Origin: Octopus bimaculoides
Lineage: Eukaryota
NCBI RefSeq assembly: GCF_001194135.2
Contig: NC_068985.1
Span: forward strand, 25,505,291 to 25,569,290
Reading direction: 5' to 3'
Length of the DNA: 64,000 bases
The notes below the pieces were generated by a model that was given only the letters and a program-made list of their open reading frames with translations, was not told the origin of the DNA and made no database searches. Positions 1-64,000 of this stretch are shown here, one piece after another. Numbering within the stretch: the first letter of the stretch is position 1; the number at the start of each line of letters is the position of its first letter. The translations under genes were made by a program, and so were the position numbers.

Positions 1-631
1 GCCCAAAAAGGAAAACCAGTTGAAGAGTGAATGACCTCCTTGCAAGCCAATGACCACCCACTTGGGGGAAAGCAATGGCAAACCACTCCAATATCTTTGA
101 TAAAAATTAAGCATTTTGAGAAAGTCATAAGAAAGTAACACTATGACTTCTTCCTTTGGGAGAACTTGTACTTTATCAAGAAGACTTTTGTAGTGTCATC
201 AACATGCTGCAAAAGTATATGATACAATGATGATGATTACTGAGTGTGCCTTCAAGCACAGCAGTGAACTTTAAATTATACCCACTCCTTACGATACTTT
301 TTGCAGTTTATTGATTATTTCAGGAAGATTTAAGTTCTTTTGGAACAATAAAATGCATCATTCATGACAGAATATAAAGTATCAGCTTTTTTTCCTTTTT
401 CTTGTCAGTAAACTAGTCCTTTATCAATTCAGTTATAGATAACTCTCAGAATTGTGCCACAGAAGGATATATTAAAGTGTTTTGTTACTAAATTATTGAA
501 TGTGTGTTATGTGTTAAAATAGAAAAATGCAATTTTGGAAACAAGATAATAGTCAGTAAAGAAGAAAAGCAATACAAGAAAATTTAGATAAAAATTTTCT
601 CTGCTGTTATACTTTTCAAGGATGGAAACAG

Positions 632-769
<138 letters not shown>

Positions 770-822
770 GGGTCTAACTTTATACTGAAAATGATTCTAC
801 AAAAATTATATATTATACACAC

Positions 823-936
823 TGTTACAGATTGTGGAGCAACTTTGAGACTGGAAGCCACTTTGATTGCACCTGTATTTTCATCGATGAAGAAGAAATT
901 GGCAGTTGATGAAACTATCTTGTATTTTACTGTTCC
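823..936 (-). CDS. Cadherin exon E37 (type B, 38 aa) [38 protein letters not shown]
   Basis: tttcag| ... |gtgtgt, 114 nt; donor weaker than the others. Confidence 0.87.
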
Positions 937-2379
937 CTGAAATACAAAGTAAAAATAGTTTAAAGTAAGAATTAAAACAATACATTTTTAAATGGAATCT
1001 TGTATCCTTTCACTCAAGTGATTATTATTTTTTGGTTCTTTGACCAACATTTTTAGACCAAATTCATAAAGATTTTAGATGTATTGTAATTTAAGCTTTT
1101 TATAGCAAATTGATCCCCAATTATATGCCAAATTCCATTCATAATATATTCAGAATAACCAATAAACGTTGTCTCAACTCTTTGTACAATAATGCTTTTA
1201 TGTTTTGCTTTTATTTCTTTCTAGGTAAACTGACATCTGACTATTCAAAGAACACTTCAGAAGTAACTAGTAGTGAGTTCTCTTGAAAATGGACAAAATT
1301 CGGTCTCATAGTGTTATCAAGTACCTTCAGAAAAAGGGTTTTGTCCCCCAAGGACATACATGCTGATATGGTTTCTACATTAGGGGATGATACTCCAGCT
1401 TTATTAACAGTGCAAAATCGGGTAGTTGAATTTAGTAGGAAAAGGAAGAACCTTGAAGATGATCCTAAGTCTGGATGTCTTGTAATTGCCACCACTGAGA
1501 AAAACATTGTTCCTGTTTACCACATGGTGATGGATGAAAGGAGATTGACTATAAATCAAATAGCCAATGCTATTAGCATATCCCATGAGAGGATTGAGAA
1601 TATTCTACACAATGAACTTGGCATGATGAACGTTTCTTCTGATACCTGATCAAAAGCGCACTAGGCTGATCACATCACAGGAAAATATAACATTATTTGG
1701 AGCAGATCCAGCTGGTTTTCTTGAATGCTTCCTAACCCAGGGTGAGTGCTGACTTCATTACTTTGAGCCAGAGACAAAGAAACAATCCATGATGAAGAAA
1801 CACCTCCAAGGAAAGCCAAGGTTGTTTCACTTGCAGAGAAGGTGATGGCCTCAGTGTTTTGGGATGCAAAAGAGATAGCATTTGTTGACTATCTTCAAAA
1901 GGGTTATACCATCAATGGGGAGTACTATGCCAACTTGTTGAGACAGTTATGGAAAGCTATCAAGATCAAATGCTCAGGAAAACTGATGAAAGAGGTCTAG
2001 TTTCATCAGGATAATGGTCCAGCACACAAGTTATTTCAGTAGCTTTGAACTGGTTGATCACACTCTCTGTTCTCCTGATTAAGCCTCATATGATTATCAT
2101 CTGTTCCCCAACATGAAAAAACACTTGAGTGAGAACTAGCATTGCAGGAATGATGACGTCATATTTGCTGTTGATGACGTTTTTTGACCAATAGGATGAA
2201 AGCTTCTTTATCAAACATTGAGTATTCATAAGTCCTCAAATTGACTATAGTTTATGTAACATTAAGTGGTCAAGGGAGAACTTTCCCTTCCACAAGCTGG
2301 TTGCTTAATCTCTCTCACTCAATTTCTGAGGATGGGCAGTCAGACAGTCAGACATACATATATACAAACATACATACAT

Positions 2380-2444
<65 letters not shown>

Positions 2445-2777
2445 TAGATAGATAGATAGATAGATATAGACAGATTTGATTCAGATAGATACAAAAAACA
2501 AGTCTTACTTGTAAATCTTGATCACGGGCACGAACAAGAAGAACACTCTCCTGTGGTGACAAAGTGTCATTGATAACTGCGTAATATGTAGATGTGATGA
2601 ACTGGGGAGGTATACTTTTTCGTACAGAGATGATGATTCTCATTTGTGTACATTTCAAAGGGATTCCATCATCACAAGCTTTAGCATCCAACTGCAAAAA
2701 ATATAAAAATACAGAATATTTTATTATATATTTGTTATATTTAGCTCATTACTTATATCTTTCTCTTTCTCCCTCAC

Positions 2778-2813
<36 letters not shown>

Positions 2814-4079
2814 CAATTAAAAGGGTAAAGGTTTATCAATTTATTAATTTATTAATAAATCAACAATTAATAATTTTTACCAAGCCCTTCGGTATGTAAA
2901 CACCATTATCGGTGGAGAACTTATTTAAAAGTTCTTATACATTTATAAACATATGTTTATAAATGTATAATGTATATATATATATACACATATATATATA
3001 GTTTTAGGGAAAATAACCAATTTTCAAGAACTCATCGATGAAAATCCACTATCACATATAGAAAAATTAATAATTAAAAGCACAATAAATGAGTATAATA
3101 TAAAGTAAAGTAAATATCATAAGATAAATATAATAAAAAGATTACACGTGTTTCATAACCAATTTTCAAATAGAAAAGAAATTTAAATCGATTAAAATCA
3201 ATTGAAATTATCGAAAATAAGTTCTATTCAGAAATATAGCTACTCGTCAGATCGTAAGTAGAACAATAATTAGATATATATCTCAACCAACAATAAGTAC
3301 CAAATGAATTAATATGAAATACTTATTATATAAAGATAGAAAAATTATTTAAAAAATATCATAATATCAAAATAATANNNNNNNNNNACAAAAAACATCT
3401 TACCTAAATTATCATTGTTTTAAATTATCATTGTTTTAAATACAAGTTGAACGAAGTTTAAGTTTAAAATAATAAGGAAGATAAAATTAGTACATATTTA
3501 ACCGGTGTAATAGTTAAAGCTATACTATTTAAAGCTAAAGACGTTTATTTAATTATGATTAAAGATCAATTGAATAATAGAAAAATACAAGATTATTTAT
3601 TTCTACAAATGTAATAATAAAAAATATGAATGAAAAAATTATGAATGGAAAAAATTATGAAAGGATGTATATATATATATATATATATATATACATCCTT
3701 TTCTACTCTAGGCACAAGGCCTGAAATTTTGGGAGAGGGAGCCAGTCAATTAGATCGATCCCTAGTACACAACTGGTACTTAATTTATTGCCCCTGAAAA
3801 GATGAAAGGCAAAGTCAAACTCAGTGGAATTTGAACTCAGAATGTAAAGACAGGTGGAAAACCACTAAGCATTTCACCCAGCATGCTAACATTTCTGCCA
3901 GCTTGCCATCTTTTATCCCTATACATATACAGAGTGACTCGTGTTGATGAGACACACTTGTAATGCAAGTAACTAGGACTAACACAAGTATATTTATTAA
4001 GCAGATTTATTAAGAAAAGATTATGTCCCATCATTACAAGATTTCCTAAGTATGTTGTATATATGTGTGTGCAGTAAAG

Positions 4080-4131
<52 letters not shown>

Positions 4132-6291
4132 TAGCAGTTCACCTTTGTCTAGGGTAGACTACTGCTGACTATTAAAAGAATTGTGCTTGTGCTTTTGACA
4201 GTAGCTATTTCAGTAAGCTCTTTTGGTAAACTCTACAAACAAAATCTGTTTGTGTACATCATTATGTAGAAGTATTTTCCACTGCATAACACTGTATCTT
4301 TATAAGCCTCAGCTAGATTTGTAAAATATGCTGCATGTAGTCAAATTTTTGTCTTTGTGTGTGCGTGTGTGTGTGCGTGTGTGTGTGTGTGTGCATGCGT
4401 ATGTGTGTGTGTGTGCATGTGCATGTACACATACATTTGTGGAATTTGAATTTGAAAACCTAGAAATTAATGTAAGAAAATTAAACTTTTAATTGTTTAA
4501 GTCAAAGTAACATATACTTACACTAAATTCATTGTAAGAGATATTTTTCAAGGATCTCAGCAGGTAAAGTATACCTGTGTCTTCTTCTAAAAAGAAATAG
4601 TTTGTGTTTCCAGTATTCTGTGACACCAAAGAGTAGGTTAACTTGTCCTAATAGTAGAATAAACAAATGATTATTTAAATATGAAACTTGTAAAAGACAA
4701 CAGAAGTTAAGAGATTATATAAATTAATAGAGGATAACATTTTACTAATAACAAACAATTCAAATGTTGCACAGAATATAATTATCAAAAAAATATTAAA
4801 AAAGGAAAGAGGTGCCCTCATTTTGAACATCAAATACTACAAGAAACTATGGTGTAAGATTTAAATGGTGTATTCAATATAAATTATCAAGTTTAAATTT
4901 TCAAGTTTAAACCTAATTTATAGAAACAAAAAGCACCTCTTAAGGTAGAACAAACATTAAAGAAACATCTGGAAGCTACTAACCTGTTGATCCTTGTCAT
5001 CAGCAGCCAGTTGTAAGACAGATGTACCAACTTGATAGTTTTCACTAATAGATTTATTATACAATCTACTCTCCCAGATTGGAGCATTAGGGTTTCGGGT
5101 TACATTAATCAATATCTGAGACATTGTTGAAACTTTTGTGTTACTTTCTTGATATGCAACCACATCCAACTAAAAATAGAAGAAATGAAAGGATACATAT
5201 ACAAAATACTGAAAAAGAATATCTTTTTTATTGCTTAATTAATATTAGAAAGCTAGTGTCTTTTATAGGACCTTTAAGATTGGTGGAGGCAAAAGAGGAA
5301 GAAACAACAATCCTCAAATTAGAAAATAGATCCAAATTCTTGCAACACAGCAAACTCTGCAAAAGGCACCCAAGAATCATATGGTTGGTAAACTGACCAC
5401 GTCAGGCCCAAATATTCTACCTGTTTTATGTTTAAATCAGCCAGATGTGGCTTCTCAAACATTCTCTACAATGCCATTTTAAAAATATGCAATCATATCA
5501 TTGAGATCTCAAAGCTATGAGATAATGCATGATTAATTCAAAACAATGTTAGTAAATATACATTGCATAAGACAGAGTAATATGAGTGCTCAAGGGCCAA
5601 GTAAGATTAGAAAATGCTGAGATGATTAATCGTTGTTCTTGAAGGAAAAATGATTGTTTTTTTGTTTTTTTTGTTATATTAATAATTCCTTTTAATATAC
5701 ATTATATTGATTTTTATAAATCAAGTTTGACTGAGATTTTTAATTCACTGAAGCAGTTCAAGAAATAAAAGATATTTTTTAAAAGGCTGGTCATTGCAAG
5801 AAACAATTTAACAAAGACTAACAGTTCAGTTGATTTGCATTTAAATTTGATATTAAGTCAATTGAAATTGATTTCCTAATTTTAAGGAAGATATGCACAA
5901 CAAGAGAGAAAGTGATTTACATTTCCACAGATATCAAAAATTTTTCAAGTTTCATGGGCTAAAAGGTACCAATCCAAGAAACATAATTCTAACAGGCTTA
6001 AGAGCCAGCCTTGTTCTTTTATATTCTTGCAATTTGTTTTCTGTAGATGTATTCTATCAACTGTGAATTTCATCCCATTTTTTACAGCACCTCTGAGACC
6101 CATAAACCAGATGTGTTGTTTTCAAACCTCAAATAGCTAAGAACCCAAGCCATACTTTTCTATTCAGCCACATCCAATGGTTGGTAATTTTACCTCTCCA
6201 TTTCTTGAAACACTTTGCCATGAAACTGTTCAGTAATATTAATTGGCTGTTATGATACTATAATGCTATACAAATAATGACAACAACAGCA

Positions 6292-6323
<32 letters not shown>

Positions 6324-7700
6324 ACACAAATGTGCACACACATACACACACACATACTCACACACACATACACACACATACTCACACACACATATACCAA
6401 CATAGGCACACACNNNNNNNNNNNNNNNNNNNNNNNNNNNNNNNNNNNNNNNNNNNNNNNNNNNATATATATATATATATATATAAGGTTAGTTGAGTTA
6501 GAGATTAAAATAACCATTTAAGGGATAGAAGTATCCATTACACTACCACTATATTATCTACATTTAACCATGGGCATACATATGCAAATATATTATGTTC
6601 ATAAGTTATAGGTAAAGACAAGGATAAACATGGGCTTATCAAGAATCAAAATTTAAAGAAAACACAAAATGGAGAAGTACTAATGAACAACAATTGACTT
6701 ACATCAATTATTATTCATTAATTCAATACAAATAGACTGCATCCCATCTAACAGCTGTTTCTGTATGGTATTGTCATTGATATGCACAAATACATAAAAT
6801 ATTAATCATATTTTGTAATAAAGCCAATCTGAAACAAGGAGCTTCATCAGAATGAAGAATAAATAAAGAAGAAGAGTATAGAGAAGAAAAAGGGAAAAGT
6901 TGAATATGGTTGTAATCATACCATTTTGCTTGTTCATCTCTTAATATTTATTCCATAATATTATTTTTTTAATCTAGTATTTAATATCCTAAGCGTTTTA
7001 GGGCCCCTTACAACACACACCATCTTCTTATTCATTCATTTATTTATCTTACCCTGTATAACGGTCTCAATAGCTGGTCTTTTCTTTTTACATTTCAACT
7101 GACCATTTACACCGAACATTGGACCTTAGCCTATCTTACTGCAGACAACAGGTGGAAGGGCTTAACCACCTATTTGCAAATCAAATTGCATTTAACCGAT
7201 TAGCACTTCATTATGAATAATACTATTAATTAGTACTACAAACAACTATTATAAATTATTATGATTAATATAAAACCTTACTGTATCTAAACTCCTTCTA
7301 TGACTAAAACCTATTGGCGTATCCCACTATTATTTTTGGATTTTTTATTATTTATCCGTCCCTGTACAAAGGATTAACCCACCAATTGCTATTTTGGTTT
7401 AGTCTTTTACTTAATGGCCCAAAGAGACACACAAGCAAAATGGTATGATTACAACCATATTCAACTTTTCCCTTTTTCTGCTCAATGCTCTTCCTCATTA
7501 TTTATTTTTCACTTTGATGAAACTCCTTGTTTCAGATCAGTTTTATTACGAAATATAATTAATATTTTACATATTTGTGCATATCAATGGCAATATCACA
7601 CAACATTGGAAGCAGAAACAGCTGTCTATTTGCATTGAATTAATAAATAATAATTGATGTAAGTCAATTGTTGTTCATCAGAATTCTCCATTTTCTGTTT

Positions 7701-7751
<51 letters not shown>

Positions 7752-7988
7752 CATACATACATACATACATACACACATATACATATATATACATATATAT
7801 ATATATATATACATATAGATGCACACAAGTACACATATGCACATGATGCATACATGCACACACACATGCCTTCTTTTATGCAAATTTTAGCAACTATTTT
7901 TCCAGACCTGGATAGTTGGATGGTTCTACTATTGTTCACAAATAGCAATATAAAACAAATAAATATAAAGAATAGGAATATTTTGTTT

Positions 7989-8069
<81 letters not shown>

Positions 8070-10163
8070 TAAACAAAAACAACTTACAGTAAATGTAGTT
8101 AGAAACATATTTGGTTTCTTCAAGGTATCAATAAGTGAAACTACGCCTGTCAACTTGTCTATTTGGAAGAATGACAAAGCCGGATATTTTCCAGTCAGTT
8201 TATAATGTATGGATTTATTCTGTCAAAAGATGAAATAAAACAAAAATACAGAGGGAAAGGTTAAATTTAGTGAATGCAAAAATATTTCTGATGACATAAC
8301 TTCACTTATTATGTAAAAATAATTCTGTAGTTTTAAGAATAAACTATGTTTTATGTTAAAGAGCATGAGAAATATGAAGGACTTAAATCATTCACATAAC
8401 ATGATTAAGTTGTTTTTACATTCAAAAATACAATGGATTGTATAGGTTAAAATAAAATTTTCTATATATGTTTTGGAAAGATTGAAGGTAATTTTAGTGT
8501 TAACCTGTTGATTTGTAATAAGTAGCTGCTTTAGCACCACCCTACCTGGGACTAACTGTACCAAAGGGGTAATATTTAAATTAAAAATCTAGATCAAAAC
8601 TGTTTATAGCATGAATGATGTGAAATTCTGGTCTCTGCAGCATAATATATATCAATAATACAAAATTATAGATAGTTCAGTATAGAGACAAATTCTTCCC
8701 AAATCATGATTATATTTAATCAAAACATAAGCAGTCTAACCACATGAATTATATTCATTTTTTATTTTACATTTGAAGAGGAAATATTTTAAAATTAACT
8801 CATTGGTCTTAAATTTTGAAATTTTCATTCAAAATATCAAAAAAAATGTAATTATTTCTTCCATACATGTTTGCAGTAGTAAAGACAAAAAAAAATTTTA
8901 ATATAATTTTCCAGATGCTCACCACATTAGCTGCAACTTGTACCCAAGATGTTCTTACATTATATATGTCACCCAGAGATTTAGTATCATTTAAAGTTAA
9001 TGTGTGTGGAAGATTTAGAAACTGTATTTGGGGTTGGCTTCGAGTAACAGTTATAAAGACAGTTGCAGTTGCAGTATTTTCTGATACACGTTGGTCGCGA
9101 GCAGTGACAATCATCTTGAAGAAAAGATAAGAAGAAAAATTAAAAATGAGAATATCACAATTTTGCAATTTAAACATAAAATGAATTAAATAAAATAAGT
9201 AAAATGGTCATGGGCATGAGTTTGGACAAATAAGCTACCCCTCTACACAACTCCCCTCATCTTGTTTACCACTCTCTTTTTACCCTTTTCACTAAGCTCT
9301 AACACTAATCCCTTCTTTTCCCTCTTGTTCCTTCTATAGTCCCTCCCCTAACAGTGGCTACTATGTTCCTTTCTCCACTACATCCTCACTATAAATCTTC
9401 TTTTCTCATCATACTTCACCCCATCCCATCACTATGCCTAAGATCATTACCCTCTCTCCTATTCTCCTTTAAGCCTTTTAGTCTTGCAAGGCAATCTCTT
9501 TAGTGTTGACGACTTAAAAATAAGCATCCAGTACTCTCTGCAAAGTGGTTGATGCTAGGAATGGTATTTAGTCACTGAAACCATGCCAAAACAGACAGCA
9601 AAATGTAATGCAGTCCTCCAATATGTTAGATCCTGTCCAACTGTTCAATTCATTCCAGTATGGAGAATGGAAGTAAAATGATGATGATGATTATGACGAT
9701 GACATGATGTGATGCACAGAATTTTTATTATGTGAATTATAGTGACCAAAAGTCATTTCTGTTCGTAAAAATCTTTTTAATTGCCCAAGAAAGGTTGAGT
9801 AGACTATGTTATACTGAAGTGGTCTAACAGACAGAATTACGTCCATAGCTGTCCTTTGCCTGCATGTAGAGAAAAAGGCTTTCATTCTCCTATGTATGTT
9901 AATTAACTTTTAAGAGATTAATGCTTAACTTGTTAAAATTATCTCCCCTTTTATTTAATAGTTGATGCTCAGTTTTTGTTTTCTTTTTCCAACTGGGAGC
10001 CAAATTTCAAATAATTATGACTGTTTTGCATATGATACTAAAAAAAAATTGCCTCTTAACTTATTTATAATTTATTGTCTTCTACTATAGCTTTAGGGCT
10101 GACTAATGCCTTGTGAGTGGATTTGGCAGACAAACTGTGTGGAAACCTAATGTATGTATATAT

Positions 10164-10213
<50 letters not shown>

Positions 10214-10639
10214 GTATGTGTATGTATATATATAGTACCCCCTGACTGGCTCCCATGTCAGTGGCACGTAAAAAGCACTATCCAAATGTGATCAATGCCA
10301 GGACCGCCTGACTGGCCCTCATGCTGGTGGCATGTAAAAAGCACCATCTGAACGTGGCCGATGCCAGTACCCACTGACTGGCTCCTGTGCCAGTGGTATG
10401 TAAAAAGCACTAACTGAACGTGAACGAAGCCAGGCCCACCTGACTGGCCCCCATGCTGGTGGCACATAAAAAGCACCCACTACACTCTCGGACTGGTTGG
10501 CATTAGGAAGGGCATCCAGCTGTAAAAACATTGCCATATCAGATTGGAGCCTGGTGCAGCCGCTGGCTCTCCAGACTTCAGTCAAACCATCCAACCCCTG
10601 CCAGCATGGAAAATGGACGTTAAACGATGATGATGATGA

Positions 10640-10675
<36 letters not shown>

Positions 10676-12173
10676 TTTCATTTTTTATCTAGTTTCAGCT
10701 CATGAGCTGTGGCCATGCTGGGGCAATTCACTTCAGATTGCACAGGATCCTGTGTGATAACACAACAGTGGAAATTTCATGTGATTTACAATAAGAGCTG
10801 AAGCTTGTATGATGTAATTGCCATGTGCTAAGTGCATCCAATCATGCATATACATGTGTGTATGTGCATGTGTATGTGTGTGCATATGCATATGTGCATG
10901 TGCATGTGTCTATGTGCATGTGTGTGTACACATTGTGTGTGTATGTATGTGTGTGTGTGTATGTGTCTTTGTGTTTGTCTCCTCACTCCTCTAAATGACA
11001 ACCAGTCTTGGTTTGTTTACATCCCATAACTTAGTGTGTTCAGCAAACGAAACCAAGAGAACAAGTGCCAGACTTTAAAAAATAAGCACTGGGGTTGTGT
11101 TGTTTGATTAAACACTTCAAGGCAGTGCCCCAACATGGCCGCAAACTGATGTGTGAAGCAAGCAAAAGAAGCAAAGATAAAAGATGCCATCTACTTACCC
11201 TATAGAAAGTTGGATTCAGAGAATCAGAAGTCAGTGAATTTTTAACCAAAATTTTACCACTGTCTTTCATTAAATAAAAGTACTGAAGAGTGTTTGAGAG
11301 TCCAGTTGCTGAATACACAATGGTGTCCTGCATGTAATGAAAGGAAGAATTAATAAAATACCAATTTTTAAAAGAAAAGCAATGGAAAAATTTTTTTCAT
11401 ATCCCTTATATTTTATCAAAAGGTGGCAAGGCACTGAAGTTTTCACTTCCAGGCAGGTTTATTGACCTACAAGAACAGTTCACATTTGATCTGCTGATAA
11501 ATCTGCTGAAACTCTGTGCTAAAAGTAAAAGCTCAATATGTGTGAAGATATATCATCTGAATATAGTTAGATAAAAATTCGAAAGAAAAAATAAATATTT
11601 CCAATCTCTAATATTTTAATCTTCACCATTTTCTGAAATGCAAGCATGTATCAATCAAAATTGGAGAAACTTATTAATTTACACTGAATGAATAGGTGGT
11701 CATGGATTCTGTAATACAATGGAGTTTTTTTGTTGCTTTTTTTTAAAGCATTCGCTCATTACAAGGTCCTTACACCACTGAGTTTCTAGAATAAAATGGA
11801 CTCTAGACAGAAGTCAATAGGTGACGATGTGCATAAAGACTTAAAAGACTGGAAGTTATGTTGAAGAGGAAAACAAGACTGTGGAAGAGAATTCCAAAGT
11901 TCAGAGGTATGAGGGAAGAAACTGGTACTGTAAAGTGCTTTACAACACTTAGGAGTTATTATAAAATTGCTAGTTTCATGCATGCATGTATGTATGTATG
12001 TATGTATGTATGTATGTATATATGTCATTGTTCAGTTTTATATCAAGATTTCTTGTCAATAGAGAAAGAACCAGTTTCTAAGCTATATTCAAGGCTCCTT
12101 CATAGAAATTCCAACATCAACAACAGGATATTTTTGTTTGTATGTATGTATGTATGTATGTATGTATTCATGC

Positions 12174-12210
<37 letters not shown>

Positions 12211-12667
12211 TTTGCCTGTATGTGTTGCAAGTGCCACTGTCTGGGAGGTATATTTTTGTAGTGAAATAGTAGTTTTNNNNNNNNNNNNNNNNNNNNNNNN
12301 NNNNNNNNNNNNNNNNNNNNNNNNNNNNNNNNNNNNNNNNNNNNNNNNNNNNNNNNNNNNNNNNNNNNNNNNNNNNNNNNNNNNNNNNNNNNNNNNNNNN
12401 NNNNNTATGATATAATATATATATTCTGTAAATAGTAATAATACTTATAAGCATATAAGCCTGCAACAGAAAACACTGGGTTTTCCATATACATACGCAT
12501 GGGGCCAACTTTTTTCTGTTGAGGGCTTATATGCCCCAACACTAGACTATTTTCTTTAGTCAACACATGGTGATCACTTACAAGCTTTAAGCTTATAAAT
12601 ATTATTATTTACAGAATTATCACTCATCACCACTTCTCAATATTGCAATGTGTGTGTGTTTGTGTGT

Positions 12668-12710
<43 letters not shown>

Positions 12711-13863
12711 CGTATGTGTGAATATATATGAGTAGAAATGAAAAAAATGGTGTTTTCCTCTCTATATTCCTGGTGAACATTTATATACCATAAATTTATG
12801 CCTCTGAAGCAATGGAATTAAAATTCACTTATTTGCAAAACAAGAAACTGTTGGCAACTGGATGTGCATCCAATTGCCAATGTAGTATCTTTACATGTAA
12901 CGCTAAAGATACTACCTTAAATAATACCTATTATATCTATACCAACATAGAAGTATGGATGTAAAATAGATTATTGAACAAATAATATTATAAAAACATC
13001 AGAAATCAAATATAATCTATGTTCATTACCATATCTAGATCTGTTGCTTTAATGGTAAGGATAACATCTCCAAGAGGTTTTGTGTCTGGAATTGTTACTT
13101 GATACTGATTTGCTGAAAATGATGGTGGATTGGCATTCCTTATCACATTTATGACATATTTGCCCTGGACTGTGTTTTCTGGATATAATGTATTGTAAGC
13201 TTCAACGTTGAGCTGAAAAATATGTATAAGAGATCTCTTTTATTTATAAATACATTTTTTATAGAATTAGGAAAATTAAAACTACATTTCTGTGAGAGCA
13301 ACCAAAAGAACATAATTACTGTAAGCATATTTCAAATATTCCACACTTTAAAAACATTCAGTGACATGAGAGATAGGTAACTGTACTGGTATGGGTATAT
13401 GATGCTTACAGAGCAGTGGTTATCAACCATTTTTTACCTATGGATCCCTTTGATTCCTATTTTATTCAAGCAGACCCTCATGTCCATCTGATGTTTAAAA
13501 AATCCATCTGTATTTTTATGATTAAATATTATTAGGAATTGCATTAAAAAACTTGTTAAAATATTTTGTTTACTGTAGAAGTATTAGCAATTTATTGCAT
13601 ATAAATTTTAACAAAATAATATTGTATGGACCCCCAAGGAGAACCCCTGATATACCAAATGAATGCCACATAGAGAAGTGCCAAGATTTAAAGTTAGGGG
13701 AACCTGCAGAAGAGGGAGCTCAAAGAAGGCTTGGGATGAAGTGCTGAAGGGTGACCTGAAAGTGCTATCTTTCACAAAACTGTACTCATTGGCAATACAC
13801 AGACACAGTGCTGCAGAAAACTATTCCACTAATGGCAAAATATAGAGCAGTATTTAGAAATGT

Positions 13864-13954
<91 letters not shown>

Positions 13955-15820
13955 TTATATATATCTCAGGAAATTAAAATTTATGGCCTGTCATAGAGTG
14001 ACCATTAATTTATAAAGCACTTCTATAAAGNNNNNNNNNNNNNNNNNNNNNNNNNNNNNNNNNNNNNNNNNNNNNNNNNNNNNNNNNNNNNNNNNNNNNN
14101 NNNNNNNNNNNNNNNNNNNNNNNNNNNNNNNNNNNNNNNNNNNNNNNNNNNNNNNNNNNNNNNNNNNNNNNNNNNNNNNNNNNNNNNNNNNNNNNNNNNN
14201 NNNNNNNNNNNNNNNNNNNNNNNNNNNNNNNNNNNNNNNNNNNNNNNNNNNNNNNNNNNNNNNNNNNNNNNNNNNNNNNNNNNNNNNNNNNNNNNNNNNN
14301 NNTATATATATATATATGTAAATATATAAACCTTATATATATATATATATATATATTGTGGTTGTCTACTTCTTATGCAGAGGCTGATCACCTCTTGAAT
14401 CTACACCTTAGGTCCATAATGGTGTCTGATTATGGCTTTTTAAACCAGACAATGTGTTGAAAGACACCCACATAGATTGCAGATCCAATTTGGACCACCA
14501 AGAGCTGCAGTTAAGTTCTGATCATGAAACGTTAGATTTGCAGACCTTGTAGTATACATTGCATTGAAAGATGTGTGCAGATAGTGAAAGGTGTGGAGAA
14601 TAGTTGGTGGAGGTACATTTTTAATGGGTCTACAAATGAAATTTAAGCCCAGCAAAAGAAAGGCATGGTCTCACAAATTGTGCACCCAAAAAGGTCACTG
14701 AGATTCACCTTCTCAATCACAGCATTCTTCTTTAAATCTCTCTTGAGTCTTGCATGTGTTATCCTGGCCCCCTCAAATGCTTTCACTCCACTCCATACTT
14801 CTGTTCACCATCCAGCTCATTCCAAAGCAAGAGTTTCTATGGCCTTCAGATCCATTTCAAGTGACTTCGTCGTAGTCCTCACATACATACATACATACAT
14901 ACATACACACATACATACATACATAATGCATGCATCTAGACATAAAAACACATCCATAAAACAAACATACAAATCTGCGCATACACTAACACCAAATACT
15001 GCACACATACACATATGCACAAATACCTAGATGATGTTGATAAAAGTTCCAATGAAGGAGCCTTGAATCTATGTTAGAGTCCGGCTCTTTCTCTATGGAC
15101 AAGAAATACAGAAATGAAACTGATTGATAACATACATACATACATACATACATACATACACCTTGCCAGGCCTACTTTTGCTACTCCTTCACCTTGCATC
15201 TTCACACTTTCACCTACCAATTTTTCATCTCTACTGCATTTCTCTCATCTCCTCAACACTCATAGTCCTTCATCTCTCACCTCTCCACTGTTTGTGTTGA
15301 TCACATTATCCACTTCATTTCACTCTGTCCTCCTTACCCATCACTAATCCAACATACAAAAAGCTGCCTTGGATCACTCTTATCCCACTTTCCAACACAC
15401 ACCAGCTTCACCCTTTTCTAGTTTCAGCCAATACACTCTCTCATCTGAGGTACCTCTATTGCCACCCATATAGTCTCACTTTTATCTCATTACCCGCACT
15501 TATCTTTGTTCACCTTTACTGTTGCTAATGATTTCACTGACAACTCTACCCCCAAATATCTCTGCTTTCCCCATCATATTTCTTCTTTCTACTTCTGCCT
15601 TTTCCATCTTCTCACCCATTCTGGCCCCAATATCTTGCTTTCTCTCTCTCCCCCTCACTCTCTGTCTATTTGTCTGTCTCTCTATCTGTTTGTCTATCTC
15701 ATATCCCCTCCTTGGTCACCTGACCAAATTATATACATGTCCTCAGTTATTGAATACTTTCTACATTTACACTTCAAACTGCCTCTCAACTGCTCATTTC
15801 TAGCCTTTCTGTTGGCATTC

Positions 15821-15871
<51 letters not shown>

Positions 15872-18860
15872 TCTCTCTCTCTCTCTTTCTCTCTTATTCT
15901 TTCTTTGGCCTACATGCCTTAGGTTACTGAATACTCTTCTCTTTTACTATGTACAAGGTACTTCAGCTCTTGCATTGTGTCTTTGACAGACAACGCTGCA
16001 CTATCTCTAGAAGTGAATAGTGAGTGAGGCTACCTCCTTAGAGCTGGTTCCCCCACCACAAAAAAAAAAAAAAAGAAATGCACTCTGTAAATGTATTATT
16101 AAATGAGCAATGTAGAATTGTAAGTGCCTATTAATCCTATTCTATCCCACCAAAGTCAATTCAATCCCTCAAGTGTCTATGATATAAAAAAATGCACCCA
16201 GCACATCATGTAAAATAGTTGTTGATAAGAAGGGTGTCCAACCATAGAAGCCTAGCCAAATGATATGTATGAGCAGCAGTCTTTAGGAACTATCTTTCAA
16301 TAAGAAATGACACTGTCCATGACAACTTATCCAACCCATACTAGTATAGAATGCAAACAAAATAATGACGATGGTGAACTTGTGAAAATGAATATAATGT
16401 ATTTAATATGATGAATTACCAAATGAAAGGAGATGGGAAAAAGAAATGGCTTAAATTTGGTCAAAAATAAGCAAAAACAAAATGCTATTTATTGCAGTAA
16501 ACGATTATTCAAATTCTGTCTTTACAATTATAAAATTCTTACATCATAGGATGTCGTGTTTTCATCAGTTCTAAGGTTTTCTTTGACAGTCACTTCTCCA
16601 GTTTGTTCATCAAAATTAAAATAGTAAGGTGTCACTCCACTAGGGAGGAGACGGAATTTTATGCTACCCTGCAAAATGAAATAGCAAAATATTAGCCTTC
16701 TGAAATGTTACATTCAGTTTTATTTTTTCATTCTAAGATTTAACATTATTTTCTTTAAGAGCAAAGCATAAAAATAAAAAAATGTGGAAAACAACCTTTT
16801 CCAAAAGCTTTCCTGCCACATAGGTTTTATTTAATAGGAAAATGGAGATGTTTATTTTTAAATACTTTTGAAGCTAAAAGATGAAATTAGCTTGGTTGAA
16901 ACCATACAGCATGCCATTTCAATGGTGTATTGTTGCAATGGAATGATTGGTTATAATGATTTAGGCACCGACCTTTTGGTAAAGCTATTTTGGCAATAAC
17001 TTGAAAAGGACTTGGACTTAAATATTTATGGTTTATTAAGACACAGCTGAATAATATATTAGTATTATTGCAATTACCAATGGTCGCAGTAACCATTTCC
17101 AACAAATTATATCAGCTAATAAGTTTTATCTTTCCCTAAATATTATTAGTATTTTAACTTGTAGCTAAGTAACTATTGCTTGAGAAAGGTTACTAGCAGA
17201 CACTAAAAATTATTTTTGAAGTTAAAAAAACAAAACATTTTTCTATTATAGAAGATGACTGGACGTCACAGTTTCATGTCCAAGGACTCATAGGGCTGGT
17301 CACCCAATTTTCATGGCAAGTAAGTGACTGAAATTACAACTTGCCCCTTGAATAGGATTTCAGTCCATCTCAGGGTTACTCATTTACAGCTGAGTAGACT
17401 AAGGCAAAAGGTGAAATGAAGTGTTTAGCTCAAGAACACAATGCACTGCCTGGTCCAGGAACTGAAACCACGATCTTGTGATCATGAGTGCAACACCCTA
17501 ACCACTATGCCACTAGATGATTAGATGGATATGTGATTTGAAATTACTTCATTGTCTTGGTCTGTAGCTTGTATTGTACCAACGCGATCATTCTTGGGTA
17601 GTAATTCAGAAATTCGCCATGTGAAAGGTCTCAATAACTGTGGACGATTCTGATCCCGTAAGACTCTAATTGTAACAGTAGCTGTACTGGTTTTGACTGG
17701 ATATCGTTGATCACTGGCAATCACTTGGAACTGAAATGAGAGTTACAAAATTAAATATGAAATAAGTATGTTAGTTTTTCCTTTTCCTTTAACTCATTTT
17801 ATTTTTATATTTTGATCTAAAGGTACTTGTAAAATCCAGCACTGAATAAGAAGAACAGAAATTCATTATTCCATTTTATTAGAATAGTTAGCAAAGAGAA
17901 TCTTTAATTATTTTTCAGATATGTTTTGTGTGACATTGTTTTGTGCTTGTGCTTCAATTAAAATATCTTTTCTAATTCATAATTTCAGATTAAAACTCTG
18001 GCTTTAATGCACAAGGAATAATACTCAGCTAATTCAGTCTCCTTTACTGTGTACTTTGTTCAGAGCTTATTGAGAATAGTCTTTAGATAGAGCAAGAACA
18101 CTTTAAATGAGAAATTTCACAAAATTCTGATCTCTGTTATAATATCAAACACAAATCTTCCTATCAGTAATCTGAATTGCTATTTCTTTTAATCATCATG
18201 TTGAAAATGCTATATATAGGTTATTGGGGTCAACCTAAAGTAAAGGCAGAAGTAAGCAATTTGATATCAATGCAAACTAACCAATCAAATAATTCAGGGA
18301 CCTGGCAGTGAAATATCTCTTCCAACCTGCGGCATTTGAGACGTTTGGAGGGACTGGGTCACTAACCACGAAGTTCTTGTCATCGTTGGCAGCTCACGTC
18401 ACCAAGGTGTCAGGTGATGCTTGTGAGGGTGCTTGGTTTTTCCAATGCCTTAGCCTCAACATAGCCCATGGTAATGCTGCAAGTGTGCTGGCTTGCTTCA
18501 GTAAGTTTTGTTGAACCTTGTGGTGTGCAGCCAATTGAAGCACTTGGTGCTGCATAGATGCTTTTCTTTTTTTTTTTCTATTTTATTCTCTTTTTCTCTT
18601 ACCTTTTTACTTTTTTTTCCACTTTTCCACTTTTTTTCTTTTCTTTGTCTTTCTTTTGTAAAGACTATATTAGTTCTCAAAATAATGACAGTAATGTGAA
18701 TTAAATAATGAAGTAATTTAAGTAAAATTATATAGTTACTCATTAATGAAACCTGCCAAAAATGTACTGCAGAATGAAAACTCACTCTAAAGTATTTCAA
18801 AAAAATTCTGTTTTTATTTATTCATTTATTTATTTAATTACTTCTTTATATTTTGCTTGT

Positions 18861-18891
<31 letters not shown>

Positions 18892-21586
18892 TTCATTCAT
18901 TTATTTATATATTTATTTATTGTTCATAGTACCACCGGACTGGCCCTCATGCCAGTAGCACGTAAAAAGCACCCACTACACTCTCGGAGTGGTTGGCATT
19001 AGGAAGGGCATCCAGCTGTAGAAACTCTGCCAGATCAGATTGGAGTCTGGTGTAGCCATCTGGTTCGCCAGTCCCCAGTCAAATCGTTCAGTCCTACAGT
19101 GTAGCACCCTAGATAAGTACCTTCTACTATATATAGCCCTGGCCTGACCAATGCTTTGTGAGTGAATTTGGTAGGCAGAAACTGTGGAAGACTGCATATA
19201 TGTCTATATATGTGTATATATGTGTGTTTCTTTGTACTTGTACTTGTCCCCATTCTCAGCTGCTTGATAACTGGTCTTAGTTTGTTTATATCCCAGTAAC
19301 TTAGTAGTTTGACATGTAGAAGTACTGGGGTCAATTTGTTTGATTAAACCCATGAAAGCAGTGCCCCAGCATGACCACAGTCCAATGACTAGAACATATA
19401 AACAGTTGAAGACAAAATATATTATGAAATTGGTTAAATGATGAAAAATAAAAATAAAAAAAATAAAATAAAAATACTTCCCCTTTAATCTCTAATACTT
19501 ACAGTGTATATGTTGGTGGTGTTATCCCGATTGAGAGGTTGCTTTACATAAATAGTGCCATCATTTCTTGAAATGAAGAAATACTGATAAGCATTGTTGT
19601 TCACTGGATCTATCATTTCATAGTCGACAGTATCCTGCAAATAGTACACAGACAATTCACAACACTATATTGTGATGGCATTTTCCTTAAATAAGTTTGA
19701 GGAAATTTGATAAAATATGACAAGCTAGGCAAAAACTTAATTTTTAACTGTCATAGTAAAATATATTGATTTGCATACATTACATTACATTTGGTTTTCA
19801 TTGTGCCTTGTGGCACTTGAGGCAGCAGCAAGATCATTCCACCTAACACTGAAAGCATCCTTGACAGCTTGTTCCATTGTTGACACTCTGCTTTTAAGAT
19901 CTTTTGTTATTTTTTCTGCCATGTTTCCTTTGGTCGGCCATGTTTTCCTTTACCCTGTGGAACCCATTGCAAAGTGATCCTGACAAATGAGTTCACTTTA
20001 TAGCAACAAACTCGACCCAGCCATTTTTCCTTGCTTCAATAGTTTCTCTTATTTGTTTCACATTAGACTTGGTTTGTAGTTGGCTATTTGAGGTCATATT
20101 CATCCAGTAGGTCTTCATAATTTTTTGTAAACATTTATTTTGAACCACCTCCAATTTTTTTTTTTACATGTCATGGGTTTATATATTATATTTGATTAGT
20201 GATACACTTCTCATGTTGATCTGTGTGTGACGATCCAGTATGAGCAGAATTATGACCAATGAAATCTAGACTCTGACTATCTTTAATAATTTCTCTTATG
20301 CAATTATTTGAATACATTCTGTTCATCTAAAATTCTGTCTCCATACTAACTCTACACATGCATATTGAAGAAAACTTATCTTATTGTGTCTGTTTTTTCT
20401 CTCTGCTTTCTTAATTACAGTGTGCTTGACATTCAAGACCCCTACACTGGACAACATATATTAATCCTTTATAGCGAGATCGTTGCCAGTGCCCCTGGAC
20501 TGGCTCTTGTGCAGGTGGCACATAAAATACACCATTTTGAGCGTGGCCGTTGCCAGTACCGCCTGACTGGCCTTCGTGCGGGTGACACATAAAAGCACCC
20601 ACTACACTCTCTGAGTGGTTGGCGTTAGGAAGGGCATCCAGCTGTAGAAACTCTGCCAAATCAGATTGGAGCCTGGTGTAGCCATCTGGTTCACCAGTCC
20701 TCAGTCAAATCGTCCAACCCATGCTAGCATGGAAAGCGGACGTTAAACGATGATGATGATGATGATCAATCCTCAGTAAGACCCTTGTCAGCTGCTCTCC
20801 AGCTATCTATTTAAAGCTGTATATGACTATGGTCCATCCACACTTACAGTTTGCATCACCAGTCTGGAATTCTAAATATTATTATTATTATTATTATTGA
20901 TTACAAATTGTAAACCTTGTTATCTTTAATTATTTAGGCCACTAAATAACTAGATAGGTACATAACTTGAATCTATATCATTGTCTGGGTCTTCAGCTTG
21001 TATTGTATCAATGAGTTCATTCTTGAGTAACAAATTCGCCATATGAAAGGGGCCAAAAACTGTGGATTATTCCAAAACAGAAGTTTTGAAAGGTTCAACA
21101 GATTCAACGATAATAAAAATATAGGTGGTGTTGGTGATGGTGCTGATGGTAACTATTATAGTGATGATAACAATAAGAATAATGATGATGAAGGTGGTAA
21201 AGTTAAAGTCTGGAAAACTGGGACTTACGCCATCACTGTCAGTTGCTGACACCCTCAGCACTGATGAACCTGCACTCAAAGACTCTCTGATATCTTTGGT
21301 ATAACTTCTTGATAAAAATATTGGAGTATTTGGGTTTCGTCTGACATTAACAATGAGGGTAGTTGTTGCAAAATTGTTTGGTTCTGCTGAATCATAGGCT
21401 TTAAGTTCAAGCTGCAATGACATGCATTGGCTCATTTCAATAAAAAATGTATAATGAAAAAAGTAGCTTTTTACCAAATTTTTTAAATTTACATTTCAAA
21501 AGCAAATAATTTTAAATGTAATTAACAATTTGACATTTGGGATTGATAAAATCAAGTATCAAAAACGATGGTATCAACTAAACCCA

Positions 21587-21636
<50 letters not shown>

Positions 21637-23803
21637 ATTTCTGATAAGGTTTGCTTTGCCTTTCAGCCATTCAGGGTCGATAAAATAAGTACTTTTTGAG
21701 CACTGTGTAGATGTTATCTACTACCCCTTCACCCTCAAAATTGCTGGCCTTGTGGCAAAATTTGAAACTATTATATGTATATTTATATTTAGAGAGAGAG
21801 AGAGAGTGTGATTGGAAGAGGCAAAATTATAATAATGACTGAAAAGGAGAAGTCTAGTTACATTAGAACAATGACTTCATATCTGGTGCAAACCTTTCAT
21901 AATATTTATCCAGGTCTCTTGCTTCTATGTTGCTATTTTCACTTCATTTTGACATAAATATCACATCTGTGGATTTGACCTGTGATAGTTCAGAACTATT
22001 ATCTATGGGCAAAATTAGCTCTAATTTTCTTAACCCCCATAAATCTGAAACATGCACAAATTTTATGATTGCTAGGATTTGAGAAGAATTGAAAATTTTA
22101 ATGCTTGCATGATCCCTATGAAATAAATTTAATGAATTCATTGGGTCATGAATTTGGGGCATCAAGAAATAAATTATGCATAAAAAAAGAATAAATATAG
22201 AAACCAAAATGAAATTGATAAAACTAAAAGGCTAAGCAATAGACATCTCTATCAAGTAACATAATTATACTCTCTATTTTTTCTTTCCTTTTATATTTTA
22301 AAAACTTTAATCTTAGAATGTCCTAATGAATCTAGTAAACAAACTAGTTACAAATATGTAATCATAATGTAAAATGTATTATTATTGTAGCTTACCCTAT
22401 AAGAAACTACAAGATCATTTAGTAGTGACGTTTTCAGGGAGATATCTCCAGTATTTGCATTTATTTGGTAAAAGTTTTGAGCATGTGAATCTCCAGTCAG
22501 TTCGTAAACAATTTGTTGCTTAAAAAAAGAAATAAAAGGAAAAAAGAAAACAATTAGCCATGAGAAAGTTTCTTTGAAATGCATTAGTCTAACTCATTCT
22601 TCAAATAATTCATTTGCATGTAAATTAGGCAAGTAAATAAAATTTTTCAGTTAAATTCTGTTTGATATTTGCTAATTTATAAGAGATTCAAGGAGTAAAA
22701 ATTTTGATCTACAACTAATAAATGTAGACCTATAAATCAAAAATATAGGTTTATAATTTATGCAACTGTTTCACATTTTTATACCTATTGTCAACATACA
22801 TATACAGTATAATTTGAAAAGGGTAAAGACCTTCTTTGGACATGAATGACCATAGGATTGCACCAAGAAAGTTACCTTCTGAGGCACAAGTCTAGGTAAG
22901 GTTGTTTTAATGGGAGACCAGCAGTTGCCAATGAATATCAGCCTCCCCACTCTATGCCACCAGTGTTATTCAAGGTAAAGACAAAAGCTGATACAGCTTG
23001 GCACCAGTGACATTGCAACTCATTTTTACAGTTGATTGAACTGGAGTAGCACAAAATAAAGTGTGTTGCTCAAGAACACAACACACAGCCCAGTCTAAGA
23101 ATCAAACTCACTATTTCATGATTGTGAGCCCGACACTCCAACCACTGAGCCATGCACCTTCACTAGACTTAAAACCATAAGCCACATTATTTTTTCCTTG
23201 ATTAATTCTAGTTTAGAAAAAGAAAATAATGAAATAATAGACATGTTAATGATAATAAAATAAATAATTATACATACTAAAGAAACCAAATTTTTTTTTT
23301 TAAGGTTAACTTTTGATATAATTTGGCATTTTTAGATATTAGAATTTTGACTGAATTGTCTTAAGTTTGACATTTTTATTTGAAGTAATATTGTTAAATG
23401 ATTGTTAAACATTTCAAAGATATGAAATAATGACAGCAGTTAACCATACAGTAACAATAACATAGTAGTGAAATGATACCAAAATTCCATTTTCTTAGTT
23501 TTGCAATATATGAATGATGTGTAACAGAAATTTTGGCAAGAGAAATTTATGCAGTCTTACCTTTAGGGCTCTATGAGTAGCTCTGGCAACAAACAGTTGT
23601 GTATTTACAGCGAAAGAATCATCGATGGTCACATCATTAGGTGGTGGAGAGGTAAAGAAAGGTTTCAGAGTAGGTATCACATTAATGGTAACAATAGTTT
23701 TGGCAGTTTTGGTTCCATCAGTAACTTCGACATCAAACTGTTCAAGTGAAAAAGGAAGTAGTAAATGAGAGAGTAAGTGAGTGAAAGAGAGAGAGAGGGG
23801 AGA

Positions 23804-23877
<74 letters not shown>

Positions 23878-26800
23878 ACTTACTGCAATATCCAACAGCT
23901 AGCTATATATGATGATGATGAGATTTTAAAGGAAATTATACTCACAACATATTGTTTTAAGTTGTTATTAAGGCTTTTCTTTAGGATAACATCGCCATTA
24001 TATGGTGCCACATAGAAAGTTTCCCGGTCATCAAGATCTCCTTTCATAGAGAATGTCAGTTGATCCTGAAATATTTAATTGTTTCTTTTAATAATAGCAA
24101 TAAATTGAAAAATGAAATAACACTGAAAAAGAAAAATTACAATCCTTTCTAATATAGACACAATGTCTGAGAATTGGCAGGAGGGGTAAGTCAATCACAC
24201 CAACCCCAGTACTTTATTGATACTTATTCTATTGACCCCAAAAGGATGAAAGGCAAAGTCAACCTCAGTGGAATTTGAACTCATAAGGTAAAGATAGATG
24301 AAATACCTGTAAACAAGGCCAATGCCAGAAAATTCTGCACCCTACAATAGCAACATATTGAGTGCCTCGTTCTTATAGCAACAATAGCAACACAATGAGT
24401 ACCCCATGCTTGTAGTTATGACTGCTGAATATGAGGTCTGATCAATAAGTATCTGGACTGTTGCCATAATAACGAAGCTAAAGCACGCAAAGTGAAACCA
24501 CTTGCCACAGATTGACCTTAAACTCTGCTATGCATGTGCACTAAGTTTTTACATTCTAGCTCACTTTTGCTATTTACAGCAGTGTTTGGAAGGGAGGTGT
24601 GTAGCGTGTGATCATCGCATTGACCATGACAGAGAAAGTTGTCATGGTGATACCTGCTTAGAGGTCTATGCAAAGTTGCAGAAAGTGTATGGAGATGAGT
24701 GTATGAACTGCACATAAGTGTACAAGTGGTTCAGATGTTTACAAGATGGCCAAAAAAAATGTTGATATTGACGAATGTTCTGAGAAAGCCACAACCAGCA
24801 GAACAGAAAGATGTGCATGCAGCTGTGAAGGGAAATCGTTGAATCACCATCCATGAGTTATCAGAGGATGTGCAGATTAGTTACAATTCAGTTCAGTCCA
24901 TTATCACTGAGGATTTGGATATGAGACGTGTGTCTACCAAGTTTGTGCCAAAACTGCTTTCAACTGACCAAAAAGACACCCGGGTTTCAGTTGCACAAAA
25001 TCTCTTTGAATGATGAAAACTTTTTGAAAACTTTGTGTAGGCCTCTGAGCAGGTAACGACAAACTTTTGACAAAATTTGATGCAGATTCTTTGCTCAACT
25101 TTCTCTCGTCATGATCAATACAATGATCACACGCTACACGCCTTCCTTCCAAGCACTGTCATAAACAGTAGAAATTAGCTAGAATGTTAAAATTTAGTGC
25201 ACATATACAACGGAGTTCAAGGTCAATTTGTGGCAAGTGGCTTTATTCTGTGTGCTTTAGCTTCATTACTATGGCAACAGTCTAGATACTTATTGATCAG
25301 CCCACATACAGCTGAGTATAGTAGCTTCTGATATATTATTTTCTACTATAGGTACAAGTCCTGAAATTTGGGGGAAGTGGGTAGGTCAATTACATCGCCC
25401 CCAGTACTCAAATGGTACTTATTTTACTAACACCAAAAGGGTGAAAGGCAAAGCGTAAAGTTAGAGCGTAAAGATGGACAAAATGCCGCTAAGCATTTTG
25501 TACAGCATGCTGACAATTCTGCCAGCTCACCGCCTTAAAACTTATGATATATGTATGGTTTTATACTGAATCAATAGTTTAGACGATGATGTTTCAATTT
25601 TCTGCAGCTTCAAAAGGATCATTAGACCGCTTCAGCAATTCCTCATGAAGCAGATACAATAAATATACTAGCACTACAGATAAAAAAAAGTATTTGTCAC
25701 ATACTTTTGTTGGTAATGTTGTTTAGCTGCGTGTCAGTCTTGATCAAAGGCTTTCCAACCCTGACCATCCTCTCATTTCAGGAGTATAAAGGTTACATTA
25801 TCTATGTTCCCTCTTTTTTAAAATGAGAGAGAAGTAGATATGATTTGAGGGAAATTTAGCTATTATGTCTAGCAGCTCATCTAACCATGTAGATCCCTCT
25901 TGGATTGCTTATCATCCAATATTGAATCATAGAAAAAGTGTACAGTATTGCAGTCAATTTCCTACTTTATTATTTTTCTGTATATCTAGAATTTGATAGT
26001 AAATGCTGCATAAGCATGTAAAATGTGAACTCAGTTGTTCTGAAAATGATGTTTGTTCAAGATTTATTTTTGATAACTTAGCAACTTAGCACAGAATTTG
26101 GACATACAGTTGTCATGAGAGTTTCTTCCCATGCAAGGGACAAGCGAATGTTGGGAGGTGCTGTTGTAGTATAGATGTTGCTTAGCTCTGGGTTGACCCT
26201 GACCTATGATCAAAGGAATTTTAGTCATTACCATCCTGTCTTTTTTAGGGGTATCTAGGACTACATTATCAACTGTGCCCTTCTCATTTTCACTTTAAAA
26301 TGATAGGGTGAAATGTGAGGATAATTCAGCTGCTGCTTCAAGTAGGTGAATTGGAAATGTAGAAACTTCTTCGTTGGTTTAAATAAGGATGTGTTTATTA
26401 ATGTATATGATTTAGACCCTAAGAGAGAATTTCCTCTTAAACATTACATTGAGTCTTAGAACAAGGTACATCTCTCTGATTGTTCAGACCACATCATATC
26501 AAATTAGATCCCAAGGCTATTTCATTACGATTGGCAAAAATACAAATGAGTGACTTGATCATATGTGACTTCCTAATTAAAAAGTGGAAATAAGCTCCAA
26601 ATTACAAATAAACAAATAAATTAACCTAACAAAAAAATTGGATGAAAAAATCAACAAAAATATGAATAATATAATGAAATTATCATACCCCATCGAGATC
26701 TGAAGCAAATATCTTCCCAACAATTGTACCGGCTGATGCAGAATTTGAAATATTGAAAACAAATAGACTTTGAACTTGGGGTCCATTGGGATTGAGATCA

Positions 26801-28602
26801 ACTCTCACTGTGGCATTGGTATAGCCCTTTACATCTGGATTCAATGGATCAAATACTGCTAAACGAAGCTGAAAATAAAAGAAAGTTGAAGCAAACAATT
26901 AACAACAGATTACAGATTTCAGCAGGTTTATTTTTAATATTTTACTTTTACTTCAATCATTGCAGGTGGCATGTAAAATACACCATTTTGAGCGTGGCCG
27001 TGCCAGTACCACCTGACTGGCCTTCATGCCGGTGGCATGTAAAAGCACCAACTACACTCTCAGAGTGGTTGGCGTTAGGAAGAGCATCTAGCTGTAGAAA
27101 CTCTGCCAAATCAGATTGGAGCCTGATGTAGCCATCTGGTTCGCCAGTCCTCAGTCAAATCGTCCAACCCATGCCAGCATGGAAAGCGGACATTAAACGA
27201 TGATGATGATTGGACTGTGGTCATGTTGGTGCACCACCTCAAAGGGTTTAACCAAACGAATCAACTCCAATATTTTTTTTTTTAATCTGGTACTTACTTT
27301 ATTGGTCACTTTTGCTGAACTACTAAGTTACAGGGATACTAACAAACCAGCATCAGTTGTCAAATGGCAGGTGAGGGGAGGGGAAAACACAAACACAAAG
27401 ATGCATGCGCAAACACACATACACAGCAAACTTCCACACAGATTTTTGTCAAATGAATTCACTCACAAGGATCTGTCAGTTCAGTGCTGTAGTAGAAGAC
27501 ACTTGCACAAAGTGCCTTGCAGAGGAACTGAATCCAAAACCACGTGGTTGCAAAGCAAGCTTCTTTACTAAACAGTCAATACCTGGTAGTGTTTATGCTA
27601 TAATTTGAATATGTGCAGGAGTGGCTGTGTGGTAAGTAGCTTGCTTACCAACCACATGGTTCCGGGTTCATTCCCACTGCGTGGCACCTTGGGCAAGTGT
27701 CTTTTACTATAGCCTCGGGCCGACCAAAGCCTTGTGAGTGGATTTGGTAGACGGAAACTGAAAGAAGCCCGTCATATATATGTATATATATATATATATA
27801 TGTATGTGTGTTTGTATGTCTGTGTTTGTATGTCTGTGTTTGTCCCCCCACCATCGCTTGACAACCGATGCTGGTGTGTTTACGTCCCTGTAACTTAGCG
27901 GTTCGGCAAAAGAGACTGATAGAATAAGTACTAGGCTTACAAAGAATAAGTCCTGGGGTCGATTTTCTCGACTAAAGGCGGTGCTCCAGCATGGTCGCAG
28001 TCAAATGACTGAAACAAGTAAAAGAGTAAAGAGTAAAGAGTATAGCAATATTAGATTATTATGAAGCAGAATGTCCATTCTATTAAAAATTTTGGACTAC
28101 ACAACATACATTTCTGAGCTTAGACCTAACCAAAGTTTGTGCTGTATTTCTGGACAATGTTAAACTGCTTTAGTTGGTTTGATCAACGTTAGATTCTGCT
28201 ACTAACTCACAGATTAATAGTTTGCAGTCTAAAAGAGACCTGACTATAATAATTGCTTCTAATTCAGCCACAAAGCCAGCAATTTTAGGAGGCAGGTTCT
28301 ATATGGTTGCATTGGTTCTAATACTGGACTGGTGCTTTTGTTTATCAACTCCAAACTGATGAAAGACAAAGATGATCGTGGTAGGATTTTGATCGTATAA
28401 CCTAAAGAGCCAACAGAAATACTGTAAGGTATTTTATCTGAGGTTCTCACATTTCAGTTAATTCAACATCCACTCTCATCATATTCATGATAATATAGAA
28501 AGATAAGAATAAGGTAACATATTAACAAGCAAGAAAGTGAGGAATAAGAATTTGATAGATAGACAGATAGATAGACAGATAGATAGACAGATAGATAGAC
28601 AG

Positions 28603-28633
<31 letters not shown>

Positions 28634-28638
28634 GATAG

Positions 28639-28697
<59 letters not shown>

Positions 28698-31104
28698 CTG
28701 TGTAGAAACTAAAACCCCCAGGTTAAATATTCCACTGATATTAAATGTCAGCCAGTTCTTGCAGGTAACAACAAATATACACACATGCAGACAAATACAA
28801 TATATATGTATATATAATATACATATAATACATACACACACACACACACATACACAAGTGCATGAGTTGTCTAACCAACCGGTTTTGCATTAAGAATACA
28901 ATGGACAATAGAGGACAATAGAGAGATGTCTCCATATTCCCTTCCATATCAGCTAACTCTGATGAGTGCAAAGTTATATAATCAGTTTGTTACCTAACAC
29001 TCCATTGTATTCTTTATGCGAAACTGATTGATGAGGCCAGCTGTGATGGATATTTAATACTATACATTTTGGCTACTACAAAGGTAATGGTGATGTCTTA
29101 CAAAGGTATCAAATTCCTGGGAGCTCCTCTATGCTGATGACTTTTGCTCTTATAGCTGAATCACTACCTGAATTAGTGAAGTTTCAGGTATGGAAGCAAG
29201 GTCTAGAATCAAATGGCCTTAGAGTTAACCTAGCAAAAACTAAAGTCTAAGTAAGTAAGAAGGCAGACAAATCATAAATCCCTTCAGATAGATGACCCTG
29301 TTCAATCTGTAGAAAAGTTACAGATAGAAATTTTATAAGATGCACCCAGTGTAAGCTTTGGATGCATAAAAGGTGCAGTAATATCAGGGGAAGGTTAACA
29401 GGGAAAATATCTTTCCTATGCGGAAGATGCACAGGTACAAAAAATGCTGCAAATGGGCAGAAAATAGACTCCATCAACTGCCAGGTGTGCAAGCTAGGGG
29501 TAGTAGATAGCTACTGTTATCTAGGTGACCAAGTTAGTAGTGGAGGTGGATGCTCCGAGAGCATAACTGTAAGAATAAGATTAGGCTGGGAAAACTTTAG
29601 AGAGTTCCTGCCCCTGCTAGCAACAAAGGGTCTCTCTCTCAGAGTGAAAGGTAGATTGTTTGATGCCTGTATGCAAACAGCTATGCTGCATAGCAGTGAA
29701 ACATGGGCTGTGACAGCCAAGGACATGCGTAGGCTTGAAAGAAATGAAGCCAGTATGTTTTGCTGGATGTGCAATGTCAGTGTGCATGTTTGACAGAGTG
29801 TAAGCATCTTGAGAGAAAAGTTAAGCATAAGAGGCATCAGATGTGCTGTGCAAGAGAGACAACTGTGCTGGTATGGTCATGTGATGCATATGGACAAGGA
29901 CAGCTGTGTAAAGAAGTGCCGATCTCTAATTGTGGAGGGAACCTGTGGTAGAGGTAGATTCAGGAAGACATGGAACAAGGTGGTGAAGCATGGCCCTTCA
30001 AACTTAGAGCCTCACAGAGATAATGACTGGTGACTGAAACCTTTGGTGATGTGCTGTGCTTGAGAGGATCTGTCAAGCCAAGTGCACTCGAGCTGGTGGC
30101 GTGTAAAGAACATCTTTTGAGCATTGGGCCTGATGGAGGCAAAGTGGCTGAGTTCCTTTCAAGTGTCAGGCCTCATAGAGGCAAAGTGGCTGAGTTCTTT
30201 TTGAGAATTGGGCTTCACAGAGGCAATGACTAAGACCTTTGGCATTATGTCGTGCTTGAAGAAGACTCACCAAGCCAAGCAAAATCACAGTTGCGGCAGA
30301 TACCAGTGTCACACAAATTGGTACCCATGTTGGTGGCATGGAAAAGCACCTCAGTGTCACACAAATGGCACCTGTGCTGGTGGCGCTTAAATGCACCCAT
30401 TACACTAGGAGTGGTTGGTGACAGGAAGGGCATCCAAACGTAGAAAACCATGCGAAATCAGACTGGAGTCTGATGCAGCTCTCCAGCATGCCAGCCTGGT
30501 TAAGCCTTCCAACCCATGCCAACATGGACAACAGATGTTAAATGATGATGACGATGATGATGATGATGATTTGCTACTTGATTATCCTAGGTTTTATTTA
30601 TAAGCTGATGAACATATGGTTTATATTAATACTGGTTACTTACATAATAAACAGGATATTTCAAAGTGGTAGAATTCAAAGATCGTCTTAGATAGACTTC
30701 ACCATTTCGAAGAATTGTAAAAACTTCTCTTGCAGGATAAAATCCAGTAATTTCATAATTCAATGTAACCTGTAAAGAAATAAGGAAATATATATATGTG
30801 TGTGTGTGTTCATATATTCTCTGTAAAACAACATAAATCTGAAAGAAGAATCACACTCTAAGATATAGAGCAGTATATATTAAAAATGGGGAAGGTTGGT
30901 TTATGGGATTACCTTAGGTTTCACATCCATAAAGGGTTTAATTTTATGATGTACTGTCAGATCGCAAAACTTGTTGGCCCAAGGTCTCTTAATCCCATAA
31001 ACCAGCCTTGCCCATTTTTTAATATATATATATATATAAATTCAGTTGAACTAGGTACTTAAGATGAGGCACCAAGCCAGTACATTAAAGGATGATGATG
31101 CTAA

Positions 31105-31142
<38 letters not shown>

Positions 31143-32744
31143 TTCAACTACAGTAGTAGTTGAATAATATTCTTAAGGCTGCAGTTTATTCACATGAACC
31201 ATATTTCAGAGCTTGTCGTTAATTTAGTTCTTAACCAAATTGAAAACTGTTAACATTTTTGAAGAGGGCTGGTCCCTAGCTAAATTTTGACCCTGTAGAA
31301 AAAAGTTTACATCAAAATTTGTAGCAATGTTGTAGGAGAATAAGTAATGCCACCAATCAGGTTTAGATCTTAATAACTTTTTTATTTTAAAAGTAAAATA
31401 TATTTATCTTAGCTTCAATGATAGAAAACCAAAAACAAAAATCAAAAGATTTGGTGAATAAAATTTGAAGAAAAGCAACAAAAATGAATTAGGTTATAGC
31501 AGTATGTACGTTTCGTACAAACTTCATTTATTTATGTAGTAAGAACACCACATAAAATGTACAATGAAAATGTACTCTTCAGCTGCATAATGGAAGTTCA
31601 TTTCAGAAAGTAATTTTCTTCATCTCCTACTCTTGTATTTGCACACATTTACAAAATTATTTTCTGAAATGAACTTCCATTATGCAGCTGAGGAGTACAT
31701 TTTCATTGCACATTTTATGTGGTGTTCTCACTACATAAATAAATGAAGTNNNNNNNNNNNNNNNNNNNNNNNNNNNNNNNNNNNNNNNNNNNNNNNNNNN
31801 NNNNNNNNNNNNNNNNNNNNNNNNNNNNNNNNNNNNNNNNNNNNNNNNNNNNNNNNNNNNNNNNNNNNNNNNNNNNNNNNNNNNNNNNNNNNNNNNNNNN
31901 NNNNNNNNNNNNNNTATATATGTACATTCATACATACATAAATATATAGCATTTAGATATTATAGTTTTTGCATTTATTTGGTATGAAGGACATTGACCA
32001 CAAATAAAATTGTGGAAAAAAGTAAAAGCAAAAAAAAAAAAAAAGAAGAAAAATACAGAACTAAAGGAAATAAAAATTTCAAACAAAAACTTACAGGGTT
32101 GTCAGCATCATAGCCACGTGCAGAAAAGACCAGCTTATTGAGGGCATGGTATTTGTCAATGTTGGAGTTATAAGGTGTGTTCAAAAATATTGGTGCATTA
32201 TCTTGATGAACAAAGATGTTGACTGAAGCTATGTCACAGTTAGGTGGTTGTCTACTGTCACATGCAGTTACACTGAACTGAAACATACAATTTAAATAGT
32301 ATTATAAACCTTAGACATCTTCATAGGAACACATACAAAGAAATGCAAACAAATTTATGTAAACACACATGCACAAAGATATACACACTATGTGTATATA
32401 TAAGTGGAAGCAAAACAGAAAACCTGTTCAATGCTGAAACATTACTAAAACAACCTGAAATTTTTTCTTGTTTATTCTTTTTACAGTGTGTCAGATGTTA
32501 CTTCTTTGTTACTTGACCCTATGCAGTCACTATAACTTATTTATCATCGCTTTGTACTGTCTGAGCCTTGTATCAAGTACTCCTCTCTCATGCTTGTATG
32601 CATATAACTGCATCACACACACTCTCTCTTTGTGTGTGTGTGTGTGTATATTCACATATAAAATGAATGAGAATGTGTCCTGCTCACATAAGAGTTGAAG
32701 GCTGCCTGTGGCCTTCAACTCTTTCTCTCCAAAAGGTTTTTAAC

Positions 32745-32782
<38 letters not shown>

Positions 32783-33411
32783 ATATCGTTTGTAAAAACA
32801 TGAATCCAGAGAAGGAGCACACTTCAAGATGTAAACAGGGCCGGATTTAGACTTATCAATGCCCTAAGCACTTAAAAGATTTTGGTACCCTCATAAAAGA
32901 TTATGTAATTCAAAATATAAACAATAACAAACTATAAAATAAATCTTTATTTTTTTAAATGAAACAAAACAGTAAAAGGGAAAATAATGTTTATTTTGTA
33001 TACTTCCACTTTATTTATATTTGCAAAGTTACCTCCTACCTTTTTGAATTACAAAGTCTTTGATCAGATCCTCAAAATTAATCTTAGGTAACAGATCTGC
33101 ATCTATACTTAGTAGAGATAAAGGCATCCCGAATATTATTTTAGCAAGTTTAAAGTGGTTTCTTTTGTGGCGTAAGCCATTTACCATTTCTGTGGTGCCT
33201 CCTCCTTCCCTTGATGCCCTAAGTACATGCTTATTTTGCTTAATGGTTAATCCAGCACTGGATGTAGAGCAGTTAATATTTTAATGGGGGAGACCAGTTT
33301 ATGGGATTACCCTGGGTTTCCCATCCATAAGGGTTTTGGCCTTACAGCCTACTATCAGACCTGAAAATCTGTTGGCCTAAGACCTCTAATCCCATAAACT
33401 GGCCTCCCCCA

Positions 33412-33495
<84 letters not shown>

Positions 33496-36400
33496 AATAA
33501 AAAAGATGATCTTTTTCTAATGTGGAGTTATCATTAGAACAACAGAAATACTGAGTAAATTACCCTTACAAGGCGAAAAAAACTGTCAACAACCAGCCAC
33601 GGGACTCAAACAGACACCACACAAAGACTTCAACTGAGTGCTTTACCATTAAACTAAACTGCTCAGTGATAACTTCTCTGCCAAATTTAGATACTAAATA
33701 CTTTAGCTTTATGGACCAACCATGTGTGTATAAATGTAAACAAATAGATATTCGTTCTTTTATTAGAAGCATCAAAAATGTGTATTGTACATACAAATAA
33801 GAAGATGATAATATATTGAACACTTTGTAAGGGTGATTTACCCAATATTTCTGCTGTTCTAATGGCAACTCTGCATTCGAAAAAATATCATCGTATTTGT
33901 ATCATACAACACACATTTTTGATGCTACTAATAAAAGAACAAATACTTGTTTGTTTACATTTACACACACACACACATGTGGACACACACACTCTCACAC
34001 ATACATACATACACACACACATTGACTTTTTCCTTAAGGATAGTCTATGACATAAGAGATGTTGTCTACTCAACACTGGCCAATTGTCTTCTGCTATTGT
34101 TGTATTCATGGTAAAGTTTGTAGCTTTGTTACACCTTATATTGCATCCAGTTAGATCAGAGATGTAAGAACATTTTAAGTACTAGAGGTGAATTTTAAGT
34201 GCCTGTGGGAGACATCGGTTCTGTGAAAAATAATGTATCTTTCATTTTACAAATTCATGTATCCCCTTTTGTTAATATAGAATTGTAAAGACATTGCCAG
34301 TAATTACTTTCAAATCTAAATGCAGAAAAAATTTCACCTGCAGGCTAGAGGTTCAACATGCCTGGGTTAGACCCTCATCAACTAGAGAAATGAATGCAAA
34401 GCTCCTGAAGGCTTAGTAGTTTGAGTATGTGATTGAAAAAAGTTGCCATTTGTGGAATGTTTGGTTTTCTGAAAACATGCTTACTCGGGATAAATTTCTA
34501 TGAAAATAAAGTGCTCTCAGCATTCTTCCAAATAGCAATTCATTATTTACATTTGGTAATTTTCCCTTGGAGTTAATTTTCTACCAAATGTAAATAATGT
34601 ATTGCGATTTGGAAGAATGCTGAGAGTATTTTATTTTCATAGAAATTCATCCTGAGTAAGCATGCTTTCAGAAAACCAATATATTGATAGCTAGCTCTTG
34701 ACTCATATTTTATCAAATCCAGAAGAATGAAACCAAAGTCAGCCCCAGTAGTATTTGAACTCAGAATGAAAGGGGCTATTACCAGGTATTCTATTCAACA
34801 GTGCAATAATCCATTATATTCACAAAAACGAATTACAATTTGAGCTGAGATTTATTTCTCATTGTATATATATATATATATACGATGATGGTAGATTGAC
34901 CAAAATTTAGAGATACAAAGCAGAAATAGATATAAAAGCATAGTGAAGATATCCTGCTGATATTAGGTGCTAATTGCAGCAGGATATGTTTATCTGACCT
35001 GTGCAAACATGGATAAACAACCAATGAATAAAATGAGTAAATTTCATGTCATACTCACTGTATTTATAATTTGAGATGTTGTTAATGCTTTCCTTAAATA
35101 TATCTTTCCATCATCACGGGTGATGTAATAATCATTATTTGCTAATCCAGAAATATTATAATATGGCAGATCCTAAGTAAAAATAAAAATAAGGAAATTA
35201 AATTTATATATAAATTTAAAAAATGGAAAAAGAATGCAACAGATGACAATAAAACATCCTGACAAATGAACAATGCAAAGATAGACGGGAAAAACAATAA
35301 AAAGATGGACAGGAAAAAAGCAGAGATGGGTCATTTGCAAGTTCCTCTCATCAGTCAATTTACCAAATTATCCTTACAGTTTGGGAAGTTACACTTGAGA
35401 CTGTTCAAATCTGGCTGCTCCAAAAATCTAAGCTAAGAGCATTAAATTTTTTAGGAGAAAGCAAGTGAATGTGAACGACAACATAGACAAAAAAAAAATG
35501 GAGAACATGTTACACAATTACAATTACAAACAACAAGAAAATAACAACAGGTGTTTTTCGACTAATAAAGATGAATCAAATTGAGCTGGCATGCATAGAG
35601 TGAAAGCCTTGCATATTAATATATATATACGATGATACTAGTGGTTTTAATCAATGAAAATACATAGATGAGAGTTGTTTTGTAGCTGGTTTTTGAAACA
35701 AAATGTCATCATCACTGGTAACAACAGGAATTAAGAGAATAACTTACTCCATCTCTGTCTGTTGCAGTAACTTGAATTATCATTTGACCAAGTGGATGAG
35801 AAATAGTAATATTTCTTCTGTATATACTTTGAGTAAATTTAGGTCCACTTGAATTCTGTGTCACCTGGATAGTTATATTTGTTGTAGCTTTGTCATTTGG
35901 GAATGCTTCATCATAAACAGCAAGAAGTATCTGGTAACAAAGAGAAATCCAAAATTAATAGATAAACAAATAAATGAGCATAGAATCATTCTTAGAAGCG
36001 TCAGCCAACCTGTGAGAATCCTTTCTGTCTTTCTGTTCAGGATATGGTCAGCTGTATGTGTGCTTTTTTTTTTTGGCAGGGGGAAGGGGTCTGTATTTTT
36101 GGAGAAGGAATTATTTTTGTGTCAAAACACTTTTTACTTCTTGTCAATTCAGAATATAGCCAGCTGCATGTATATATTGTGTTTTCGAAATGCGGAGTAG
36201 CTGAAACAGGGACAACTGATGAAGGGGTATACTCTTTATGTTACATGTCTTGTTTCTCTTTTTTTTTGTTGTTCACAAAGAAGTTCGTTTCTATGTTTTG
36301 TTTTTATGTTTTCATTTCTCATTGTGTTCAACGTTTTTTTGATGTCCTGTACCCATATATGCATGTATATATTGTGTTTTCGAAATGCGGAGTAGCTGAA

Positions 36401-36634
36401 ACAGGGACAACTGATGAAGGGGTATACTCTTTATGTTACATGTCTTGTTTCTCTTTTTTTTTGTTGTTCACAAAGAAGTTCGTTTCTATGTTTTNNNNNN
36501 NNNNNNNNNNNNNNNNNNNNNNNNNNNNNNNNNNNNNNNNNNNNNNNNNNNNNNNNNNNNNNNNNNNNNNNNNNNNNNNNNNNNNNNNNNNNNNNNNNNN
36601 NNNNNNNNNNNNNNNNNNNNNNNNNNNNNNNNNN

Positions 36635-36674
<40 letters not shown>

Positions 36675-39600
36675 TTAAGATAAACAGTAGTAATACACAT
36701 ACTTCAAATAAAAAATAAACAGTTAAAATTTAAAATATTCAACACCAAAAATTGCAAGAAAAAATTACAAAATGAACAGATGATAACAGGAATACTTACT
36801 GTATATTTATCTTGTTGTATATTACGTAGTAAATTAGAATTTTTCAGAATTATATGACCATTTGTGTTCACAGAGAATATATAGGATGCCACTCCATAGC
36901 CTTGGATTTCATACTTCAAATTTTGCTGTGGAAATGGGGAAAGTTTATAATCAACAACATATATTAATAGGAGTTATATCTTGATTGTTATATTTAGTGT
37001 AATTATACATTATAATTTTTTTTATTTATTTATCATGAATGCTTAAATAATAATTTAAACTAATTTTTTTTTTATTGTCCAGTATCAAATGTCATGCTTT
37101 CGCATTCCTTTGGACAGTACAAGTAAGACTGGTTGGCAATTATATGTTACAATTCTGTATTGCTACTGTTTGCATCTCACTCAAAGATTTAACATAGCTA
37201 ATAGTAATTATGAGTAGTTAAAATGAATACATTTATAGGTGGAGTCAGAACTCTGGAACCAATGTTTATATGACTAAAAATTTTATTAAATTAATTTGCC
37301 TTTATGTCATTATGAAAAGTGTAACTCAAGATTGTTACACTTTATCAAAATAGAATATGAACACAATTTTCTAATGAGTGGATGATAACTGGACTTATGC
37401 ATATCTGGAGAAAATGCAACATTAATTAAAATGAGAGAAAAGAACTTACACGCAGATCTCTATCCCGTGCTGTGACTCCGGTGAAAATAGTACTACCCTG
37501 AGAAGCATTTTCGTCAGTTACTGCAGAATAAGGTGTATTAAGGAATTCTGGAGAGAAGAGGCTTTTAATAATCCTTATTGTCACTATAGCTGTGGCAGTT
37601 TTTTCTGGAATTCTCTGGTCACTAGCAGTCACTTCAAACTGAATAAAGTGTGCATAAATAAAATTTAATTACAAATTAGAACAAACAAGTAACAAATAAT
37701 TAACAAATTAGAATAGAAATTAAAATTTATATGAAAACAAATTGAAATGTATAAAACAGAATTCAAAAGTATTTAATTTTTCCTTACAGAATTAACTTTT
37801 GTAATGAAAATGTAAAAGTATCTTGTATTTTTAATATTTCATGCTGGTATAGCTTATATGAGTAGTTGTTTGGTGTAGAGTATATATTTATAAGTGCCTC
37901 TTAAAAAGACACATTAGAAGGAGCAGCTAGTGATTAAAAAAAAGAGAGCAGTGATGTGTATAAGCAATGTCCATGGTTATAACCTACGGAATTGGAAAAA
38001 GTGAATGAAGTTAAAAGTTTTCTGTTTAATTTGAGTTGTTGCTATTTAGTATAGGAAACAAAGCTATTGTATTAAGAGATAAAGGAAAAATAAATGAAAT
38101 ATATTGAATAGATTTAAGAGTGGTATAGAGCTGACATTTTTACAGAATTCAAAGCCATTGTAGGAATAGCAGGAAAGACTGGGTGTTAATAGTTTGACAA
38201 TGGATCTCTGTTAGAAGGAGGTAGTGGCTGTAAATTTGTCCAGTAGGTGGATATTTATGTTAGCTTTGGGGTTATAGGCAAGTAGATCTTTTATGAACTT
38301 GTTCTTTGATAAAAGAAAAATAATCAAGTTCTTTCGTGATGTTGGAGGTGATGATTTTGCTCTCAATAATTTCCTGGAGTGTAATAAGCAACAGCTGTTT
38401 GATCATGGTTCAAAAAATTGATATTCCATTGATAATTAGATCTTTTAAGTATGATTAGATCTTTTAAGTATAAAAAAATTAAGATGAAGGTTATACAGAA
38501 GAATACCTAGTAGTTATACTTTGATATACATTGACATTAAAAAATTTAGCAAGGTTTTGAAAAAGTGATTGATTTATAGTTTTCTTTTTACAGACCATTT
38601 TACAACATAACTTCAGTGAAATAAATTTTAAATTTGTAATTATTTTAAGCCTGTTATATTGCATTGGTCAATAAAATTTGTTGGATGCTAATTAAAAAGT
38701 AAAGCTTAAAAACTTCATATAAAGTGTCAAAATCTGATTATAATAAATATTAATAAAAAAATCTGGAAAGAATATTTTAAAAAGTGGAATGATATTGTGC
38801 AAGTTAAAAGACCTCTCATGATCTTCATTGAATGTGATCATTCTAAAGCAGAATTTGTGTATGATAAAAACATATTAGTAAAACCCATACTTTTCTTAAA
38901 AGGCAAGAAATATCAATAAATAAACATATACATTTTATTTTTAATTTCCAAGAATCATAATATAAATGTATATTGTTAACTTCTTACCATAATCGGATTT
39001 TCAGGAATACCACGAAGACTTTTAATTAAGCTAATTTCTCCAGTGATGAAATTAACAAAGAAAAATTGCTCTGCTTTGAAATTTGAAGTGATGGTTCTTG
39101 AGAGACTATATTTCAAGACATCCTGTAAAGAATACAATCAAAAGGAAATATTTTATAAATCATACAAGATTTAATGAATTTACATATGAACATTCCTATT
39201 AGATCAATGCAATAACTTTATTACAAATAGATGGTACATTCAGTAGTGTGATGTAGAAAGTGAAACAAAACAATGAGCTATTCTTTAGTTTAATTATTAC
39301 TATATGTAATCTGTCTTTGACATTAATAAGTTTTTATGCATAGTCCAAAGAGGAAGACAATGGTGTAGAGTGTGTTGGGTTCTAGGGGCAGTTGCCCTGC
39401 AGGCAAAATTCTAAGGAGAGCAAAACTACAAAAGAAAGAAAATAAAGAAGTAGTGATAACAAAAAAAAAAAAAAAATAGCCAGCCTTACAGCAATATTTG
39501 TTTTGCCCTGGTTACCCAAAACCAGAGAGCTGGCCCAACTTCTTGCAACAGAGTGGACTCCACAAAAGGTGACTAAAAGTCTGGAGGTGATGTCAAATCA

Positions 39601-41097
39601 GATGAGGAATTAAATCTACTACACAAGTCAATTAAGAATACTACACAATTATGAGGAATAACTGAACAGACAATTTGTCAATTACTATACATATTTATTT
39701 TAAATTTTGGCACAAGGCTAGCAATTTTGGGGGAGGGTATAAATCGATTACATCGACACCAGTGCTCAACTGGTACTTATTTTATTGACCCTGAAATGAT
39801 AAAAGGTAAAGTCTACTTTGGTAGAACTTGAACCAGAACGTAATAACTATTTATATTAAGTAGTTATTTCAGGAGGTTTAGTATCAGTGTGTGGGGGTAT
39901 GGGGGTGTGCACGGGTGTGCAGGTGGCGGTGGGGGTTGATGGGTGTGCAGGTGTATGGGTGGGGTGAGGGATTTACACACTAATTCAATAAGTAGGTTGT
40001 CCAGTTGATCAAACAAATTAATATTCATTTGATAAAACTGATGCAAGAGTTCATAATATTACTTATGCTGGTGTGTGTGTGTGTGTGTGTGTATGCATAT
40101 AGGTATGTAAGTGTATGGTTAGGAAATTTTAAACCATCGTATTTAATAACATAATTCAAGATAAAATAAAACTTACATTGTCCAAATCTGCGGCTGATAC
40201 TGTAAGGATTATCTGACCAAGGTTTTCTGACTCATTCAAACTCCTAGAATAATTTTGCCTTAGGAAAATTGGTGTATTCAAATTTCTTTTCACAGTTATA
40301 AATACTGTTGCACTTTTCTTTGTTGAGTTTAGGGTTGCCTCAACCAATAACTGAAAGATTAGAAAAAATAAATTATGCCAGCATGGGAAAATAGGCATAC
40401 AATAATGATGATGAGGATGATGATAATGATGAAAACAACAATATAGAAACGTTTCAAGATTAAAATATGCTTGACTATTTAAGATCATAACAAAGAACAT
40501 TGTATTTTATGATCTCCGTAAAATAAACAAAAAGTTCAAAAATTTCCTCCAATGTGCCCAGTTTGCAGCAGATATGAATGTTATACAGCCAAATTTTGGA
40601 ATGGCTGGATGGCTTTCTACTCCCTGTAGCAAAAAGATTGAGTTCCTATATTCAGGATACTTTTGATTTTGTGTCCAAAATTAATAACTGTTTTTTGATA
40701 ACCATAGGTGTTTCTTCACTATGCCCCATTATTGACCACAATGTGGGGATGAAAGCGTGCATGAATGCCTTTGAGGAATGATCAAACAAAAGTGCTCAAC
40801 ATCCTTAAACAACCCTTATTCAGAGACCTTTTGAGTGGGATGGGCTACTCGACCTGAAGAAAATTCTAACTAGGCCCCACCTGCAAGGTCATGTGCTGTT
40901 TATCTTGATATGAGATCACAATGTTATGCACATATGGTTGTGATGCATGTGCCTGACATACCCTTATCAGATGGGTTGTCATGATGGGTATACTGGGCTT
41001 CATATATTTCACCCCAGTGTCATTTTGATTGCATGCACTGCTCTCTCTCTCTCTCCCCCCTCTCTCTCTCAATAATAATAATAATAATAATAATAAT

Positions 41098-41187
<90 letters not shown>

Positions 41188-44100
41188 TAATAATAATAAT
41201 CTTCTTCTTCTTATTATTATTATTATAATTTCTTTATTTTCCCCTGAGGTATCAAATAAGGAAAGCATTACAAGTATAGTTTACGACTTTGTGGGAGTTT
41301 ACATAAAAAGATGAAGGAAAGATGCAGAGAGAAAGTGAGGAGATTAAAAGAATAAATAATATATGAAACATGTGAACACATTAATGATGCAGTCTGCCTG
41401 ATACAGAAGGGCCTCCAACAAGGGCCAATTAAGAAACTCCACTGATCTAGGATCATCCTGATTACCAAGAGCACAAGCCCTCATTAAGTTGTTGTTCTCT
41501 AATCCACAAGCACATGCTTAGATTAATTCCATTCACCCTAACCGTTTGTGGCTTAGTCAACTACCTTTTAACAAATTTGCTGAGAGATAGCACTTTCTTC
41601 TCTGCCTTCACATTTATTTTCCAGCGGAATTTGAAAAAGCCGATCAGCCAAAGAAGAAGGTGTCTGTTCTTAATGTTTTCAGCCTTGTCTTCAATACAGA
41701 CTCTTTCATCATGGCTACTAGATAGAAAATAATCACCAACCACTCTTTGTTAAAGGTGAGTAGTGATGTAATCCCCACGATGGATTCAGTTGATAGATGG
41801 ATTCACCCTACATGTGACAACAACTGTTTGTCATTACTCCACAAGTCAGCAAAGCTTGGACACTGCATGAGTGCATGAAGTATGGTTTTATCACTCTGTG
41901 TACATCTTGAACAGTCCACCAGGTGGCATGTCCATGACTGTAGAGTTTATCTTTAACAGATAGTACCCCTCAGTAGCATTACCAAGTCAAGAAATTTAGA
42001 AAATTATCCAAAGTTCTATCTGTTCAGAAAGTCTTTTGAAGCAGGTCAGGTAGTTCATCCTCAGCCTAAATTTTTCCCAAGAACTCATTACCCTTACTTT
42101 CTACTAGTTCTCCATATCTATTGCTAAAGTCGAATTTCCAGCTCTGTTAGAGTGCAGTGAACATCTAACAACATTCCAATCTTGATCTTAGTTTAACCCA
42201 TGACTGCTGATCCACCAAGGAAATGAGCTGTGGGGAAACATATCTTACAAACAAAGACCAAGCATGCTTACTGTCCAGAAAAATCAGATCGCACTACCTC
42301 AGTGTATATTTGTACATTAACAGCCAAAGCATGCTGAGTCTGCATTCCAGAGGATGCTGATAAAGAAATGAACTGTCTGATCAATGGAATGTATCCCTTC
42401 CATAGAAGCAGAAAAGCAATCAAACTGGGACTGGGGCAAGGTACAATGGTCAGCTAGTAAGTTGTAACAGAGTTAATGCAAGCATTGCTAAAATATTTCT
42501 TAGAATTTCAACTAAATTTGTTATAGAAAATTCACTACAGATTTTGTCATATTCAATGTCAACTGTTGCTAACACTTCAAAACAAACATGTATAGGATTG
42601 ATCACAAAACGTTGAGAAAGTAATAAAACTAGGAGACCAAGAAGGTAATGATAGTATGATAAGCAAAACATGTAAAACAAAGCAAATGCTGTAATTCTCT
42701 TACTGTGTAAGTGGGTGAATGCAAATTATCAGTTTTCAAGTCCTTTTTAACATATATTGAACCATTGCTTCCAATTTCAAAATATTCTGTACCAGGTACA
42801 TAACCAGCTAATTGGTAGGTGTATTTCATCTAAAAAAAATAAAACAAAATCATGTAATTTACTATAATTCATTATAAATGTAATTAAGAGAATTCAATTG
42901 CATCAGCTTAAGCAAGGGGCATATATATAAAGATAGATATTTATGTGCAAAATATATGAGGTATTTTTGTGTGTATGTATGTGTGTATGTGTGCGCACGT
43001 GTGTGTGCGTGTGTGTGTGTGTGTGTGTGTGCATGTGTGATGACACGCACAAGGTTTCTATCTTTTCTTCTCTCTTATTTATTTATTTATCTCTGTATTT
43101 GCTTATTGAACTATCCACATGACATAATTAGGATTTTAAAATTTGATCTGGAATGATCCAGAGGGAAATATATTCATCATCAGCTATATAAACTCACAGG
43201 TATTCCACCTGTATCTAGTTTTGGTAAGTGCCAATGCATGAAACTCTCAGACTTTGAGTCACTCAGTTACTTCTGCTTATAGACTTATACCCAAAGGCAT
43301 CCTCACCATGGCCATCCCATCTTTAAAAGCAGAGTTCATCTCATACAATACATCGTTCCTTTTTTAAAGGCTACACTGAGATTTGATTACAATTTTTGAC
43401 AAGTTTAATGAACATGAAAGAGGTTCTGCCATTGACTTATAAACTTCACAGAAAAGCCTTGTATCTCAAGTATTAATTCCAGGTTGTACTCTACTGTCTC
43501 TGCTAACAAGTACCAACCAATATTTATAAACAACAACAAAATAACAAAAAAAAACAGAAACAAAACAATTGAAGAATAGGTACTTACTGGTGAGTTTATT
43601 TGTATATTAAGCACCATTGATGAGACAGGGAATTCTTCATCAATGGTAATGTTATAATTTTGTTGGGTAAAGTCAGCTGGTCCAGAGCTTTTAACAACTG
43701 TTACTTGTAGAGTCATGGTTCCAGCCAAAGATGGTACACCAGCATCTTTTGCCCTGATTTTTACCTGTAGGATTGCAAGAGGAGTTGAAATAAGGAAAAA
43801 GTCTACAAAAGACATCTGACTTTGAGAAATATAATGTCTGGTTACCACACATGTAAAACACAAGTGCAAGGATGATTAAGATCTAGCTTTTGAAAACTAG
43901 AAAAATATTTAAATGAATAAATCATATACTTATTCATTTTGAAAACTATTTATATACAAATTTATAAACATTTTCAAACACTAATTTAGGATTTAAAAGC
44001 AAAAGGGAAAAAAACACATTAAAGCTATTGAAAAAAATTGAAAATGTATCGCCTGCATACTGGACAGTCATCACAGTGGGTCTTCATTCTTTTTCATTTT

Positions 44101-45361
44101 ACATTAATGTCTCAATTAATATCTTAGCCATAAACTTCTTATCTACAAACAAACAAATAAGTTCATATGTAGTGAAATTAATGATTTCATTTGAATTGTA
44201 TTTGTTTGTAATTCTTGCTTGTCTCAAAAACTTGGGCTCACAATCACAAGGTTGTGAGTTCAATTCATGATGGCAAGTTGTGTTCTTGAGCGAGACATTT
44301 TATTACATGTTGCTCCAGTCCACTCAGCTAGCAAAAATGGGTAGTACCTGTATTTCAAAGGTTGACCATGTTGAATTGTGCATCACACAGAATCTCCCTG
44401 AGAACTATGTTATGGATGCACGAGTCTGTGGAGTGCTCAGCTATTTGCATGTTTCATGAGTAGACTGTTCCATTGAGTGGATCAACTAGAACTCTTGTCA
44501 TCATAACTGATGAAGTGTCAGTGAAGTCAAGCAGGCCTGTTTAAGTGGCGGTGGCTCAAAACCATCTACCAGTTGGTAATAGTAGATACCACTGTAGAAG
44601 TGGTTAAAAAGGCTGAGAAGGAGGACAGCGTGTTTGTGAGATAGAAACTGGATTGTGTTTGAGTGATACCATGCCAACTGGTCGGGTGGTCATTTTCAGA
44701 TGCAGTCAAGGATATATGCATGTGCAGCTGCAACACTGTCCCATATAAAGCAGTAGTATTTGTGGTGGGTCTCACAGTATTTTTGATTTTTAGTCAAAGG
44801 AAAAATCAGTGCCCGTGATTCATTACAGAGCTTCTGAATCTGGTGGAAGATAATGGAGAAGAAAGTAGAAATCTAGCCCCACAAAAAAAGGGTGGACTCT
44901 GCTAAAGGCATTGAGGATGCCAAGTGATGGCACTAAAACATAATGGCTTAAGTTTTTCACCCAGTGGTTTGGGATGCTGGAGTATTAGACATGATAAGAC
45001 ACAGTGTATAATGAATCTATTTCAACATATGCAGGCAATCCATAGCACAATACTTAGAGGTAGGTTTCAGCTAATGGTTTCATTAGTCAAGCATTTTTAT
45101 TGCACACAGACATACTTGTACATACACAGTCATACATAGACAAAAACAAAACCTCAAAACAAAGACTAACTTACATCAAATCGATTAGGAGCATTAACCA
45201 AGGACTTGATTAGACTAACTTCTCCAGTATTCGGATTGATGAAGAAATACTGTAAAGCAGACTTGTCTCCATATATTTCATAGCTGATAACATTGTTTGG
45301 TGCCTGTGTAATATTAAGAAAATTAAAATAACCAACTGATTCATTTTTAACGTGTGTGTGT

Positions 45362-45428
<67 letters not shown>

Positions 45429-48400
45429 TTGCTAAACAAAATATTTGATTTTATTGAAAATATGAACAGAAGTATATTTTACAAAAGAAAGACAAAGTAA
45501 AGAAAAAAAAGAAAGAAAAGTGGGGAGAAAGAAAAAGAAAAAACGATTAAACATCAATGCAATACCAAGTGCTTCAATTGGTTGCATACCACAAGGTTCA
45601 ATGGAACCTAGTGAAGCATGTCAGCATGTTTGTGGCGTTACCGCAAGTGAGGCTGAGGCATTGGTAAAGCCAAGCACCCTCATAGGCATCACCTGACACC
45701 TTAATGAGGGGAGCTGCCAATGATATTGATTTCTAACTTTAGTATTGGCTACACATTTATAGGGATGGGGCTAAATTCAACTGAATCAGTTCCCCTTACA
45801 TCCAGAGTCACTAGAAATTATAAGGAAAGCATTTTTTGGCAGGATGGGGGCTATACAGATCCTCTAGTGATGCTATGTGTAAGCAGCTTCAAACTATGAG
45901 ATGCTTTCTAATGCAAAACCGATTCCCTTCAATGAAGATGCAGTTTTGGATGAACAAAATTCAAAACATTGTTGATTGTCCTCCAATGATCCTCAAGCAT
46001 AAGCTAATGAATTTTCTCTGCATTTCCAAGAGTGACACTTGTGGAAGATCTTCCCGATTGCTCATTGTCTTCCAGGGACATTCTTCCACTTTTGAAGCAC
46101 CCATGCCATTCAAAAACATTGCATACAACCCATTGCCTTGTCATCATAAGCTTACCAAAACATGCTCAATGTCTCTGAAGAAGGCTTCTTTATAAGGCGA
46201 AATTTCACGTTGGCGCTTTGTTCCAATTTCCTGTCCATGACAAAAAATGTGGACTACAACATACATGTGATCACAAAAACACAAATTTCACAACTTGTGA
46301 AGTATACCCAGTGATGTCACTTGGCACACTGCTCCATGAAGATCACTGTTAGCTCCCATTATACATTTGTGCTGCCATCTGTTGGCACCCTACAGAACTA
46401 TTCCAGGAACTTTTTAATACTACCTATATTTAAGTTTTACCAGAACACATCAGTGAAGCATAATCTAACGATTACTGCTAAATATTAGAATAAAAAAAGA
46501 GAAAATAGGATTTTAGCACACATATATGTAAATATATTCTTACAGTAACATCCCTGTCTGTGGCTGTGACAGTTTCAATAACTGTTCCTACAGGAACACT
46601 ATTTTTTATCGTCTTGATGATAGGATTTTGTCTGAATACTGGTGGAAAGAAATTGCGTTTAATTGAAATAATAGCTGTTGCAGTAGCACTTATAGGTGGT
46701 GTTCCATCGTCTTTGGCCACGACTCTTAGCTGAAAATTAAAACAAAGGAAAAATCATGTTTCTTCATGTATGTTACAAATTTCATTATATTTAGGATTTG
46801 GGCAACTAAACATACGATGCCTTACAGCAAAAATAACCAAGTATATGTTACTATGATATTTAGATAAAATTAGAGCATTTATTCTTCATACTTATAAATG
46901 TGTTGGGCAGTCTGTTTTCTTCAGGTCAGTGCTGTAACAGTGGAAGCGCAATGGCCCAGTGGTTAGGGCAGTGGACTCGCGGTCATAGGATCATGGTTTC
47001 GATTCCCAGACCGGGCGTTGTGAGTGTTTATTGAGCGAAAACACCTAAAGCTCCACGAGGCTCCGGCAGGGGATGGTGGCGAACCCTGCTGTACTCTTTC
47101 ACCACAGCTTTCTCTCACTCTTACTTCCTGTTTCTGTTGTGCTTGTAATTCAAAGGGTCAGCCTTGTCACACTGTGTTACGCTGAATATCCCCGAGAACT
47201 ATGTTAAGGGTACACGTGTCTGTGGAGTGCTCAGCCACTTGCACGTTAATTTCACGAGCAGGCTGTTCCGTTGATCGCATCAACTGGAACCCTTGACGTC
47301 GTAAGCGAAGGAGTGCCAACAGCAAGTGCTGTAACAGGTTCATAGTTTTTCTGGGCAGGTTGTTCATCCTCTGCAGATTAGTTGGGTGAGGGGTCTGCCA
47401 TTTTGGCAATAAGCCAATGTACCGTGGATCACCATTAGTCTGGAACCTCTCCAGGAGACTAGCTCCAGTCAGTAATGTTCTCTTGGATCTATGGAAACCC
47501 CTGGCCACAACAAGGTCATACACAGGACTACTTCCATAATGGTGGACCTGGTCGTCTCTATGCATGATGATGCCATCAAGCAACAGCATGAGGCCAGAAG
47601 CCAAGTAACTTATAAATATAGTAATTATAGTAATCATTTCTTTATAATTATAACAGTAATTTGTAAATTAGGCCTAAGGGTAGCAATTTTGAAGGGACAG
47701 GGTTAGTTGATTTGATTTCAGTACTTGGTTAGTATTATATTTTCTCAGCCTTAGAAGATGAAAACAATGTTGTAAAGAGCTGGGGAAAATACAGTAAGAT
47801 ATTTTCTCAGAAGGTGTAACAATTCTTCCCATCTATCACCCACTTCATAATAATCCTTTCTACTAGAGGTATGAGGCCTGAAATTTTGAGGGAGAGAGCA
47901 AGTGATCCCACCCCCCAGTACTTAACTGCTATTGAACTTGTTTAGCTCCAAGTCAGCTCTACTAAGCATTTCTATGGTTAATCAATGGCCGTTTCATTTT
48001 TCTCTTATTTTCTTCGCAGACCCTATGTATCTTGAACTACATTGTGTCTAGTCAACACATCTTCCCTTTTTAAGACAGTAAGTTTACAAGGGAGTTGGAT
48101 GCTATTTCTAGCTTCATCAACTCATTAATGCAGCAGTAGTGACAAGATATGAACCTCTAGCCTCTCACTTAGTTGCCTGGTATTCTAGCAGTTCAACAAC
48201 CCATATTCTCTCACCCTTCTTTTTTTAGTTGATACACATTTTCCATGATTCTTGAAGCATGGAACAATAGGTTAAATTTCCTATAAACTAAGAGCATGTC
48301 TAATAATAATCTTTGTGCTTATTTGGGCCTTTTGCAGTCTTTTGCTAAATTTACTCCATTACATTATTGTATGAAGAAATATCAAATACTAACCACAAAC

Positions 48401-50053
48401 TTAATAACTTTGGTTGATAATAAATTAGCTGTTGATTTCAGAAATATTGATCCAGTGTTACGATCAATCCTGAAGTAATTAGGTGCCTCATCATCTCCTA
48501 TTATTTCATAAGTGATTTTATTGAATTTATTGAAATTGTTCTGAAAAACAAAAAGTAGAGAAAGTAATTAATAAATAAAAAGATGAAGACAAAAAATTGT
48601 TTTCATTGTTTACTTATCTAGAAAACATGAATATCATACATTTAATTTTCTTCCTAGTTTTAATCATTCAACATTGATTCTCAGTATATGTGTGAATGCT
48701 ACAATGTTTGAGGCTAGATGTATATATGCATGCATATGTGACTTTCAAGTTACATATACAGAAAAAGGATTAAAAGGAAGAAACAACAGGAGAAAATGAG
48801 ATAGGAAGTTAATTTGCAATAAAAAAAATTATTCATTACATTGTAGACAACTTGTATGTGGAAATGATACACGACCTTCTATTAATGTTGGTTTAAATAT
48901 ATATGTATATATANNNNNNNNNNNNNNNNNNNTATATATATATATATATATATATATATGCAATACATGTATTGAATATTTGTGCATATTTTAGCTGTAG
49001 TTGCATAATTAAAAATCAGAAAAGAACAGAATTAAAATTCAAGGAAATTACTGAGAATCTGCATTATATTCATAGAAAGAAATTAACAGAGTTCACAAAA
49101 TGGAATAAGTTTTTACATAATGATCATCACTGATTCATACAAGTTGCTATTAAAATATACCCTGATATGGTTTATTGCTGTTATTTATATCTGGGATTTC
49201 AAAAATCCTTTATGGTCCACACATCACATGACTCAACATCCCATCTCCCTCCAGCCCTAACTTTAGCATTATCTGAAAGGAGTCAGAATTATACAATGTC
49301 CCTTAAATTAAATGCAACCAGTACTTCCTCTGAAATTACGTTGGCTTTAACTTTTGACCCAAAGCCAGCAATTTTAGGGGAAGGGATGAGTTGATTTCAA
49401 TGACTCCAGTATTCAACTAATCAACCCTGAAAGGATGAAAGGCATAGTCAACCCTGACAGCATTTGAACTCAGGATATAAAGACAGATGAAATGCCACTA
49501 ATCATTTTACTTGGTGGGCTAACGATTCTGCCTGCTCACCACCTTTCCTCTTGAAATTATATAATTATAAGTGGAAGATTTCTAAAGTCTACAAGTTTGT
49601 ATTTGTATACTAGAGAAATACAGTTGAGAGAGATTAAGAACATAAAAAACATATAAAACATTATTTAATTTAAACATAGATGGTATTGTCTAAGTGTTTA
49701 GAAGCTCGTGTTTATACTGACATTTGAAAATAAATCAGACATCAAAACTTACTTGATCCTTGTCTGTTGCCACTATGCTGAAAAGAGCATTATTATTGTT
49801 AAAATTTTCTTCTATAGTAACTGAGTAGTTTGATCCGAAAACTGGAGGGAAGTTATTACGAACTACATTAACTGTAATAATTGCAGAAGCTTCAACTGTT
49901 GGTGCACGGGTATCAGCAACAATGGCTTGAAACTGATGAAGAAAATAAACATATATAACAAGAAACGTTAGATACTGATTTTTTTTGTTTTGCAAAGCTC
50001 AAGACAAAAATAATTGTTACAACATATTTACTTATACATGGTATTTTTCGTTT

Positions 50054-50091
<38 letters not shown>

Positions 50092-50319
50092 TGCATGTGT
50101 GTGTTTGTATGTGTTATATACATACATATATATATATTTAAATATATANNNNNNNNNNNNNNNNNNNNNNNNNNNNNNNNNNNNNNNNNNNNNNNNNNNN
50201 NNNNNNNNNNNNNNNNNNNNNNNNNNNNNNNNNNNNNNNNNNNNNNNNNNNNNNNNNNNNNNNNNNNNNNNNNNNNNNNNNNNNNNNNNNNNNNNNNNNN
50301 NNNNNNNNNNNNNNNNNNN

Positions 50320-50360
<41 letters not shown>

Positions 50361-51702
50361 TATATAAATATATATATATATAAATATAAAGATATATATA
50401 TATATAAATATAAATATAAATATATATATATATATATTTATAAATTGGTGAACAAACCCGAAGGCTGTAAATTACGGAGAAGAGTGACACACATAGGTTC
50501 TTTTTAATAATAACTATAATTATATATAATTTATAATAATATATGTTCCATTCAAAGCGACTAAACATAAACAATTGACTGAAAAATAAGAAGAAGAAGA
50601 AGAATGGAGATTTGCACATTCACATGCAGTAAATAATTTTAAAATAAAAATTATGGATGTGCAAATCTCCATTCTCATTATAATTACTATTATCCACTAC
50701 TGAGTGCAGCTCTGTGTTCCTTGGGTATGTATTGTGGTTTGCTGTGGTGCTCTTATTTTCACTGTATTGAAAGTGTTTTACATAGGATGTGTGCAGTGCT
50801 TAGTAGTGTTATTTTCTGTATGATATACATACTTATGAGTCCTGAGTTTTTGTTATGTATTTGTCTGAATGTTTTGTTTTTTTATCATACCTAATGCACC
50901 TATTATTATAGGAATTGTTTCTGTTTTTAGGCTCCACACTTGAGTTATCTCTATTTCCAGATCTTTGTATTTTGAAAGTTTCTCCATTTCTTTTAGAGAA
51001 ACGTTGTCATCTGTTGGTATTGATACATTGATTGAAAAGCATTTTTTCTTGATAATCTCTAACAACTATATCCGGCCTATTAGCCTTGATTTTTCTACTT
51101 GTGTGTATTGGCATATCCCAAAGTATGGTTGCTTTCTCATCTTCTGTGACCTTTTCTGGGGTTTGCCTATACCATCTTTTTTCTGTTGTTATTCCATAGT
51201 GTTGGCATAGCTTCCAGTATATATAAGTTCCAACTCTGTCATGTCTCCTTTATAAATTGGAGCCTATGTATTATTAAAAAGCATTGGGTCTACTCTGCAG
51301 AGTGGTTGGTGTTAGGAAGGGCATCCAGCCACCAAAACCCTGCCAAAACAGACATTGTAGCATAGGGAAGTTTTTCTACCTGGCCATCTCCTGTGAACTG
51401 TTCTAGCCATGCATGCATAGAAGATGGTCATTAAATGATGATGATATATATATATATATATCTATATCTATCTATATATATATATAGATATGCAGGGCAG
51501 GGAATCATCAATTAGTAATAAAATTAATAATTAACAATTCTGCCGGGTAGCTCAGTATGAAAAAAACCTTCTTCGGTATGTTGGAGAAGTATGTTGGAGA
51601 AGCAGGTTACTGTCAATCCCTATATATTTATAATTATATATANNNNNNNNNNNNNNNNNNNNNNNNNNNNNNNNNNNNNNNNNNNNNNNNNNNNNNNNNN
51701 NN

Positions 51703-51735
<33 letters not shown>

Positions 51736-52719
51736 ACAAACTAAGTAAATAGGCATTTGAATTAATTTTTTTACAATCCAGCTGTCCTTTCACACGGAAT
51801 TTCGTCTTATCTTTAAACTCTGGCTCTGATGAGGCTTATATATGAGGGAATTGTTAAAATATCTAAGAATGTATATAAGTCGAAACAAATTGCCATCATA
51901 TGTTGAAAATATATGTTGAAGAAGAAACAAACAGTCAGGACTTACTGTGTAAGAGTTTGTATTTTCAGTATACAATGCTCTCAGTACTCTAATTTTCCCA
52001 TTTTGTGTAATATCAAAGAACTTTAATGCAGCAGCATCTCCTCTCAGACTGAAGTTTTGATATTCTTTTGGTGTCTGTTACATATAAAGAGCATTTATAG
52101 ATTTATTTTCTCTAAATTCAGCATGAACGATTTGATCAAAATTTTCATCAGATAAAAATATTAAGATATATTTTATTGTGGTTAGTTAAAATCAGGATAA
52201 GAATCATATGAAGAAACAATAGTATAATGTAATTACATTAATTAATTCAGATTGTTAATCAAATATTGTGTTTAGAATATGGTGAAACTTGCTATTTATT
52301 AAATGTTTAGCATAGTAGCTCCCTTTGGCTCATAAATACGTATATTCCTACATAAGATAGTTGATGTGATTTCAGAAAGATTTCACTAGAATTTCTATAA
52401 ATGTCAGTTATGTTATTTTTACTTGAATCTATTGTTAATTTTCATTAAACAATAATTTAATAGTATATAAATGTATGGTTTTTATTTAGTTATTTCAAGA
52501 AACAATAATCCTTTCTACTGGAGGCACAAGGCCTCAAATTTTGGGGGAGGGACTAATCGATTACATTGACTCTAGTGTTTACATTGGTACTTAATCTATC
52601 GGCCCCGAAAGGATGAAAAGCAAAATCAACCTCAGAGGAACTGAACTCAGAATGTAACAACAGGCGAAATACTAAGCATTTTGCCCGGCATGCTAATAGT
52701 TTGGCCATCTCACCGCCTT

Positions 52720-52764
<45 letters not shown>

Positions 52765-52953
52765 CTTTTCTACTGGAAGCACAAGGCCTCAAATTTAGGG
52801 AAAGGGACTAAGTTGATTACATCGACCCCAGAGTGTAAGGATGAAAGGCAAAGTCAACTTTGGAGGAATTTGAAATCAGAACATGAAGTCAGATGAAATA
52901 CTGCAAAGCATTTTGCCTGACGTGCTAACGATTCTGCCAGCTCACCACCTTAA

Positions 52954-53017
<64 letters not shown>

Positions 53018-56000
53018 CTCAACCATATCTCAAAGAACTTCAAAAACAGACTGTGTTGACAAGTACTACCCACATTCTTAGAAAAAACACATTCAACTTA
53101 AATATTTATGTTGCCTTATATGAAGGACTAACTTCTCCTTCACAAGGTTTCAGTTATATTTCAACATCTCTTAAACTTCAGTTGCCCTAGGGCATTGGGT
53201 GTGTCCCAGCAAGTGATTGCATCAAACATGCATAGTTAAAAGAAAAATGATAATGGTAATGATAATAATAATAGCAAATAATTCTTACTTACAGTTTGTA
53301 CAATCAAATCAATGATGGTGGAGCCAACTGTTTCTGTTTCAAGAACTTCTATATTGTACACACTTTGTTGGAAACGTGGACGTGGCACATTCTGTGCTAA
53401 CTTTACCGTAGCTAACGTGGTATTTGAAAGGTATGGTGATCCATTGTCTCTTGCAAGTATTCGAATCTAAAACATTTAAAAAATATACTCAAATAAGTTT
53501 AATGATAAATCTCACTGTAAAATTAAACTGGTTTGTAAATATTTCTTTGCTTTATTCATTTCATAGTCATTCTAACATTCTAAGCAATGAATCTGTCATT
53601 CTAAATGGGCATATTATTATTTATATATTTAACCCTTTAGCATTCAGATTATTCTGTCAAATGTAATGCTTATATATTCATATTGTTTTGAATTAATCAT
53701 GCTTGTAGCTTTGAAATTTCTATGATGTGATTCTATAGTTTTAGAATTATATTCTAGGATAGGTGTAAGAGGCCAGATCTAGCTGGTTTGAGCATAAAAC
53801 AGGTAGAATATTTGAGCCAGATATGGCCAGTTTAAATACTAAAGGGTTAAAAGATAGAAATTTATAGAAATAACCTGAGATGCTTAAAGACACAAGAAAA
53901 AAGAGAGGGAGAAAAAGTAGAGGAAAATAGGGAAAGAAAGAGATAATTAACAATAGAAACTTTCCTACACCTAGATCAATAATTTCCAAATGCTTAAATT
54001 CAATAGGCGTGCCTATAAATAATTATAGTAGCAGAGTCTGCCTTTCCAGATTTAAGTATTGCAAAATATCCACTGGTCTACTGCAACAATCCTGTTTAAC
54101 AAACTGTGCAATGGCGAATTTCTGAGGGCCACTGTTCTGGAGAAAGATTGGACATAGCAGTCAATATGGAGAGGAGTGGGAAAGGGGGTGTTAAACACAA
54201 CCAGGATGATAAGTGGTGGAGAGATGAGTAGAACAGGGTTGCCTGAGTGCTAGTCGTATGTGACTAGTTAGCTCCAAAGAGTAGAGGTTATTATCCTTGC
54301 TTCTACTATAAACTTCAGTGACCATTAATCAGAGGAAAATACATTGACTAAAAATTTCCAGCTTTAATTTAGGTGTAACATTTTTCTGAAGAACTTCTGC
54401 TGAGAAATGTTTTAGGTGCTCTCCGATGTACTGTCCATTAGCATTCATTAATAATATATGACCTTAATGCATTATAGTGAAAAAGCTATCGTCTCATTTG
54501 GTCTCTCTTAATTTTGATCCAGAATGGTTATTTTTTGGTATGAGACCACATTGCATAATACTTATTATTTTTTTTATCAAGGTATATTGCACAATGCACT
54601 TTTTGCTGCATTGAGCCTTTTAAAATAATAATCATAATAATAATCCTTTCTACTATATTCAGAAGGCCTGAAATTTTGTAGAAGGAAACTAGTTGATTAC
54701 ATTGACCCCAAGTGTTCAACTGGTACTTAATCAATTGACTCCAGAAGGATAAAAGCAAAGTCAACTTGAGTATGAAGATGGACAAAATACCACTATTAAT
54801 GAATGCTAATTATTCTGCCAACTCACCGCCTTAACAACAACAACAACAACAACAATAATAATAATAATAATAATAATAATAAGGAGCCCAGTCTGAATAA
54901 CAACATGAATATGCTACACCAGGCTCTCTATTCAATAATGAACCCTAAGCATAACACCAACATGAACTTCTAACTTGTTGTCTCTTGAGGTCTCTGGGTA
55001 AGACTTGGAATTAACTTGTACAAATACAAATCAAAGTCGAACATATGACAACAACAACTCAACACATATGAAGCAGCAGTTTAATAACTTATCTCCTTGA
55101 CAATTTAATTTCAACAATTAAATGGTTAGATTATTCTAATGATAACAATAATGGCTTGTTGATTACAGCACTCTATCATAAATATTGGGAATGAGATTAA
55201 ATAATTAAATAAGAACTATTTACCTTGAATGTATCTTCTGCTGACGATGAAAGAGAATTCTTTATTGATACATCTCCTGTAGTGGGGGATATTGTAAAAT
55301 ACACAGCAGCTAATCCATCACCAGTAATTGCATAGGTGATTGTTCGAAAAGGTGACTTGAATAAAAGAAAAACGATTATATAAATAGATTCATGTGTTTA
55401 CAAATGAAAGTAAAGATCAATCAATATATGGTGCAAAGTTTATATTTATTGAGAATCAGTTGATCATTCACTACAGTGCTAACAGAGTTTTATGTATGTA
55501 ATATGTGTGATACTGTTTTTCCACACATCACCCTGAGATGTACCTGGACACATCATTAGTGATGTTTTGGATCTTTCAACATCAGACACCTCCACCAAAG
55601 TGACTCAGAAGTGTCACCAGCTATGCAGATAATACAAAATTATCACAGGCCATAAAGAACCCTGATGATATCACAAGCTTGTAGTGGGATTTAAAAGCAA
55701 TATACAAGTGGGCTGAACAGAACAATATGCAGTTTAATGCTGGAAAATTTCAAGCACTGCACTATCAGCTTACGGATGCACCTCAGCCTGCATATACAGG
55801 ACCTGAAGGCACTTCAATACCAGAGTCATAAACAGTGAAAGATTTGTGGATTAGTATGTGTAATGATGCGTCATTTCACATGCACACTACCAAGATGGCA
55901 ACAAAGTGTGGACACTAAAAGGACAAGAGACCAAGAAGTCATGTTACTGTGAGAGACCTTTGTTCTCATTCCCCTAGACTATTGTTCTCAACTCTTGTCA

Positions 56001-58465
56001 CCAGATAGTGTCAAACTAACAGCAAAGCTTGGAGCAATCCAACACTACTACACTAAAAATATTGCTACAATGTAGCAGATGAACTACTGAGAAAGGTTGT
56101 AAAAACTACAACTTTACACCCGAGAGCAAAGACATGAAACACATGTAATAATTTAGATGTGGAAAATTCTGAAAGGGTAGAACCTATTTTTGGCATCAAG
56201 AATTACACAAATGCCCATACTGGATGTCATTGCATAGTATCAAAGGTACAATCCACTTTGTCTAAAGTGAGGAGCAGGTAACTACTCGTCAATGCTCTGC
56301 CAAAAGAATTAAGAAACTAAATAATGTGGATGAAGATGTCTTCAAAAAGAATTGGCTATTTTCCTATCCATGATACCAGATGAACCAACATTCTGGCATG
56401 ACATAAAGACAAAGGTAGCAGTGTCAAATTCCCTCATACACTAAATGAGCCAACAATTAAAAAAGCACATGTAAAAGTGGTGATGTAAAATCCCATGACC
56501 CAGAAATCAATCCCATAAGAGGGCTGTGGAAAGGATACAAAGTATGACCACAGCCACATTATTCTTAGCCATAAAATGGTGGGTCGCACACGCACAAATA
56601 TACACATATAGACGAGTCTTCTATCAGTTTCTGTGTACAAAATCCACTCACAAGGCTTTGGTTGGCTTGAGGCCATAATAAATATATATATATGCATATA
56701 TNNNNNNNNNNNNNNNNNNNNNNNNNNNNNNNNNNNNNNNNNNNNNNNNNNNNNNNNNNNNNNNNNNNNNNNNNNNNNNNNNNNNNNNNNNNNNNNNNNN
56801 NNNNNNNNNNNNNNNNNNNNNNNNNNNNNNNNNNNNNNNNNNNNNNNNATATATATATACATAGTGAAATTAATAAAAATGAAAGTATTAAAAGTGAAAC
56901 CATATGATAATGAAGCTATTATATCACATTACAATAGAGATGTTATTGTTTCATGTTTGACACGTAATACCAAAACAGTCTAAGAGATTGCTCTGGGCTT
57001 TCATTAGGCAAGGAGTTGAACATTTTTTCTAACCGTGACACTCCATGGCCCCTGAGTAAGGCATGTGTAAAATTTGAATGAAATCGGTTGGATGGTCCTT
57101 AAGTTTTAGTGATGGACACATACACACAGACAGGCAGAGACACTCACATACACACACACATTCTCAGTTTTATATATATAGATTCTCAGATCTTAGTGAT
57201 GCACACATACACACAGACAGACACACATTCTCAGTTTTATAAATATAGATAAGTTGAAATTCAAATTTTTACATGTTAACATGCGTAAATATCTTGAAAA
57301 AGAGTAGCGTGGAGTTAATCATACCAAATTAAACTTACACATGTACACAGACATACCTTTATGCTAACTATATATGTGGCACCAATAATACTTGGTTACC
57401 TTGACCATTTTGAAGATGGATACACACATACTCAACAAGCATAAGAGTTATCTGTCCCTGATGATGTAAGTCTGGTTATCATAAATTTACAACAACATAT
57501 GTTTCTTCTAAAAAAAGACCAAAATCGCTCAAAAGATATCTGAAAGGAATAATAAAATGGTAATTACTTACATAAGAATCAGCATCAGTTGCAGAAGCTC
57601 TGAAAACTAAGTCGCCAACTGAAGAACTTGGTGTTAATCTAACTTCATAGGGAACATTCACGAATTGTGGTACGAATAAATTCCTGATGACGGTGATTGT
57701 CAGTTTACTTGAAATTTCTTTGGGTGAAACTAACCCTTTTTCTTCTGCACTAACAGTAAGCTACAATTTAAGGATATAAACATTTTAAAAGGTAAACTGC
57801 TGTTAGTGAAGAATAATAATAAAATAAAATGAGAACTATTGTTTTTAAGTATTTATATTACAATTGAAATACAGAGAACATAAATACCATAAAGCAAAAT
57901 GTATTGTGAAAAGGACTGACTTACTTCAAATTGGCTTATTGTACGATTATTCCCGAAAGGAACCCTGGTGAAAATTTTGCCACTTATTTCGTCTATATAA
58001 AATATGTTATATTTATCAATGATTTTGTACAGAATCTGGTTGTTGGGTGGCTGAAATAGAGTCAAATATATAATTCATTGAAAAAGATAATTCATAAATA
58101 CACACACATACACAAATTAGGACATATATATATATCATCATCATCATCATCATCGTTTAACGTCCGCTTTCCATGCTAGCATGGGTTGGACGATTTGACT
58201 GAGGACTGGTGAAACCGGATGGCAACACCAGGCTCCAGTCCGATATATATATATATATATATATAGATGCAGCACAGAATTTTGTCAGTGAACAGGTCAT
58301 GGTCTCAAAGCAACGAAAATATTTTGGCAAATTAAATTTAACCGTTGAAGTGAATCTAACGATCTTTGTGTGTTTTTAAATGGCTTACAAACGTCTTCCA
58401 CACTGCAATAGTTTTTGTTCTAGCACACGATCTCAGATCAGGTCACTTGCTATGCAAGTACATCT

Positions 58466-58505
<40 letters not shown>

Positions 58506-58710
58506 TTGTGGGGATAAGAAGTTCGTTTCTCAACCATGTGATTTTTGGTTTAGTCCCACTACATGGTACCTTGAGCAAATGTCTTCTGCTATAGCCTTGG
58601 GCTAACCAAAACCTAGTGAGGGAATTTGGTAGGGCGGAAACTCTGTCGTGTGTATATGTGTGTGAAAGTGCACCTGCCTCCTTGGATTAATAGGAGATGC
58701 ACGTGCATGA

Positions 58711-58742
<32 letters not shown>

Positions 58743-60059
58743 GCTCTATACTCTTACCTATTTCAGCCTGCAAGCTATGACTATGCTGGTGCATTGTCAT
58801 TGTCGTTGCTACATTTTTACAAACCCTCCCTCTGTGATTGGCTTTTGGTGAATGAGGGAGTTTAATGTTGCTGTCCTCACTTGTGCTTCTTACCATGAAG
58901 TAGGTTCATCTGAAATCTCAGATGGTAGGATGTCTAGTCATCTCTTAAAAACATCCATGTCCACAGCACATAGATCTCTTGAGTTTGGGGGCAGAATACT
59001 GAAGAGCTGTTGACCACTGAACCCTAAACTATTACAACATCTGGTCCTAACTGTAGCTAGTGAAGGTGGTACCTTTGACACCATGCAGTGGCATCCTGTT
59101 TGAGGATTTCTGGAGTTTTCAATGTCAAAGTTTGATGAGAGGATCTTCCATACTTATATCACTACATTGGAAGCACAATGGCCTAGTGGTTAGGGCAGCA
59201 GACTCGCGGTCATAGGATCGCGGTTTCGATTCCCAGACCGGGCATTGTGAGTGTTTATTAAGCGAAAACACCTAAAGCTCCACGAGGCTTCAGCAGGGGA
59301 TGGTGGCGAACCCTGCTGTACTCTTTCACCACTCTTTCTCTCGCTCTTACTTCCTGTTTCTGTTGTGCCTGTAATTCAAAGGGTCAGCCTTGTCACACTG
59401 TGTCACACTGAATATCCCCGAGAACTACGTTAAGGGTACACGTGTCTGTGGAATGCTCAGCCACTTGCACATTAATTTCACGAGCAGGCTGTTCCGTTGA
59501 TCGGATCAACTGGAACCCTTGACGTCGTAAACGATGGAATACCAACAATATCACTACATATCTTTCCCAACTTTCCCTCCAGAAAATAGAGTTTAATTGT
59601 TTCAGTCTCTCATCTGTTGCATTGAGGTGATTCTCCTGGAACAACAGCATTGCATTGCTTTCATTTCCTCAGTTAATTTTACATTAGCTAAAGATGAATG
59701 TCCTCCACAAGATCAGTATGTTTTCTGGTCTCTTGTTCTGAAAGTTTTCTGAATCCATCTGGTCAATCATCTACATATACATATGATTATTATAGTGACA
59801 TGTACATGAAACAATGCATCACTGCTCATATTTATGGCCAGTTCATGGACTTCTTGTAACACTAGAATTACAATCATTCTTGCTCCAGTGTATCTTAGTT
59901 GCAGTGCATTTTTATTTGTAAGTTGATAGTGGAGGACTTGGAATTTACCAACATTAAATCACATGTTGTTGTCTTCAGCCCCTTGTACATTACATGTGTG
60001 TGTGTTGTGTATGTTGTGTATGTTGTGTGTGTGTGTATGTGTGTGTGCATGTGTGGGCA

Positions 60060-60106
<47 letters not shown>

Positions 60107-63100
60107 ACATGTGTGTCCAATTTCCATCCACCAAATTCTCTTACAAAGTATCAGTTGCCCTATGCAACAGTAGAAGGCACTTGTCCAAGGTATTGTACAG
60201 TGGAAAGGTACCCCCCCCCCCATAACCATGTAATTGTGAAGCAAACTTCTTATCTACACAGCCATGTCTGCACATATGGATATTTTAATTCTGAATGACA
60301 TACATGTAACTTCTTTGAGAAATAAAACTGACTTCAAAAGTTTATCATAAAAGATTTAATGATAAACTTATTCTGTAGAGAATTATATTGATTAGAAGTA
60401 GTCAATTAAATATTTCAGTACAATAAGATAAGTCTATTTATTTACAAACAGATTGGACTTTCATCACTTCTCAAGCTAGTGTGATTCAATTGGGAACAGT
60501 TTCCACATCTGTAGAATAGTTATTACATACTATTGACTAATTGTCTTGGTAATGTAATAGACAAGCATTCCCCTCAAGTAGAAATGAATTCCTTTTTAGT
60601 AATATATATTAAGTCTTTTACATGTACCGCTTCCAGAAGACATAACTATTCTTCACTGTGAATCAATGAGTCAGGCTCTATAAGACAATGCAGGAGTCTC
60701 TATATGATTCTTGACTTGCTAGAATTAGCAGCCAAGTATCCCTTAATTCAGATCTGTCTTAAAGAAAGAAAGAATGCAATAGATAATGTGGTTCTTGACA
60801 CTCCTAAAGAGATGGGGTGAAAATGGCAAGAATATCTTTGGCTATAAGTCTGCTCAATTTGGGGTGATCTGGGGATAAGCAACAACAAAATCATCAATTA
60901 TCTTTTGCAATTAGCTGAACTAAGTTGTGGATTATTAGAAAGAAACACTTGAAGTAGATATGAACTTATAAGTTTGAATTAGTAATTCAATACCTTATCC
61001 ATTATGTAATAAATACACACTGGATAATACAAGCCTTGAAAAGATGGAATAGTTTAGGATGAAACACCTTTAATAATTAAACATGCAGGATTAAGACAGA
61101 CCTGAGGTAAACCACAAACACAGCTTGTAAAAACACCTTCTTGGAAAACATCCCTGAAATGGAAATAAAGCAACCAAAGTGTACATACCTGATCTCTATC
61201 TGTTGCGCTTAGAGTATATACTGGTGTGTTGAGTGAATGGTCTTCATAAACAGTAGTCAAAAATGGAGGAGTAACTTCCCACTGAGGTCCAAACTGGTTT
61301 CTTTCAATGTTAATTGTCAGTATTTTAAATTGTTCACAATTGGGGTTGATATTGCGAACACGGATATTTAGCTAAAAAAGATCATTACATATCAGTTTAT
61401 TAAGAATTATATAAAAGCAAAATAAGAAAATGAGTCAAAATCATTAAGTCTACTAGTAACTGTATTTTGAGGTAAATAGTTAACTGTATGTGAGGCAATG
61501 GTTGACTACATTAATGTTGAGACAAATGGCTGAGGCCATCGTTAATCATATTGCCTTCACAGACCCTCTGAGACAGGTGAGACTTGATGTTCAGTTTGAA
61601 TACCTGTCTCAAGTGGGCCTGGTTAAAGGGGCTATGTAACTAGCTAATACAGAGCAGCAAAGAATGTTATTGTAGAAATAGAATAGTTAGAGTGTAGAGA
61701 CAATGTGGGCAAAATGTTTTAGTATGTTGTGAGTGAGACTTTCGGATGATTAATAAAAACAAAACAAAATACTATAATTAAGCCACTTTCACGATCTTTT
61801 GTGTTTGAAATATTTCTAGATTGTCTATCTGTTTCAAATTAATGTTAAAAAATAATCAAGAATTAAAAGGAATTGACTATTATAAATCATTTTTTCATTA
61901 AGATCGTGTAAGGAACATAGCTTAACAAGTGATTTTCATCTAAATTTATCAAGGAAAATTTTAATTTCAATGTGAACATTTTGAAAATGGACAAAACTAA
62001 AAATCAATATGTCTCATGTAGAAGATCTGAACAAATAAAAGATAAAATAAATTAGGGATTTATAAATGAATTAGCAACATAATTGCTATGAAACTTAATA
62101 GTAGTATTGAATCTCAGACTAAAGGATTGCAGTTTCCTTTTCACTCACTAAGCATTGTACTGAGCCCTTGAGCAAGGTATATAATTGTACTTGCTCTAGT
62201 TTACCTAAAAGAAAAAATATAATTGACTTATTAGTAATGTCACAGAAGAGCATCCGTTTGTTGTTATCCTATCTGCTCGGCTGACCTCCCCTGTTCGAAG
62301 GTTATAATGGACACAGATTCATGTGTCACATAGCTAGCTAGAGGCGATGGCCTCTTGGAGTTAATCAATAGCAGCATTTGTCCTATTTTTTGGACTGCCA
62401 TGTTGGCTTGGCGATATTATTAATATCCAGTATCGCTGCTGTAGTCTCCTTTAGAGAGACTTAAAAATATTAATATTTCTATTTAAAAAAAAAAATGAAT
62501 TTTGATAATAAAAAGATTTGCTCGCAATTCTTGTATACTTAGTGTGAGTGTATTATGTTTTGAAAAGCTATCTAAATGATTAGCTCAAAGTGGTTTACCA
62601 ATCGTCTTATCTTTACCTACAGATATCCTCTCTTCTTACTGTCACTTCTAACTCTACTATAATAGCCTCTACTTCCCAGAGCTGGCTGATTTTATGCCAT
62701 TTCACACTAACCCACCTAAGTCTCTCATCTGTCCTCCCATCCCCCACATTGTGTCCTTCCACTATTAGGCTCCATACTAAAAATGTGGTTCACAGTTCTT
62801 CCTCTTCAGAATTCCAGCCATCTAGATTCCTCCTTGCCCATGTTCTGCTTGCAGCTAGCAACTTTCAGTTATTCAGAAGACTGATTTTCAGGATCTCTAA
62901 AGACCCTGGGCAGAGAGACCTTTAAACCAGACTAAAACAGTTTAAAAAAAAAAAAAAAAGGATGAAAACCTGTGGTGGCTAAAAATATTTTAATAGAAAT
63001 ATAATGAACAGAATCTTCATTTGATTTTAGATGTTGATATGGAATAAGATAAGATAACACAGATAAAAATGAGTAATGTATACATTGTACTTACTCTGTA

Positions 63101-63226
63101 GACTTCTTTTGATTCCTGTGAGACACTTTTTAGCACATAGACAGAATTAGTATTTGAATTGATACCAAAGAATGATGCACTGTCATCCTGACCAACCACA
63201 TCCAGCTTTATGGCACTACCATTTAA
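823..63226 (-). CDS. Partial giant cadherin-repeat (Fat/Dachsous/CDH23-like, atypical) gene: 37 exons, ~1,903 aa, ~18 EC repeats, open at both ends
   Basis: 37 stop-free phase-0 exons with AG/GT ends translate to repeated cadherin-fold motifs (AxD..P, PxF...Y...I.E...G..V..V.A.DxD, Y.I.G....F.I...TG.I....L); no signal peptide, TM or cytoplasmic region seen. Confidence 0.92.
1289..2250 (+). mobile_element. Decayed mariner (Tc1/mariner, DD34D-type) transposase
   Basis: [13 protein letters not shown].. then [48 protein letters not shown]; later [51 protein letters not shown]; several frameshifts and stops. Confidence 0.92.
2372..2470. repeat. (AGAC)n(AGAT)n compound tetranucleotide repeat
   Basis: Direct reading. 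Confidence 0.97.
2509..2691 (-). CDS. Cadherin exon E36 (type A, 61 aa) [61 protein letters not shown]
   Basis: ttgcag| ... |gtaaga, 183 nt. Confidence 0.94.
3695..3912 (-). mobile_element. tRNA-derived SINE family 1 (A/B boxes on minus strand; central GCCTTTCATCC..GGGGTCGATAAA..AAGTACCAG resembles the MetaSINE domain)
   Basis: About 11 related copies: 3695, 21640 (opposite strand), 24140, 25345, 34700, 39710, 47850, 49350, 52507, 52762, 54640; B-box GAGTTCAAATTCC. The Meta-domain label is from recall and not verified. Confidence 0.8.
4522..4647 (-). CDS. Cadherin exon E35 (type B, 42 aa) [42 protein letters not shown]
   Basis: tattag| ... |gtaagt, 126 nt. Confidence 0.93.
4984..5169 (-). 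CDS. Cadherin exon E34 (type A, 62 aa) [62 protein letters not shown]
   Basis: ttttag| ... |gttagt, 186 nt. Confidence 0.94.
5385..5600. mobile_element. Old inverted copy of the piggyBac-like MITE at 53629-53850
   Basis: Shares AAATATTCTACCTGTTTTATG and CATGATTAATTCAAAACAAT blocks in reverse complement. Confidence 0.6.
6660..7700. mobile_element. ~1 kb element with ~270-bp terminal inverted repeats (foldback/MITE-like)
   Basis: 6666-6933 is the reverse complement of 7431-7694 with scattered mismatches and indels; ~500-bp non-coding spacer. Confidence 0.8.
8088..8219 (-). CDS. Cadherin exon E33 (type B, 44 aa) [44 protein letters not shown]
   Basis: tgacag| ... |gtaagt, 132 nt. Confidence 0.92.
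8923..9114 (-). CDS. Cadherin exon E32 (type A, 64 aa) [64 protein letters not shown]
   Basis: ttcaag| ... |gtgagc, 192 nt; lacks DxD. Confidence 0.88.
10238..10641 (+). mobile_element. (GAT)n-tailed retroposon 3' segment with four ~65-bp internal tandem units
   Basis: GGAGTGGTTGGC.TTAGGAAGGGCATCCAGCTGTA...CCAACCCATGCCAGCATGGAAA..GGACGTTAAACGATGATGAT; other copies at ~9490, 16190, 18930, 20470, 26965, 30300, 51290 (+) and 58140 (-). Confidence 0.88.
11199..11327 (-). CDS. Cadherin exon E31 (type B, 43 aa) [43 protein letters not shown]
   Basis: atgcag| ... |gtaagt, 129 nt. Confidence 0.93.
11790..11965 (-). mobile_element. 3' end fragment of a CR1/Jockey-group LINE
   Basis: Translation [35 protein letters not shown] matches the typical post-RT C-terminus. 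Confidence 0.7.
13030..13212 (-). CDS. Cadherin exon E30 (type A, 61 aa) [61 protein letters not shown]
   Basis: tttcag| ... |gtaatg, 183 nt; not in the ORF track. Confidence 0.94.
13414..13649. mobile_element. hAT-type MITE
   Basis: Ends CAGTGGTTATCAAC ... GAGAACCCCTG form an imperfect TIR; no clear TSD. Confidence 0.6.
13660..13810 (+). mobile_element. RTE-clade LINE C-terminal fragment
   Basis: [26 protein letters not shown] resembles the GRGRPKKTW.EV...DL end of 29800-30030. Confidence 0.65.
14031..14302. other. Largest assembly gap (272 N); other gaps near 3378, 6414, 12277, 31750, 36495, 48914, 50148, 51643, 56702
   Basis: N runs, nearly all flanked by (TA)n or (CA)n repeats. Confidence 0.99.
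14400..14880 (-). mobile_element. Decayed RTE (BovB-like) LINE 3' end
   Basis: [40 protein letters not shown] and terminal WICNLCG..H Cys/His motif. Confidence 0.55.
15160..15790 (-). mobile_element. Decayed RTE-like LINE fragment
   Basis: Pyrimidine-rich plus strand; minus frames give broken VLRR...KM.GEG..KVG C-terminal RTE-like motifs. Confidence 0.45.
16543..16668 (-). CDS. Cadherin exon E29 (type B, 42 aa) [42 protein letters not shown]
   Basis: ttgcag| ... |gtaaga, 126 nt. Confidence 0.93.
17270..17512 (-). mobile_element. tRNA-derived SINE family 2 (related copies 22840-23163 minus, 44235-44520 plus)
   Basis: Minus strand begins GTGGCATAGTGGTTAGGGTGTTGCACTCATGATCACAAGATCGTGGTTTCAGTTCC (tRNA-like A/B boxes). 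Confidence 0.75.
17548..17730 (-). CDS. Cadherin exon E28 (type A, 61 aa) [61 protein letters not shown]
   Basis: tttcag| ... |gtaatt, 183 nt. Confidence 0.94.
18320..18560 (+). mobile_element. 3' fragment of an RLE-type (CRE-like) non-LTR retrotransposon; second copy ~45553-45700 on minus strand
   Basis: [24 protein letters not shown]...[23 protein letters not shown] matches the FxPxxxETxG...FQRLSxAVQRGNAxxV C-terminus. Confidence 0.8.
19503..19634 (-). CDS. Cadherin exon E27 (type B, 44 aa) [44 protein letters not shown]
   Basis: ttgcag| ... |gtaagt, 132 nt. Confidence 0.93.
19790..20350 (-). mobile_element. RTE-clade LINE 3' fragment
   Basis: [21 protein letters not shown] / [34 protein letters not shown]. 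Confidence 0.7.
20978..21120 (-). pseudogene. Fossil (pseudo-)exon: decayed copy of a type A exon most similar to E28
   Basis: Core aligns to E28 at about 75-80% nt ([13 protein letters not shown] / [18 protein letters not shown] vs [35 protein letters not shown]); 7-nt frameshifting deletion, GT donor lost. Confidence 0.8.
21229..21411 (-). CDS. Cadherin exon E26 (type A, 61 aa) [61 protein letters not shown]
   Basis: ttgcag| ... |gtaagt, 183 nt; most textbook-like EC segment. Confidence 0.95.
22396..22518 (-). CDS. Cadherin exon E25 (type B, 41 aa) [41 protein letters not shown]
   Basis: tttaag| ... |gtaagc, 123 nt. Confidence 0.93.
23561..23737 (-). CDS. Cadherin exon E24 (type A, 59 aa) [59 protein letters not shown]
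   Basis: gaacag| ... |gtaaga, 177 nt; linker and DxD both degenerate. Confidence 0.9.
23807..23873. repeat. (AG)n microsatellite inside the 208-nt intron E23-E24
   Basis: Direct reading; reads as a (CT)n pyrimidine tract on the coding strand. Confidence 0.95.
23946..24065 (-). CDS. Cadherin exon E23 (type B, 40 aa) [40 protein letters not shown]
   Basis: tttcag| ... |gtgagt, 120 nt. Confidence 0.91.
24430..25308. mobile_element. Mariner derivative built from two inverted left ends (TA-flanked)
   Basis: TA|TGAGGTCTGATCAATAAGTATC ... GATACTTATTGATCAGCCCACA|TA; plus strand has an HTH fragment ([33 protein letters not shown]); minus strand has [12 protein letters not shown]. Confidence 0.88.
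26689..26868 (-). CDS. Cadherin exon E22 (type A, 60 aa) [60 protein letters not shown]
   Basis: tttcag| ... |gtatga, 180 nt. Confidence 0.93.
27615..28039 (+). mobile_element. Full-length tRNA-derived SINE family 3 with internal (TA/TG)n and (GAGTAAA)n tail; CORE-like GGCACCTTGGGCAAG motif
   Basis: A/B boxes TGGCTGTGTGGTAAG / GGTTCATTCCC; fragments at ~10075, 10960, 19120, 56600, 58500, 60100. Confidence 0.85.
29100..30569 (+). mobile_element. 5'-truncated RTE-clade LINE: RT 3' half, Cys-rich insert, 3' UTR and (GAT)n tail
   Basis: ELLYADD at 29121-29141; C..C...HKRCS....C..C insert; FCYLG-like YCYLG; GRGRFRKTW; continues into the UTR shared with the short (GAT)n-tailed copies. Confidence 0.9.
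30644..30769 (-). CDS. Cadherin exon E21 (type B, 42 aa) [42 protein letters not shown]
   Basis: ttacag| ... |gtaagt, 126 nt. Confidence 0.92.
30885..31016. mobile_element. ~130-bp MITE with ~26-bp TIRs; second copy 33283-33413
   Basis: AATGGGG..GGTTTATGGGATTA ... TAATCCCATAAACC..CCCATT in both copies. Confidence 0.8.
32095..32277 (-). CDS. Cadherin exon E20 (type A, 61 aa) [61 protein letters not shown]
   Basis: tttcag| ... |gtaagt, 183 nt. Confidence 0.93.
32836..33260 (-). mobile_element. Non-autonomous hAT element retaining the transposase C-terminal (dimerisation) tail
   Basis: TIR CAGGGCCGGATT / AATCCAGCACTG; 8-bp TSD GATGTAAA/GATGTAGA; internal [30 protein letters not shown]. Confidence 0.82.
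34461..34679. repeat. ~220-bp near-perfect palindrome (foldback MITE)
   Basis: ~100-bp arms TTGGTTTTCTGAAA.CATGCTTACTC... / ...GAGTAAGCATGCTTTCAGAAAACCAA with a short loop. Confidence 0.9.
35059..35172 (-). CDS. Cadherin exon E19 (type B, 38 aa) [38 protein letters not shown]
   Basis: acttag| ... |gtgagt, 114 nt. Confidence 0.88.
35748..35930 (-). CDS. Cadherin exon E18 (type A, 61 aa) [61 protein letters not shown]
   Basis: taccag| ... |gtaagt, 183 nt; not in the ORF track. Confidence 0.93.
36165..36494. repeat. Identical 135-bp direct repeat (36165-36299 / 36360-36494) abutting a gap
   Basis: Exact duplication with 195-bp offset. Confidence 0.9.
36800..36925 (-). CDS. Cadherin exon E17 (type B, 42 aa) [42 protein letters not shown]
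   Basis: ccacag| ... |gtaagt, 126 nt. Confidence 0.92.
37450..37638 (-). CDS. Cadherin exon E16 (type A, 63 aa) [63 protein letters not shown]
   Basis: attcag| ... |gtaagt, 189 nt. Confidence 0.94.
37900..38430 (-). mobile_element. Possible highly decayed Penelope-like RT fragment
   Basis: Broken frame ..[24 protein letters not shown].. resembles the PLE RT N-terminal region. Confidence 0.35.
38988..39122 (-). CDS. Cadherin exon E15 (type B, 45 aa) [45 protein letters not shown]
   Basis: ttacag| ... |gtaaga, 135 nt. Confidence 0.92.
40177..40350 (-). CDS. Cadherin exon E14 (type A, 58 aa) [58 protein letters not shown]
   Basis: tttcag| ... |gtaagt, 174 nt. Confidence 0.93.
40578..40800 (+). 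mobile_element. Penelope-like element RT fragment
   Basis: [42 protein letters not shown] resembles LD.FL.P....PSYI.DT.DF....L.T.DV.SLY..I.H. Confidence 0.75.
41480..42440 (-). mobile_element. L1/Tx1-clade LINE 3' fragment
   Basis: zf-RVT-like [25 protein letters not shown] (CxxC..T..H....C). Confidence 0.75.
42704..42829 (-). CDS. Cadherin exon E13 (type B, 42 aa) [42 protein letters not shown]
   Basis: ttttag| ... |gtaaga, 126 nt. Confidence 0.92.
43588..43764 (-). CDS. Cadherin exon E12 (type A, 59 aa) [59 protein letters not shown]
   Basis: ctacag| ... |gtaagt, 177 nt; AKDAGVP motif; lacks DxD. Confidence 0.92.
45175..45303 (-). CDS. Cadherin exon E11 (type B, 43 aa) [43 protein letters not shown]
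   Basis: acacag| ... |gtaagt, 129 nt. Confidence 0.93.
45830..46430 (-). mobile_element. Mariner 5' fragment (left TIR and HTH region)
   Basis: [46 protein letters not shown]; TIR-like GTAGTATTAAAAAGTTCCTGGAA. Confidence 0.8.
46544..46729 (-). CDS. Cadherin exon E10 (type A, 62 aa) [62 protein letters not shown]
   Basis: tttcag| ... |gtaaga, 186 nt; classic AKDDGTPP motif. Confidence 0.95.
46941..47324 (+). mobile_element. Young tRNA-derived SINE (family 4) with 13-bp TSD AGTGCTGTAACAG
   Basis: TSD at 46928-46940 and 47325-47337; A/B boxes TGGCCCAGTGGTTAGG / GGTTTCGATTCC; highly similar copy at 59168. Confidence 0.92.
48394..48540 (-). CDS. Cadherin exon E9 (type B, 49 aa) [49 protein letters not shown]
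   Basis: tttcag| ... |gttagt, 147 nt; YEIIGDD.A..YF.I...TG motif. Confidence 0.92.
49753..49932 (-). CDS. Cadherin exon E8 (type A, 60 aa) [60 protein letters not shown]
   Basis: catcag| ... |gtaagt, 180 nt. Confidence 0.93.
50602..50675. repeat. Short hairpin/mini inverted repeat GAATGGAGATTTGCACAT ... ATGTGCAAATCTCCATTC
   Basis: 18-bp perfect arms. Confidence 0.85.
50700..51290 (-). mobile_element. RLE-type (R4/Dong-like) LINE 3' fragment
   Basis: [23 protein letters not shown] / [36 protein letters not shown]...PIIIGALG (PD..D restriction-like endonuclease). Confidence 0.85.
51946..52074 (-). CDS. Cadherin exon E7 (type B, 43 aa) [43 protein letters not shown]
   Basis: taacag| ... |gtaagt, 129 nt. 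Confidence 0.9.
52507..53017 (-). mobile_element. Head-to-tail dimer of SINE family 1 embedded in (AAT)n
   Basis: Copies 52507-52719 and 52762-52952 separated and followed by (AAT)n. Confidence 0.88.
53293..53466 (-). CDS. Cadherin exon E6 (type A, 58 aa) [58 protein letters not shown]
   Basis: ttttag| ... |gtaagt, 174 nt; ARDNGSP motif; lacks DxD. Confidence 0.92.
53629..53850. mobile_element. piggyBac-like MITE
   Basis: TTAA|CCCTTTAG ... CTAAAGGG|TTAA ends. Confidence 0.85.
55224..55355 (-). CDS. Cadherin exon E5 (type B, 44 aa) [44 protein letters not shown]
   Basis: ttcaag| ... |gtaaat, 132 nt; not in the ORF track (too short). Confidence 0.92.
55590..56450 (+). mobile_element. CR1-clade LINE RT 3' half (decayed)
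   Basis: [44 protein letters not shown]; DEPT..NSL C-terminus. Confidence 0.85.
56985..57250 (+). mobile_element. Helitron/Helentron-associated (HINE/DINE-like) non-autonomous element with a duplicated 3' end
   Basis: AAATTTGAATGAAATCGGTTG..GTTTTAG..(ACAG/AC)n CATTCTCAGTTTTATA.ATATAGAT, present twice. Confidence 0.55.
57572..57760 (-). CDS. Cadherin exon E4 (type A, 63 aa) [63 protein letters not shown]
   Basis: ttgtag| ... |gtaagt, 189 nt. Confidence 0.92.
57925..58050 (-). CDS. Cadherin exon E3 (type B, 42 aa) [42 protein letters not shown]
   Basis: tttcag| ... |gtaagt, 126 nt. Confidence 0.9.
58780..59900 (-). mobile_element. CR1-clade LINE 3' fragment interrupted by a SINE
   Basis: Same family as 55590-56450 (FRTRDQK..LKQLN...RESWERYVV then ..[24 protein letters not shown]). 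Confidence 0.8.
59168..59547 (+). mobile_element. Young SINE family 4 copy with 12-bp TSD ATATCACTACAT
   Basis: TSD at 59156-59167 and 59548-59559. Confidence 0.92.
61189..61371 (-). CDS. Cadherin exon E2 (type A, 61 aa) [61 protein letters not shown]
   Basis: tttttag| ... |gtatgt, 183 nt; RNQFGP linker, ATDRD. Confidence 0.9.
63095..63226 (-). CDS. Cadherin exon E1 (type B, 44 aa) [44 protein letters not shown]
   Basis: ttggtag| acceptor, |gtaagt donor, 132 nt; GxD.A..F.I motif; more diverged than the other B exons. Confidence 0.8.
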
Positions 63227-64000
63227 CTACCAAATAAAAGAAAAAGAGTATATATATATATATATACATGCACACACACACACGTTTGTGTACATATACA
63301 TATATATATATGTTCCTACACACATACACACATAAACACATATAATATAGAAATGTGCTAGCAAGTATGACATATAGCCAAAGGTTTATAGACTCTGTAG
63401 AAAGTTACCCACTCCACTCCTACGCTCGGTTTCATAAGTAAAGGTTATCATATCTCTGGACAGGTTAATGTGTGGAATTCAAGCTGTGTTATGGGAATAA
63501 TCAACACAGAAATCATAACTGGTACTTTAAGCTTTATAAACATACACTTGTTTCAGTAAACTGATTGCCATTATTATGCAATGCAATTCGCTAGATTGCA
63601 TAATGCAGTCAAATCACCTCCTTGGCATTCTCAGCAAAAATGTCAAGCTTTGTGGTATGTATGCCATAACATATTCCAACTATTCAAATTATGTTCAGTA
63701 TCATTGGTATGGCAGAATAGGTGAAAATGTGTGAGGCAGGATGATGTTCAGAGACAATAGATCAACAGCTGATGAGAGGAGGTTAGTGCTGGTCATACCG
63801 TCCCTTCAGCAACAACAACAACAATGACAAAAACAATAGCATCTAAAGCACAAACAGTCTGTGGTTAATCTCATAAAGTGAGCTGAAACAATAAGTTAGT
63901 TGTTATGATAGTTTTATAGCATCAGTTTAAATAACTTCAGCTTAGGCAAACATTTGCCTTCAATGTTAAGTTTATATACACTTCCATAGTTCCAGAATGG

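Follow-up and report, generated by a model that had tools for sequence, protein, structure and literature searches.

A two-exon repeat layout in a giant octopus cadherin gene and its lophotrochozoan relatives

FAT cadherins have about 32-34 EC repeats with mostly canonical linkers, and carry EGF-like and laminin-G domains between the ECs and the membrane. Clustered and non-clustered protocadherins encode 6-7 ECs together with the transmembrane segment in one large exon, and cadherin-23 (CDH23) has 27 canonical ECs. Arrays of symmetric exons are found in collagen (54-bp exons) and in the repeat exons of titin and nebulin; these arrays grew by tandem duplication, and any of their units can be gained or lost without a frameshift. 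In octopus, protocadherins are encoded by large exons (PMC10084454). The canonical cadherin linker motif set is XEX-DXD-D(R/Y)(D/E)-XDX-DXNDN, and the EC5-6 linker of PCDH15 binds one Ca2+ at site 3, is flexible and takes up several orientations (PMC7547225). As cited in PMC7547225, some FAT/Dachsous linkers are Ca2+-free and bend the ectodomain (Tsukasaki 2014, Jin 2012). A cadherin of Octopus bimaculoides with 77 or >70 ECs is given as high in suckers in two papers (PMC6339937; PMC6062618) that cite Albertin et al. 2015 and Wang & Ragsdale 2017. A literature search on cadherin-repeat intron phase and exon duplication found nothing relevant.

The locus analysed here lies in a stretch of 64,000 nucleotides from O. 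bimaculoides (assembly GCF_001194135.2, contig NC_068985.1, positions 25,505,291 to 25,569,290), referred to as the window. An earlier reading of the sequence (the original prediction) had proposed that it holds a string of cadherin exons of two alternating types, termed A and B, and that skipping of exon pairs could yield many ectodomain lengths and hybrid domains from one gene; its family status had been left unclear.

Exon organisation of the octopus locus

The exon model was rebuilt from the raw window sequence by profile searches of stop-free segments on both strands, using profiles seeded from the few visible cadherin-like ORFs, after which all in-frame AG and GT dinucleotides were marked. 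Significant matches comprised 18 A-type and 19 B-type segments, all on the minus strand; the plus strand of the window gave no significant A- or B-type match. The B-type piece of exon 3 was picked by eye from the ORF list and then placed by splice-site marking. Every segment has a canonical acceptor and donor at the alignment position expected, and the resulting 37 exons, on the minus strand from 63226 to 823, alternate without a break, beginning and ending with a B exon. They are listed below in window coordinates, with their state in P0104, a protein predicted from this locus in public data, and with their matches in abalone (P0091) and oyster.

Exon 1 (B), 63095..63226, minus strand: 44 aa, EC strands C-E; 100% identical in P0104
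Exon 2 (A), 61189..61371, minus strand: 61 aa, strands F-G, linker, A-B of next EC; 100% identical in P0104
Exon 3 (B), 57925..58050, minus strand: 42 aa; not in P0104; counterpart in abalone P0091
Exon 4 (A), 57572..57760, minus strand: 63 aa; profile match, in P0104
Exon 5 (B), 55224..55355, minus strand: 44 aa; profile match, in P0104
Exon 6 (A), 53293..53466, minus strand: 58 aa, DxD lost; profile match, in P0104
Exon 7 (B), 51946..52074, minus strand: 43 aa; not in P0104; abalone-aligned
Exon 8 (A), 49753..49932, minus strand: 60 aa; profile match, in P0104
Exon 9 (B), 48394..48540, minus strand: 49 aa; in P0104; best match of first oyster exon
Exon 10 (A), 46544..46729, minus strand: 62 aa; in P0104; best match of an oyster exon
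Exon 11 (B), 45175..45303, minus strand: 43 aa; in P0104; best match of an oyster exon
Exon 12 (A), 43588..43764, minus strand: 59 aa, DxD lost; in P0104; best match of an oyster exon
Exon 13 (B), 42704..42829, minus strand: 42 aa; profile match, in P0104
Exon 14 (A), 40177..40350, minus strand: 58 aa; profile match, in P0104
Exon 15 (B), 38988..39122, minus strand: 45 aa; profile match, in P0104
Exon 16 (A), 37450..37638, minus strand: 63 aa; in P0104; colinear oyster exon 57% identical
Exon 17 (B), 36800..36925, minus strand: 42 aa; not in P0104; abalone- and oyster-aligned
Exon 18 (A), 35748..35930, minus strand: 61 aa; profile match, in P0104
Exon 19 (B), 35059..35172, minus strand: 38 aa; not in P0104; abalone-aligned
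Exon 20 (A), 32095..32277, minus strand: 61 aa; not in P0104; abalone-aligned
Exon 21 (B), 30644..30769, minus strand: 42 aa; not in P0104; abalone-aligned
Exon 22 (A), 26689..26868, minus strand: 60 aa; not in P0104; abalone-aligned
Exon 23 (B), 23946..24065, minus strand: 40 aa; not in P0104; abalone-aligned
Exon 24 (A), 23561..23737, minus strand: 59 aa, DxD lost; not in P0104; abalone-aligned
Exon 25 (B), 22396..22518, minus strand: 41 aa; profile match, in P0104
Exon 26 (A), 21229..21411, minus strand: 61 aa; profile match, in P0104
Exon 27 (B), 19503..19634, minus strand: 44 aa; not in P0104; abalone-aligned
Exon 28 (A), 17548..17730, minus strand: 61 aa; not in P0104; abalone-aligned
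Exon 29 (B), 16543..16668, minus strand: 42 aa; profile match, in P0104
Exon 30 (A), 13030..13212, minus strand: 61 aa; profile match, in P0104
Exon 31 (B), 11199..11327, minus strand: 43 aa; profile match, in P0104
Exon 32 (A), 8923..9114, minus strand: 64 aa, DxD lost; alternative donor gives 8959-9114 (P0104)
Exon 33 (B), 8088..8219, minus strand: 44 aa; not in P0104; abalone counterpart 50% identical
Exon 34 (A), 4984..5169, minus strand: 62 aa; profile match, in P0104
Exon 35 (B), 4522..4647, minus strand: 42 aa; not in P0104; abalone-aligned
Exon 36 (A), 2509..2691, minus strand: 61 aa; profile match, in P0104
Exon 37 (B), 823..936, minus strand: 38 aa; profile match, in P0104

B exons (n=19) measure 114-147 nt and A exons (n=18) 174-192 nt. 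The length of every exon is divisible by 3 (37/37), all 36 introns are in phase 0, and each exon is bounded by an in-frame AG and GT. The exon-array observation is thereby confirmed: the strict alternation of 37 exons, their lengths in multiples of 3 and the phase of the 36 introns agree between the rebuilt model and the original prediction, and the outer ends at 63226 and 823 coincide exactly. Donors lie close to GTAAGT: A occupies +3 in 31/37 and +4 in 34/37, and G occupies +5 in 34/37. A and B exons do not differ in this respect, and their splice sites are strong throughout.

Introns occupy two fixed positions in each repeat. One falls between a conserved 'Y-x' and 'L-x-V-x-A-x-D', the other 1-3 residues past the 'A-x-D-x-D' loop. 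The two fixed positions had been predicted correctly; the placing of the first before the F strand was off, as this intron sits two residues inside the F-strand motif. A B exon thus holds EC strands C-E and closes on the conserved 'Y-x', and an A exon opens with 'L-x-V-x-A-x-D' (strands F-G), continues through the linker into the next EC, of which it encodes strands A-B, and stops just past 'A-x-D-x-D'. The earlier proposal that the duplication unit straddles the domain boundary is borne out by this composition of the A exon.

The window segment is an internal part of the gene, covering ~62 kb, 37 exons and 18.5 EC repeats. Its spliced product of 1903 aa matches Pfam PF00028 (cadherin) in 16 significant stretches (E 3.6e-153), and its best PDB sequence matches are cadherins without exception. 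For the 3' end of exon 32 there are two candidates, both in phase 0: position 8923 (64 aa), which agrees better with the abalone alignment, and position 8959 (52 aa), used in P0104.

The window is AT-rich (34% GC), with many microsatellites and ten runs of N, four of them at 48914-48932, 50149-50319, 51643-51702 and 56702-56848. These runs fall in introns 4, 7 (two runs), 8, 17, 20, 29, 30, 33 and 35, touch no exon, and leave the B/A alternation unbroken across all ten. Intron 21 contains a retroelement ORF (29362-29793) that is 80% identical to an O. bimaculoides protein.

P0104 (UniParc UPI0006955DBA, 2803 aa) came out of a HMMER search in which the Elysia homologue was run against 1.84 billion representatives. 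It contains 23 of the 37 window exons at 100% identity and with identical boundaries, plus exon 32 as a shortened 24th. Residues 1-467 (upstream) and 1741-2803 (1063 aa, downstream) lie outside the window and are made up of additional ECs like those within it, so that the gene extends well past both window ends; no signal peptide and no membrane segment were found in these parts. P0104 and the exons it omits together give a count of at least about 31 ECs for the locus.

Gene structure and repeat orthology in other lophotrochozoans

Annotated homologues were mapped exactly onto their own genomic loci for intron position and phase, with the following results.

Elysia marginata (sea slug, P0001): 19/19 introns in phase 0; exons alternate between 129-141 and 186-201 nt
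Saccostrea cucullata (oyster, P0002): 13/13 introns in phase 0; pattern as in Elysia
Haliotis rubra (abalone, P0003): pattern holds over aa 428-1026; N-terminal part irregular, with a canonical linker
Lingula anatina (brachiopod, P0118): 63/70 mapped introns in phase 0, whole EC array included
Tubulanus polymorphus (nemertean, P0122): 43/50 mapped introns in phase 0, whole EC array included

The residue contexts of the junctions in all five homologues match those of the window (between 'Y-x' and 'LxVxAxD', and after 'AxDxD'). In their membrane-proximal part, Lingula and Tubulanus show the same series of mixed phases (2,1,1,0,0,2,2,2), and a phase-0 intron within the tail motif is common to both. 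Fused A+B exons occur in Lingula (300 and 306 nt) and in Tubulanus (303 nt, plus a 432-nt multi-exon fusion). Two control genes are built otherwise: a CDH23-like gene of a brittle star (P0031) has 12 irregular introns with phases 0,2,0,0,1,1,1,1,0,0,1,0, and a giant cadherin of Nematostella (7723 aa, isoform X1) has ~12 exons, one of which measures 15,954 nt. With five homologues alike and the controls unlike, the design of two introns per repeat is a trait of one gene family. The contrast originally drawn with cadherins encoded by giant exons stands, both for this Nematostella exon and for the large exons of octopus protocadherins (PMC10084454). The layout is not special to this locus or to cephalopods, as it is also present in gastropods, oyster, brachiopod and nemertean. 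Judged from these intron positions, the layout is ancestral; it predates the split of molluscs, brachiopods and nemerteans and is not an octopus novelty.

The B+A units of the window are 18-38% identical to one another (mean 27%), their identities show no periodic pattern whatever the lag, and by these comparisons there has been no recent duplication or homogenisation of the window repeats. As a concealed A+B pair would leave the alternation intact, the model was compared with orthologues: abalone P0091 covers its residues 1-1895 with indels of at most 8 residues, so that no exon pair seems to be hidden in the N gaps; two ENA proteins align over exons 11-37, likewise without unit-sized indels. 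The colinear register against abalone scores 839 bits and the next register 468, and all 37 window exons have one-to-one abalone counterparts. For an oyster fragment, the register over exons 9-19 scores 315 bits at 37% identity and the next 190 bits; the best window matches of the oyster exons are, in order, exons 9, 10, 11, 12 and 16. Such single outstanding registers indicate that each repeat has its own orthologue across molluscan classes, and the 37 abalone counterparts that what has been conserved is the full consecutive isoform. This one-to-one repeat orthology covers abalone, oyster and the two ENA proteins only: when compared with the window, the Lingula and Tubulanus arrays fit several registers almost equally well by score, none of them unique, and the Elysia array has no unique register either.

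P0104 lacks 13 window exons, every omission being in frame: the single B exons 3, 7, 17, 33 and 35, the block 19-24 and the pair 27-28. Each single-B omission joins A to A and would leave an EC without strands C-E; the remaining two produce clean A-to-B joins (A18 to B25, A26 to B29), which might conceivably be genuine isoforms. All 13 omitted exons have abalone counterparts. Aligned with abalone, the product of all 37 exons reaches 839 bits over 1895 aa, and P0104 581 bits over a longer span. These omissions look like gene-prediction errors rather than isoforms, since five of them drop single B exons and would leave ECs unable to fold; with all exons symmetric and in phase 0, a predictor can lose exons without any frame penalty. 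A practical warning follows for a public model that is without 13 of 37 exons: length or isoform diversity read from such models is unreliable without long-read cDNA.

Linker chemistry and family membership

In the window, the acidic residues of DxNDN are missing from all 16-18 linkers, and DRE is found in 0/19 B exons. The DxD motif is kept in 14/18 (four ECs have lost it) and the xDx Asp in 13/18. With Arg at 10/18 and Asn at 10/16, the sequence xRNxxxPxF stands in for DxNDNxPxF. Linker profiles were compared between 355 ECs from 16 family proteins and 265 ECs from canonical giant cadherins.

Position 101: Arg in 82% of family ECs; Asp in 70% of canonical ECs
DRE acids: 27% and 20% in the family; 80% and 80% in canonical ECs
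XEX Glu: 61% in the family; 95% in canonical ECs
DxD: 89% and 86% in the family; 97% and 95% in canonical ECs
xDx Asp: 91% in the family; 92% in canonical ECs

An acid in XEX and Arg/Lys101 co-occur per EC (odds ratio 8.7, Fisher p 3.6e-9, a calculation that ignores shared ancestry), and on this co-occurrence a salt bridge between the Arg and the XEX acid may replace Ca2+ at sites 1 and 2. PCDH15 and CDH23 are, like the window gene, long, multi-exon, non-classical cadherins, and nearly every window linker resembles that of PCDH15 EC5-6, in which DRE is missing, DxNDN has become PPNNQ, and DxD and xDx are kept. The atypical linker of PCDH15 is, however, one among canonical linkers, whereas in the window gene it is the rule and carries an Arg-Asn that PCDH15 lacks. 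By analogy with EC5-6, we infer that each family linker would bind about one Ca2+ (site 3) and that the chain would be flexible or elastic, not a rigid rod. A conserved Arg-Asn replaces DxNDN/DRE nearly everywhere, in what would be a chain of 30-77 repeats, and it is in these unusual linkers and the mislabelled family that carries them that the interest of the locus chiefly lies.

A motif count over the 150 best matches gave 11 proteins with 0-2 canonical linkers and many RN linkers, and 2 more that are mixed; 9/11 of the RN-linker proteins carry an organism name, and all of these are lophotrochozoan. The remaining proteins among the best 150, including those of Nematostella and the sponge Sycon, have canonical linkers. 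Pfam assigned cadherin domains only to six family members, of which three reach the membrane (Lingula P0118, Tubulanus P0122 and Patella P0099); in these three, no Pfam match to EGF or laminin-G was obtained. Lingula, Tubulanus, Patella and Potamilus have in common a transmembrane segment 'DDPWxALIA...' and a short tail 'QSLxMFxPPDE...LGExN', and gastropods have at least two paralogues with transmembrane segments of their own (Patella P0099, P0121). The octopus C-terminus falls beyond both the window and P0104. The Lingula family member ends in -TEL, like the PDZ-binding end of CDH23.

Like FAT/FAT4 and Dachsous, the RN-linker family has very long EC arrays and a single transmembrane segment; its ectodomain is encoded by roughly two exons per EC, whereas those of FAT/Dachsous occupy a few giant exons. 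Membership of FAT or FAT-like cadherins was rejected because EGF and laminin-G are absent from the membrane-reaching relatives and the linkers are non-canonical throughout. Protocadherin membership was rejected in view of 37 exons for 18.5 ECs in place of one large exon, and CDH23 membership because the brittle-star P0031 has canonical linkers (both acids D in 5/7) and mixed-phase introns; protein and PDB sequence comparisons gave no preferential similarity to CDH23. Relatives of the window gene carry inconsistent, automatic database names ('protocadherin Fat 4-like', 'Fat 1-like', 'CELSR2-like'), of which 'Fat 4-like' is unsupported given the absence of EGF and laminin-G domains. The original prediction had allowed that orthologues of a conserved, already named cadherin with the same layout would tell against it: orthologues do share the layout, which in part tells against it, although the names they bear are only of this automatic kind.

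Tandem ECs place the window product among the cadherins in the broad sense, and the canonical Ca2+ linker motifs of the superfamily are missing from it. What it does have are the features of its relatives, namely xRNxxxPxF, no DRE, DxD/xDx kept, and the intron layout at 36/36 introns. As delimited here by sequence, the lophotrochozoan 'RN-linker' giant cadherins are a family of at least three phyla, with members in molluscs, a brachiopod and a nemertean. It is poorly described and mislabelled, and has a gene structure, a tail motif and a linker chemistry of its own.

Growth of the array and splicing of its exons

As a kind of locus this is nothing out of the ordinary: a giant cadherin enlarged by duplication of an exon unit. 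The ancestral unit would have comprised two exons (~315 nt coding) with two phase-0 introns offset from the domain boundary, and its tandem duplication long ago would have built the EC array of the family. Unequal crossing-over within same-phase introns would copy whole units and keep the frame, which would account for the same two introns in every repeat. An array grown in this way makes the layout a conserved record of growth over >500 million years rather than a locus-specific device. Arrays of collagen, titin and nebulin exons differ from that of the window, in which the introns are intradomain at two fixed points and each period takes two exons. The exons would be spliced consecutively into one very long ectodomain, as far as can be read from the sequence. 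Taken together, we consider it likely that the window belongs to a giant single-pass cadherin gene that arose by ancient duplication of a two-exon unit, is spliced consecutively, has one-Ca2+ linkers and is probably the published 77-EC gene.

The use that the original prediction had seen in this layout was skipping of A/B pairs, by which one locus could make many ectodomain lengths and hybrid ECs for combinatorial adhesion or as a spacer. In its boldest form, this reading has regulated skipping supply tissue-specific lengths and hybrid ECs to a graded spacer or combinatorial adhesion system in octopus suckers. Its arithmetic is right: all exons are symmetric (0-0), the frame survives the loss of any exon or exon pair, and when an A+B or B+A pair is skipped the two types still alternate and a hybrid of EC length results, made of strands A-E with F-G from another repeat or of A-B with C-G. 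Two joins of this kind are present in P0104 (A18 to B25, A26 to B29), and the unrelated giant cadherin of Nematostella has RefSeq isoforms of different length (7723, 7285 and 6411 aa). The same P0104, however, owes five of its omissions to single B exons, which would give non-folding ECs and suggests errors of prediction, and it scores 581 bits against abalone where the consecutive model, with an individual abalone orthologue for each of its 37 exons, scores 839. Nor is the layout, identical in five other species of three phyla, a mark of cephalopod innovation, and some of the array introns have been lost in Lingula and Tubulanus (the fused exons of 300-306 and 432 nt), so that the exon split is not indispensable. 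Neighbouring repeats are only ~27% identical, and hybrid beta-sandwiches between them are therefore not obviously stable. A search of the introns for paired selector and docking elements returned only transposon ends and microsatellites, and no Dscam-like complementary elements were found in the window introns; donors and acceptors are uniformly strong. Positional orthology and strong splice sites speak weakly against pair skipping, and on all of this evidence we regard regulated skipping as improbable.

Ten N gaps in the region, an exact 135-nt duplication adjoining one of them and the loss of DxD in four ECs might suggest that the array is an artefact of assembly or annotation, with repeats collapsed or expanded at the gaps, or a decaying pseudogene. 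Repeats with a mutual identity of only 18-38% cannot, however, be assembly duplicates, and the gaps and the 135-nt duplication are all intronic. Each of the 37 exons has an open frame and intact canonical splice sites, and the abalone orthologue runs colinear with their product, no indel being as large as a unit, which leaves an artefact or pseudogene barely credible.

The gene can be set beside the published sucker cadherin. Both are giant octopus genes with dozens of ECs, and the window gene continues past both window ends; exon layout and unusual linkers go unmentioned in both PMC6339937 and PMC6062618. On these circumstantial grounds, tempered by the presence of at least two paralogues in gastropods, we lean towards identifying the window gene with the 77-EC sucker cadherin, which would probably make that published gene a member of the RN-linker family. 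A second octopus-like fragment, P0112, which has no unique register against any orthologue, is a candidate for an upstream part of the same gene.

Annotation and sequence degeneracy of the octopus gene

The public predicted protein of the window locus (P0104; UPI0006955DBA) leaves out 13 of the 37 window exons across its residues 468-1740, all of them in frame, and its exon 32 is 12 residues shorter than that in the window model. Re-annotation is needed at this locus. In the family alignment of 355 ECs, the linker Arg is retained in 10 of the 18 octopus window repeats versus 30 of the 31 repeats of the abalone orthologue (P0091), and DxD is lost in 4 window repeats. Judged by this alignment, degeneration of the cadherin has gone further in the octopus copy than in the abalone orthologue.

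Exon organization in related giant cadherins

In a Lingula anatina homologue (P0118, locus L006), a block of B-A-B exons (B, EC strands C-E; A, strands F-G, linker and strands A-B of the next EC) is duplicated in tandem as an exact copy at aa 787-1077. This duplication produced the B-to-B join in the P0118 model; the unit may have been duplicated very recently, or the copy may be an artefact of the assembly. Elsewhere in P0118, two A+B exon pairs (300 and 306 nt) were fused through intron loss.

Upstream of the regular A/B array in the Haliotis rubra homologue (P0003, locus L003), aa 1-428 are encoded with irregular introns of mixed phase and contain a canonical DQNDxxP linker; P0112, a second octopus-like fragment, likewise opens with a canonical linker (DINDNTP). 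In these genes, the N-terminal part may be differently built. The giant canonical cadherin of the Nematostella vectensis control locus L007 (LOC116612238; RefSeq isoforms of 7723, 7285 and 6411 aa) has most of its protein encoded by a single 15,954-nt exon.

Repeats and transposon remnants in the octopus introns

Intronic repeats and transposon remnants (window positions; strand where assigned)
1311-2000, + strand: mariner-type transposase remnant, intron 36
6762-7602 and 24430-25308: two elements of ~850 nt with terminal inverted repeats, each within a single intron
10436, 18925, 20551 and 27001: four copies of a dispersed SINE-like intronic repeat family
29362-30033, + strand: retroelement-like ORFs, intron 21
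36165-36299 and 36360-36494: exact 135-nt direct duplication, intron 17
46937-47321 and 59164-59547: dispersed intronic repeat pair of ~380 nt, 93-94% identity

Within the mariner-type remnant, the ORF at 1842-2000 matched Pfam Transposase_1 (E-value 5.5e-14), and the first of the intron 21 ORFs has 80% identity to an uncharacterised Octopus bimaculoides protein, a match that served solely for the taxonomic placement of the window. Both ~850 nt elements carry terminal inverted repeats of 181-201 nt with 84-88% complementarity, and they look like non-autonomous DNA transposons. The 135-nt duplication in intron 17, the end of which adjoins an N gap (36495-36634), is probably an assembly artefact and leaves the exons unaffected.
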